Origin: an uncultured Methanosarcinales archaeon
GTDB taxonomy: Archaea > Nanobdellota > Nanobdellia > Woesearchaeales > SKGA01
Reading direction: 5' to 3'
Length of the DNA stretch: 39,038 nt
Assembly: GCA_964603345.1 (NCBI GenBank)
Contig: CAZRUJ010000001.1
Location: 1-39,038 of the forward strand
Position numbers and translations under genes: made by a program. The notes beneath the pieces were generated by a model. That model searched no databases. It was not told where the DNA came from and saw only the letters and a program-made list of their open reading frames with translations. How positions within the stretch are numbered: the stretch's first letter is position 1; every line of letters begins with the position of its first letter. Of this stretch, positions 1 through 39,038 are shown piece by piece.

Positions 1-850
1 ATCGTTCTATTGCAATCATAAAAACGGTCTGTTCCATTATGAAGTAAGTGGAGTGAGGGCGGGAACGACAAAATATGATTTCCTCTTCACGCAAGAATCC
101 TTCGTTCCGGAAAACATCTACACATGGACTCTTGACTGGAGGATGCCGACGAAGATAATGACATTCACCTATCTCACCCACGACGATCATGCTTTTATAT
201 TCTACGATGATGGGTCTGTCGAATTCAATAGGTTGTATGAACCATTCCCTAAAAATGTTACACACATCACATATAATAAGACAACAGTGGATTCATTTTC
301 ACAAGATAGTTTGAATTACGACGGATATACTTATGTATTTCTCGAAAGCCAAGATATTCCTGAAAATTTGAAAGAAGGAATACGAGGAGATCAAGCTCTT
401 GTCATCACAGTCAATCAGAGTTCTCATTTCCTTTATGATTATGGGAACGTATTATACCAAAGCCCTTCAGAATACCAAAAGGGAGCTGAAACTGGTCATG
501 CACCTTATATCGGAAAAGCATCACTTTACGGGGCCTTGTTCTCAGGATCGAAACAATTATACGAATGCACAATGAAAAAAGCATATGATTATCTGAACAT
601 GAGATTGCTAATGGAATGTGATCGCATCGAGAAAATAGCTCCTGATGTCAGTCCACAATGTCAAAGATTACTTGTTGGAGTCGATGACGGGATTCCTCGT
701 GCGAAACACTTCATGGGTAATATGACCGAACGATTGCAAGAAGGTATAGAAACAGAAGAGGATGTCAAATTCCTGTATGAAAAGAATCAAGCGATCAAGG
801 ATAACAATTACAAGCTATCGATGCAAGGCAATTGCCCGCTACTCTATTAG
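1..850 (+). CDS. Hypothetical protein, probably the C-terminal part of a gene that starts upstream of the window; first visible gene of the co-directional surface/pilin-like cluster
   Basis: The frame of ORF 53..850 has no stop codon back to nt 2. Only a GTG lies at 53, and the first in-frame ATG is far downstream. The TAG stop at 848-850 abuts the next gene. No domain recognised. Confidence 0.5.
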   Translation, partial: SFYCNHKNGLFHYEVSGVRAGTTKYDFLFTQESFVPENIYTWTLDWRMPTKIMTFTYLTHDDHAFIFYDDGSVEFNRLYEPFPKNVTHITYNKTTVDSFSQDSLNYDGYTYVFLESQDIPENLKEGIRGDQALVITVNQSSHFLYDYGNVLYQSPSEYQKGAETGHAPYIGKASLYGALFSGSKQLYECTMKKAYDYLNMRLLMECDRIEKIAPDVSPQCQRLLVGVDDGIPRAKHFMGNMTERLQEGIETEEDVKFLYEKNQAIKDNNYKLSMQGNCPLLY

Positions 851-862
851 GTGAGAGGAAGA

Positions 863-1366
863 ATGCAAAAGGGACAGATACAAATCGGGGAAACGATCTT
901 TATAGTGATATTTATCCTTATCATAATCGCGTTCGCATTTGTGTTCTACTCAGGAGCCAAAGAAGATGAAACGCGACAAAGGCGAGCAAGATTCGCAGAG
1001 CTTGAATCGATAGAAAAATCCCAGATAGCATCATCGCTACCGGAAATAAGATGCACACTCAACGGCGTGGTCAAGGAATCATGCTTCGAGATAGAACGCA
1101 TGGAATCATTTATCAGTCTGACAAAGAACAATCCGTCGATGACAAGAGAGCATTATGTTTCTAAATTAGGTAATATGGAGCTGGTTGTCGAACAGATATA
1201 TCCTAAAAAAAGAATATGGGTGCTTTATAACAACACGCTTGGCGAGAACGTGCCTCAATCAGGACTGCCTGTTATCATTCCAGTATCACTTTATGATGCG
1301 ACCGCTGAAAAATATAATTACGGCATCTTATATGTCACTAACTTCGAAAAAAATACAGTAATTTAA
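863..1366 (+). CDS. Class III signal peptide (type IV pilin-like) protein
   Basis: The ATG at 863 is preceded by GAGAGGA. The ORF-track GTG at 851 lies 12 nt upstream in the same frame. The N-terminus MQKG|QIQIGETIFIVIFILIIIAFAFVFY has a short basic leader, G at -1, then a hydrophobic helix of about 22 aa. Confidence 0.6.
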   Translation: MQKGQIQIGETIFIVIFILIIIAFAFVFYSGAKEDETRQRRARFAELESIEKSQIASSLPEIRCTLNGVVKESCFEIERMESFISLTKNNPSMTREHYVSKLGNMELVVEQIYPKKRIWVLYNNTLGENVPQSGLPVIIPVSLYDATAEKYNYGILYVTNFEKNTVI

Positions 1367-1388
1367 CCAAAAACAAGGGTTTTCACCT

Positions 1389-1892
1389 ATGAGATCGAGG
1401 AAAGCACAATCAGAAATTATAGGTCTTGTCATCATCGTCCTAATCGTGAGTGTGGCTCTGATGATATATTTGACAAGCCAGGCGGAAAAAGCAGAGGAGA
1501 ATCAAGGGTTAAATATCCAGAAAGAATATGCATATAATGAACTTGCGATAAGCTTTGTCGATACGCTGGTCGATACATCTGTGTGCGGAGTACAGCTTGA
1601 TGATATCATAAGAGATTGCGGTTCGCAACGGGAGATAGTGTGCAGTAACGGTCAGACGTCCTGTCAGAAGGTTAATGAGACGCTCATAAAGATAAAGAAT
1701 AATACGCTCGACACATGGAATGTCCCGTACGGATTGACAATTATATATCCTGAAGACAAAAACCCCACGTTTGAATACGTTAAAGCGAATTGCACGAGCG
1801 AAACGACTGGGCGAAGCGCGCCAGGACATATACCTATACCGCTCAAACCACAAGGAACCGCAATCATAGAATTAGGGATTTGCGAACCCTAA
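1389..1892 (+). CDS. Class III signal peptide (type IV pilin-like) protein
   Basis: The N-terminus is MRSRKA|QSEIIGLVIIVLIVSVALMIYL. The ectodomain has six Cys. The gap to the upstream gene is 22 nt. Confidence 0.6.
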   Translation: MRSRKAQSEIIGLVIIVLIVSVALMIYLTSQAEKAEENQGLNIQKEYAYNELAISFVDTLVDTSVCGVQLDDIIRDCGSQREIVCSNGQTSCQKVNETLIKIKNNTLDTWNVPYGLTIIYPEDKNPTFEYVKANCTSETTGRSAPGHIPIPLKPQGTAIIELGICEP

Positions 1893-1905
1893 TTGTCAAT
1901 CAGCG

Positions 1906-1926
1906 GCAAAAAGATATTGCTTTTTT
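1906..1926 (+). terminator. Possible weak terminator: short GCAA/TTGC hairpin followed by a T6 run
   Basis: gcaaaaagatattgc followed by tttttt at 1921-1926, directly after the stop of 1389..1892. It sits in the only intergenic gap over 100 nt inside the cluster. Confidence 0.3.
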
Positions 1927-1941
1927 AAATTAATGCAAACA

Positions 1942-1949
1942 TTTAAATA
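1942..1949 (+). promoter_or_regulatory. Candidate internal TATA box for the downstream part of the pilin-like cluster
   Basis: TTTAAATA lies about 55 nt upstream of the ATG at 2005. This would leave a leader of about 30 nt containing GAGGTG (1990-1995). A second AT box (ttttatat, 1965-1972) is an alternative. Confidence 0.3.
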
Positions 1950-2004
1950 ATATTATTGTGGTTTTTTATATACTGTTATGTGAATTTATGAGGTGTATTT
2001 TAAT

Positions 2005-2295
2005 ATGATGCGATTGAACAGGAAAGGTTCAGAATTATCGATGAATGTCATTATCATAGCGGCGATCGCTTTGCTCGTGCTCGTGATATTGGCGGTCATG
2101 CTACTTCAAAAAGGCGGTGACCTGAAAGAAGGCACCAGTTGCGAAGCCCTGGGTGGTAAGTGTTGCAGTGCTTGTGACGCTTCATGTTATGATAACCAAG
2201 GGAATACTTACAAGATCCACAATAACGCTCAGGACAGTTCGTGTTCGGAAGGACAACAATGTTGTCTGAAGATAGGCAATAGTCAGAACCGATAA
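2005..2295 (+). CDS. Small Cys-rich class III signal peptide (pilin-like) protein
   Basis: An ATG-ATG pair at 2005 lies 10 nt after GAGGTG, and the ORF-track GTG at 1993 is part of that SD. The N-terminus is MMRLNRKG|SELSMNVIIIAAIALLVLVILAVMLL. The ectodomain is about 60 aa with 8 Cys (CEALGGKCCSACDASC...SSCSEGQQCCLK). Confidence 0.7.
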   Translation: MMRLNRKGSELSMNVIIIAAIALLVLVILAVMLLQKGGDLKEGTSCEALGGKCCSACDASCYDNQGNTYKIHNNAQDSSCSEGQQCCLKIGNSQNR

Positions 2296-2355
2296 GGTTT
2301 TTTGGTTTTTTTCTTCATTATTGTCATATCATCCCATAATGTGAGGTCCTTACCG

Positions 2356-4287
2356 ATGCAGACTCCCTTGTTTTATTCGAAAAAAGCCAGTACTGATGTC
2401 ATACGCATCATAATGTATATTGTTATCATAGGAATAGTGGCTGTTGTCATGCTCAGCCTATTTAGTAATCAAGCGGAAAACGCTGAACGAATGGGCGAAT
2501 GCCAAGGAGCGCTTGGTGGCGTGTGGGCTGAAGAATGCAAGGAGAATATTTCTACACGAGCATCAATGTTTGAAGAACAGGATGGGAAAGTGTGTTGTGT
2601 CAAGAACGTAGGTCTTTCTGATAGGGAGACTGAAGAATTCGAGAAATGGAGAGAAGATCTGGTGCCAGATTCTTCAAAGAGTGCTAGCTCATCACCAGGG
2701 GATGATAGTGAGGGTTCAAGCCCGAGCGGTTCGGATAGGAATGTGTTGAAACTACAAGATACTGAACTTCTATTACAAGAACAGCAAGATAATGAGGATG
2801 TTTTTTTCAGACTCAATGACCGGTCGCTTGCAGGATATACGGATTTAGAAGCTTCAAAAGAATCTAACATACTACATTTGAAAAACCAAAGGAAATACAC
2901 ATTCACTGTCATCAATAATATGGATACTGTCAAGAGTTGCGAGATGGGAATATACAAAGCAGAATCCATTGCCGGAAAATTCAGAGTTGCAGATGCTGAC
3001 AAGAATCCTGTTTCAGGACTTTATGCCAGAAGCACAGATTGCACGAAATTGACAGCACTTTATTCGATCGGAGTGATCAACGAACAAGGTTATTATGTGT
3101 GGGATGTGAAACTCTATGATGAAAACGGCGAGGAATCATTCTCACGAAAAAGGGTGCTTCGTGTAAAAGAAGATATTTCAGAAGATAAGATTATCAAGCA
3201 AAAAATACAGACGGAAACGAGAATTGTGCCAAGTAACGGGGTGGATCGGTGTATGGTCAGTTCGAGACTTCAGGAATATGATGATTCGATCGGAAAGTAT
3301 TTCGATGTTGAGAATGAAGATGTGACTGTCTCCCCAGAACCATATTATATCGGTAACAAACAAGATGAACATGTTGATGGAGATGAACTCTCCTGCCCTC
3401 CGATGACAGGAGATGCATATGGTACAAAGATAGAAGTTGTCGATGCAACAATGGATGATGTCAATCTCGATTTTGCTAAAGATGGTATTCAAGGGGTGTG
3501 TCTAAAGTTTGACGTCTCATCGAATGAATATGACAGGATATATCCTACATCAGGGGCCACAGAACTTGTTACGCTATCAAGCGACCAATGTGATACGCTC
3601 GAATTCATGAACTATTCCACCTTCAAGGATGTATTTTATGAATGCCCATATCCTTGCAAGGAATACGATAATCAGAAAATATCCTGCAATGACAGGGCTT
3701 CGAGAAATCCGCAATGCCAATTGGCGATCGACTGCTACTGGGAATCACAAAGCTTTTTCAATACCAAATGTAAAAGCTGCTCTGAAAACATGAGATGCGA
3801 AGATTATGATAATGAAAAGACGTGCGAGAGCAATCAATGCGTTCCAGGAAAAACATGCTTTTGGGAGGATTCTGCAAGCAATCCTGAAACCCGATTCAAG
3901 ACAGGGCTGTGCATGTCTTGCTCTGAAAAACCAGCATGTAGTAAATATGATTCCAAACAAACCTGTGAAAAGAACCCTTGTGATGCGTATGAAGCAGGAG
4001 AATCCGCATGCACCTGGAACTCTGAAAAGAATCGTTGCACACTCTCTGAAGAGATGCTTAATGCAGGAGCTCCTGAAGAACCGCACGTGGTAGAATGTGA
4101 TGATATGAAACGGGACGAATGCGAAAGCGATGGCAGTTGCTGGTGGGATTATGATGTATTAGGAGGGAATTGTTACGATTGCTCGATGATAGATGAATCA
4201 TGCTCAAACTATCCTGATAAGAATTCTTGTCAAGAGGATTATTGCGGAGTTGGCAATTGCAATTGGGATGATGGTGAATGCCAATGA
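2356..4287 (+). CDS. Large class III signal peptide protein with a Cys-rich head motif, an acidic/Ser-rich linker and five C-terminal Cys/Trp repeats
   Basis: The ATG at 2356 lies 8 nt after GAGGT (2343-2347). The ORF-track TTG at 2302 would add a non-native hydrophobic extension. The N-terminus is MQTPLFYSKKA|STDVIRIIMYIVIIGIVAVVMLSLF, followed by ECQGALGG...KVCCVK. The C-terminal 210 aa hold more than 25 Cys. Confidence 0.7.
   Translation: MQTPLFYSKKASTDVIRIIMYIVIIGIVAVVMLSLFSNQAENAERMGECQGALGGVWAEECKENISTRASMFEEQDGKVCCVKNVGLSDRETEEFEKWREDLVPDSSKSASSSPGDDSEGSSPSGSDRNVLKLQDTELLLQEQQDNEDVFFRLNDRSLAGYTDLEASKESNILHLKNQRKYTFTVINNMDTVKSCEMGIYKAESIAGKFRVADADKNPVSGLYARSTDCTKLTALYSIGVINEQGYYVWDVKLYDENGEESFSRKRVLRVKEDISEDKIIKQKIQTETRIVPSNGVDRCMVSSRLQEYDDSIGKYFDVENEDVTVSPEPYYIGNKQDEHVDGDELSCPPMTGDAYGTKIEVVDATMDDVNLDFAKDGIQGVCLKFDVSSNEYDRIYPTSGATELVTLSSDQCDTLEFMNYSTFKDVFYECPYPCKEYDNQKISCNDRASRNPQCQLAIDCYWESQSFFNTKCKSCSENMRCEDYDNEKTCESNQCVPGKTCFWEDSASNPETRFKTGLCMSCSEKPACSKYDSKQTCEKNPCDAYEAGESACTWNSEKNRCTLSEEMLNAGAPEEPHVVECDDMKRDECESDGSCWWDYDVLGGNCYDCSMIDESCSNYPDKNSCQEDYCGVGNCNWDDGECQ
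3655..4284 (+). repeat. Five tandem protein-level Cys/Trp modules (about 30-47 aa each) inside CDS 2356..4287
   Basis: The modules are CKEYDNQKISC..C..CYW..CKSC / CEDYDNEKTCESNQC..CFW..CMSC / CSKYDSKQTCEKNPC..CTW..C / CDDMKRDEC..CWW..CYDC / CSNYPDKNSCQEDYC..CNW..C. They share the spacing C-x2-Y-[DP]-x4-5-C-x4-C-x4-9-C-x-W-...-C(-x2-C). The DNA copies have diverged and no exact nucleotide repeats are present. Confidence 0.75.
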
Positions 4288-4409
4288 GATTAGTTCGTTC
4301 AATAAAAGGTATGGTTGAGAATCAACTTATTATTATCATATTCATAATCATATTATTGCTTGCGGTAACCACGGCTGTTATGAGGTTGAAATCAAATGTT
4401 CTCGGATAG
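4284..4409 (+). CDS. Unannotated 41-aa micro-ORF encoding a minimal class III signal peptide protein (helix-only pilin-like)
   Basis: My own translation gives MRLVRSIKG|MVENQLIIIIFIIILLLAVTTAVMRLKSNVLG*. Its ATG at 4284 overlaps the TGA of the upstream gene (ATGA), as at four other junctions in the cluster. Its 3' end overlaps the next start at 4396 by 14 nt. It is below the ORF-track length cut-off. An alternative start is the ATG at 4311. Confidence 0.5.
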   Translation: MRLVRSIKGMVENQLIIIIFIIILLLAVTTAVMRLKSNVLG

Positions 4410-5118
4410 AGGAAAAAAGGCAGATGGTCCTTCAATCACCATGACACAAATTATTTTTATTGTTATTGCCATGTTGACTTTTTTCTTCGGGTTTTCATTT
4501 TGTAATACTGCACAAGCAGCTACCAAAGAGACATTTGAAGGGACTGCGTGCAAGGCCATGATAACAACGCAGGAAGTGACTGATTCAATTTTCATGCCTT
4601 CATACAAGAACGCATGCACTACCGTAATCAAAGAATACTCGCTAAAGGATAAGACAGAGGATGATGTGATGGACTTGGTCGCTCAAGGGATGGCGTTCGG
4701 TTGGTGGATGACAAATAAAGGAAAAACAACGGATCTCTGGACGAATGAGAAAGGAGTGCTGAAGGCATCGGGAACTAGCTGTCTTGCCGTGGTCAAGATT
4801 GTGTTTACCGACACCGACAAGCTTGATGAAGATGAACGTGAGAAAATAAACAATATAACACAAGATGACATAAGAGAGTATCTTCAAGAAACTGATAAGA
4901 ATGATGAATATACATATCATACATATATTCAATCTTCAGGAGGTCCAGGGACATATAAGATAAGAAGCGGTATCGATATTGATAGAGAGTATTATATTGC
5001 GATAGCAAGCCCTAGCAGTTCCCGAATGCAAGATGTGTTCGGAAAAGGTGTACAAGCATCATCAGGAGTGATCTTTGCAAGGACTGGAAAATTACCGGAG
5101 GATTGTAAGGTATTATGA
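4396..5118 (+). CDS. Class III signal peptide-like exported protein
   Basis: GAGGT at 4382-4386 lies 9 nt upstream of the ATG. The N-terminus is MFSDRGKKA|DGPSITMTQIIFIVIAMLTFFFGFSF, with the hydrophobic helix slightly displaced from the basic-A motif. Confidence 0.55.
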   Translation: MFSDRGKKADGPSITMTQIIFIVIAMLTFFFGFSFCNTAQAATKETFEGTACKAMITTQEVTDSIFMPSYKNACTTVIKEYSLKDKTEDDVMDLVAQGMAFGWWMTNKGKTTDLWTNEKGVLKASGTSCLAVVKIVFTDTDKLDEDEREKINNITQDDIREYLQETDKNDEYTYHTYIQSSGGPGTYKIRSGIDIDREYYIAIASPSSSRMQDVFGKGVQASSGVIFARTGKLPEDCKVL

Positions 5119-5315
5119 TAGTGCAACTGGCAAGAACGATGATAGATCACATAAGGCTTTCGCGCAAGGCCCAGATGTCGAATCTAACTGAGATCATACT
5201 GATCATAGTGGCGTTTGCCGTGCTTTTAGGCCTTTTCATCTTCTTCACACAGGATAAGGGCTCGGAAGCGACAGAAGCGACAACAGGATTGCTTGATGAG
5301 ATAAGCACCAAATAG
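5115..5315 (+). CDS. Very small class III signal peptide pilin-like protein (mature form about 47 aa)
   Basis: There is an ATGA overlap with the upstream stop. The sequence ...RLSRKA|QMSNLTEIILIIVAFAVLLGLFIFF is followed by only about 22 polar residues. The leader is longer than usual, and the internal ATG for MIDHIRLSRKA is an alternative start. Confidence 0.6.
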   Translation: MIVQLARTMIDHIRLSRKAQMSNLTEIILIIVAFAVLLGLFIFFTQDKGSEATEATTGLLDEISTK

Positions 5316-5325
5316 AAGGTAATAG

Positions 5326-6399
5326 ATGATGGCAGGAATCTCGACGATAGGGAAAGTCATGATTATGGTAATAATCGTATTTTTAGGGTTCCAGCTCATC
5401 ACAAACCAAGGCCTGAATGCACAAGAAGTGACAAACAAATCACTCAATTTCTCGAGTGTCTTGCCAGAGCAGGAGCGTAGCATAAGCAAATATGCTGACG
5501 AAATTGAAGTACCGAATGAGGTTATCCTTTATTTCTATACATTTCTGGAACAAGCATTCAAAGATGATGACCTTTATGAGAATGGTAAGAATAGAGGACG
5601 ATTCGTCTGCATGACGCCACCGCCTGAAACAAATGACGATAATCGTTTCATGATAATTCTAGCACAAAAAGGTAACGACGTCAATGCAGCGCTCTATGAC
5701 GATCAGAAAGAACAGCTACATTTTAAAGATGACTTATTCCCTGACAAATCGTTCTCGTTTCTGAAAGACAGAAAGGTATATATCGTTCCAAACGATTATT
5801 ATGATCCTGATATAAAAAAAGAACCGAAAAAGAACGATGTATATGAAGAGGGTTCAAAACATCTGAACGATCTTATAGCGATGGATCTAAAAACACAAAT
5901 GCCGAAAAGTGATATATCTTACATTAATGGTTTTGATCAGGTTGATGGTCTTCATGCTTTTGAGAATAAATATGAGAACAGATATAACTTTGTCGCTGAC
6001 AATTCCTATGATTTCATATTAGCAGGGAATAACAGACGGCTCAGACCAGGAAGAGTTCATGTGGATGGAAATCATGGACCAAAAAACTTTCACAATAGGG
6101 ATGTCTATGTAGGTTGGGTGACATACCCTGAAGATTGCTTGCTGGCATTCAAAGGGGTCAATAGTATTGGTGCGAAATCAACAGCTTTCATATTGACATC
6201 AAAAACTAATGGTTATAAGGTAAGGCATTTCGAAGATACGAATTTTTGTGTCATGCCTGACTCCGGCCATGAAAAAAAACCAGTGTTAGATCCAGGTTTT
6301 ATCGAGAACTATGTACAGATTGACGATGGAGATTTTGATTGTATTGATAAAAAACTGAGTAAACCAAAATTCCTTTATGACTACTTAAAAAAATATTGA
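5326..6399 (+). CDS. N-terminally anchored exported hypothetical protein in the pilin-like cluster
   Basis: The N-terminus MMAGISTIGKVMIMVIIVFLGFQLI is hydrophobic but lacks a clear [KR]-[GA] leader. The gap to the upstream gene is 10 nt, with GAAGGT upstream. No domain recognised. Confidence 0.5.
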   Translation: MMAGISTIGKVMIMVIIVFLGFQLITNQGLNAQEVTNKSLNFSSVLPEQERSISKYADEIEVPNEVILYFYTFLEQAFKDDDLYENGKNRGRFVCMTPPPETNDDNRFMIILAQKGNDVNAALYDDQKEQLHFKDDLFPDKSFSFLKDRKVYIVPNDYYDPDIKKEPKKNDVYEEGSKHLNDLIAMDLKTQMPKSDISYINGFDQVDGLHAFENKYENRYNFVADNSYDFILAGNNRRLRPGRVHVDGNHGPKNFHNRDVYVGWVTYPEDCLLAFKGVNSIGAKSTAFILTSKTNGYKVRHFEDTNFCVMPDSGHEKKPVLDPGFIENYVQIDDGDFDCIDKKLSKPKFLYDYLKKY

Positions 6400-6422
6400 A
6401 TAATGCTATAGGTGATTGAACG

Positions 6423-6929
6423 ATGAAACCCATGAATACCAAGGCCCAAACAAGAAAGATCGGTGATATAATACTAGTTCTCGCGGTGGTTTTTCTAGTT
6501 ATTGTGCTTGCAAGAAAATATTTCGATATAGGCGATCAGATGGGAGATGAAGCCACAGGAATCGTAGACGATGTTAAAGATTCAGGACTGGATGTTCTTA
6601 CAAGCAAAAATAAAGAAGAGGAAGATGGTGATATGTGTCCGGATAAAGATAAAGGATATTATTCGGTTGATGGAGATGCCCTGTCGCTCGTGTTTGACGA
6701 TTCTGAGAACATAGAAAGGATACATGAGAATGATCTTGAAATTATTGAAAAGTATTTGTCTGAAGAAAAGGATGGTCTTGATTTCGAAAATGAAATGTTA
6801 AATGAAAATCTCAAGCAATCAGCAAATGGAGAGATTCCATCAATAAATAGTTTTTGTCAGAAAACCTCATCTTGTGATCTAGAAAAATTCAAAGAACAAG
6901 CGGATGTAGAACTCATCTGTAAAACATGA
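6423..6929 (+). CDS. Class III signal peptide (pilin-like) protein, acidic ectodomain
   Basis: The N-terminus is MKPMNTKA|QTRKIGDIILVLAVVFLVIVLA. TAGGTGA lies 8 nt upstream of the ATG. Confidence 0.6.
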   Translation: MKPMNTKAQTRKIGDIILVLAVVFLVIVLARKYFDIGDQMGDEATGIVDDVKDSGLDVLTSKNKEEEDGDMCPDKDKGYYSVDGDALSLVFDDSENIERIHENDLEIIEKYLSEEKDGLDFENEMLNENLKQSANGEIPSINSFCQKTSSCDLEKFKEQADVELICKT

Positions 6930-8620
6930 ATGTGATTGTTGGTATGATATTAAGACCTATATTGACACGGAAAGCGACCATGAGCCTGGTGATGTTAATC
7001 AGCATTCTCATGTCGCTTCTTGTCGCATGGGGAGTGTATTCAGGAATCAGAAATATGTACGGGGGATCAGAGGATGATCGAAGTTATGTCATTGATAATA
7101 TCAATAAGCAATTAGAGAAAATAACGACTGAAGGAGAATCATCATCTGAATATACGACATACATTAATCCAGATGAATTTATCATGTTCTTCTCATACAG
7201 CGAGACAAACGAACCCATACGATATGTGTTCGAGTCAGATACCATTCCGGGAGAAACATATTATAGGACATTCGAACGTCCCGATTATGCACCTGAATGT
7301 GAAAAGAGCGCATGCATCTGCAGATGCGATCAAGGACCGTATTGGAAATATGCAAAAGATGGTAATGGGGTGGAAACGGTAAGTTTTGAAGGGTATTCCA
7401 TCCCTGTTATAAAAGATCCAATCAACTCTTTGGCATTCAAAGATAATAAAGAAGCCGAAGGATATATATGTTCTTTAATGGAATGTGTTGCTGTCAAACC
7501 AGAAGAAACAGTCTTTTACAATTCAAGAGGTTATGAAGGTGGTCAAAAATTCATAAAAAAGGATTCTTCAAGCTCTCTTGATATCTATAAAAAAATTTTT
7601 TCAGATGGTGAAGTTGTTCACGATCCAACTAACTTAACATATATTCCGTTTGTAACAATGTATATTCCTTCTCTTGTTGAAGATGCAAAAAAAGAGATAG
7701 AAGAAGTTCGCCCTCAGCTGGGGAGATTTTATAAATTTATATCTGTTTTTAATAATAACTATACATGGCAAGGAGGAGTTGTGTTCGGAGGGCATACTCC
7801 TTTTGTAGGTCCTAAGAAAAACGGATTCAACCAGCCAGCGCCGGTCAGGGTTTCGATGAACTTCCAAACACCTCTTGACGAAGATCATTTCACTCATTAC
7901 ACGCCAGTTGCCGTATGTCATCAAAAGGATCAAAAATCAGAACTTTGTACTTCAAAAGATGCTGAAAAAGACATAAAACAACAAGAAAGGAAGGTTATAC
8001 TTGAAAACGATTTGAGGTTCTATACAGAGTCCTACAAAAATTATCTCGAAGATGATTTCCGTAAATGTATTGCTGAAGCGACGGTAAGAAATGATTATGA
8101 AACCTGTTATGGTGAATTAGGAGCAAGAACTTCAAAATTCTATGAGCTTGATACCATCCTTAAAATTGGAGCGATTAATCAGTTCCAAGAACAATTATTT
8201 AATCATTTGAAATATATCGTTTTAATAGAACAACAAGAAGATGTAGCAAATATTAGTTTAATTATATCTCATATAGAAAATTTAGATGATTATATGAGTA
8301 TTGATGGAATGTCAACGTTTGAAAGAAAAACAGGATTGGATGATGTTGATAAAAATCTTTGTGATGGTTCGCTAGCTGTAAGCGGAGAGTGCTCGCAATT
8401 GTTTGAAGTGACAGTACCTGGTAAGATTCTGTCGACAAAAAAAGATAATGTGGTTGCGATCACCGGTCGGGAAACAACATCAAGGTACGAATACCATTTC
8501 GAGCTTGCAAACGGAGATGAAGATGACAAGTATGAAATCACAACGATAAAAATAGGATCAGGAACGGATTCCAACTTCGTGATGAACTTCACGAAAAAAT
8601 CAACGCCAAACGATGAATAG
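6926..8620 (+). CDS. Class III signal peptide-like large exported protein
   Basis: There is an ATGA overlap with the upstream stop. The N-terminus is ...RPILTRKA|TMSLVMLISILMSLLVAWGVYSG. A Cys cluster APECEKSACICRCDQGPYW is present. No domain recognised. Confidence 0.6.
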   Translation: MNVIVGMILRPILTRKATMSLVMLISILMSLLVAWGVYSGIRNMYGGSEDDRSYVIDNINKQLEKITTEGESSSEYTTYINPDEFIMFFSYSETNEPIRYVFESDTIPGETYYRTFERPDYAPECEKSACICRCDQGPYWKYAKDGNGVETVSFEGYSIPVIKDPINSLAFKDNKEAEGYICSLMECVAVKPEETVFYNSRGYEGGQKFIKKDSSSSLDIYKKIFSDGEVVHDPTNLTYIPFVTMYIPSLVEDAKKEIEEVRPQLGRFYKFISVFNNNYTWQGGVVFGGHTPFVGPKKNGFNQPAPVRVSMNFQTPLDEDHFTHYTPVAVCHQKDQKSELCTSKDAEKDIKQQERKVILENDLRFYTESYKNYLEDDFRKCIAEATVRNDYETCYGELGARTSKFYELDTILKIGAINQFQEQLFNHLKYIVLIEQQEDVANISLIISHIENLDDYMSIDGMSTFERKTGLDDVDKNLCDGSLAVSGECSQLFEVTVPGKILSTKKDNVVAITGRETTSRYEYHFELANGDEDDKYEITTIKIGSGTDSNFVMNFTKKSTPNDE

Positions 8621-8632
8621 ATGACGTCTTAT

Positions 8633-8656
8633 GACGATGTGATCTGACACATCGTT
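8633..8656 (+). other. Perfect 8-bp inverted repeat (hairpin) in the 67-nt gap between two cluster genes
   Basis: ACGATGTG-atctga-CACATCGT lies 13 nt after the stop at 8620 and about 30 nt before the SD and ATG of 8688. It is not followed by an oligo-T run. Confidence 0.3.
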
Positions 8657-8687
8657 TCACATTCATTTAACAAAAAGAGGTCTGCGG

Positions 8688-9599
8688 ATGAGAACATCAA
8701 AGCCAAACAAGAAAGGAATGCTTTCGCTTATGATGCTCGTTGATATTCTCGTCGCTGCAATGGTCGTTCTCATCTTCATAGGAATACATCAAGTTATGAC
8801 AGATAAGGATCAGATCGAGAACATGGTGATGGCAAGGGATGTGGCAACACTTATAGACACCATGCAAACAACAGATAAGGATGTGACTTATCTTTATCCT
8901 GAAAGTTTTTATGAAAAAGATTTCTTTATCAACAAGTCGCAGCTTCTTGTCACCAACAACTTTATAGGTGAAGCTTCAGAACAAGCATCCATGTTAAGGT
9001 ATTTGACACAATATCCTATTCATAGGTCTAAATATTTTCATTTGGACGATAACGAACATCTGGAAGGAGCGAGATTATATTTGCTCAAAAAAAATAATAT
9101 TATAACAATAAATCCTGAAAACGAACAATTGTCTGAAGAAAAGCATGAAGAGATATCGTCTTGGACACGTGAAGAACTCATTCTTACAGTAGCTGCAGGC
9201 GACCAAAAAAACTCATTCATTTCAGATATGGTTGGAAAACTACGCTCACAACTCGAGATAGAAGAATTCAGGATAAAAGATCCTTGCCAATACGTTGATA
9301 TGATAATCATGATAAATGAATCAACAAAGGTTGATAGAGTCACGATCTATTATGAGAGAACCAATAAAGACAAAACAGAAATTATTTCTGAAAAAATAAG
9401 ATATTATCTTGCAAAAAGTAAGAATGTACCTGTTGCCAAAGAAGTCATGGAATACGAACACCCTGAAAACGATGCATCGATAAGAATACTCATACCGCAA
9501 AAGGAAGATGTGAGAACGACACTGAAAAGTTCCGATGAATTCGATATGTTCATAGAGAGGATCGTGTATGCCATGAAAGAATATTATCCTGAAAAATGA
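8688..9599 (+). CDS. Class III signal peptide (pilin-like) protein
   Basis: AGAGGT lies 7 nt upstream of the ATG. The N-terminus is MRTSKPNKKG|MLSLMMLVDILVAAMVVLIFIGI. Confidence 0.6.
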   Translation: MRTSKPNKKGMLSLMMLVDILVAAMVVLIFIGIHQVMTDKDQIENMVMARDVATLIDTMQTTDKDVTYLYPESFYEKDFFINKSQLLVTNNFIGEASEQASMLRYLTQYPIHRSKYFHLDDNEHLEGARLYLLKKNNIITINPENEQLSEEKHEEISSWTREELILTVAAGDQKNSFISDMVGKLRSQLEIEEFRIKDPCQYVDMIIMINESTKVDRVTIYYERTNKDKTEIISEKIRYYLAKSKNVPVAKEVMEYEHPENDASIRILIPQKEDVRTTLKSSDEFDMFIERIVYAMKEYYPEK

Positions 9600-10075
9600 A
9601 AACGCTATTTGACAATAAGAAAGGATCGGAAGGAGATATGTATGTAGCAGCGGAGAAACCCTTCAAGCATATCGTATTCATAATCATAGTCTCTGCTGTC
9701 ATCATCTTATTTCTCTCATATGCAACGAGTTTCATGAGTTCGAAAGTACATGTGCCTGAAACGCTGAAAGGAGAGCTTTTAATGCAACGGATGCAGAATA
9801 TCTGCCTTGCCACAACTGATCCTGTAACAGGAACACCAATTGAGAATGTCATTGATTACTCTAAATTCAACAGTGAAACACTTAACAATTGCTTCAGCGG
9901 AGAAAACACACCGGGACTCTCGGTAGAATTAAACCCTCTTGATAGAATTAATGGGCAATTTGATCGAAAAGTAATAAAAATAGGTCACGGCGGTCAAGAG
10001 CTTGAATATTTACGATATACGATAGTTGATATCGATGGAATAAGATATCCTGCAGAAATGGTGGTGAGAGCATGA
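9596..10075 (+). CDS. Atypical class III signal peptide-like protein
   Basis: There is an ATGA overlap with the upstream stop. The N-terminus is MKTLFDNKKG|SEGDMYVAAEKPFKHIVFIIIVSAVIILFLSYA. The basic-G motif is present, but the hydrophobic helix lies about 18 residues further on. Confidence 0.5.
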   Translation: MKTLFDNKKGSEGDMYVAAEKPFKHIVFIIIVSAVIILFLSYATSFMSSKVHVPETLKGELLMQRMQNICLATTDPVTGTPIENVIDYSKFNSETLNNCFSGENTPGLSVELNPLDRINGQFDRKVIKIGHGGQELEYLRYTIVDIDGIRYPAEMVVRA

Positions 10076-10725
10076 ACAAAAAAGGACAGCACGTGCTTGA
10101 TCTAACAACGCTCATTGCAGGAGTGATTTTTATCGCACTTGCCATTACATTATTCTCATTATTTGCCGATGCACTCGAGGGTAATCAGCAGGAAAAAGTA
10201 ATGGTATCGCAAGCGCAGCTCCAATCAGAGCAATTTGTCAGGACATTTTCCATGACGCCAGTCATGTATGGAGATAAAGAAATTTCTGTTGGGGAGCTTG
10301 CACAAAAGTATTATGACCTCTACATACAAGATGAGATTGGAAATTGCAATGATTGCCAGAAAAAGATGGAAGCCATAAAAATAGTTATAGAAGAAAAAGC
10401 GAACCAAGTGAAACCATTATTTCAAGGATCCTCAGAAGAGCTTAGCATGACGCTCATGAAAGAAAAATCACAAGAAGGCACCAAGGGCACAGTATCTTTT
10501 GAAATAGCCGATGATATAGCGAATAAATGCGAATTGAAGAATGGTGTTTCAAAATTATGTTATACTTATTTGAACAGACCGGCAGCAATATATCTCCCTG
10601 TAATAACATCACAACCGACAAGCAGGTATGACAATTATGTGATTGCTATTGGATTTATCACTAAATGGCTTGATAGTAAGGAACCATACAAGTATGACTC
10701 TGAAGATGCAAAAACTCTAGACTGA
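10072..10725 (+). CDS. Class III signal peptide (pilin-like) protein
   Basis: There is an ATGA overlap with the upstream stop. The N-terminus is MNKKG|QHVLDLTTLIAGVIFIALAITLFSLF. Confidence 0.6.
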   Translation: MNKKGQHVLDLTTLIAGVIFIALAITLFSLFADALEGNQQEKVMVSQAQLQSEQFVRTFSMTPVMYGDKEISVGELAQKYYDLYIQDEIGNCNDCQKKMEAIKIVIEEKANQVKPLFQGSSEELSMTLMKEKSQEGTKGTVSFEIADDIANKCELKNGVSKLCYTYLNRPAAIYLPVITSQPTSRYDNYVIAIGFITKWLDSKEPYKYDSEDAKTLD

Positions 10726-10746
10726 AAACAATAGGGTTGGAATAGG

Positions 10747-13700
10747 ATGAAACAAGTATTTGATTCGAAAAAGGGAGCATCGCTTCTTATCGTGGGATTA
10801 TTTGTCCTGCTTGCCACCCTAGGAATAATAATCGCAGTCAATACGGTCGAGGATGTCCCTGTTATCGGTGAAAAACAATATGCTGTCATGATCGCCAACG
10901 AGAAAGCATCCGCAGTCGATCTCTTTATCGATAACATCCTCTTGAGAGCCGTGAATAAGATGAATGAAGAGTTCTATGAGAATGATGGGGTGTTTAAAGA
11001 AGAGACAGAACAAGGGTCCGTATCATCTTATAAGTGTGGGGAATATATGTTTCCAAGATATTATGTTGCTGGCAGCAATCAGAATTGCATACCTGACTAT
11101 AAAGAAGAATTCAAAAGTTTTGTGTCATCATCCTCATTCAATCAACTGAAGGATTATCCTGATTATTCAATCAATATAAATCCCAGCATCAACTACGTAA
11201 CGCAATCAGATGTGTTCGATTGTGATGGGGACGAAACTATCGCGGAAACACATCGTAGACAAGCACAACAACCCGCTTGGAAGAATGAAGAAAAAACATA
11301 TATTGAAATAGCGTCTGAGGTGGCCTCGGAAACAGGTGTTGATATGCCATTACTGCTGGCTCATGCGACGATTGAAAGCTCTATGGGAAAAGAAAATTCA
11401 TGCACTGATAGCGGAAAGAGTTCCTTGACAGGTTGCGGATGGCCGTCAAGCTGCGCGAGCGGTTGCAAGTGCGAAGATACTAGAGGATATTTCGTGAGCG
11501 ATAAGGCACAATTCGAATGCACGGCACGAGTTGATATAAATGCATTTTTGGCAAAAGGAACATACCAGCGATGCGAAGATCATCTTGATGATAAGAGGAA
11601 ACTGTTCGATTGTGTAATGTGCACCTATCAAGGGAGCTATTATACGGCTCACGGTGAAGGCAATACGAAATCATTTTCCGAAGATGGCACGTGTGAATAT
11701 GCAGAGTTGATGCAAGATCTCTATTGCGGTTGGAAAAACGAACTGGAAGATGATGACCTTGCTAAAACAAGCAATAACGGATTATTCATGACACTCGAAG
11801 CTCAAGAGCCCATAATAATACCTATTGGGGATGTCGATACTACTGATTTTGAAGTCTCACCAGAAAACTATCCCAACGGAATATTGGGAACATATGGCAA
11901 TGAGATCATCATACCTTGCTCGTCATCGAGCTGTCTTGCAGATATCGCAGAATACTATCACAGTATTTATCCGTCTTATAATTATGTTTGGGGTGGAGAA
12001 TCACCATATACTTATAAGGATACTCTCGATTTGACTACTCAGAAGGATTCTATTTTTCACAATATGGAGTCCCAGATCTCAAAGACAGAACCCGGTAAGA
12101 ATGAGTTCACACGACCTGGTTTCGATTGTTCTGGGTGGGTATGGTGGGTCGGGCGCCATGCCAATTCGACTTTATTCAACGCTCGACAAGGGGCGAACGC
12201 ATATTATAATATGTTTTTTGATTCGGATTCGACAAAAGAGGTTTGCGCAAAAAATACTGATACACCGTGCACCATAGAAAACATCGTCAACGAAGCGAAA
12301 CCTGGTGATCTACTATTTTACAAGTCGCCAGATGACCTTGTTGTTTCCCATATTATGATATATGTAGGTGATGGTAAGATAAGTCATGCCAGAGGATCGA
12401 AAGGGCTTGTTAAAGAACCACTACCAGCATCATATGAAGGAAATATCATAGCAGTTTATCATCTCACAGAAAAAGCATTTACGGGCGAATACAATTCGTT
12501 AAAAGATTATATCAACCAAGAAAAAGATTCGGATAAATCAGATCAATCCGAGGATGAAAACATACCCGCCACTTCTTGTTCGTTAACCATTGATTTCTCA
12601 CAGATAAATAAGGACGCAATCAAGAATGAAAGGCTTGGTTATAAGAAAATACAACAAGTTATCGATAAACACAACCTAGATGAAACCATCCGTGAAGCGG
12701 GAGAAAAGTATAATGTTCCATCAGCATATATCAAAGCCATCATCACCGCAGAAGTCGGAGGGCTATCGTTTCTTGATAAATATCTATCCGGTGAGGAAAA
12801 GGTAAGCGAAAGCGGGATGAGAGGACCCATGCAATTATCGAGATCTGCCTGTGATACGCTTAAACAAAACGATATAATTTGTAATTATGATGATATTAAG
12901 AAAGGAGATGTCAAACACGCTATCATGGCTTCAACAGCGAATATAGCATTATTACGGGATAGAACGAAATATATCGATAAAGATAATCCTGATTATTATT
13001 TTCTTTCACTAGCATACAATGCAGGCCAAGGAAGCCTCGCTAATGTGCTTGAAGAAGCGAGCGAACGAACGGGGATTGAAGAACAAGAGCTTTTGTGGAG
13101 AGATATATCCTTTGAAGATGTCAAACAAGGAATCAAACGAGTCGGCACAGGTTGGGCTCAAAAAGAAAGCAAATGGAATGAGGTATATGAATATCCCAAC
13201 CTTGTAGCAACATCACTATCGCAACAATGTACCGGAACACTCTACAAGAAAGGTATGGTGGGAGGTGAGGATTCCAACACAATATCAATTCAACCAAAAT
13301 CAAGGATACCTATTGATATGCCCTTTGAACGATTATCATATATCAAGCACTTCATAAATGATATCGATGATTGTGATGACGAGCTCAAAGATTGTGTCAG
13401 TGACCAACTTAACAAATTCAACTACGGCAGAGAGGGCGCTAGCTTAAGTGAACTGTTTGGATTAACTATATACTCTTCAGAATTCACTGAAAAAAAATAT
13501 GCGGGCGTTTATACGTCAAAGATGTTCGCCTACGAATTTATCGAGGAACTCATGGACTGCTCGACAAATAAGCAAACAGAGTGCGTCTGCGCAATCGACA
13601 TCAACATGTCAAAATTGAAACAAAACACGGTTGATATAGTGTTAGAATGGAATTCTCCGATAGCATCACAGGCTGATCTTATCGTCAATGGAAATTATGA

Positions 13701-15378
13701 AAAGACAATCTCGCTACCACCTCTCTCGGTCAAGACAAAAAGAGAATATATTAATGCCGAAGACAAGTTACATTTAACCTTACATAAGGATCTGGACAGG
13801 GTCGATATAGATGCAGGAATGCAGTCTTGGACATTCGACATCCACAACATCTCGCTCATGAAACACTTCTCCTATGAGGATTATTATCAAAATGAACAAT
13901 TATATGATATTCCTTTATTTCAACGATCGATGGGAGATCTCACCACCAGCATATCACAAAATGATATGGCTTTCCATGATGATTTTATCACCTATTATTT
14001 CAACCCAGAAAACTTCAGACCTGAATATCCTGATATATCGTCGATTCCACAAGAAAGCAAAAAATGCAAAACAGACCTTGTCGATTATGCAAAAAAATAC
14101 TTGGGCACAGGGTATGGGAGTGACGGTATATGTAGCGCTGAAGACGCTCAAGCAGGAAAATGCACCACACAATGTGGCTCATACATTACAAACATATTCA
14201 GAGAAGTATTCAGTGATCCTGTTTATGGAAACGGAAATCAGAAATGTGATATTCACAGCGATGTCAAAAATAATCAGTTCCTCAATCCGGAATTGCTCAA
14301 GCCAGGAGATTTATTCTCTTCAGATGGTCTTTCTGAAGCAGCGAAAAAATATGGTCATACAGGAATGTATGTTGGAAAAGGAATCGTTTCTGATACGGTG
14401 AGAACGACAAGTTCAGGAAAACCTTATTGTCACAGATCATTCACTCAGGATGAGCATGGAGAGCATGTCTTTATCCATTCGGTGGGTCCTGTATGCTATA
14501 GCACTTTTGACGAACTCATATCTCCAGATGGGCAAGCAAGAAACATGATATCATTTTGCAGATATGAGAAATGCAAAGGAGAGCAAACTGAGATCTCAAG
14601 TGTGAAAGCGAGAAGTGGAATGACTCTGATGGAATATGACGAGACGAGAATGGAACCATTCACCTGCAGGGAATCAAAAGATTCATTCGTATTCTTTGCC
14701 TCGCCTAAAGATGTAAATCAAAATATAGGATTCTCGGTCAAACTCAAAGATACGACACCGCCTGACAATGTAGAATCAGTTTCAGCTTCGCAATCGATGT
14801 GCGGAGGAGTGCCGACCGCGATATTCACATGGAAAGACAATCAGGATGATATCTATGCATATAATATAACTGTCAAGAAAATAAATTCGAAAGATTCAAC
14901 AACATTTATCGTACCAATCTCACATACAGTAAAACATCCAAATTCAGATTCAACATCTTTTTTAGGAAATCTCAACATTCTCAATAAACCCTATGTGACT
15001 GAAAAACAACACGGTAGTGAAACAGAAAGAAAATACACTTTCCATGCGGGATCAACGGGTGAGAAAAAGCTATTCAACACGTCAGGAACATATGAGTATG
15101 AGATAAAACCTCTCGATCACCATCTCAATTCACCACCTCGTGGGCGGAAGGATGCGTTTGAAATATTCATTTCAGAAAAAGGACTGGAGAAGATAAGTTC
15201 GTCGATTGTAGGATCAGATATGGTAGGTGATATTTCACAAAAGGCTCTTAAAATATTGCTTGAAAAAACGTGCACGAATTATTATTCTATATTGCAACGT
15301 GATCATGATGCGATATTCTACGATCTTGGAGAATCAAGCATGCTCGATAAAGAGGTGGATCATGCCGTCGAGGAATGA
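10747..15378 (+). CDS. Giant (1543 aa) class III signal peptide protein with two SLT-like lytic transglycosylase and two NlpC/P60-like cysteine peptidase domains plus a C-terminal beta-rich (FN3/Ig-like) region
   Basis: The N-terminus is MKQVFDSKKG|ASLLIVGLFVLLATLGIIIAVN. SLT-1 is GVDMPLLLAHATIESS (Glu codon 11374-11376). NlpC/P60-1 is YNYVWGGESPY...GFDCSGWVWW (Cys codon 12127-12129)...GDLLFYKS...VSHIMIYVGDGKISHA. SLT-2 is YNVPSAYIKAIITAEVGG (Glu 12751-12753)...GPMQLS...LAYNAGQGS. NlpC/P60-2 is AKKYLGTGYG...QCGSYITNIF (Cys 14173-14175)...PGDLFSS...YGHTGMYVGKG...FIHSVG. Confidence 0.8.
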   Translation: MKQVFDSKKGASLLIVGLFVLLATLGIIIAVNTVEDVPVIGEKQYAVMIANEKASAVDLFIDNILLRAVNKMNEEFYENDGVFKEETEQGSVSSYKCGEYMFPRYYVAGSNQNCIPDYKEEFKSFVSSSSFNQLKDYPDYSININPSINYVTQSDVFDCDGDETIAETHRRQAQQPAWKNEEKTYIEIASEVASETGVDMPLLLAHATIESSMGKENSCTDSGKSSLTGCGWPSSCASGCKCEDTRGYFVSDKAQFECTARVDINAFLAKGTYQRCEDHLDDKRKLFDCVMCTYQGSYYTAHGEGNTKSFSEDGTCEYAELMQDLYCGWKNELEDDDLAKTSNNGLFMTLEAQEPIIIPIGDVDTTDFEVSPENYPNGILGTYGNEIIIPCSSSSCLADIAEYYHSIYPSYNYVWGGESPYTYKDTLDLTTQKDSIFHNMESQISKTEPGKNEFTRPGFDCSGWVWWVGRHANSTLFNARQGANAYYNMFFDSDSTKEVCAKNTDTPCTIENIVNEAKPGDLLFYKSPDDLVVSHIMIYVGDGKISHARGSKGLVKEPLPASYEGNIIAVYHLTEKAFTGEYNSLKDYINQEKDSDKSDQSEDENIPATSCSLTIDFSQINKDAIKNERLGYKKIQQVIDKHNLDETIREAGEKYNVPSAYIKAIITAEVGGLSFLDKYLSGEEKVSESGMRGPMQLSRSACDTLKQNDIICNYDDIKKGDVKHAIMASTANIALLRDRTKYIDKDNPDYYFLSLAYNAGQGSLANVLEEASERTGIEEQELLWRDISFEDVKQGIKRVGTGWAQKESKWNEVYEYPNLVATSLSQQCTGTLYKKGMVGGEDSNTISIQPKSRIPIDMPFERLSYIKHFINDIDDCDDELKDCVSDQLNKFNYGREGASLSELFGLTIYSSEFTEKKYAGVYTSKMFAYEFIEELMDCSTNKQTECVCAIDINMSKLKQNTVDIVLEWNSPIASQADLIVNGNYEKTISLPPLSVKTKREYINAEDKLHLTLHKDLDRVDIDAGMQSWTFDIHNISLMKHFSYEDYYQNEQLYDIPLFQRSMGDLTTSISQNDMAFHDDFITYYFNPENFRPEYPDISSIPQESKKCKTDLVDYAKKYLGTGYGSDGICSAEDAQAGKCTTQCGSYITNIFREVFSDPVYGNGNQKCDIHSDVKNNQFLNPELLKPGDLFSSDGLSEAAKKYGHTGMYVGKGIVSDTVRTTSSGKPYCHRSFTQDEHGEHVFIHSVGPVCYSTFDELISPDGQARNMISFCRYEKCKGEQTEISSVKARSGMTLMEYDETRMEPFTCRESKDSFVFFASPKDVNQNIGFSVKLKDTTPPDNVESVSASQSMCGGVPTAIFTWKDNQDDIYAYNITVKKINSKDSTTFIVPISHTVKHPNSDSTSFLGNLNILNKPYVTEKQHGSETERKYTFHAGSTGEKKLFNTSGTYEYEIKPLDHHLNSPPRGRKDAFEIFISEKGLEKISSSIVGSDMVGDISQKALKILLEKTCTNYYSILQRDHDAIFYDLGESSMLDKEVDHAVEE

Positions 15379-15391
15379 GACTGATGGAGGT

Positions 15392-15949
15392 ATGATTTTC
15401 TCCATGAACAAGGTGTATGCTCTGGCAATATTCATAACAGTGTTGTTTCTTATTCCTGTGCCTGCTCAAGCAATAGACTGTGTGGAAGGGATCGACGGTT
15501 ATTGTAATATGGAATGTGTTGAGGTGGATTTTGATTGCGCATCAAATCCGAATCACGAAGGTAATGTTAATATTGGATATGCTAATTCAACAGAAGAAGA
15601 TGTGAATATCAAGGTTGACGAATCCGAATCACAAGAGAATAGAAGCGATGTACTACGTCAGGAAACGGCTGACCCTTTCAAGAAGCCCACATCTGAAGGT
15701 TTCGATATAGTCCTCATAGCAGGATTCGCTGGAGGATTGTTGATGATGATAGCATTCCTTCTTGTTCTTAGAAGGTATGAGATACGAAAGGGCCATACGA
15801 GAAAAGAATCAACATCAATCAAAGAATACATACAGCGGGTGCGAAGCCAAGGGTTTGGTGATACCAAGATACAGCAAGCGCTCCTTGAGAGGGGATATTC
15901 CGAGAAAATCGTCAGAGAAGCGTTTCAAGCACTGGACGGACAGGAATAA
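15392..15949 (+). CDS. Sec-type signal peptide, single-pass membrane protein with a Cys-rich ectodomain and a small cytoplasmic helical C-terminal domain
   Basis: The ORF opens at 15227 inside the previous gene. Plausible starts are ATG 15362, 15392 (just after GGAGG) and 15404. The sequence MNKVYALAIFITVLFLIPVPAQA|IDCVEGIDGYCNMECVEVDFDC is followed by a TM helix IVLIAGFAGGLLMMIAFLLVL. The tail is IKEYIQRVRSQGFGDTKIQQALLERGYSEKIVREAFQAL. Confidence 0.6.
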   Translation: MIFSMNKVYALAIFITVLFLIPVPAQAIDCVEGIDGYCNMECVEVDFDCASNPNHEGNVNIGYANSTEEDVNIKVDESESQENRSDVLRQETADPFKKPTSEGFDIVLIAGFAGGLLMMIAFLLVLRRYEIRKGHTRKESTSIKEYIQRVRSQGFGDTKIQQALLERGYSEKIVREAFQALDGQE

Positions 15950-16000
15950 GATTTAAAAAGAATCAATTCTCAAATTCAAAATGCGATTAATGTGTTGAAA

Positions 16001-16022
16001 AACAGAGTTACTGTTTTATTTT
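16001..16022 (+). terminator. Hairpin plus T-rich tract at the end of the + strand cluster
   Basis: AACAG-agtta-CTGTT is followed by TTATTTT, about 50 nt after the stop at 15949. Confidence 0.4.
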
Positions 16023-16178
16023 CCGATGAACTGATATGCCTTTTAACGAAGGTCTAAAAAGAACGCATAAGAAAAAAAATACGTTTTTCACCTCCCTCGC
16101 ACAAACATTTATTAATAAACGAACGTCACTGACAATCAGTTTCCAAAAGGGTGTAAAATCACCAATAAGGGTGTAATC

Positions 16179-17336
16179 ATGACAGAAGATATTGAAGGAC
16201 TAAAAACCAAGCTCGTCGAAGCCACAGGACTCTCTAAAGACCAGATAAATGACAAATTACAAGAAAAACTCTCTTCGCTTGGAGGGCTCATCTCAGAAGA
16301 AGGAGCTTTGCATATCATCGCAAACGAGCAGAATGTAGTGCTTGGAAAACCACCATCGTCAGAACTCAAACTCAAAGATGTGCTTAACGGAATGAAAAAT
16401 GTCACTGTTGTCGCTAAAGTATTAAGAAAATACGAACCCCGGACGTTTGGAGAGAATAACGATGGGAAAGTCGCAAGCCTGTTTATGGGAGATGAAACAA
16501 GCTTCATGAGATTGACATTCTGGAACGATAAAGTAGATAATCTCTTTGACAAGATCAATGAAGATGATGTGATTGAAGTACAACACGCATATTCCAAGGA
16601 GAATAACGGTTATGTGGAATTGCATATGGGTGCTGCTTCTAATTGTATTGTCAATCCAGAAGGAAAGGCAGTGACGGTAAGAGAACTGAATTCGCAATCA
16701 CAGAACGCTCCTGAAAAGAAATTACAAGATATTACCGAAAACGATCAACTCGTCAACATCACGGCGACGATTGTACAAGTGTATGATCCCCGATTCTTCG
16801 AGAGCTGTCCTGAATGCGGAAAGCGATTGCAACAATCAGAGGATGGTTATGAATGCTCTAATCACGGAACAAAGGAACCAACATACAATTATGTTATGAA
16901 CCTTTTCCTTGATGATGGTACTGACAATATAAGAGCGACAGTCTGGAAAGAACAGGTCAACAAACTCGTAGGCAAAGAAGAAAGCGAAGTTCTCAAGCTC
17001 AAGGATGATGCTTCTAAACTCGAGGAAATGAAGACTGATCTTCTCGGAAGAATAATACAAGCACAAGGGAAAGTGAAGAAAAATACTGTGTATAATAATT
17101 TGGAGGTAGTCCTTTTCGATATTGATCCCAATCCCGACCCATCAACGGTTGCAGGTAGGAATGCTTCGGAGAAACAGACTTTAACAACAAAACAACAAGA
17201 ACATAAATCACATCCCGAATCACAACAAGAGAAAGGTACACCATCACAGGAGTCAAATCATCAAGTAAATGAGGAGCGGATGACCGGTGAGGAGGAAGAG
17301 TTACCTTCAATCGATGATATTGATGATGCTGTTTGA
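16179..17336 (+). CDS. rpa: Replication protein A (RPA)-type single-stranded DNA-binding protein with OB folds and an embedded zinc ribbon
   Basis: The first OB-fold signature is VTVVAKVLRKYEPRTFGENNDGKVASLFMGDETSFMRLTFWNDKV. The second OB fold is interrupted by CPECGKRL...YECSNHG. The C-terminus is a long polar tail ending in EEEELPSIDDIDDAV. An AAGGGTG SD lies upstream, with a TATA-like CATTTATTAATA at 16106-16117. Confidence 0.8.
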   Translation: MTEDIEGLKTKLVEATGLSKDQINDKLQEKLSSLGGLISEEGALHIIANEQNVVLGKPPSSELKLKDVLNGMKNVTVVAKVLRKYEPRTFGENNDGKVASLFMGDETSFMRLTFWNDKVDNLFDKINEDDVIEVQHAYSKENNGYVELHMGAASNCIVNPEGKAVTVRELNSQSQNAPEKKLQDITENDQLVNITATIVQVYDPRFFESCPECGKRLQQSEDGYECSNHGTKEPTYNYVMNLFLDDGTDNIRATVWKEQVNKLVGKEESEVLKLKDDASKLEEMKTDLLGRIIQAQGKVKKNTVYNNLEVVLFDIDPNPDPSTVAGRNASEKQTLTTKQQEHKSHPESQQEKGTPSQESNHQVNEERMTGEEEELPSIDDIDDAV

Positions 17337-17353
17337 TGTGAATATGCAATGAA

Positions 17354-17800
17354 ATGAAAGGACGGACACATCTGGCTGCAGGATTATTCATAGGATTGCT
17401 AATTGCCGATCACATGGCCTTATCATCTGTTTTTCATTCTGCCTTACTGATACTAAGTTCTGTATTAGGATCTCTTTTTCCCGATGTCGATACGGTCCGT
17501 TCGATACTGGGAAGGAAAATGCGGATAGTGGGCTGGATGTCCACACATAGAGGAATTTTACATTCACCACTAATTCTCATACTGATGGTGCCTTTGCTAC
17601 AACTCTTATCACATCCTATCGCAACAGGATTTATGGCGGGATTTCTCTCGCACGTAGCGCTTGATATGCTGACCCCACAAGGAATAAAAATACTGCCTGG
17701 AACGAAACGGGTTACAGGACCATTAAGGACAGGAGGGCTAACAGAACATATCCTGCTATTTGCACTATCAGTATCCTGCATGCTGATACTGATCTCATGA
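17354..17800 (+). CDS. YdjM/DUF457-like membrane-bound metal-dependent hydrolase
   Basis: It is a small polytopic protein with the family His/Asp pattern: GRTHLAAG, SLFPDVDT, HRGILHSPL, SHVALDMLTPQGI. Confidence 0.7.
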   Translation: MKGRTHLAAGLFIGLLIADHMALSSVFHSALLILSSVLGSLFPDVDTVRSILGRKMRIVGWMSTHRGILHSPLILILMVPLLQLLSHPIATGFMAGFLSHVALDMLTPQGIKILPGTKRVTGPLRTGGLTEHILLFALSVSCMLILIS

Positions 17801-17813
17801 AGAAAATCCGTGC

Positions 17814-19829
17814 TCATTTCTGCTTTGATTTTTCTTTACGTTCATGCAAGGATTTTTCAATACCTGCTATGATATCCTCGTTTTTTTTCACAAGAGCCTG
17901 CAATAATTCGTCTTTAGAATATTTCTTCAGATTCCTAGCGATACGGGGCTGATCAAGCTCTTCAAGCATGAAACGTTTGAACGCTTTATGATATTTCTTG
18001 ATAAGAGATGAATACTTCTTATTATTGATCTTCTTGAGCAAGATAATCAAATCCTTCTCATCATTTATTTTCATATCCTCAAACCAGAATGAATGCGGAT
18101 GAAACATCTTATCATGTTTAAGATGCGAGCTGTTTTTCAAGAAATGCATTTTCGAAATCTTCTGGACAAAGATGATGATGATAAATATAATAATACTGTA
18201 TCCGAACAAGATCGCGATATCGAACCAAAGAGCATTTATGTCCATGGAAAAGAGTATCGATTGACGAAGAGCTTCAGATGAGAGCACATAAGGATTAAAT
18301 TCGGCAATATTTCTTAAGTAAGGAGATATATTCTCAAGAGGGAGGACAAGATTAGATAGGAACAAGAAGATGGCACCCAGAGTAATGCTTGCCATATTAG
18401 AACTCTGCTGGGTAGGAAGAAGATAACCAAGGCACATGCCCAGCATGATAAAAATACTTGATGCGAGAATGAGAATCAGAATATTCATAGGCAAGTTTGC
18501 CCCTATAAGATCGACACCGAATACACTGACTGCGCCAAGGATAACGACTGTTTGGAACAGAACAATAATAAATGAGGTGATAAATGTCGTTATAATAAAG
18601 AATTCATCGTGAGTGGGAGTGGTAAACACCCTGAAAGCAGCCCTGCTTTTTTTCTCAACGACGACAAGCGTGCTTGATAATAGCAATCCGACGAACATGA
18701 TGATAAGAATGAGAACGTAAGGAAATAGCATTGAAATGTTGTTGCTTGAAGAGACGGTCTTGATGGTGGTCTGGACAGGGTTGATGATTTGTTCGCTTGA
18801 AGTGATATCAACATTCTTGAGCGCAGAATGAGCTTTTTCAAGTCTTAATTTCATCGTATCAAGGTCCTCGTTTATCGAATCCAACGAAGAACTGACTTCA
18901 TCGAGGGATTCGATGCTTTCCTGAGTGGTGGTGGAAGCAGATTCAAGTTTTGATTTCAGCATATCTATTTTTGAAGATGCATCGCTTATCTTTACCATCA
19001 GATCAGTTATTTTATCAGAACCCTGCTTTGTCTTCGTGAATGCAGTCTGGTTAAGGTCATCAATATCATCTTCAAGATCGGCAAGATCGGTTTCGATATG
19101 GCTGACATTGTCTTTTGACCTGATGACGGAAATAACCTCTCGTGCTGATGTCACGGTCGATGAGACATCTTCATATAGGTTATTTTGAATTTTCTCAATA
19201 TCCAAAATATCTTTTTTCACATTCAAGGATGCGTTGCCAGATCCAAGATCCACATCCTCAAGATCCTTCGAAACGGAAACAATCGCATCCGACTGGTCGG
19301 CGGTTCTTTTCTTGACCTTGATAAGCATTCCTAAGACAGAATCAATATTACTTGAACTCTTATCCATTGTATCTGTCAAGGCAGAGGTCAGATTCATGCT
19401 TAACTGATCTTTCTTGAGATCGATACGTTCGGAAACTTTCTCAATGACAGTATAAACTAGATTGGTACGGCTATTATCGACAAAGAATTCGATGTTTTCA
19501 GTGCTCCCTTTTTCTATCTTGAAATTTTCGGGGAAGATGATGCATGTGTGAACGATGCCGTTTTTCAAATCCTCAATACATGAAGAATTATCAGGGTATG
19601 ATTTTGTTGTATAATCGTCCTTTTCAAGAACATAGATAAACTCATTTGAAAGCGTGCTATTATCTGGAGTATGATATCCAATAGTGATGTCAATCGTTGA
19701 TGAGGAATTGAACGCGATGCCTATGAGAAAGATGATGAGAAGAGGGCCGAGGATGATAGAAATAAGAGAGGTCTTTTGTCGGAACAGCACCTTGAAATTT
19801 TTGGAGAGTGTCGTGAAAAATTTCATCAT
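17814..19829 (-). CDS. ABC-2 type permease with a large coiled-coil extracellular domain (YhgE/Pip-like topology) and a basic cytoplasmic C-terminal extension
   Basis: An N-terminal TM (LISIILGPLLIIFLIGIAF) is followed by a Ser/Asp/Leu-rich coiled-coil-like ectodomain of about 330 aa, then about 5 TM helices, then a Lys-rich tail of about 110 aa. Its start overlaps the ATPase stop by 4 nt (ATGA). Confidence 0.7.
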   Translation of the reverse strand: MMKFFTTLSKNFKVLFRQKTSLISIILGPLLIIFLIGIAFNSSSTIDITIGYHTPDNSTLSNEFIYVLEKDDYTTKSYPDNSSCIEDLKNGIVHTCIIFPENFKIEKGSTENIEFFVDNSRTNLVYTVIEKVSERIDLKKDQLSMNLTSALTDTMDKSSSNIDSVLGMLIKVKKRTADQSDAIVSVSKDLEDVDLGSGNASLNVKKDILDIEKIQNNLYEDVSSTVTSAREVISVIRSKDNVSHIETDLADLEDDIDDLNQTAFTKTKQGSDKITDLMVKISDASSKIDMLKSKLESASTTTQESIESLDEVSSSLDSINEDLDTMKLRLEKAHSALKNVDITSSEQIINPVQTTIKTVSSSNNISMLFPYVLILIIMFVGLLLSSTLVVVEKKSRAAFRVFTTPTHDEFFIITTFITSFIIVLFQTVVILGAVSVFGVDLIGANLPMNILILILASSIFIMLGMCLGYLLPTQQSSNMASITLGAIFLFLSNLVLPLENISPYLRNIAEFNPYVLSSEALRQSILFSMDINALWFDIAILFGYSIIIFIIIIFVQKISKMHFLKNSSHLKHDKMFHPHSFWFEDMKINDEKDLIILLKKINNKKYSSLIKKYHKAFKRFMLEELDQPRIARNLKKYSKDELLQALVKKNEDIIAGIEKSLHERKEKSKQK

Positions 19830-20809
19830 GCTCTATCCTCCTGATGCTCTCCCCATAACTTGACAAACACATCATCAAGCGATGAATTCTTGATATCGAT
19901 GAACGTGATCTGATCACCTTGCTCTCGAACGGTCTTCAAACAATATTCAATAATGAGGGATGGCTTGAGCGTTTTTATGATAAGACTGTTATCGTATATT
20001 GCGATATCTGAAATGTGCTTGTGCATCAAGTTCTCTTTCAATGCTTGGTAAGTCTTATCCCTAGTCTGAAGAACAATTTCCTGTTCGACGACGAAACGAT
20101 CCTTGAGATCCCGAGGAGCTCCGACCGCTTTTAGCTTGCCATCCTTAAGCAAAGCGACACGATCACACAAATTCTCTAGTTCTATGAGATGATGACTTGA
20201 AAGAATAATGGTCGTGCCTTTCTTATTGATCTTACGGATAAGTTGCCAGATGTGATGCCTCAATAATGGATCGAGATCGGCAGTGGGCTCGTCAAGGATG
20301 AGAACTTCAGGATCGTGCATCAATGCACAAGCGATGTCAAGACGGCGCTCCATACCACCTGATAATTTTTTAGCCTTGACATTACGTGCCTCTTTCAATT
20401 CCATCAATTCAAGAAGGGTCTTCATATTCGCATCGATAGCATCAGAACTCATATTATGAAGATTGCCGAAAAAACGAAGATTCTCTTTTGCCGTCAATTC
20501 ATCGTAAAATGAAGGCACTTGAGATGCGAAACCATATATTTGCTTGACCATCCGCTGTTTCGAAAAGACAGAACGATATATTTCAGAATCCGATGTTGAT
20601 AGAAGATGACTCAAATGGAATTCAATATCACCTCCTTCAGGACGGAGAAAACCTATGAGTGTGTTGAGAAAGGTGGTTTTTCCGGATCCGCTCGCTCCGA
20701 TAAGACCTATGATCTCGCCGGATCGGATATCCAAACTGATGTCATCAAGAACAATCATCTTACCAAATGCCTTGGTAAGGTTTTTCACACGGAATATCGG
20801 ATTGGGCAT
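19826..20809 (-). CDS. ABC transporter ATP-binding protein
   Basis: Walker A is GASGSGKTT, the signature motif is LSGGMERRL, Walker B is VLILDEPTADLD and the H-loop is ILSSHHL. Confidence 0.95.
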   Translation of the reverse strand: MPNPIFRVKNLTKAFGKMIVLDDISLDIRSGEIIGLIGASGSGKTTFLNTLIGFLRPEGGDIEFHLSHLLSTSDSEIYRSVFSKQRMVKQIYGFASQVPSFYDELTAKENLRFFGNLHNMSSDAIDANMKTLLELMELKEARNVKAKKLSGGMERRLDIACALMHDPEVLILDEPTADLDPLLRHHIWQLIRKINKKGTTIILSSHHLIELENLCDRVALLKDGKLKAVGAPRDLKDRFVVEQEIVLQTRDKTYQALKENLMHKHISDIAIYDNSLIIKTLKPSLIIEYCLKTVREQGDQITFIDIKNSSLDDVFVKLWGEHQEDRA

Positions 20810-20883
20810 GCTGTTTCTTGTATCTGAAATGTTTTATAAAACTAGTGTTCTCACAATGGAGTGGATGATTCTTATTCCTGTAA

Positions 20884-21516
20884 TTAATGATTGCGGGATT
20901 TTCTCACCAAATCCCTTATGTAAAGGGATAAGATAATAATTATGATAGAGAATATGACGCCTATGAGAAATTCGGCAGAACCAGAAAGCTGTTGCAAAAT
21001 CCCTTCTTGAACGTTTTGCTCGACAGGAGCTGAAGCTGTTTCAGCCATCATATCAGTAGCATACATAGCTTTCTCTTGTCCTGTCCTAGCTATTATTTCT
21101 CTTGTCCGGAGTAAGTTGTCATACACGAAGGCACCTGTGGCGATGATGGATGTGACAAGAATTCCTGGAACGAGAGATTGCAATTGTTTCTTGAGCGTGG
21201 ATGACGAACGGTTCTTACGAGGGATGATGATGATAGCCTTGTCATGGAGCGAGTAATGGATAACTTCCTTTCCTTTCTTGCTATAATGAAATGAGGAATC
21301 GTCAACGACTCCAGCTTCACACAATGATTTTAAGTGATAATGCACGGTGGAGAGGGCCATGTCAAGTTTAGAGGATATTTCTGAAGCTGTAAGATTATCT
21401 TGTGCTTGAAGCAGGGAAAGGATTTTTTTAGACGTTGAAGAGGATACGGTCTTCGCGAACCGGGATGCATCTTCAAGCTCCAGAACTTCGATGGGGGATG
21501 TTTGCTCTGACTCCAT
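20884..21516 (-). CDS. ArsR-family winged-helix transcriptional regulator with C-terminal membrane segments
   Basis: The HTH region is KKILSLLQAQDNLTASEISSKLDMALSTVHYHLKSLCEAGVV. Two hydrophobic helices follow (LVPGILVTSIIATGAFVY and FLIGVIFSIIIIILSLYI). It lies upstream of the ABC genes on the same strand. Confidence 0.7.
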   Translation of the reverse strand: MESEQTSPIEVLELEDASRFAKTVSSSTSKKILSLLQAQDNLTASEISSKLDMALSTVHYHLKSLCEAGVVDDSSFHYSKKGKEVIHYSLHDKAIIIIPRKNRSSSTLKKQLQSLVPGILVTSIIATGAFVYDNLLRTREIIARTGQEKAMYATDMMAETASAPVEQNVQEGILQQLSGSAEFLIGVIFSIIIIILSLYIRDLVRKSRNH

Positions 21517-21620
21517 AATTTCATGTCAAGACAGAACTAGTATTAAAATGTTATTATCATTTCAATCCTTGTTGAGGTTAGCGTCAAAATTCCTGTTTCA
21601 AAATACAGGTAGAATAAAAT

Positions 21621-22067
21621 GATGTAGGGTCTCATAAGCCGCCTTCTGTCAAGGCCGAAGAAACGATATTTATCATCGCTTCCGATGCCTTGCGACCAGA
21701 TTCTACTAAGCGTCAAAATTGACTTGCACCGACCGGGGCTCGTTGTTTCATCCTTTCATTTCCGGAGACGTCAGCGAGTTAGCTTGTCACATGTCACCAC
21801 GTGAGGTCATACGCATCATCCCATTATCCGGAAGCGGTATCGCTCGATGAACACATAGTTTCAACGCAGCGGGATGTGCATTCCTGCGACATCCTGTTTC
21901 TGTACGGTTGCCATCCCTATTCGGGATCTCGATTTGAAGAAAAATATTCATTTCCTTCTCAGTCGAGCGATCATATCACGCTGAAAGCGTGATGGTGGAC
22001 GGACTTTCCTAAAAGATCCTTCTCTTTGAAAAAAAGATCTCCTGACCAGCCTGAAAAACCCTACATC
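21621..22067 (-). ncRNA. rnpB: RNase P RNA (archaeal/type A-like)
   Basis: The reverse complement contains AGGAAAGUCCG (CR-I, + strand 22000-22010) and ACAGAAGGCGGCUUAUGAG (CR-V, + strand about 21631-21650). A perfect 10-bp P1 helix joins the ends: GAUGUAGGGU (22067-22058) pairs with ACCCUACAUC (21630-21621). A TATA box lies about 26 nt upstream, and AUUUUAUU follows immediately 3'. Confidence 0.85.
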
Positions 22068-22092
22068 GATTGAGAGAAAAATCGCTTCGCAC

Positions 22093-22100
22093 ATATAAAT
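22093..22100 (-). promoter_or_regulatory. TATA box of the RNase P RNA gene
   Basis: The minus strand reads ATTTATAT, with its proximal edge 25-26 nt upstream of the predicted 5' end at 22067. Confidence 0.5.
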
Positions 22101-22121
22101 ATTACTCTTACAAATCCATCA

Positions 22122-23138
22122 TCATTTCTTCTCAGGAGCGAATTTATTGAAATAGATGATCAGACCAGCGACGATAGGAATGAGGATGATGGCAAGCAAG
22201 GAATTGAGGTTTGTGCCGGAATCGTTCTCGCCTTCTTTAGCGAGCAAGATGGTATTTCCTGTGACGGATTTGTTCGTAGATGTCTCATATGATACGCTAT
22301 CCCTCTCGGGTCTTGGATCATCGACATGCCACATAATGACAGGATCCTCATCGAGGATAACTGGTTCAAGATCTGGATATCCCAATTGCGAACTGTGTTC
22401 TGCTACTGTTTTGGGGATTATCTCTATTACTTGGATATATTCAAGTCCTTCTTCTTTAGGGGTGATGCTAATAGTGGTGGTCGTTTTAGTTTCAGAAGAA
22501 TTGTCATCGTAGCTGAGAGTCTCAGTCCTTATCTTCTTACGTGCTTTCACCTTTTCATGACCTGTCTCTTTCATCTCCTCTAACTCAAGAGGGGTATATT
22601 CGATCCCGTGTTCGATCAACAGATTCCTGACTGTTTCGATATCCTCATCCTCGATAGGTATGGAATCCAACCTGATATTATTCTCGACAACATCTCTATC
22701 CTCGACAACGCGCTCCACCACAGAAACAGTCATATCTCTCTCATAGATGAGATCATCGTCGATGGTCAGGTGCAGAGTGTATGTAGTATCCTCTTCAGGA
22801 GTCATGTTCCATGAGACCATATAGAATGTCTCATTATTTTCAGTATCGTCGGCCCTGAAATGAGTCATGTTTATACGAGTCCCATTTTCAGAAAACAATC
22901 CGAGCTCGATAGTAGCATTCTGTGATGTGTTAAGGAAAGATACTGTTGAGATGCTGTACTCATGACCTTCGGTCACGTTCGAATCACGATATATGTACAT
23001 GAGATGGTTTTTATCACCTGAAACAATATTCTCTATAAATCCTTTTTCAGTAACAGTCTCGAAAGTAGGAATCGCGCTGACAACAGAACTTAGTATCAAA
23101 AGGCAGGCTGTCGAGATAAGAATCAAACGGAAATCCAT
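22122..23138 (-). CDS. Secreted, C-terminally membrane-anchored surface protein rich in N-glycosylation sequons
   Basis: The signal peptide is MDFRLILISTACLLILSSVVSA|IPTF. The C-terminal TM is LLAIILIPIVAGLIIYF followed by NKFAPEKK. There are about ten N-x-S/T sequons. No domain recognised. Confidence 0.6.
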   Translation of the reverse strand: MDFRLILISTACLLILSSVVSAIPTFETVTEKGFIENIVSGDKNHLMYIYRDSNVTEGHEYSISTVSFLNTSQNATIELGLFSENGTRINMTHFRADDTENNETFYMVSWNMTPEEDTTYTLHLTIDDDLIYERDMTVSVVERVVEDRDVVENNIRLDSIPIEDEDIETVRNLLIEHGIEYTPLELEEMKETGHEKVKARKKIRTETLSYDDNSSETKTTTTISITPKEEGLEYIQVIEIIPKTVAEHSSQLGYPDLEPVILDEDPVIMWHVDDPRPERDSVSYETSTNKSVTGNTILLAKEGENDSGTNLNSLLAIILIPIVAGLIIYFNKFAPEKK

Positions 23139-23390
23139 ACTATTACCTTTTATTCAATAGTTTAAATAATTTTCGAATGAGATGCGCTGTTCAAAATAAC
23201 GCTCATAGCGTTCCTTTGCATAAAAATTGTGTTTTTTCCACACTCTCAGTCAAAAATTTTCATTTTTGTCTTTTGATCATGCGAGCAAACTCTTATTTGA
23301 TTTTTTTTATCTTGTATAGAAATCGCTCGTTCGAACAACAGCAGGTTTACAGATAGATTTTTTAATGATGATGTTTTATTCATCATTCAT

Positions 23391-24389
23391 ATGAATTCGT
23401 TCTACAATGACTTCTTACGGCTCAAGCGCGCGACGATAAAATCGCAAGGTAAATTCATATTCCGATCCAAAGACTACATCTCGCATAAGAAGGAAGATCT
23501 GACATTCTCTCCTTTACAAGATACAACCACTGACATAGTAGGTTTTATAGATGGAGGACAACAGATCCTGTTCGAAAGCCCGTCATTTCTGATAGGGATG
23601 GTGAGGGTTGCTGTGAGTTTGTGGAGAGGGTCAAAACGATATGCGATGAAGGTCAAGGAATTCATCGTTTTTCTTCAGGCGGAGGAAAAAGGCTATACAT
23701 CCAAGTGCTATGATATGCAGGGTATGCCTGTACAACCATTCAAGACAATGGATATTAACACCATCAACCATCTCGATGCTGATGATGGTGAATCGGCAAT
23801 ATCTATGTTGAGACGATTCTCTGAGTTGCTGATGGCTGCGGATATTGCAGGACAAGTCGATGTCATCTGTATCGATGGCTCATTAAGATGCTTTTCAGGG
23901 ACTGAAAATCATATCATGAACCAGCTTCTCAAACAGGCAGCGAAACGAGGGGTGATTGTTTCCGGATTGCAGAAATCAACCAGCATGATGGCGGACAACT
24001 CCTCGACAATCCAATCGCTTGAACCATCTTACAATGCAGGAGCATGGATAACATCGCCCTTGTGCATCAACAATACTATGATGCATCCTGCCAACATACA
24101 TATCATCAAGCTCCATAAGGACGCGGCTCATCGATTTGTCATCGATATAGCAAGAGGATATGATCAGGTCAAGACAGGAGTATCGTTGCTTGCAACATCC
24201 TCAGATCCCCTATTCATAGGGTATCCTTATGGCATGATTGATGTAGACAGACTAGCGAGAATAGAAGACTCAAGAAAAGAGCAATCAAGACTTGATATCA
24301 GGAAACTATTGGCCGGTTCAAACGAATTCCTCGATAGGGAGATCCTTTCAAAAAATGCGCACGAGATACTTGATTCGATGTCATTCTGA
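23391..24389 (+). CDS. nurA: NurA-domain nuclease (putative)
   Basis: NurA-like motif pattern: GFIDGGQQ, VICIDGSLR, GLQKSTS and FIGYPYGMIDVDRLARIE. An AT-rich box lies about 25-33 nt upstream of the ATG. The call is by motif recognition only. Confidence 0.55.
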   Translation: MNSFYNDFLRLKRATIKSQGKFIFRSKDYISHKKEDLTFSPLQDTTTDIVGFIDGGQQILFESPSFLIGMVRVAVSLWRGSKRYAMKVKEFIVFLQAEEKGYTSKCYDMQGMPVQPFKTMDINTINHLDADDGESAISMLRRFSELLMAADIAGQVDVICIDGSLRCFSGTENHIMNQLLKQAAKRGVIVSGLQKSTSMMADNSSTIQSLEPSYNAGAWITSPLCINNTMMHPANIHIIKLHKDAAHRFVIDIARGYDQVKTGVSLLATSSDPLFIGYPYGMIDVDRLARIEDSRKEQSRLDIRKLLAGSNEFLDREILSKNAHEILDSMSF

Positions 24390-24866
24390 AACGCTCCGGC
24401 TGATGTCTGCGACGATGGCATCATTGAGCTTGACGACACAAATTGAAGGGATGATGAATGAATCCTCTCTTGTGCCACCTGAACACACGATATATTCATT
24501 ATCAAGCAAGCTATTTGCAACCACCACATCGATATTCCAGAGATTGCCGAAAGGAGGTACTCCGCCGATAACACAATCAGTGAGCTCGTATACCTTGTCA
24601 GGAGAAATCAACATGATATTTTTTTCATTGAGGAATTGTTTTAATAATTTCATATTTATACGATGATGTGCAGGGATGACAATCTGGATAACTCTCCCTG
24701 AAGAGCATTTTGCGATGAGAGCCTTCGCTCCCTTTTCATGCTCGGTACCTCTCACCATAGAAGCTTTTTGAGAAGCAGTGGGGATGGTATCGTGAGTGAG
24801 ATGCCTGAACCCAACACCTTTTTGCGATAACATCTTTTTTATCATACGCACAGTTTCATCGCTCAC
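24381..24866 (-). CDS. YbaK/ProX-type aminoacyl-tRNA deacylase domain protein
   Basis: The family motif is KALIAKCSSGRVIQIVIPAHHRINMKLL...LTDCVIGGVPPFGNLWNIDVVVANSL. The start is placed at GTG 24866, which has AGAGGA 9 nt upstream. ATG 24845 is an alternative. The ORF-track start 24941 overlaps the upstream gene. Confidence 0.65.
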   Translation of the reverse strand: MSDETVRMIKKMLSQKGVGFRHLTHDTIPTASQKASMVRGTEHEKGAKALIAKCSSGRVIQIVIPAHHRINMKLLKQFLNEKNIMLISPDKVYELTDCVIGGVPPFGNLWNIDVVVANSLLDNEYIVCSGGTREDSFIIPSICVVKLNDAIVADISRSVSE

Positions 24867-24897
24867 AATATCACATCCTCTTTTACACAGTCTTGCA

Positions 24898-26916
24898 TCA
24901 TGAATCGTTATGATATATGCAAATAACCTGATATGGATCAATGTGCTCGAGAACGATTTCTTCAGAAAACAATTCGAATTGCGTGCTGGGTTGCGACCTT
25001 ACAGTACCTGATGCGCCAGAGTTCTTGAACGGGATCTCAGAGGTGCTATCGAAACCGATATGATACGAGCCTGGCTCGGAAACCCCTACGCGATAATCGA
25101 ATAATTCATTATCCGAAAGGTTGATGATACAATACCATGTTCTTTTGCTTGCTCGGGTCTTATCGCTTCGTTTGATGACAATAATCTTGTTTTTCTCATC
25201 AATATTTACATACTCCCTATATAATGTGTTCTCAGGCCAAAATGCTGGTTGTGAGCTCGTGAGCTCGTTTATGGATCGCTTGAATTCGGTCGTTCTTGCA
25301 CTATCCTCACTAGTCTTGAGAAGCTTCCACTCGATGCTCGAATCATGTTCGAAGGTGCCTGTCTGAAGCAGGAACGTCTGGATAAGATCGAGAAAACGAC
25401 CTTCACAACCCAGGGCGATAATGGCTTCCATCACCTTAATTTTTCCTATTGCATGGCGTTTGAGTGATTGTTTGCCTAATGTTAATGCGTTGTAGGCGTA
25501 CGAACCGGTTGCTCTCATCTCCATCAATCCTGCAGCAGCATCGTGATTGTGAAAGTCAGCTATCGTGCTGTTAGACCTCGTCCACACTTTCTCATCCATA
25601 ATATTTTTTATAGTCCATATGGAAATCTCATCGGCTGCTTTTGGCATGAATTCGGTATGAAAAAAATATGTCAGCCGAGAACTATTATAAGCTGTCGCAC
25701 CCAATGTCCTGTCAAAAGAATTATGGGGGGCGACAAGCAACTTAGCATTATCCCCATAGAAATAATGCGATTCAAGATGAAACAAGGTCTGCGGATCAAA
25801 TTCATAACACTGGCTGATAAGCTCTCGTAAGAACTGACGGCCGTGAGGACGTTCTTCTCCCTGCCCTGCATCACCGTACCTGAGAATACCATCAACATTA
25901 TCGATGCGAAAGCCGTCGATACGATAGGCCTGCAGGAAATGAAGAGCACTCTCGACAAGATATTGCCTGACAACATCATCTGAATTCCTGAAACGTTTTG
26001 TACCCCAAGGAGTCATATCATCAAGGAACACATCGCGACCATCTTTGTGTTTCCATAAGTGCAAGCCGACATCTTCACCCTCGAATCCGAAGATTCGATA
26101 GTCCTTGAAAGGACTGTGACTGAGTATGAGATCGCTGATAAGAGCAATACTTCTCTTATGGCATTCGTCAACAAGCAACTTGAAACTATCCGGATCGCCC
26201 CAATTCTTCTGTAAAGCGAACGGAAAAGGACTCAAATAACGGAACTTCCAATTATCCCCGTCAATCGATTGGGAGATGGGGAGAAACTGAATGGTGTTAT
26301 ATCCCAATTCCTCTATTGTATCGAGAACCCCGCACGTGGCGATAAACGTGAACAAATCAGTATCACGTTCTGCTAAAGTGGGTGAAGAAGGATCATACTC
26401 GTACCAACGAGCGACCAGACCAGGAAGGTCAGTCTGTAACACAATCGAGGGACGGTGGAGACGATCGGGTTTATCATATTCCATAACATATCCTGACGGG
26501 TCATCGAAATCCCAGAAAATACAATTACCATTATCATCGAAATACATGCTTGCAGGATCTCGCAAGAAACGGTTTCCGGATTCCCGCTTGATGAGAAACA
26601 AGTAAGGGCACTTATGATTGACAGATGAGGTGATACACTCACGAATCCCTCTATCAGAACTTAGATTGAGGCGATATGCTTCAATATCTTTTTTTTCACC
26701 CCAATTGTTGAAAGGTCCGACAAGGAAGATATCTTCATCCGGATCAGGAGCATAGCAGGTGAATCTCACTTTTTTTGCCAGACCATCTCTGGTTCTTGAC
26801 AGTACGATAGGCCCAAATCGGCGTTTGGTAGATTCTTTTCCATCGAGTTGATCACGATATAACAATGACTCCCATTGATAGTGTATCGAACGTAATGGTG
26901 GTTTATAGGATGACAT
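24898..26916 (-). CDS. GH13 alpha-amylase-family enzyme with N-terminal CBM48-like module (glucan branching/debranching type)
   Basis: The CBM48-like module is VRFTCYAPDPDEDIFLVGPFNNWGE. The GH13 regions are DLILSHS (I), GFRIDNVDG (II), FHLESHYF (III) and FHNHDAAAG (IV). The ATG at 26916 lies 12 nt after GAGAGG. The ORF-track GTG at 26925 is an alternative start. Confidence 0.7.
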   Translation of the reverse strand: MSSYKPPLRSIHYQWESLLYRDQLDGKESTKRRFGPIVLSRTRDGLAKKVRFTCYAPDPDEDIFLVGPFNNWGEKKDIEAYRLNLSSDRGIRECITSSVNHKCPYLFLIKRESGNRFLRDPASMYFDDNGNCIFWDFDDPSGYVMEYDKPDRLHRPSIVLQTDLPGLVARWYEYDPSSPTLAERDTDLFTFIATCGVLDTIEELGYNTIQFLPISQSIDGDNWKFRYLSPFPFALQKNWGDPDSFKLLVDECHKRSIALISDLILSHSPFKDYRIFGFEGEDVGLHLWKHKDGRDVFLDDMTPWGTKRFRNSDDVVRQYLVESALHFLQAYRIDGFRIDNVDGILRYGDAGQGEERPHGRQFLRELISQCYEFDPQTLFHLESHYFYGDNAKLLVAPHNSFDRTLGATAYNSSRLTYFFHTEFMPKAADEISIWTIKNIMDEKVWTRSNSTIADFHNHDAAAGLMEMRATGSYAYNALTLGKQSLKRHAIGKIKVMEAIIALGCEGRFLDLIQTFLLQTGTFEHDSSIEWKLLKTSEDSARTTEFKRSINELTSSQPAFWPENTLYREYVNIDEKNKIIVIKRSDKTRASKRTWYCIINLSDNELFDYRVGVSEPGSYHIGFDSTSEIPFKNSGASGTVRSQPSTQFELFSEEIVLEHIDPYQVICIYHNDS

Positions 26917-26960
26917 AACACTCACAAGCCTCTCTTATGAGGTCGTTGAAGAAGAAGATA

Positions 26961-26968
26961 TTTATAAA
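26961..26968 (-). promoter_or_regulatory. Candidate TATA box for the GH13 gene
   Basis: TTTATAAA (palindromic) lies about 45 nt upstream of the ATG at 26916. This leaves a short leader containing the GAGAGG SD. Confidence 0.4.
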
Positions 26969-27402
26969 AGTTCTGAACATAGGGCGGTGTCCATAATCAG
27001 TCTCGGGGGTTGTTTGCAGATTACTGTATCGACTTACATTCATCATCTCAAAACCACTTGTAAAAGGAATATTTTTCATTCATGGATCGAATGTATGTGT
27101 TTATTTTCGGTTCAGTATAAAGTGTGTTTATTTTTTTCTCAAATATTTATAACATGTATGACTGTGATGGTGATGGATAAAAATTCTGCTTTGAAAACAT
27201 TAACAAAAGTCCCAACATTATGTGGTTCTCCTTCTATTCAGGTGTGGCAACTCTACGATTTGGCACATTCCAATATTGTCAATTTTCATATCAAACAATC
27301 GGTTTGTAATCCGAAGGAATCACGACCTGAACTTGATGAAGAAATCTGAAATCACATCTAAACGAAAGCATTTCACCTGAAGATATTAGTCATAGATACG
27401 CT

Positions 27403-28950
27403 TCAAGAGGGCTGTATGCCGGAAAACTTTCGTTTCACACGATTATTTTCTGAAGTATCTTCCTGTTTCTTGCGCATGCGCATAATTTCTGCATCAAAAA
27501 AAGGGATGCTGGCCGGAAGAGCTAACGGTGAGAAATTACTGGAGATGATGGCCTCACCTTTAGAAAGAGAGGCGATGGTGCGATTATCACGGGATAAATC
27601 ATGGCTGGCGCTGTCGATGATTGCAGTCCTTTCTTGAGACATCTCCGTTCCGAGGAGTATCTTCGTATTCATGTTAGCCAAAAGTTCTTTCGGGATAAGA
27701 GAAGGCATCTGGGTGATAGCGACAATCCCTATGCCGAATTTCCGTCCTTCTCGTGCGATGCTTGCAAACACGTTAGAACCTGTCTCAAGGATTTCCCTGC
27801 CAAGCACTCGGGGAGCTTCCTCGAGAACGACGCTGATGACCGGTTTGCCGGAAACACCTTCTAACTTGTAAGACCTATATCTTGAGAAGATCTCACTTGT
27901 GATAAGGTTGGCGATGAGAAGCTCGATGGTGCCAGAAAACGGACTGGTATCAACAATGACTGTTTGTCCGTTCTCAAGTTTATCAGCAATATCACTGATG
28001 GTACTCGATCCAGCGTTTAACGAGAAGATTCCTGATTCAATGATTGAGCCTTTATGGAATCTGATCTGAAGAAGCTGAGATATGCGACGCCTGACAACTT
28101 GTAATGTGGCATCAGCATAATCATCGTTTAGACTACGATCTGAAAGAATGGCTTCAATCCAATGAGTTCCATATGATTTGAAATAACTCTGCAAGGCCTG
28201 ACGCTGGGCGCTTGAGAAACTGATAAGGGAGAAATGTTCAGGACGAAGCAAGGAAATGTTGATCTTAAACGTGCTTTGACCGACAGGGGGATGTGTGGGA
28301 GTGTAATAGGAAACATCCGAAGCACAATCAGTATCTTTCAAGCCAAAACGGTTCTTGCCATCACCATAATACTCATCGTGAGGGTCGAATACCAATGAAG
28401 CAACACCTTGCTGACGGGTCATCTCCCACAACAAGTTTTTCATGAGAACGCTTTTACCCTTTCCTGTTGTGCCCGTGATGAGCATATGATGGCTTGCCAC
28501 ATCCACTGCATCAAGACATAAAGGAATATCAAGCGTCTGCTTACCGCTTCTGAGAAGACCAAGTTTCATGCCGTCAGTGGGCAGAAAAGAGAAGTCCTCT
28601 TTAGTCACATCGCGAGCGATGGAAAATAATGGTGGGATGGTGGTCGGTCCACGAGTCGAACCATTCTCATCTATGACAAGAACAGGATTGATATGGCAAA
28701 GGATGTAATGGCGGATGTTAGCATCAAGAAAAGAAGTGTCCATGTTCTCTTCGAGATTGACTCCTGATACGAACTCGAGATTCTGGCTTGACACTTGGGA
28801 GCCATAGGAGAGATCAGAAACATGGCATAATACCTTGCGACCCTCATCCTCGATGATAAGGAGTTCGCCCAGCTCGACATCAACCGATTGCTTCTTGCGC
28901 AAGAACAGCTCGCTGACACCGCCCCTGACAATCTGACCTTTCACTACCAT
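27403..28950 (-). CDS. herA: HerA-like (DUF87, FtsK-HerA superfamily) ATPase
   Basis: The N-terminus is HAS-barrel-like (MVVKGQIVRGGVSELFL...GELLIIEDEGRKVLCHVSDL). Walker A is LITGTTGKGKSVLMKNLL. Walker B is ISVVLEEAPRVL. Confidence 0.75.
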   Translation of the reverse strand: MVVKGQIVRGGVSELFLRKKQSVDVELGELLIIEDEGRKVLCHVSDLSYGSQVSSQNLEFVSGVNLEENMDTSFLDANIRHYILCHINPVLVIDENGSTRGPTTIPPLFSIARDVTKEDFSFLPTDGMKLGLLRSGKQTLDIPLCLDAVDVASHHMLITGTTGKGKSVLMKNLLWEMTRQQGVASLVFDPHDEYYGDGKNRFGLKDTDCASDVSYYTPTHPPVGQSTFKINISLLRPEHFSLISFSSAQRQALQSYFKSYGTHWIEAILSDRSLNDDYADATLQVVRRRISQLLQIRFHKGSIIESGIFSLNAGSSTISDIADKLENGQTVIVDTSPFSGTIELLIANLITSEIFSRYRSYKLEGVSGKPVISVVLEEAPRVLGREILETGSNVFASIAREGRKFGIGIVAITQMPSLIPKELLANMNTKILLGTEMSQERTAIIDSASHDLSRDNRTIASLSKGEAIISSNFSPLALPASIPFFDAEIMRMRKKQEDTSENNRVKRKFSGIQPS

Positions 28951-28974
28951 GGAAGAAGCGAACAGACAGCCTCA

Positions 28975-28982
28975 TTAATATA
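28975..28982 (-). promoter_or_regulatory. TATA box of the HerA-like gene (near-leaderless geometry)
   Basis: The minus strand reads TATATTAA, ending 25 nt upstream of the ATG at 28950. No SD lies between them. Confidence 0.45.
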
Positions 28983-29094
28983 GTTTTTGGACGGCCAGCA
29001 AGCGGAAGCGATGATATGATGTCATGTTCCGCTTCTCACCAAATCAAAAGGGATACCCTATTTACACTTTGGTGCGGGAATATCAAAAAATCAT

Positions 29095-29910
29095 TCACAT
29101 CAGCGGATTCTGACCACCGTATTCAGCATAGAACTGCCCGTTTCTAAATGTCAAGGAATGCGTATCGTGGTTACAATTAGTTGTTCTCATCTTGACGACC
29201 TTGACTTCACGAATCTGCTTACGACGATACGATGTCAGCGAGATATAAATGATACCGTCTGACAGGAAATCCTCATTATATTCGCCAAGAGAGGAGCCGT
29301 CAACAGGAGTCTCGGAAAGCATAAACGATGTGACTGCAAGATCTCGTAAGAATTCAAAGACAAAGAACATCTCTATACGAGGATTCTTAAATTTCGATAG
29401 AGTGTATAATGCACTTAACGAATCTAACGTGAACAGATCGAGCTTCGCATCCCTTTTTATTTTCTTGACAATATTCTTGATGACATTGAGCCAGCTGCGA
29501 TTCTCATCGATCTTCAGATCACCGATCTCTTTGCGGATACAACCTACATCAACGACGATGAGCGTGCCACGGTCGCTACTATTGATCTTATCGATATCAT
29601 TTTGCAATTGGGAGAGATCCCTGATGACCACGAGATTGACCTTGGAAAGATCGTAATCCATGTTAATGATGTGATTGATGATCGACGAATACGATTGCTC
29701 CAGAGAAAGATATAATCCTGTTTTGTTTTTGTGAACTGCTTCATTGTACAGGATGTTGAATGCAAGTGACGATTTCATCGTACCAGCAGATCCTGATATG
29801 AGCGTGATGTGTCCTTTAGGAATGCCGCCCTCCAATGCTTCGTCAAAACCATTGACGTGAGTAGGAATCCTTTCAATCTCCTTCTTGTTCTTAACGATAG
29901 GTTCAGCCAT
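29095..29910 (-). CDS. Single-domain KaiC/RecA-superfamily ATPase-like protein with a non-canonical P-loop
   Basis: The KaiC-family pattern is IPTHVNGFDEALEGGIPKGHITLISGSAGTMKSSLAF, LYLSLEQS, LFTLDSLSAL and REVKVVKMRTTNCNHDTHSLTF. GAGGTG lies 6 nt upstream of the ATG. Confidence 0.7.
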   Translation of the reverse strand: MAEPIVKNKKEIERIPTHVNGFDEALEGGIPKGHITLISGSAGTMKSSLAFNILYNEAVHKNKTGLYLSLEQSYSSIINHIINMDYDLSKVNLVVIRDLSQLQNDIDKINSSDRGTLIVVDVGCIRKEIGDLKIDENRSWLNVIKNIVKKIKRDAKLDLFTLDSLSALYTLSKFKNPRIEMFFVFEFLRDLAVTSFMLSETPVDGSSLGEYNEDFLSDGIIYISLTSYRRKQIREVKVVKMRTTNCNHDTHSLTFRNGQFYAEYGGQNPLM

Positions 29911-29938
29911 ATGAGTACACCTCTTTTATATTAATTGA

Positions 29939-31183
29939 TCATTTGAATTTCAAATTATAAATTTTTCCTTGCTTGGTATTGAGAATCACACGACCGGTGC
30001 TACCAACCATTGTATGTCCTACAATACTTCCATCGACTCTATATTCGCAAAATTTTTTCCCTTCACGATTGCCTAGATCCTTATTTATCGTCTTTGAATG
30101 ATATCCTGGTTGGTTGACGATACCAGATATTCCCGGAATGTAATTGAGTTTGTATGTTCCTTCACCATCAAGGACATACAGTTTATGATCGAGACTGCCA
30201 GCAACGATCTCTAATTTACCGTCATTATCGACATCAGATATGATTGGAGTGGTAGTTACCCAGAAATCCGTTTCATACGACCAGACGAGCTCTCCTTTCT
30301 CATCAATGCAATATATGCGATTATCACAGGATCCGAAACAGATCTCCTTGTTCCCATCCTTATTGACATCGCCGATCGAAACTTCCGAAAGGATGGCGCC
30401 CCCAGTCTCGTACTTCCACAACACTTCACCATCGTAAGTGAGAGCGTACAACATATTATCGTGAGATGGGATGAGAATGGCATCATGATGCTCTCCGAGC
30501 ACAGTGCTCACTGCCCTGGCAGTGATTTTATCCCCAGTACGCACAGACCATGAAATGCTGCCATCAGGATTAAAAGCGACAAAACGACCATCCTTTAGAC
30601 CAGTCACGAGCTTATTATCAACAAATAAAGGAGTGGTCTCGACAGGAGCGCCCGCATCAATCTTGCGAAGGAGCTTTCCCTGTTCAGAAAGAATGTATAT
30701 GTGATGATCACTCGACCCTATAACAATCTCTTTCTTGCCATCACCGTCAATATCGACAATCAGAGGCATCGATCTGATAGGACCATCAGTCTTTAACTTC
30801 CACAATAGCGAACCGTTACTATCCAATGAATAGATGACGCCCAGTTCAGAACCGAAGACGATATGTTCTCTACCTTGTTTGGAAAAGAATGAGCGAGGAG
30901 TTGAATTGATGCTGTTGACAGTATCGATATCAAGAAACAATAATTCCTCGTCAGGAAGCTCTTCTTTGGAATCATACACCCACTGCACTTGACCTTTGGT
31001 ATCAAGCGAATATAACTTTCCTTCCCTAGTTCCGAACACGATACGTTCCCCACCATCATTATCTTGGATGATGACCAGGGATGAAGAAATGATGCTTCCT
31101 TTAGAATCGAAATCCCAGAGCTTATCGAGGTTTTTTGAAGACCCTCTCATCGCTTGGTGAACTGACTTGAAAAGATTTTTCAT
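29939..31183 (-). CDS. Beta-propeller repeat protein (PQQ-like / FG-GAP-like blades), no signal peptide seen
   Basis: The blades repeat: GKLYSLDTKGQVQW, VIYSLDSNGSLLW, DIDGDGKKEIVIGSSDHHIYIL, DVNKDGNKEICFGSCDNRIYCIDEKGELVW, DVDNDGKLEIVAGSLDHKLYVLD. Confidence 0.65.
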   Translation of the reverse strand: MKNLFKSVHQAMRGSSKNLDKLWDFDSKGSIISSSLVIIQDNDGGERIVFGTREGKLYSLDTKGQVQWVYDSKEELPDEELLFLDIDTVNSINSTPRSFFSKQGREHIVFGSELGVIYSLDSNGSLLWKLKTDGPIRSMPLIVDIDGDGKKEIVIGSSDHHIYILSEQGKLLRKIDAGAPVETTPLFVDNKLVTGLKDGRFVAFNPDGSISWSVRTGDKITARAVSTVLGEHHDAILIPSHDNMLYALTYDGEVLWKYETGGAILSEVSIGDVNKDGNKEICFGSCDNRIYCIDEKGELVWSYETDFWVTTTPIISDVDNDGKLEIVAGSLDHKLYVLDGEGTYKLNYIPGISGIVNQPGYHSKTINKDLGNREGKKFCEYRVDGSIVGHTMVGSTGRVILNTKQGKIYNLKFK

Positions 31184-31209
31184 AACAAGATTTGTATGAT
31201 AAGAATCCT

Positions 31210-31217
31210 TTTATAAA
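31210..31217 (-). promoter_or_regulatory. TATA box of the beta-propeller / KaiC-like transcription unit
   Basis: The palindromic TTTATAAA lies 27 nt upstream of the ATG at 31183, a leaderless geometry. Confidence 0.45.
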
Positions 31218-31388
31218 TATTTCGTCGCTTTATCCATCGATTCCAGCGATATATACAGGGATTTGAAACCACTTGAAAGGAGTTTATTTTGTGTTGCTGG
31301 TTTTGAACCTTTTGTTATCCTAACGAAGGATTTAAATACCGTTTCTTATATCATCTGCATGAAAGGATTTTTATGATGGTGTGACTGT

Positions 31389-32792
31389 ATGCAGGGAGAT
31401 ACAAACTCATTTTTCGAGGAGAATGCGATTGCGAAAGGATCTGAAAAAGTAGCTGGATCTGAGAATAAAGACTCCTTTCTCGATTTTGATGAAAAGCAAC
31501 AGGAGCAATCCCTGCACGTCAAAAAACACTATAGAAAGCTCAACAGACGATTCACAGCAAAAGAACTCCTTGACAGAATAGGGTATGGTTTCGGAGCATC
31601 ACAATTCATAACGATATTATTTTTTCTGACGGGAGCAACACCTCTTCTTGTCGGATTTATCAATGGATTCAAGGACGTGCTTGCAAGCTTGTTCTCATCC
31701 TTTCTCCAAGAATTCTCCAAAGTGAATTCCTTGAGCAAGAGATTCATATCCTCGGCAGGGATACTGTTCGGATTCAGTCTTATAGGTATTGTGCTTGCGA
31801 TACGGATGAGTTCTCCATGGACCTACGCCATCGCTTTACTTGTAGGGAGTTTCGGGATTGTGGCATATGGAGAGAGGCACCACAGGATAATAAATGCATC
31901 ACTCAGGCATGAAAGAAAATCGCTATTCCTGAAAAGAATAACTCATTACGGCTTGTTGATAACCGCACTATCTTTTTTGCTGTCAGGATACCTTCTTGAA
32001 ACATTCGGCATTGATGCAGGGACGGTATCTTTATTTGGCATGACAATACGCCTGTCAGGATATTTTCTAGCATTCGAGATAGCGGCGATCGCATTCATTT
32101 GTTCAGGATTTATACTCTCAAAAACACCATTGAACATAGGAACAAGAACATATAAGATGGAAAAATTTCTTAGGGGACATTTCAAGAAAAGTCTTCACGA
32201 GTTCAGGTACTTTCTCAATAACAAATACTTATTCATGCTATTTATAGGGGCGCTCCTGCTTTCTGTCATCGAAAGCTTGGGGGCGACTTTCTATGGATAT
32301 CACATCTTCACCTTGTTCAGGGATCAATATCTGGGGGGTTTTCTTAATGTCGCCCTGATATTCATCATCGCATTACTCATTTCGACAGCAGGTCCTTTCA
32401 TCACACGGTTTCTGGAACGCCACATAGGATTGGCCCCTATGTTTGTATTTGGAACAATGCTCATGACATTGCTCCCGTTCATTTTCATGACAAACCCTCA
32501 TTTCTATGCAGTCATAGCTGCGACATCGCTAGCGATAATAGGATCGAGCATATTAGGAGCGTCGCAAGGATTGCTGGTACAAAAACTGCTTCCGGCACAC
32601 GAGCGATCATCGTTCTTCAACTCAATAGGTGTGATTATAGCGCTTCCGTTTCTCCTCCTCGTCATTGCAGGATCGATGATTGCAATGAGTAGTTTCTTGC
32701 TACTCTTCAAGATCATGGTGATTATCTTGCTTGCAGTGGTGGCACCGCTTTATATAGCGCTTGTACTCACATCCCATAAACAAAGATTATGA
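31389..32792 (+). CDS. Polytopic membrane protein, MFS-like transporter (tentative)
   Basis: A polar N-terminus of about 55 aa is followed by about 12 hydrophobic helices with short basic loops. No diagnostic motif recognised. Confidence 0.4.
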   Translation: MQGDTNSFFEENAIAKGSEKVAGSENKDSFLDFDEKQQEQSLHVKKHYRKLNRRFTAKELLDRIGYGFGASQFITILFFLTGATPLLVGFINGFKDVLASLFSSFLQEFSKVNSLSKRFISSAGILFGFSLIGIVLAIRMSSPWTYAIALLVGSFGIVAYGERHHRIINASLRHERKSLFLKRITHYGLLITALSFLLSGYLLETFGIDAGTVSLFGMTIRLSGYFLAFEIAAIAFICSGFILSKTPLNIGTRTYKMEKFLRGHFKKSLHEFRYFLNNKYLFMLFIGALLLSVIESLGATFYGYHIFTLFRDQYLGGFLNVALIFIIALLISTAGPFITRFLERHIGLAPMFVFGTMLMTLLPFIFMTNPHFYAVIAATSLAIIGSSILGASQGLLVQKLLPAHERSSFFNSIGVIIALPFLLLVIAGSMIAMSSFLLLFKIMVIILLAVVAPLYIALVLTSHKQRL

Positions 32793-32823
32793 CTCTTATG
32801 AAATCAAATACAAGGTGACTCGC

Positions 32824-33438
32824 ATGACAGAACTCATCCCTCAAGAAGTCCTTCAAGAAGGAGAATTTGCAAAATGGGAACTAAGAGTTATCAAAGAACC
32901 CTTCTCCATGGATCTGCTCTATAAACGACTCCACGAATTCCTTATCGTCGAAGAATGGGAAGATTTGCATTCGGGAGGGGATGATTTCGAAACGAATTAT
33001 GAAGAGCACTATGGTGATGATGAAGCTTCAGATAGGATAATATGGTGGAGGGCGGCCAAATATCCTGAAATTCCAGGTGACAGGCACATCAGGCTCTATC
33101 TCAAACTGGATATCATCACCAAGTTCATGAAAGAGAAAGAAACGATGATACAAGGGAAGAAAGTGAAGCTCGATCATGGGGAGCTCAAGGTGAAATGCAG
33201 TATCTTTATGGATAGGAATAACGATCGCCACAATCCGAAAGGATGGGATAAGCATCCCATACTCAAACCTTTCAAACATTATTTCTGGAACCGGATGAAC
33301 AAAAGGATTGAAGATGCGGCGAAAGGAGAAATCCTCCAATTCTCCTCGGATCTGCACAATCTCATACAAGTCTTTACTGGAATGAGGCCTGAATCAGGAC
33401 CAAGGGATTTTGTGCCAGTCAAAGGGACAGGGAACTAA
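32824..33438 (+). CDS. Hypothetical cytoplasmic protein
   Basis: This is a long ORF with coding-like composition. The ATG at 32824 is preferred over the ORF-track TTG at 32761, which overlaps the upstream gene. No domain recognised. Confidence 0.5.
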   Translation: MTELIPQEVLQEGEFAKWELRVIKEPFSMDLLYKRLHEFLIVEEWEDLHSGGDDFETNYEEHYGDDEASDRIIWWRAAKYPEIPGDRHIRLYLKLDIITKFMKEKETMIQGKKVKLDHGELKVKCSIFMDRNNDRHNPKGWDKHPILKPFKHYFWNRMNKRIEDAAKGEILQFSSDLHNLIQVFTGMRPESGPRDFVPVKGTGN

Positions 33439-33714
33439 TTCATTCTTTTGTTCTTGTTTTCAGCTTTTCAGAAACATTGACTTCAGGAAAGAAGGCGCCG
33501 GTAAAACCAAGTTATCACAAATCATGGTCTCGATCTGACCAATGTATTTGATTGTCTGGTTACTAGGATCATCACGGACTTCAGAATCATTGCACACAGG
33601 ACATATGCGACTATATTCTCCGTTTCCATGACGTCTCAACAATACCATCTCCATTCTTTTCCGATGCAGGAACAATAACACTTAAGTAATCAATGATATT
33701 AATGTATTGTGAAC

Positions 33715-34977
33715 ATGAGATTTATCCATTTTGCAGACTGTCATCTTGACGGATATAGGGATGAGAAACTTGCAAGGCTGGGATTTGACCAATTTTGCCA
33801 TGTCATTGAACAAGCGCTCAAGCGACAAGTGGATTTCTTATTGCTGGCAGGAGATCTGTTTAACACCGCACTCCCTCGAGTTGATGTGCTCAAGCAAACA
33901 GTCGAAGAGCTCAGAAGATTGCAAGAAGCGAGTATTACAGTGTATGCGATTCCAGGAAGCCATGATTATTCACCGCGAGGAAAGACCATGCTTGATGTGC
34001 TCGAACGAGCAGGTCTTATCGTGAACGTGGTTAAAGGAAGGATATCTGACAAGGGAAAGCTACAACTCGCGCTGACAGAAGATCCGAAGACAGGAGCGCT
34101 AATTACAGGAATACTGGGCAAGAAAGGGATGCTTGACAAACAGTATTATGAGGATCTTGACAGGGAGAACCTGAACAGACAACTCGAGAACAAGACAGGA
34201 TCATTTTCAATTTTCATGTTCCATACAGCGCTTAGCGAGCTCAAACCCAAAGAGCTTGAAAAGATGGACTCAGCACCCATGTCGTTCTTGCCGGAAGGAT
34301 TCAATTATTATGCGGGAGGACACGTTCATATCACAAGCAGATATTCAACAAAAAACCATACGAACGTGGTGTATCCGGGACCGACATTTCCTAACAGCTT
34401 CGCAGAACTCGAGAAGCTACAAGCGGGAACGTTAGTCTATTACAATAACGAGAAAGAATTCAAAACAGAAAACGGAGATTCATCACATTACATCCACGAA
34501 ACGATTCCCGGAAAGGAGGTCAGCGCGTTCACGATAGATGTCACGGGATCGGCATTTGCAGTCTCGAAACACGTGATAACAATCCTTGGCAAGAATGAGC
34601 TCGCATCAAAAATAGTTCTTCTCAGACTCAACGGAACGCTCACCGAAGGGAAAACTTCGGATATCGATTTCAACGAGATCCTCAAGCATTGCTATGACAA
34701 CGGAGCATATATCGTATTAAAGAACACGAACAAGCTACAAAGCAAGATGTTTGAAGAAGTGGCGGTCAATAGCGATTCCACGGATTCGATAGAGGAGACG
34801 ACGATAACAGAACATCTGGGTTCGATTGAACTGCCAGAAGATATTGATGAGAAAACGACCATCGAACAACTGCTTACAATCCTCGATCAAGAGCAGATGG
34901 ATGGGGAGGCGAAAACAGCGTTTGTCAAACGGATACAACAAGACGCCAAAGACGCTATCGAAACACAAAACAAATGA
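33715..34977 (+). CDS. mre11: Mre11/SbcD-family metallophosphoesterase (DNA double-strand break repair nuclease)
   Basis: Calcineurin-like phosphoesterase motifs appear in order: FADCHLDG, LLAGDLFN, IPGSHD, MFHTAL, AGGHVH. The ATG at 33715 lies 6 nt downstream of the ORF-track GTG. Confidence 0.8.
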   Translation: MRFIHFADCHLDGYRDEKLARLGFDQFCHVIEQALKRQVDFLLLAGDLFNTALPRVDVLKQTVEELRRLQEASITVYAIPGSHDYSPRGKTMLDVLERAGLIVNVVKGRISDKGKLQLALTEDPKTGALITGILGKKGMLDKQYYEDLDRENLNRQLENKTGSFSIFMFHTALSELKPKELEKMDSAPMSFLPEGFNYYAGGHVHITSRYSTKNHTNVVYPGPTFPNSFAELEKLQAGTLVYYNNEKEFKTENGDSSHYIHETIPGKEVSAFTIDVTGSAFAVSKHVITILGKNELASKIVLLRLNGTLTEGKTSDIDFNEILKHCYDNGAYIVLKNTNKLQSKMFEEVAVNSDSTDSIEETTITEHLGSIELPEDIDEKTTIEQLLTILDQEQMDGEAKTAFVKRIQQDAKDAIETQNK

Positions 34978-35020
34978 TGTCCGATCATGTTTTTCGCGAA
35001 GGTCATCGACGAGAAACCTT

Positions 35021-35028
35021 TTTATATT
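35021..35028 (+). promoter_or_regulatory. TATA box of the GNAT gene (leaderless geometry)
   Basis: TTTATATT ends 24 nt upstream of the ATG at 35052. Confidence 0.4.
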
Positions 35029-35051
35029 ACAAGTGAACAGTTTTTTTTGTG

Positions 35052-35417
35052 ATGGATAAGATTGAAACATTGCGTCAAGTGTATGCGATTGCCCGAGAAC
35101 ATTTCGCATTCTCTTTTCTTGTTATTATTATGGCGCTTATAGGTAGTTTGTATGTCGTCAAACATCGGAAAACAGTTGTTGCTTTTGCCATCAGGATGAG
35201 ATCTTATCTAAGCTATATCGCAGTCAGGGATGATGTACAAGGAAAAGGATATGGAAAACGACTTCTTGAAAAGATAGCTCCGCGTGTTCGCTCTTTACAT
35301 GTGAAAACAAGTGAACATAAAGTCATTTCACTGTATGAAAGATACGGGTTTTCAGTACTGAAAAAGATGAGATTACCGACTGGAGAGCGGTATCTTATGG
35401 TTAAAAAGGATGTATGA
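35052..35417 (+). CDS. Short GNAT-family N-acetyltransferase
   Basis: The acetyl-CoA binding motif A is IAVRDDVQGKGYGKRLLEKI, followed by ISLYERYGFSV. At 121 aa it is shorter than typical GNATs. Confidence 0.55.
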   Translation: MDKIETLRQVYAIAREHFAFSFLVIIMALIGSLYVVKHRKTVVAFAIRMRSYLSYIAVRDDVQGKGYGKRLLEKIAPRVRSLHVKTSEHKVISLYERYGFSVLKKMRLPTGERYLMVKKDV

Positions 35418-35637
35418 ATGTCGTTTTTCTTTTAATACTCTGATGATTTCAGACCAATATTCTCCTCTAGGAGTATATTTCCGGAATTCTCTCTAAGCTC
35501 TTTTTCAAACTCATCCAAAGGAATACATTTGATTTCCTGCACTTCTTCTTGTTGCATACCCTTTTGTGACAAGATTCTTTATTTCATCAGTTATGATGCG
35601 AAGATATTTTTTACTGATTTTTATAAATGTTTAGTTG

Positions 35638-35662
35638 AGAAAAAGAGAATAAAAAGAAAAAT
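35638..35662 (-). terminator. Oligo-T tracts downstream of asnS
   Basis: The minus strand reads TTTTTCTTTTTATTCTCTTTTT about 15-40 nt after the asnS stop. Confidence 0.35.
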
Positions 35663-35677
35663 ATGATGTTGTGTTCT

Positions 35678-36976
35678 TCACGGCTTGTACCGGAGCATCG
35701 TGCGAGGAAAGGGAATAGCATCCTTGATGTTATCGATACCAGTAATCCAAGCGATAACACGTTCAGTACCAACACCATATCCTGAATGAGGGACGGAACC
35801 GTACCTGCGAAGATCGAAATACCATTGATAGTTCTCGACATCCTCGCCTTCGGCTTCAAGTCGAGCTTTCATATCATCGATATCTAGGCTACGCTCACTG
35901 CCGCCAACGATCTCAACACCGGTCTGTGGTGCCAATACGTCAAAGCATAAGGCTTCGTCAGGCTGTTCACCGTCACGCGGCTTATAAAATGCCATCGCTT
36001 CAACAGGATAATGGGTGATTGCAACAGGAGTGTCAAAATGACTCATGATAGCACGCTCCTCTTCAGTACGCAAATCCTTGCCGAAAGGAACGTCAATACC
36101 ATCCTTCTCTTTTATGAGCTTGACAGCATCACGGTATTTGATGGTCGGCCAGTCCTTCTCGCACATCGCGATGAGAACGTCAGAATCCTGATCGAGAAGC
36201 TCGAACTCCCCACGGCAACGTCTGGCAGTCTCGCTGATGCAATACTTCAACTCCTTTTTGGCAAACTCGCTTGTCATCTTCAGATCAAACCATGCAGCTT
36301 CCATTTCAGCCATCCAGAACTCGCTCAAGTGACGAGATGTCTTGGATTTCTCAGCACGGAAGGTAGGTCCAAAGTTATAGATCTTCTCAAGAGCGAATAT
36401 GGCTGCTTCAGCATATAATTGCCAACTCTGGGATAAGTAAGTGGTCTTATCATAATATTTGACTTCAAACAAGGTGCTGCCACCCTCAGATTGGCTCGGC
36501 TGGAGGATGGGTGCATCAAACCGGCAAAAGCCTTCTTTCTGGAAGAACTCTTCGCGGATCTGGACGTATGTGCTCCTAATCTTCAGGATAGCGGTCTGGC
36601 GACGCGTCCGCAAGGAGAGATGCCTAATGTCAAGAAGGAATTCAGGGCTCTGATCCTTGGTGATAGGGAACTGGTCGGACTCGCCGACAACCTCGAAATC
36701 ACTGACCTGGACTTCATATCCACTCGGAGCACGATCATCGCGCTTGATAGTACCCCAGACTTTCATGCTCGCTTCAACCTGAACCTTGTCGGCAAGCTCG
36801 AACTTCTCATCACCGACAGCATCCCTGCTTACGATACACTGCATTACTTGAGTACTGTCACGAAGCACGATAAATTTTAACTTCTTGCTACCGCGTTCAC
36901 GGTAGACCCAGCCACGAAGAGCAACGTCTCCTTCGCCTTGCTCCATAGCTTCTTTTATGCTTTTAAATTCAACCAT
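35678..36976 (-). CDS. asnS: Asparaginyl-tRNA synthetase (class IIb)
   Basis: The N-terminal OB anticodon-binding domain is VALRGWVYRERGSKKLKFIVLRD. Motif 2 is FRAEKSKTSRHLSEFWMAEMEAAW. The AsnRS-typical C-terminus is GGSERS...YQWYFDLRRYGSVPHSGYGVGTERVIAWITG...PFPR. The ATG at 36976 has AAGGT 9 nt upstream. The ORF-track start 37057 adds an implausible extension. Confidence 0.85.
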   Translation of the reverse strand: MVEFKSIKEAMEQGEGDVALRGWVYRERGSKKLKFIVLRDSTQVMQCIVSRDAVGDEKFELADKVQVEASMKVWGTIKRDDRAPSGYEVQVSDFEVVGESDQFPITKDQSPEFLLDIRHLSLRTRRQTAILKIRSTYVQIREEFFQKEGFCRFDAPILQPSQSEGGSTLFEVKYYDKTTYLSQSWQLYAEAAIFALEKIYNFGPTFRAEKSKTSRHLSEFWMAEMEAAWFDLKMTSEFAKKELKYCISETARRCRGEFELLDQDSDVLIAMCEKDWPTIKYRDAVKLIKEKDGIDVPFGKDLRTEEERAIMSHFDTPVAITHYPVEAMAFYKPRDGEQPDEALCFDVLAPQTGVEIVGGSERSLDIDDMKARLEAEGEDVENYQWYFDLRRYGSVPHSGYGVGTERVIAWITGIDNIKDAIPFPRTMLRYKP

Positions 36977-37084
36977 AAGTATCAGACCTTCATCGTATTG
37001 AAATGAGTAATCACCACAGATGTGTAAGCACCAACATAAAAAACTATCGGATAACACACTATAAGCAAAAAGATCGGCTTATAC

Positions 37085-38593
37085 TCAATCACCGATATTA
37101 ACATGCCTTCTCAGATGCCGGAAAACATCAACAAGATATCCGCCCAGTCCCACGATGTAAAAAGAAGCAGTCAACACTGCGACAACAGACAAGAACATCC
37201 CTATCACCATCATTCCACTCGAGAACACAATGGGAATGGTTGTAATATAGAATTCGCCCACCGACCATGCGAAAAGAATGATATAATATATCAAGAACAA
37301 CTGGCTTGCGATAATGAGAATGTTTGTCATGAACTGACGGAGACGCACATGTCGACTGATGAAGAAAACGACAAGAGTACAACAAAAAGCGAGAATAATG
37401 CTTGCTGTCAGACCAAGCAGGGTGCTACTTGCCAACGGATGGCCTATGATGTCAACGCCGTAGATGCCGTTAGAGGATAATCTGCTTATCGAAAACCCGG
37501 GAGTGAGAAGAAACAAAGCCAGAGAACCAAAAATTATACTCAAAACACTTCTTTTGAGATTTATATGCCTATCATAGTATAACAAGAACCACATGCCGAC
37601 AGGAGCAAGAAGCAAGAACAGGATGGCAATAAGATTGCCGAGATATCCGATACCGATTGTCACCGATGAGAATAAGCCCGAGCCGGAAATCTGCGAGAGG
37701 AACAGATCCTTCAAGAAAGGATGAGTGGTGGGAATCATGTTGAAATATAAGGCATCAGCACGACCGAGAAGATATGGCCAGATGAACGTGAAAGCATCGG
37801 TGAACACATGGAGGACAATCATGGCAGAAAGTACGCGAAGAGAACCCCTGAACGTCTTAAGATGCTCGAAAAGTCCTTTGTAAAACGATTCTCCGAAATC
37901 ACCAAACCGAAACAAGAAAGAATCAGGAGAGAAGCGATTCCTGTGCTTGAAGATGAAAAAGAAATACACACCAAGGCCTATCATGAGAAGGGGAGCGTCA
38001 ATGGCGATAGCAAGCCATTCCATGAATAAATTGAATATAATGACAAAAAAAGCCATGATGATAAGAAACGAGAAGAGAAAACGCAATAAGATGTTATGAG
38101 GGGTGGAGTTGTCGAGGCGATCTTTATGAAATAACTGCATGACACTCGGACGTTCGAACTTTACCGTCAGAGCATATCTGGTCGCAACAACGACCAATAA
38201 GAACAATCCTATATAAATTCCCCCGCGCTCGATACTGCTTGCATTCGTTATTAGCATCGAATAGAATGGCTGCAGAAAATCCGATGCATTCTCGAATACG
38301 CTTGCAGCATAAGAAATGAGATTCTTGATGATGAGAAGGAAATAACCTGAAATGAGAATGATATCCAATGTCTGATGATCGCTACCCGTTATTATTCGTG
38401 AAGGTCGTGTTTGATAGAGAATATAGCCGAGAGCGGCCCACGAAATAATCTTCTTGACATAATCAAGGTCTGGCGGGAGAAACTCAATCGCATCAAAGAT
38501 ATTCAGGACGATGATACAGAATAAAATAATTTCTTCAATGCCAAATGAGAGAGCTCTCCAGAAAGATGCTTTGAACAGATGATTTTTTTTCAT
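37085..38593 (-). CDS. Polytopic integral membrane protein, unknown function
   Basis: The protein is 502 aa with about 12-14 hydrophobic helices and no sizeable soluble domain. No conserved motif recognised, and no GxGD-type peptidase motif. Confidence 0.5.
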   Translation of the reverse strand: MKKNHLFKASFWRALSFGIEEIILFCIIVLNIFDAIEFLPPDLDYVKKIISWAALGYILYQTRPSRIITGSDHQTLDIILISGYFLLIIKNLISYAASVFENASDFLQPFYSMLITNASSIERGGIYIGLFLLVVVATRYALTVKFERPSVMQLFHKDRLDNSTPHNILLRFLFSFLIIMAFFVIIFNLFMEWLAIAIDAPLLMIGLGVYFFFIFKHRNRFSPDSFLFRFGDFGESFYKGLFEHLKTFRGSLRVLSAMIVLHVFTDAFTFIWPYLLGRADALYFNMIPTTHPFLKDLFLSQISGSGLFSSVTIGIGYLGNLIAILFLLLAPVGMWFLLYYDRHINLKRSVLSIIFGSLALFLLTPGFSISRLSSNGIYGVDIIGHPLASSTLLGLTASIILAFCCTLVVFFISRHVRLRQFMTNILIIASQLFLIYYIILFAWSVGEFYITTIPIVFSSGMMVIGMFLSVVAVLTASFYIVGLGGYLVDVFRHLRRHVNIGD

Positions 38594-38689
38594 CAGTCTA
38601 TGATTGTTTGGAATGGTGTTTAAAAAGGTTTTGTGGATGGGAGGAGGGATTTGTTACCATCTCAGACGTCTCACCCACTAAAGAAAACT

Positions 38690-38697
38690 TTTATAAA
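38690..38697 (+). promoter_or_regulatory. TATA box of the Sec61-beta gene (leaderless geometry)
   Basis: TTTATAAA ends 25 nt upstream of the ATG at 38722. Confidence 0.5.
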
Positions 38698-38721
38698 GTT
38701 ACAAGCCTTTCTCCGTATTTC

Positions 38722-38877
38722 ATGGCTGATAACAAGATACGTATGCCGTCAAGCGGTGCGGGGTTGACGACGTTCTATGAGGAATCCAAGACGAAAGTAG
38801 CCGTCAGTCCGTATACCGTTTTAGGGGTCATACTTGTTATTATTCTTGTCATTTCATTGCTCAACAGTACGCTCTGA
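38722..38877 (+). CDS. secG: Preprotein translocase subunit Sec61-beta (archaeal SecG)
   Basis: The 51-aa tail-anchored protein is MADNKIRMPSSGAGLTTFYEESKTKVAVSPYTVLGVILVIILVISLLNSTL. It has the family SSGAGL motif plus a C-terminal TM. The internal ATG is preferred over the ORF-track start 38608 because of the TATA box position. Confidence 0.75.
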   Translation: MADNKIRMPSSGAGLTTFYEESKTKVAVSPYTVLGVILVIILVISLLNSTL

Positions 38878-38915
38878 ATGCCATGATCCAATCCTATCCT
38901 ATGGGGGATGTACTT

Positions 38916-39038
38916 ATGATGCCGGGGAGGCAGATGAATTCTAGACAGAAGAAGCAAGCAATGAAAAAGATGGGTGTACAGCAAGAGGAGCTTGAAGCCC
39001 TGCAAGGGATAATACGATTACCTGAAAAGGGTATCAAC
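38916..39038 (+). CDS. nac: Nascent polypeptide-associated complex protein (NAC), 5' part, running off the window
   Basis: My own translation gives MMPGRQMNSRQKKQAMKKMGVQQEELEALQGIIRLPEKGIN, which matches the conserved archaeal NAC N-terminus (MNxRQxKQxMKxMG..EEL). The frame is open to the window end. An in-frame ATG at 38901 is an alternative start. Confidence 0.7.
   Translation, partial: MMPGRQMNSRQKKQAMKKMGVQQEELEALQGIIRLPEKGIN

Follow-up and report, generated by a model that had tools for sequence, protein, structure and literature searches.

Gene content and organisation of the locus

The window, that is, the whole stretch of DNA analysed here, has a length of 39,038 nucleotides, and its positions 1 to 15,949 hold 16 co-directional genes, g0 to g15 (Table 1). 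All real genes of this part lie on the + strand according to the ORF list and to independent gene calls, in agreement with the original prediction made from this DNA. The ATGA start/stop overlaps that it had listed at 4284, 5115, 6926, 9596 and 10072 are present, but the gaps of 0-25 nt that it gave are not kept throughout, as the spacers 5' of g3, g4 and g11 measure 112 nt (1893-2004), ~45 nt and 67 nt, respectively. The single plain operon that had been proposed is contradicted by a conserved internal TATA promoter and by T-tracts, which flank g3. The cluster has a GC content of 0.36-0.41, slightly below the values of 0.40-0.44 reached further downstream, and no tRNA gene was found in the window.

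Table 1. Features at positions 1 to 15,949 of the window. The arrow (↓) marks the predicted cleavage site; class III refers to the type of the predicted signal.
Feature	Position	Strand	Description
g0	2-850	+	C-terminal 282 aa of a class III protein of ~365 aa; second member of the quartet
g1	863-1366	+	pilin-like, 167 aa; MQKG↓QIQIGETIFIVIF
g2	1389-1892	+	pilin-like, 167 aa; MRSRKA↓QSEIIGLVIIV
TATA box TTTAAATA	1942-1949	+	archaeal type, in the spacer 5' of g3; conserved in loci L002 and L003
Second TATA box TTTATATA	1965-1972	+	in the spacer 5' of g3
SD-like GAGGTG	1990-1995	+	ahead of g3
g3	2005-2295	+	putative mini-pilin, 96 aa; RKG↓SELSMNVIIIAAIALLVLVIL, and a ~50-aa domain with 8 Cys
T-tracts GGTTTTTTGGTTTTTTTCTTC	2296-2316	+	directly 3' of the g3 stop codon
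g4	2341-4287	+	class III, 648 aa, 38 Cys; ..YSKKA↓STDVIRIIMYIVIIG
g5	4284-4409	+	micro-pilin-like peptide, 41 aa; RSIKG↓MVENQLIIIIFIII
g6	4396-5118	+	class III, 240 aa; RGKKA↓DGPSITMTQIIFIVIA
g7	5115-5315	+	class III mini-protein, 66 aa; LSRKA↓QMSNLTEIILIIVAF; orthologues GKKG↓, GRKG↓
g8	5326-6399	+	357 aa; N-terminal helix without [KR][GA]
g9	6423-6929	+	class III, 168 aa; MNTKA↓QTRKIGDIILVLAVVF
g10	6944-8620	+	class III, 558 aa; LTRKA↓TMSLVMLISIL; alternative start at 6926
g11	8688-9599	+	class III, 303 aa; PNKKG↓MLSLMMLVDILVAA
g12	9596-10075	+	159 aa; DNKKG↓SEGD..; helix starts 11 residues past KKG
g13	10072-10725	+	class III, 217 aa; MNKKG↓QHVLDLTTLIAGVIF
g14	10747-15378	+	modular pilin-like protein, 1543 aa; DSKKG↓ASLLIVGLFVLL
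g15	15392-15949	+	Sec signal peptide, Cys-rich ectodomain, C-terminal TM helix, small cytoplasmic helical domain

Conservation and genomic position of the cluster

In the window lies the downstream part (~16 kb) of a cluster that measures ~36 kb, is inherited vertically and belongs to DPANN archaea of the Woesearchaeota type (now named Nanobdellota/Nanoarchaeota). Among relatives, it reaches ~20 kb further upstream than nt 1 of the window; there, giant secreted proteins, a Memo-like gene and further pilin-like genes are followed by housekeeping genes, and not by the assembly genes that had been suggested to lie upstream of nt 1. Synteny of the block, proposed as a check together with the original prediction, was found: the cluster recurs in ~70 loci in total, with 13-18 different class III genes per locus, and its gene order is kept in ~25 loci of at least 10 kb and down to ~25% protein identity.

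RNase P p30, MCM and TBP are the upstream neighbours in close relatives, and RPA and YdjM lie downstream, in distant metagenomic loci as in the window. The cluster is located at a fixed position of the core genome. No orthologue of g15 was found in the other loci, and its membership in the cluster is uncertain.

N-terminal signals

The 13 N-termini quoted in the original prediction were confirmed: in each, a short basic leader with [KR][GA] at its end precedes a hydrophobic helix, which is the one hydrophobic segment of the protein. The 14th class III-type product is g0, by orthology: in the window its N-terminal part is cut off by the contig end at nt 1, and the start is seen in full-length orthologues (P0002-P0006), which begin ..TKG↓QIQLQFNWIFVIII, with the general form ..K[GA]↓Q[LVI].. 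and then FNWIF. The exceptions are g8, with a plain N-terminal helix, and g15, with an ordinary Sec signal peptide. Conserved class III-type predicted cleavage sites, [KR][GAS]↓Q/S/A, are carried by 14 of the 16 products, all 14 of them bitopic. By sequence, the charged leader (4-20 residues in the class III products), the G/A at -1 and the retained helix of a class III signal peptide are predicted for 13 of them and, through its orthologues, for g0.

A simple regular expression for the motif matched 12 of the 16 cluster ORFs versus three of 38 flanking ORFs (Fisher p = 2e-6), and is unspecific on its own, matching three of eight control proteins that have an N-terminal hydrophobic segment (two polytopic membrane proteins in the window and a SpoIIM-family protein). 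The decisive evidence that the motif is conserved and not due to chance is its conservation in aligned orthologues. Among the 69 g2 sequences, which reach down to ~25% identity, K/R occupies position -2 in 61 of 66, -1 is A/G/S and +1 is Gln in 66 of 66, and +3 is Glu in all 69. For g1 (65 sequences), -1 is A/S/G/T in 61 of 61, +1 is Gln in 59 of 62 and +6 is Glu in 62 of 62. The +1 Gln is also found in u3 (7/7), in most sequences of g0 and u6 and in a g3-like family, c7 (14/19), and is absent from g3 proper, which has Ser there, and from g10, g11 and g14. The Glu within the helix is located at +3 (g2), +6 (g1) or +2 (g3), and the canonical +5 is not used. Across ~70 orthologous loci, [KR]-[GA] is kept ahead of the helix with an invariant small residue at -1, and the conserved +1 Gln and intra-helix Glu further support the class III (prepilin-type) signal that had been proposed.

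On the other hand, curated models did not recognise these proteins. TIGR02537, PF04021 and PF07790 remained below threshold on the full proteins and on 111 N-terminal fragments, the best score being that of TIGR02537 on g2 (14.6 bits vs a cut-off of 20, E = 0.017); for predictors of this HMM type, this is an outcome that the original prediction had itself named as speaking against it. Other weak matches were UpsC, ComGC (u3) and classIII_w_PIP (g0). The cluster is invisible to Pfam, NCBIfam and PHROGs.

Quartet u6-g0-g1-g2 and upstream proteins

The genes u6, g0, g1 and g2 form a tightly coupled quartet, with median gaps of -4 to +4 nt. The g0 and g1 families occur in 54 and 67 loci, respectively. 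For the g2 family, at least 591 representatives were retrieved at E ≤ 1e-3. Searches of g1 against Pfam, PHROG and the PDB gave no match. Among the six Cys of g2, five are invariant or nearly so across the family. The only family modelled was that of g2, for which AlphaFold (AF2), from an alignment of 111 sequences, gave a model with pLDDT 92.5 and pTM 0.74, consisting of an N-terminal helix of 59 residues (4-62) and a globular four-stranded alpha/beta head. The structure prediction thus yielded a long helix with a globular head, but a Foldseek comparison with solved structures retrieved no solved pilin, the best match having E = 0.06 among unrelated folds. Profiles of g0, g1, g2 and u6 gave nothing significant against the PDB; the sole match of u6 was PilE1, which is weak (E = 0.2).

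Directly upstream of the quartet, the loci of relatives encode giant Cys-rich Sec-secreted proteins without membrane anchors. Their domain matches were only CarboxypepD_reg, Big_13 and Y_Y_Y, with no match to a PilY1 beta-propeller.

The g3 gene

In 29 of 30 loci, the 100 nt ahead of the g3-like gene contain a TATA octamer, versus 0-8% for other pilin-like families. T-runs similar to those that follow g3 in the window were found 3' of g3 in L002, L003, L007 and L017, and the T-tracts likely act as a leaky archaeal terminator. The N-terminal 33 residues of the predicted mature g3 are near-identical among three genomes that share ~57-70% identity in their other proteins, and elsewhere two or three tandem g3-like paralogues per locus are often present. 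Because of its own TATA box in nearly all loci, g3 is, by analogy, the likely candidate for the major filament subunit.

Genes g4 to g13

The membrane-proximal Cys motif of g4, a protein without Pfam match, resembles that of g3, and the hhalign match between the two is weak. An orthologue of g5 in L003 ends in the same C-terminal NVLG, and class III ORFs of 41-48 aa recur across many loci. The g6 family comprises 29 loci, with conserved K/R at -2 and G/A/S at -1. The [KR][GA] motif is absent from all three orthologues of g8, which probably is a signal-anchored accessory protein. The N-terminal module of g10 is akin to family c13 of distant loci. The start of g12 is atypical for class III, yet it is kept in orthologues; this family comprises 19 loci, and its distant members read KA↓QFDLARKTIYWMIAG. 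For g13, a single weak BLASTP match was found in another locus (L016, 199 aa).

Terminal protein g14

In the giant product of g14, a conserved carrier module of ~100 aa precedes the peptidoglycan hydrolase modules, namely a weak GH73/lysozyme-like region (~187-312, with E210-S211), an NlpC/P60 domain (413-558, with C461 and H535; Pfam 1.2e-12), an SLT domain (647-775, with E669, GPMQL and AYNAG; Pfam 4.6e-7, above the cut-off) and a second NlpC/P60-like region (~1100-1260, with C1143 and H1204). Judged by their catalytic motifs, the NlpC/P60 and SLT domains are intact. The PDB match was 2hbw, an NlpC/P60 protein, and the PHROG matches were tail-lysin domains of phage minor tail or internal virion proteins.

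Distant loci have the carrier module in their terminal class III protein as well, and the homologue in L021 carries SLT and TPM. The hydrolase modules are not universal, as ~390-aa versions of the terminal protein without Pfam match occur. With a class III start, a carrier module and unrelated functional domains, g14 has the predicted architecture of a modular pilin.

Search for assembly genes

As originally noted, neither a secretion ATPase nor a platform protein or a prepilin peptidase is encoded in the window: no T2SSE, T2SSF or peptidase A24 domain was found among the window proteins scanned, and the Walker-A ORFs of at least 200 aa are only an ABC ATPase, HerA and an Mre11-like protein. 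In the ~25 loci of at least 10 kb, neither the cluster itself nor the DNA up to 10 kb from g2 yielded a secretion ATPase, platform protein or A24 peptidase. The Walker-A or multi-TM ORFs of the metagenomic loci that could be named with Pfam/NCBIfam were ABC ATPases (one of them ABCE1-like), HerA, MFS transporters, permeases, SpoIIM and CDP-alcohol phosphatidyltransferase, and a few were left without name.

Comparison with known systems

The locus does not correspond to any described archaeal pilus, archaellum or bindosome locus, as had been suspected. A close likeness is seen in the signals of the Epd pilins of Methanococcus maripaludis, whose experimentally defined EppA sites are RA↓QI and KG↓QV/QL/QI (PMC4371748); EppA requires the +1 Gln (PMC4371748, PMC3875500). 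The cluster sites, [KR][GA]↓Q[IVLM], have the same form, and both systems have short leaders ending in G or A, an acidic residue early in the helix, a very small major pilin (EpdE, 74 aa; the candidate g3, 96 aa), many minor pilins, some of them with adhesin-like domains, and some pilin genes apart from the machinery. However, the 11-gene Epd locus (archaeal TFF 'system 1', PilB clade 1) includes the ATPase EpdL, the platform EpdJ/K and EppA, equivalents of which are absent from all the ~25 loci of at least 10 kb. In addition, the cluster is three times larger, comprises 13-18 class III genes and encodes hydrolase fusions and giant Cys-rich Sec proteins; it gives no match to PF04021/DUF361 (QxSxExxxL), has Glu at +2, +3 or +6 instead of +5, and its globular parts show no detectable similarity in sequence or fold. 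Epd-type 'system 1' machineries have been reported in some DPANN genomes (bioRxiv 10.64898/2026.04.22.720090), and pilin genes unlinked from pilB/pilC are known for PilA1-6 of H. volcanii and for several pilins of M. maripaludis (PMC4371748).

The tip complexes of bacterial type IV pili and T2SS (FimU-PilVWX with PilY1; GspHIJK) resemble the cluster in gene order only: four small coupled pilin-like genes adjoin a gene for a giant Sec protein, and the role proposed below, a priming or tip complex with an adhesin, is that of the complexes with PilY1/PilC. There is no sequence or structural homology, and the signal of the cluster is archaeal, without the bacterial G↓F/M..E N-methylation motif.

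Modular type IV pilins such as PilB and PilC of Streptococcus sanguinis (Raynaud et al. 2021, PMC8179133) combine, in the accessible part of that work, a pilin module with bulky effectors, and share with g14 a conserved carrier with variable cargo and a predicted location at the filament tip. Those catalogued there are bacterial and are defined by IPR012902, whereas g14 is archaeal, 1543 aa long and has three or four hydrolase modules; the modules named in the accessible text are lectin, vWA and peptidase, and no cell-wall hydrolase (PMC8179133).

Giant murein-lytic proteins of Woesearchaeota and Pacearchaeota were proposed to act on bacterial hosts, according to the accessible part of Castelle et al. 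(2021, PMC8204110). The family fam00969 (Module 98) of the same partial text resembles g14 as a large extracellular SLT-domain protein of Woesearchaeota-type DPANN archaea, and, judged by this description, g14 very probably is a member. The part of the source available carries no report of a class III signal, NlpC/P60 modules or a multi-pilin cluster context for this family.

Finally, the Sulfolobus bindosome (BasABC/BasEF) likewise has large class III-signal proteins, processed by a prepilin peptidase and held at the surface, with substrate genes far from the ATPase; sugar-binding proteins are substrates of PibD (PMC4371748). Its substrates are, however, solute-binding proteins of ABC transporters, and such domains, or homology to them, are absent from the cluster.

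Interpretation

The explanation that we favour, and regard as moderately probable, is that the cluster encodes the structural parts of an undescribed apparatus for attaching to hosts, an Epd/EppA-like type IV filament or pseudopilus whose assembly genes would lie elsewhere. A prepilin peptidase encoded at another place, EppA-like because of the +1 Gln, would trim the leaders of 4-20 residues. The quartet u6-g0-g1-g2 may form a priming or tip complex onto which the giant Sec-secreted adhesins dock, in the manner of PilY1 on bacterial minor pilins, and g3, small and separately promoted, would polymerise below it as the major subunit. The other class III proteins of g4-g14 would be minor or modular pilins exposing effector modules. 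Among them, g14 would display murein hydrolases that cleave glycan and peptide. Since archaea themselves lack murein, the target of these enzymes would be the wall of a bacterium, partner or prey, at the site of contact. An ATPase and a platform of the PilB/PilC type, encoded at another locus, might power assembly, as for PilA1-6 of H. volcanii and several pilins of M. maripaludis. The roles suggested for individual proteins, such as tip complex or major subunit, are drawn from gene order, the promoter and analogy. A more far-reaching form, in which a hitherto unrecognised, lineage-wide organelle derived from a type IV filament, with a four-pilin tip bearing giant Cys-rich adhesins and with hydrolase pilins, attaches to and breaches bacterial cells, is put forward tentatively and seems rather doubtful as a whole.

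The filament reading shares its biochemistry with an alternative that differs in the length and use of the filament and that we hold to be unlikely. On the models of the Sulfolobus bindosome and the T2SS pseudopilus, the cleaved class III proteins would form a short cell-proximal pseudopilus or membrane raft holding enzymes and giant adhesins, with no extended pilus. Such an arrangement would suit the many large, enzyme-bearing subunits (g4, g10 and g14), a number of different class III proteins per locus far above the needs of a simple pilus, and a cluster without a dedicated ATPase, since bindosome systems encode their class III substrate-binding proteins away from the ATPase. It agrees less well with g3, whose separate promoter, frequent duplication and ultra-conserved helix are the pattern of an abundant polymerising subunit, and with the conserved intra-helix Glu, typical of filament packing.

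We consider it improbable that the proteins are uncleaved signal anchors, in which K-K-G/A would be the positive-inside flank of type II anchors and the cluster would encode a membrane-tethered complex of the cell envelope or for attachment, with no relation to type IV filaments. The failure of the curated pilin and class III HMMs, the absence of assembly or processing genes near the cluster in any locus, the matches of the regular expression to unrelated controls, the head of g2, which is not pilin-like by Foldseek, and g8, anchored without the motif, would all fit this. Against it, the site form is identical to that of proven EppA sites (PMC4371748). Anchors would have no need of an invariant small residue, an adjoining Gln and an intra-helix Glu over 65-69 sequences at ~25% identity, and the 41- and 66-aa products g5 and g7, mostly leader plus helix, would make little sense as anchors.

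An origin of g14 and the small membrane proteins in an integrated virus or a conjugative (T4SS/Ced-like) element, with the hydrolases serving cell entry, is very improbable: the resemblance to phage lysin domains, the combination of SLT and NlpC/P60, typical of Gram-positive conjugation hydrolases such as CwlT, and the slightly lower GC of the cluster would favour it, but housekeeping genes adjoin the cluster on its upstream side in close relatives, RPA and YdjM follow it in the window as well as in distant loci, integrase, capsid, terminase, VirB4 and coupling ATPase are all absent, PHROGs with structural annotation match only through the lysin domains, and the window has no tRNA gene.

Biological significance

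Few uncultured archaea are as widespread as the Woesearchaeota and Pacearchaeota. DPANN genomes have a size of roughly 1 Mb, of which a cluster of ~36 kb is several per cent. Its size, conserved order, fixed position in the core genome and invisibility to databases make the cluster a strong candidate for the machinery by which the clade contacts its hosts.

If the class III reading is true, the Epd-like type IV filaments would gain an architecture with all its structural genes apart from the motor, and archaeal examples would be added to the enzyme-carrying modular pilins. The known giant murein hydrolases of this group, which are reportedly also treated by Rinke 2013 and Castelle 2015, would obtain a mechanistic context, namely display on a filament, which would favour the view that bacteria are targets of some DPANN archaea. 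The representatives of g2, the candidate major subunit g3 and the predicted cleavage sites can be searched for in metaproteomes. If the organelle reading is true, a very abundant uncultured clade would consist of cross-domain episymbionts or predators of bacteria, and the cluster would be the first molecular handle on how it attacks them.

Gene layout of the window

The 16 genes g0 to g15 of the window, as called, are co-directional, and g0 is truncated at its N-terminus by the contig end. The gaps between them are mostly short, as stated in the original prediction, and every ATGA overlap listed there was found; three gaps are wider, those ahead of g3 (112 nt), g4 (~45 nt) and g11 (67 nt). The block had been regarded as a single 16-kb operon, a description that has to be given up, since g3 has its own TATA box and is followed by T-tracts, so that at least one internal transcription unit is present. 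The last co-directional gene, g15, is unlike the rest. Its product starts with a Sec signal peptide, and a single C-terminal TM helix separates a Cys-rich ectodomain from a small helical domain in the cytoplasm, which has weak RecX-like matches. No orthologue of g15 was seen in the other loci.

Downstream of the cluster, the window carries archaeal housekeeping genes (RPA, HerA, KaiC-like, Mre11-like and an aminoacyl-tRNA synthetase). Three of these, HerA, KaiC-like and Mre11-like, are of DNA-repair type and do not encode ATPases of type IV filaments. A KaiC-like protein can look like ArlH; neither ArlI nor ArlJ was found near the KaiC-like gene of the window. A scan of the window gave zero tRNA genes and zero Rfam families.

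Features of the cluster and its flanks in the window and in related loci (L numbers); u1 to u6 are the genes upstream of g0 as read in relatives, and a slash marks the predicted cleavage site
Feature	Position	Size	Description
u1		~1620-1680 aa	First of the upstream genes; Cys-rich, Sec signal
u2			Memo-like protein (PF01875, 5e-35)
u3		~1171 aa	Class III start MRTKG/QATIFVILG
u4		~1390 aa	78-80 Cys, Sec signal
u5		~1550 aa	Big_13 and Y_Y_Y domains, Sec signal
u6		~170 aa	Class III
Memo-like gene	L008 5415-6296		Between giant secreted proteins; also in L009-L012, L013 and L015
g0-g15	window 1-15,949		Co-directional genes, + strand
g3 TATA box	window 1942-1949		TTTAAATA; conserved in L002 and L003
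T-tracts	window 2296-2316		After the g3 stop codon
g5	window 4284-4409		Micro-protein
g7	window 5115-5315		Micro-protein
Micro-protein	L003 15095-15226
g15	window 15392-15949		Last co-directional gene
RPA-like gene	window 16179-17336		ssDNA-binding protein, adjoins cluster
YdjM/DUF457 gene	window 17354-17800		Membrane protein (PF04307, 3e-21), follows the RPA-like gene
RPA-like and YdjM-like genes	L074 17015-18493		YdjM-like protein ~150 aa, called by similarity to the window protein
RPA-like and YdjM-like genes	L066 17392-18944		As in L074
RPA-like and YdjM-like genes	L052 17765-19232		As in L074
RPA-like and YdjM-like genes	L044 8001-9506		As in L074
RPA-like gene	L033 17645-18718		Seen alone after the cluster
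Rearranged region	L026 5000-12200		Example of L023-L027
HerA	window 27403-28950		DUF87/HAS-barrel, Pfam assignment
KaiC-like ATPase	window 29095-29910		Pfam assignment
Mre11-like phosphoesterase	window 33709-34977		Named from sequence reading alone

Class III N-termini and their conservation

A short basic leader ending in [KR][GA] and a hydrophobic helix were found in all 13 products for which they had been predicted, and each of these has a single hydrophobic segment, which is N-terminal, giving a bitopic topology. The simple regular expression for class III (prepilin-type) signals is unspecific, as it also matched 3 of 8 control proteins having an N-terminal hydrophobic segment; its density was 12/16 among cluster ORFs versus 3/38 among flanking ORFs (p = 2e-6). 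Several giant proteins flagged by it were rejected, as inspection showed ordinary Sec signal peptides.

Orthologues were sampled from two genome-derived relatives, two short-read assemblies, five species-representative genomes and 66 JGI/ENA metagenome contigs. Their family alignments decided whether the site is conserved in homologues, and it is. For g2 (69 sequences), K/R occupied position -2 in 61/66, A/G/S position -1 in 66/66, Gln position +1 in 66/66 and Glu position +3 in 69/69 sequences. The corresponding values for g1 (65 sequences) were 56/61 for K/R at -2, 61/61 for A/S/G/T at -1, 59/62 for Gln at +1 and 62/62 for Glu at +6. A K-K-[GA(S)] column was likewise present in the families of g0, u6, u3 and g6 and in c7, c13, c16 and c10, further protein families of these loci, and all full-length orthologues of g0 have a start of this kind (..TKG/QIQLQFNWIFVIII). 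Sequences without K/R at -2 still keep the small -1 residue and the +1 Gln, and this pattern fits a protease recognition site and not a mere positive-inside flank.

The site of the cluster, [KR][GA]/Q[IVLM], equals those of the Methanococcus maripaludis Epd pilins (RA/QI, KG/QV, KG/QL and KG/QI). These pilins have a peptidase of their own, EppA, for which the +1 Gln is essential (PMC4371748); they also have leaders of 5-13 residues, an early Glu and a major pilin of 74 aa (PMC3875500). On balance, the cluster probably carries the structural genes for a type IV filament or pseudopilus of Epd-like kind that would mediate contact between cells; an unlinked EppA-like peptidase would process its subunits. 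A non-extended, bindosome-like display structure, whose biochemistry is common to the filament, is possible though rather unlikely. It is improbable that the N-termini are uncleaved signal anchors, given the invariant -1, +1 and Glu columns.

Protein families and structure prediction

Among all products, only the hydrolase domains of g14 matched Pfam, NCBIfam or PHROG models above threshold, the remainder being sub-threshold noise, and curated archaeal pilin and class III models were not recovered among 111 N-terminal fragments. Sub-threshold matches in the direction of pilins were TIGR02537 and UpsC for g2, ComGC for u3 and classIII_w_PIP for g0. Profiles of g2, g1, g0 and u6 had no significant match among PDB sequences, and the single match of the u6 profile was Streptococcus sanguinis PilE1 (E = 0.2). 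Globular parts compared all against all with hhalign showed no detectable paralogy between families, except for g3 with c14, g14 with c10 and g10 with c13.

The AlphaFold model of g2 from one sequence was uninformative (pLDDT 51). With an alignment of 111 sequences, AlphaFold2 predicted an N-terminal helix of 59 residues and, after it, a compact alpha/beta head (pLDDT 92.5, pTM 0.74); in outline, this model resembles the lollipop shape typical of type IV pilins. A Foldseek search of this model against PDB returned non-significant, unrelated matches only (e.g. dCache and ribosomal protein uS3), and no solved structure corresponded to the head.

Quartet, giant proteins and small class III proteins

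The genes u6, g0, g1 and g2 occur universally and are coupled in translation (median gaps from -4 to +4 nt). They lie directly downstream of the giant proteins, which are Sec-secreted, Cys-rich and without an anchor. This arrangement mirrors the bacterial order, where a set of four minor pilins holds PilY1/PilC, an adhesin that is not itself a pilin, at the tip of the pilus (PMC8179133). The quartet together with giant adhesins would form the tip of the filament.

The g3-like gene is preceded by a spacer of 90-103 nt, and a consensus archaeal TATA octamer was found before it in 29 of 30 loci, versus 0-8% for the other pilin-like families. The g3 protein has 96 aa, and its gene often occurs as a tandem duplicate. 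Genomes that share 57-70% identity in their other proteins have a nearly invariant N-terminal helix in g3. From the promoter, small size, tandem copies and near-invariant helix, g3 is inferred to be the subunit that is abundant and polymerises, and it would thus be the major subunit of the proposed filament.

The micro-proteins g5, g7 and their counterpart in L003 are conserved and comprise hardly more than a class III leader, a helix and ~10 further residues, with a mature size of ~32-46 aa; the g5 copies of the window and L003 share a C-terminal NVLG. Many micro-protein ORFs of 41-48 aa were also observed in L035, L036, L044, L051, L056 and L075. If they are real pilins, they would rank among the smallest known.

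Terminal protein g14 and hydrolase cargo

In the last class III protein the helix is followed by a conserved module of ~100 residues and then by a variable C-terminal cargo. In g14 (1543 aa) the cargo comprises NlpC/P60 (Pfam, 1.2e-12) and SLT (4.6e-7) domains together with two further regions, one weakly GH73-like and the other again NlpC/P60-like. The catalytic motifs are preserved (DCSG and H-x-x-x-Y-x-G; E669, GPMQL and AYNAG). The cargo in L021 is SLT and TPM, and in many loci the terminal protein has ~390 aa and no Pfam match. This design is that of the 'modular pilin' (PMC8179133). Large SLT proteins of Woese- and Pacearchaeota are known and have been proposed to act on bacterial cell walls; the available part of that report mentions neither a class III start nor a position at the end of a multi-pilin cluster (PMC8204110). 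Modular pilins such as g14 may deliver murein hydrolases to a bacterial wall.

Assembly genes

The search for a secretion ATPase, a platform protein and an A24 peptidase was negative among the scanned window proteins, upstream in relatives and, up to a distance of 10 kb from g2, in all metagenomic loci. ORFs with Walker-A motifs or multiple TM helices were considered as candidates and rejected wherever Pfam or NCBIfam gave a name: ABC ATPases (one ABCE1-like), HerA, MFS transporters, permeases, SpoIIM and CDP-alcohol phosphatidyltransferase; a few ORFs had no name in either database. Linked assembly genes are a defining feature of the canonical archaeal TFF locus (bioRxiv 10.64898/2026.04.22.720090), and the cluster, as scanned, lacks it. 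Such separation has precedent, since pilA1-6 of Haloferax volcanii and several pilins of M. maripaludis are unlinked from pilB/pilC (PMC4371748). Assembly of the proposed filament would depend on an ATPase and a platform encoded at an unlinked site.

Extent, synteny and distribution

Only about half of the cluster lies in the window: its co-directional genes run on for ~20 kb upstream of g0 in close relatives, and the full cluster is ~36 kb; its truncation at the contig end is probably due to giant, repeat-rich upstream genes that break assemblies. When the C-terminal 128 aa of the upstream 1171-aa protein served as query, no homologue was found. Genes for RNase P p30, pseudouridine synthase, MCM and TBP lie beyond u1-u6, so that the upstream boundary is housekeeping DNA; the assembly genes, expected by the original prediction possibly upstream of nt 1, were not met on this walk. 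A Memo-like gene inside the cluster was observed in closer relatives only.

Over ~25 loci of at least 10 kb the order is kept: a giant Sec protein comes first, then the quartet u6, g0, g1 and g2, between one and three genes of g3 type, 6-12 more class III genes and the g14-like protein last. The regular expression flagged ~10-18 ORFs in each locus, a count that can include one or two giant Sec proteins. The retrieved loci contained 69 members of the g2 family, 67 of g1, 54 of g0, 35 of u6 and 38 giant proteins. An exhaustive phmmer search with g2 against 1.84 billion cluster representatives gave 591 matches at E<=1e-3, of which 94 reached 1e-10. The 150 matches listed were all similar in size, most of ~150-200 aa.

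The RPA and YdjM pairing after the cluster is also seen in distant loci from metagenomes, where protein identity is down to 24-30%, and may reflect simple ancestral synteny or a functional link of YdjM, a putative membrane-bound metal hydrolase. The housekeeping genes upstream and RPA/YdjM downstream indicate a vertically inherited core-genome feature; a provirus or other mobile or viral module is very improbable and was rejected on this conserved synteny.

In L023-L027, g2 is followed by a u3-like gene and a second giant gene and then by NuoE/NuoF-like genes, named from N-termini read by eye. The cluster of this sub-lineage looks rearranged or interrupted, and its downstream pilin-like part may lie elsewhere in the genome. 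L010 and L012, binchicken co-assemblies labelled 'uncultured Methanosarcinales archaeon', carry the same cluster, Memo and giant proteins as Woesearchaeota-type loci, and this label is probably a binning or labelling error.

No description of the cluster was found in the searchable literature; the giant SLT protein family is already known (PMC8204110). The class III multi-pilin cluster, its ~36-kb extent, the quartet-plus-adhesin order, the separately promoted mini-pilin and the full separation from assembly genes were not found described. The cluster is widespread, large and invisible to annotation, and it offers a specific hypothesis, at the molecular level, of the means by which a major clade of uncultured archaea makes contact with bacteria and possibly attacks them.

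Follow-up and report, generated by a model that had tools for sequence, protein, structure and literature searches.

The DNA analysed here, a window of 39,038 nucleotides, encodes a 1543-aa protein (10747..15378, on the + strand, as are all features given below) that we take, with a probability of about 0.6, to be a cell-surface, multi-catalytic hydrolase of murein (bacterial peptidoglycan) from a Woesearchaeota/Nanoarchaeota-type DPANN archaeon; this reading includes a working model that links the enzyme to a pilus. The domain calls and murein as the target are well supported, while display on a pilus is plausible and unproven. The presence of four wall-cutting modules in a protein whose gene closes a pilin-like operon points to an apparatus that may be specialised in opening the walls of bacterial partners. 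Judged by sequence and profile comparison, four different modules are joined in this protein, as opposed to the duplicated SLT and NlpC/P60 dyad of the preliminary description.

Results

The 1543-aa open reading frame of the preliminary description is real and archaeal, and its product is named "NlpC/P60 family protein [Nanoarchaeota archaeon]" at NCBI. The contig, with RPA, HerA, HTH regulators of the archaeal kind and an even GC content, is archaeal and not chimeric; the operon is also syntenic in the representatives of about ten DPANN species, one of them with a complete chromosome. The DPANN archaeon itself is tiny and of the symbiotic type.

The identities of the domains and their catalytic residues are established; of the Pfam models, NLPC_P60 and SLT both exceeded their gathering scores. 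The NlpC/P60 endopeptidase domain (aa 413-558, 11983..12420) matches PF00877 with E=1.2e-12 (48 bits against a cut-off of 23). It aligns to Spr and to LytE and CwlO, with Cys461 (codon 12127), His535 (codon 12349) and His547 (codon 12385) in register with the latter two, which upholds the first NlpC/P60 domain of the preliminary description. We assign it as a putative D,L-endopeptidase-type domain. The next domain (aa 647-775, 12685..13071), previously described as a second SLT, is a GH23 SLT lytic transglycosylase: it matches PF01464 (E=4.6e-7, 29.8 bits against a cut-off of 21.3), carries the GPMQLS and AYNAG motifs, and its Glu669 (codon 12751) aligns with the catalytic Glu of MltC. All members of the hydrolase family share NlpC/P60 as their core, whereas SLT is found in some of them only.

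The fourth module (aa 1106-1285, 14062..14601) gave no matches when the window sequence was searched by itself. A profile of its 35-member family matches the structures of CwlO, Spr and MepS (E=1.1e-5), and individual members match CHAP (17/35) or NLPC_P60 (15/35). Cys1143 (codon 14173), His1204 (codon 14356) and His1244 (codon 14476) are invariant in this family. On this family-level sequence evidence the module is a genuine, though divergent, CHAP-like cysteine peptidase of the NlpC/P60 superfamily, in agreement with the earlier call of a second NlpC/P60 domain.

The module that had been read as a first SLT domain is a Cys-rich region (aa 170-345, 11254..11781) for which a GH23 SLT identity is not supported: the Pfam search of the hydrolase returned no SLT match here, and a lysozyme-like nature is weakly supported. 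Its match to Pfam Glucosaminidase/GH73 is sub-threshold (E=0.089 for the window protein, E=0.0036 for homologue P0008), and a sequence search of the PDB returned no match. AF2 predicts a helical structure, much of it at pLDDT ~75-90, and the top ~50 Foldseek matches of this model are nearly all lysozyme-fold peptidoglycan glycosidases, among them phiKZ gp144, T7 ejectosome proteins and Tse3; the best has E=0.14 and none has E<0.1, so the lysozyme-like fold is only weakly supported by the model. These weak statistics count against our preferred explanation. Glu210, in an ESSMG motif (codon 11374), is invariant in the family, and stand-alone homologues of the module are fused to PG_binding_1 or PG_binding_3 domains. 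In another member of the family (L014) the NlpC/P60 domain is followed by a Glucosaminidase-like region (E=1.7e-4); this may be a different module, because the Cys-rich profile does not detect it.

The catalytic codons proposed earlier (11374, 12751, 12127 and 14173) translate as E210, E669, C461 and C1143, respectively. The idea of two rounds of the same dyad is not supported by profile comparison. With hhalign, the Cys-rich and SLT modules align with a probability of 1% and are not detectably related, and the two peptidase modules reach 71% over 58 columns, a similarity at the superfamily level only. What does stand is the co-occurrence of glycan-cutting and stem-peptide-cutting modules in one protein, with intact catalytic residues. 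Beyond the fourth module lies a beta-rich region (aa ~1313-1473, 14683..15165), probably composed of tandem FN3/Ig-like beta-sandwiches. The FN3/Ig-like region that had been proposed finds weak support in the predicted strands (pLDDT 55-75) and in FN3/Ig Foldseek matches (E~1e-3), which come from a poor, low-confidence model.

The N-terminus (aa 1-31, 10747..10839) reads SKKG followed by ASLLIVGLFVLLATLGIIIAV and comprises a class III-like signal, as first described, with one TM-like segment; the K-(G/A) junction (K9, G/A10) is kept throughout the family alignment. It leads into a family-specific N-domain (aa 32-165, 10840..11241) with invariant G41, Q44, Y45, C97, G98 and C114. In the sequence, the hydrophobic segment is followed by a Pro/Gly-containing break and the next helix. 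The N-domain is predicted to be helical with low confidence, and the model held no recognisable pilin alpha/beta fold.

The hydrolase gene is the last of a 12-gene run. A [KR][GA] motif before a single N-terminal hydrophobic segment (class III-like) is found in 11/12 of these consecutive ORFs and in 1/22 of the others. The run opens with pilin-like proteins of 171 aa (851..1366; K-G in QKG before QIQIGETIFIVIFILIII, ortholog in L002) and 167 aa (1389..1892; RKA before QSEIIGLVIIVLIV), the second of which matches TIGR02537, a model of the N-terminal domain of archaellins and type IV pilins, below threshold (14.6 bits where 20 is the cut-off, E=0.017). Next come a small conserved pilin-like protein (2008..2295; ~95-aa precursor, RKG before SELSMNVIIIAAIALLVLVILAV, tiny six-Cys head) and a large one of ~643 aa with C-terminal Cys-rich repeats and no Pfam match (2356..4287; KKA before STDVIRIIMYIVIIGIVAVV). 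They are followed by a pilin-like protein of 240 aa (4396..5118) and by the sole unflagged ORF of the operon, whose 357-aa product (5326..6399) has an N-terminal hydrophobic segment and no K/R-G/A motif at its listed start. Pilin-like proteins of 168 aa (6423..6929), 564 aa (6926..8620), 303 aa (8688..9599), 159 aa (9596..10075; NKKGS(E/D)GD motif shared with orthologs in L001 and L004) and 217 aa (10072..10725) complete the series. None of the operon proteins scored above threshold against curated pilin or class III models, the TIGR02537 match of the 167-aa protein being the best.

The small protein is a candidate major filament subunit. Searches against known pilin families and structures found no match for it, but it has a copy with a near-identical N-terminus in L001 and is also present in L002, L006 (x2), L007, L008 and L014 (x3). 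Its xE(L/M)SxN motif is conserved across about ten species, over which position -1 of the operon N-termini is nearly always Gly/Ala and position +1 frequently Gln. Conservation of the operon is established by its recurrence, with the hydrolase last, in L001-L010, L012 and L014, which answers the check on operon position suggested in the preliminary description. In the conserved loci the hydrolase gene is always followed by that of a 185-aa membrane protein (15392..15949) with a Sec-type signal, a Cys-rich ectodomain, a C-terminal TM and a short cytoplasmic helical tail. Genes for a type IV filament ATPase, platform protein or prepilin peptidase were found neither in the 39-kb window nor beside the homologous operons; the operon of L012 is flanked by LeuRS/HAD and RPA.

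Family-type NlpC/P60 domains are confined to DPANN MAGs, and the next-best matches are bacterial (Acidimicrobiia, Gaiellales, Bacillaceae; 24-30% identity), establishing both the DPANN restriction and the bacterial affinity of this domain. Homologues exchange modules, and some gain a C-terminal VanY/M15-like module, recognised in paralogous members by a weak Pfam match (E=0.02) and HxxAGAxD/WHFE motifs. A survey found archaeal peptidoglycan hydrolases (PGHs) to be largely missing from pseudomurein producers (PMC12352652). Both observations favour murein over pseudomurein, and the substrate is most likely bacterial murein.

Discussion

In the working model that we consider most likely, the cleavage of the signal, the assembly of a filament, the substrate and the role of the enzyme are all inferred. 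The operon products would be processed as type IV pilins and, with the help of machinery from another locus, would assemble as a filament or as a short pseudopilus. The hydrolase would sit on or beside this structure as a "modular pilin", its anchor and N-domain carrying the four wall-cutting modules and then the beta-sandwich region. Where the cells touch, it would open the wall of a bacterial partner locally and so serve attachment, feeding or predation. The modules are jointly predicted to cut glycan strands and peptide stems, the combination required for a local hole in the sacculus. Modular pilins are widespread in bacteria, CPR included (PMC8179133), pilin and ATPase loci can lie apart, and in nanoarchaea T4P ATPases are known without identified pilins (PMC4858521). 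The size of the hydrolase, far in excess of known modular pilins, counts against the pilus model, as do the lack of filament machinery genes near the operons, the sub-threshold pilin scores, the N-domain without a recognisable pilin fold and the Pro/Gly-containing break after the hydrophobic segment.

The operon N-termini might instead be plain uncleaved signal-anchors, the products being membrane-tethered ectoproteins of a surface complex or wall-like layer, with the hydrolase tethered at cell-cell contacts and no filament. We regard this as a less likely reading. In its favour, no assembly ATPase, platform or peptidase lies near any operon copy, no operon protein passes curated pilin models, the N-domain of the hydrolase is not pilin-like and several operon proteins (564-661 aa) are oversized for pilins. 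The positive-inside rule alone, however, fails to explain the -1 Gly/Ala, the frequent +1 Gln or the small subunit's xE(L/M)SxN motif, and a mature form of ~75 aa, with a single hydrophobic helix and a tiny head, has the typical build of a filament subunit. It is somewhat less probable still that the enzyme is mainly nutritional and, instead of breaching a living partner, supplies an auxotrophic DPANN cell with amino acids and amino sugars by digesting peptidoglycan debris or dead bacteria. A "DPANN shunt" and dead-cell peptidoglycan as an amino-acid source have been proposed (PMC9723730, PMC11537232), and modules of several specificities would degrade sacculi thoroughly, but bulk digestion accords less well than action upon contact with an N-terminal anchor and a conserved surface-structure operon, genes for muropeptide uptake or catabolism do not lie beside the hydrolase gene, and the neighbouring ABC-2 transporter is of the exporter type. 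Feeding of this kind is compatible with partner-wall breaching, not exclusive of it.

Archaeal PGHs can kill bacteria (PMC12352652), yet it appears improbable that this one is released as a weapon against competitors, as Woldo and Danwoldo of halophiles are. The protein lacks a Sec/Tat-type cleavable release signal, and the hydrophobic anchor or class III signal at its N-terminus points to a protein kept by the cell. The gene shows synteny and vertical conservation in a presumably host-dependent lineage, lies outside mobile elements and plasmid-like contigs, and has no phage similarity. We give least credence to the pseudomurein of a methanogen host, or the archaeon's own wall polymer, as the target. 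Several related bins are labelled "Methanosarcinales", probably by mislabelling, and cysteine peptidases of the NlpC/P60 and CHAP types lack strict specificity for murein. GH23 lytic transglycosylases, on the other hand, require MurNAc, the VanY/M15-like and PG_binding_1 modules of relatives point to D-Ala-containing murein, the NlpC/P60 domain has its closest relatives and structures among bacterial murein D,L-endopeptidases, and no murein or pseudomurein synthesis genes were found in the window.

Comparison with known systems

The hydrolases of Gram-positive conjugative T4SSs, such as PrgK (pCF10), TraG (pIP501) and the Tn916 Orf14 type, carry SLT and CHAP/NlpC-P60 domains behind an N-terminal membrane anchor and open a local gap in murein. 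The resemblance to them noted in the preliminary description holds as a domain-level analogy: the anchor and domain types are the same, and the first NlpC/P60 domain matches structures of wall hydrolases of the Tn916 family (Tn916-like CTn). They differ in having two or three modules instead of four, whereas here the producer is murein-less and the operon partners are pilin-like. T4SS genes (VirB4, VirD4, VirB6-like) were not found alongside the hydrolase, and the sole HerA/FtsK-like ATPase (27403..28950) is distant, among housekeeping genes. Phage virion-associated peptidoglycan hydrolases and T6SS effectors (tail/ejectosome lysins, T7 gp16, Tse1/Tse3) likewise breach a foreign wall from outside with a glycosidase and an endopeptidase; in contrast, the hydrolase described here is a chromosomal, syntenic cellular gene, and it has no sequence similarity to 50,697 phage records.

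Attack on bacterial walls by large murein hydrolases of Woese-/Pacearchaeota is an already published idea: very large extracellular proteins with SLT/GH23 domains from these same lineages have been proposed to bind or degrade the walls of bacterial partners (2021, PMC8204110; Vigneron et al. 2022, PMC9723730; PMC12352652). These papers give an SLT domain and a size only; they do not report an NlpC/P60 core, CHAP-like and Cys-rich modules, a class III-like N-terminus or a pilin-like operon. The words "pili/pilin" have 0 occurrences in them, and a link between a pilin-like operon and archaeal murein hydrolases is absent from the literature searched.

Modular type IV pilins, such as PilB/PilC of Streptococcus sanguinis, also graft modules onto a class III-type N-terminus, are co-encoded with pilins and are predicted to be displayed at the filament tip (PMC8179133). 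The examples in that study are bacterial, their pilin domain can be recognised (IPR012902) and their modules serve mostly adhesion, with no mention of murein hydrolase cargo, whereas here the pilin module is unrecognisable and is joined to a cargo of about 1400 aa. The Sulfolobus bindosome, in which a T4P-like system assembles sugar-binding proteins bearing class III signals, offers an archaeal precedent for functional non-filament class III proteins that need T4P-like machinery (PMC4858521). It differs in having an ATPase and a membrane protein at its own locus, and its cargo binds solutes, while that of the operon described here would hydrolyse a foreign wall.

Genomic context and distribution of the hydrolase

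The open reading frame (ORF) at 10747..15378 (+) exists as the preliminary description had it. It encodes a protein of 1543 aa, identical to the deposited "MAG: NlpC/P60 family protein [Nanoarchaeota archaeon]" and referred to below as the hydrolase; the deposited protein's contig, 39,038 bp long, is the window. A bacterial or chimeric contig, raised earlier as a concern, is ruled out because the neighbouring genes in the window are archaeal (RPA with a Rep_fac-A_C domain, YdjM, an ABC-2 transporter, an HVO-type wHTH regulator, HerA, a KaiC-like ATPase and AspRS), GC is even throughout (0.36-0.45), and the gene order is found again in other DPANN MAGs. A search of 50,697 phage records by tblastn returned no match to the hydrolase, and a phage origin or a virion lysin was rejected on this ground.

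Among 185,579 species-representative genomes, NlpC/P60 domains of the type found in this family (32-53% identity) occur at only 13 loci, all from Woesearchaeota, Nanoarchaeia or Nanobdellota-type MAGs, some of which are TPA bins labelled Methanosarcinales. Beneath these loci identity falls sharply to bacterial NlpC/P60 domains at 24-30%, and the nearest relatives outside the family are from Actinomycetota and Bacillota. The related loci L005, L008, L010, L011 and L013 come from TPA bins labelled 'uncultured Methanosarcinales archaeon' and have a DPANN-type operon, hydrolase and synteny; the label of these bins is probably wrong.

The hydrolase closes a run of 6-12 genes with class III-like N-termini at L001-L010, L012 and L014, so that in these loci the homologues sit at the end of a pilin-like operon. 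In most cases the next genes encode a small membrane protein and/or RPA, YdjM and an ABC transporter. In the window, the gene directly 3' of the hydrolase, a position it keeps in most related loci, is 15392..15949 (+). Its 185-aa product combines a Sec-type signal with a Cys-rich ectodomain (motif DCVEGIDGYC...DFDCASNP, kept in L001), one C-terminal transmembrane (TM) segment and a short cytoplasmic helical tail with weak RecX_HTH2/UBA-like matches. This protein may anchor or regulate the hydrolase or act as its partner.

Other genes of the window were inspected as well. HerA (27403..28950, -) and the KaiC-like ATPase (29095..29910) are in a context that is not that of a pilus. A NurA-like protein (23391..24389, +) was recognised through a faint match in the L001 ortholog; its gene and that of HerA are on opposite strands with an alpha-amylase-family gene between them, whereas the usual herA-nurA pair is adjacent. 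A conserved 9-TM protein of ~500 aa is encoded in the window (37085..38593, -) and, close to the operon, in L002 (19801..21381, -), with 42% identity between the two. It was considered as a 9-TM-type prepilin peptidase, but the window copy has no Pfam match even at E<=10 and there is no evidence for that role. Searching the genome contigs with ORF 53..850 gave no match.

Modules of the hydrolase

Two of the four wall-cutting domains named in the preliminary description are clear from Pfam. The first NlpC/P60 domain (aa 413-558) matches NLPC_P60 (PF00877, MEROPS C40) with E=1.2e-12 and 48.1 bits against a cut-off of 23. In a family profile its motifs GFDC461SGW, SH535IMIYVG and ISH547A align with GFDCSG, SHMGIYIG and FIHA of LytE, which places the catalytic motifs in register with the Bacillus subtilis D,L-endopeptidases LytE and CwlO; the profile also matches Spr/MepS and Tn916-type conjugative wall hydrolases. 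The Cys-His-His triad is invariant among close relatives. The SLT domain at aa 647-775 matches SLT (PF01464, GH23) with E=4.6e-7 and 29.8 bits, above the cut-off of 21.3. Its Glu669 aligns to the catalytic Glu (IES motif) of MltC, and the domain has the motifs GPMQLS and AYNAG, which do not vary across the family.

The second peptidase, at aa ~1106-1285, was also proposed to be NlpC/P60. The window sequence alone has no match there in Pfam or the PDB, but membership in the superfamily is supported by the profile of 35 family members. The corresponding module of the ortholog P0002 reaches 25.9 bits against CHAP (PF05257; cut-off 26), and at E<=0.01 CHAP is matched by 17/35 members and NLPC_P60 by 15/35. 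Cys1143, His1204 and His1244 are invariant in the 35-sequence alignment, and, in matches of the module profile to CwlO (E=1.1e-5), Spr and MepS, the Cys and His line up. The assignment of this region, called CHAP-like below, to a divergent papain-fold peptidase of the CHAP / NlpC-P60 superfamily is thus supported at the level of sequence profiles. It has a ~30-residue insertion ahead of the third catalytic residue, and an exhaustive search found it in ~60 representative clusters and many architectures. An AlphaFold2 (AF2) model of aa 840-1543 had a mean pLDDT of 44 and was unusable for this module or for aa 840-1100. Within the same poorly modelled half, the beta-rich stretch at aa ~1313-1473 gave coherent FN3/Ig matches, in keeping with the FN3/Ig-like region suggested for it, at the low confidence of such a model.

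The region at aa ~170-345 fared differently. It had been read as a first SLT domain, and this GH23 identity is not supported: the Cys-rich module found there has no match to Pfam SLT. Nor does it match any PDB sequence, either as a single sequence or as a family profile. It contains the motif ESSMGK...SSLTGCGW... with an invariant Glu210. Matches to Glucosaminidase/GH73 (PF01832) are below the threshold of 30.2 bits both for the window (13.9 bits, E=0.089) and for the module of the homologue P0008 (18.4 bits, E=0.0036). AF2 predicts an all-helical structure, with a pLDDT of ~75-90 over much of the module. In a Foldseek search of the PDB ~48 of the 50 top matches are lysozyme-fold peptidoglycan (PG) glycosidases, none of them individually significant (best E 0.14); they include phiKZ gp144, MltE, goose-type lysozymes, Tse3 and the GH73 enzymes Auto and AtlE. 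We take the module to be a likely, though statistically weak, lysozyme-like PG glycosidase, with no family named. Since the module also occurs in small stand-alone proteins, fused to PG_binding_1 or PG_binding_3 (P0011, 218 aa; P0012, 306 aa), it is an independent, mobile PG-targeting module outside any curated family. At L014 a Glucosaminidase-like region (E=1.7e-4) lies C-terminal to the NlpC/P60 domain; as the Cys-rich profile fails to detect it, this could be another kind of glycosidase module.

Profile-profile comparison with hhalign rejects the duplicated SLT + NlpC/P60 dyad that had been proposed. It detects no relatedness of the Cys-rich and SLT modules (1% probability), and the two peptidase modules resemble each other at the superfamily level only (71% probability with E=3.7e-5 across 58 aligned columns). 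The protein instead combines four real or likely peptidoglycan hydrolase (PGH) modules, one of them statistically weak.

In the family alignment, the signal, the N-domain and NlpC/P60 form the invariant core, and the smallest members (L012 and L013) have 648 aa. The remaining modules are shuffled among family members. The Cys-rich module is N-terminal to NlpC/P60 in the window protein and P0002 and C-terminal to it in P0004-P0009; SLT is carried by the window protein, P0002, P0003, P0010, L004, L006, L007 and L010; and at the C-terminus of P0004-P0009 lies a VanY/M15-like module, marked by the motifs HxxAGAxD and WHFE. Every catalytic residue is retained in the window protein, unlike in three distant homologues (P0004, P0008 and P0009), in which the NlpC/P60 motif reads GFDS(A/S)GW, the nucleophile Cys being replaced by Ser. 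P0004 further has TTQD in its CHAP-like motif, with Asp for the catalytic Cys. Cys-substituted members may be inactive binding modules or have a changed nucleophile. P0002 (L001 9917..14566) was deposited at 1521 aa with a start apparently called too far downstream; an in-frame upstream start gives 1549 aa and restores a class III-like N-terminus (…SSKKG followed by VSLLLSSIFVLLMVIGII).

A pilin-like operon

The hydrolase is the 12th and last of 12 consecutive ORFs on the + strand (851..15378), each encoding a protein with a single hydrophobic segment, located N-terminally. The residues [KR][GA] stand ahead of this segment in 11/12 operon ORFs and in 1/22 other ORFs of the window, and the class III-like pattern is also kept in orthologous operons. 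In the hydrolase itself a short polar leader and K-G pass directly into a hydrophobic helix (SKKG followed by ASLLIVGLFVLLATLGIIIAV). Gln is common at +1 after KG or KA in the operon proteins, as it is in archaeal pilins.

A small subunit encoded at 2008..2295 (+) has, by sequence, the design expected for a major filament subunit. Its ~95-aa precursor consists of RKG followed by SELSMNVIIIAAIALLVLVILAV and a six-Cys head. The protein is almost identical in L001 (52..336) and conserved in L002, L006, L007, L008 and L014, in some loci as two or three tandem copies (L006 163..701; L014 4067..4895), with the pattern K-G followed by xE(L/M)SxN, ~25 hydrophobic residues and a ~45-aa head with six invariant Cys. 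Its matches in the PDB and Pfam are all insignificant (knottin/defensin-like carboxypeptidase inhibitor, TM helices); for the head, the knottin/defensin-type matches were tick carboxypeptidase inhibitor at E=0.14 and, for one member, Defensin_beta at E=0.0032, not significant. Cysteines also abound in a 643-aa pilin-like protein (2356..4287, +), whose C-terminal ~200 aa hold several Cys-rich repeats of ~35-40 aa (for example CSENMRCEDYDNEKTCESNQC, CSEKPACSKYDSKQTCEKNPC and CSNYPDKNSCQEDYC) with no Pfam match.

Complete or near-complete genomes with the operon include OY970338.1, JBNJHD01 and JBKGYN01. In L012, which is from a complete chromosome, LeuRS and HAD lie directly upstream of the operon. 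A KsgA/RrnaAD rRNA dimethylase gene stands between the first pilin-like genes in one Nanoarchaeia genome (L007 669..1403); the cluster thus tolerates housekeeping insertions.

Proposed role and alternatives

The lineage that bears the hydrolase is without murein. The protein is predicted to be tethered or exported, with four intact wall-cutting active sites that between them cover glycan and peptide bonds, and its likely target is murein. GH23 lytic chemistry requires MurNAc, which is one reason to favour murein over pseudomurein; others are that relatives carry VanY-like and PG_binding_1 modules and that the nearest relatives, like the closest structures, are murein endopeptidases of bacteria. 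A survey adds that pseudomurein producers largely lack archaeal PGHs (PMC12352652). We thus regard pseudomurein, or the archaeon's own wall, as a very improbable target.

The most far-reaching reading, to which we give a probability of about 0.3, is that DPANN of the Woesearchaeota/Nanoarchaeota type possess a dedicated, vertically conserved type IV filament-like organelle, made from the ~12-gene operon, whose terminal modular pilin carries interchangeable murein hydrolases and attaches to and opens living bacteria. The interchangeable set would comprise the NlpC/P60 core with SLT, the GH73-like region, the Cys-rich module, and CHAP-like or VanY-like modules. In the working model that we favour, the operon products would be processed in pilin fashion and assembled by machinery encoded elsewhere, and the hydrolase, displayed on or beside the assembled structure as a modular pilin, would make a local opening in a bacterial partner's sacculus.

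Display on a pilus is plausible from the operon and its N-termini. A less likely alternative is that the operon products form a plain membrane-anchored surface complex, and several results speak against a complete pilus locus here. None of the operon proteins clears the threshold of a curated model for pilins or class III signals (the best, ORF 1389, has 14.6 bits against TIGR02537, cut-off 20; the hydrolase and the small subunit have no match), and the N-domain of the hydrolase shows no recognisable pilin fold in its AF2 model. The PilB/ArlI ATPase (T2SSE), the TadC/ArlJ platform and the prepilin peptidase (Peptidase_A24) are all absent from the window and from the 10-kb flanks of related loci. 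On the other side stand the near restriction of [KR][GA] to the operon and the design of the small subunit; pilin loci apart from ATPase loci are known, and nanoarchaeal T4P ATPases have been reported without identified pilins (PMC4858521). The same wall-cutting sites might also serve nutritional scavenging, which we think unlikely; the place of the gene in a conserved operon with pilin-like partners speaks against such a role. That the hydrolase is a released weapon seems improbable, since the hydrophobic N-terminal helix argues for its retention.

Most Woese-, Pace- and Nanoarchaeota are uncultured and their hosts unknown, and bacteria, instead of archaea, may be the hosts of some of them. 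The main genomic hint of bacterial hosts has so far been large murein hydrolases. This hint now becomes a defined and testable apparatus, with a hydrolase gene that invariably closes a conserved operon for proteins with class III signals, an N-terminal signature that the hydrolase has in common with its operon partners, and a constant NlpC/P60 core with swappable glycosidase and peptidase modules. The small conserved subunit, the residues E210, C461, E669 and C1143 and the predicted cleavage at Gly10 are concrete targets for raising antibodies, assaying activity, imaging by cryo-ET and inferring host range. If the reading of a filament-borne drill is true, archaeon-on-bacterium episymbiosis or predation would have its first molecular mechanism, and the nanoarchaeal T4P ATPases would have their 'missing' cognate pilins.

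Comparison with known systems

The likeness to PrgK and TraG-pIP501 drawn in the preliminary description stands in part. Gram-positive T4SS hydrolases of this type have SLT + CHAP/NlpC-P60 behind an N-terminal membrane anchor, as does the window hydrolase, but no T4SS component (VirB4, coupling protein, relaxase) was found around it, its operon partners being unannotated pilin-like proteins. The hydrolase is best seen as a functional analogue of PrgK/TraG, a good analogy of function, and not as a member of that group.

Closer to home, its features match by description the DPANN large murein-like lytic transglycosylase fam00969, a large extracellular SLT protein of Woese- and Pacearchaeota (PMC8204110), and PGHs are reported to be especially prominent in Nanoarchaeota (PMC12352652). 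A murein target for hydrolases of this kind has already been proposed, and the core of the earlier interpretation is not new, as published reports cover archaeal PGHs in these lineages. Those papers (PMC8204110, PMC9723730, PMC12352652) make no mention of pili or pilins, the archaeal pilin literature that we searched does not mention peptidoglycan hydrolases, and our literature search found nothing joining Woesearchaeota, pilin and peptidoglycan. Bacteria, CPR among them, are an established source of modular pilins, with murein-hydrolase cargo unmentioned (PMC8179133). In the PGH survey, which took account of Sec and Tat signals alone, 68% of archaeal PGHs had no recognised signal (PMC12352652); our results suggest that published surveys limited to these signals miss a class III route. 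What is new against this record is the class III-like N-terminus of the hydrolase, the conservation of a pilin-like operon around it and a swappable set of hydrolases built on NlpC/P60.
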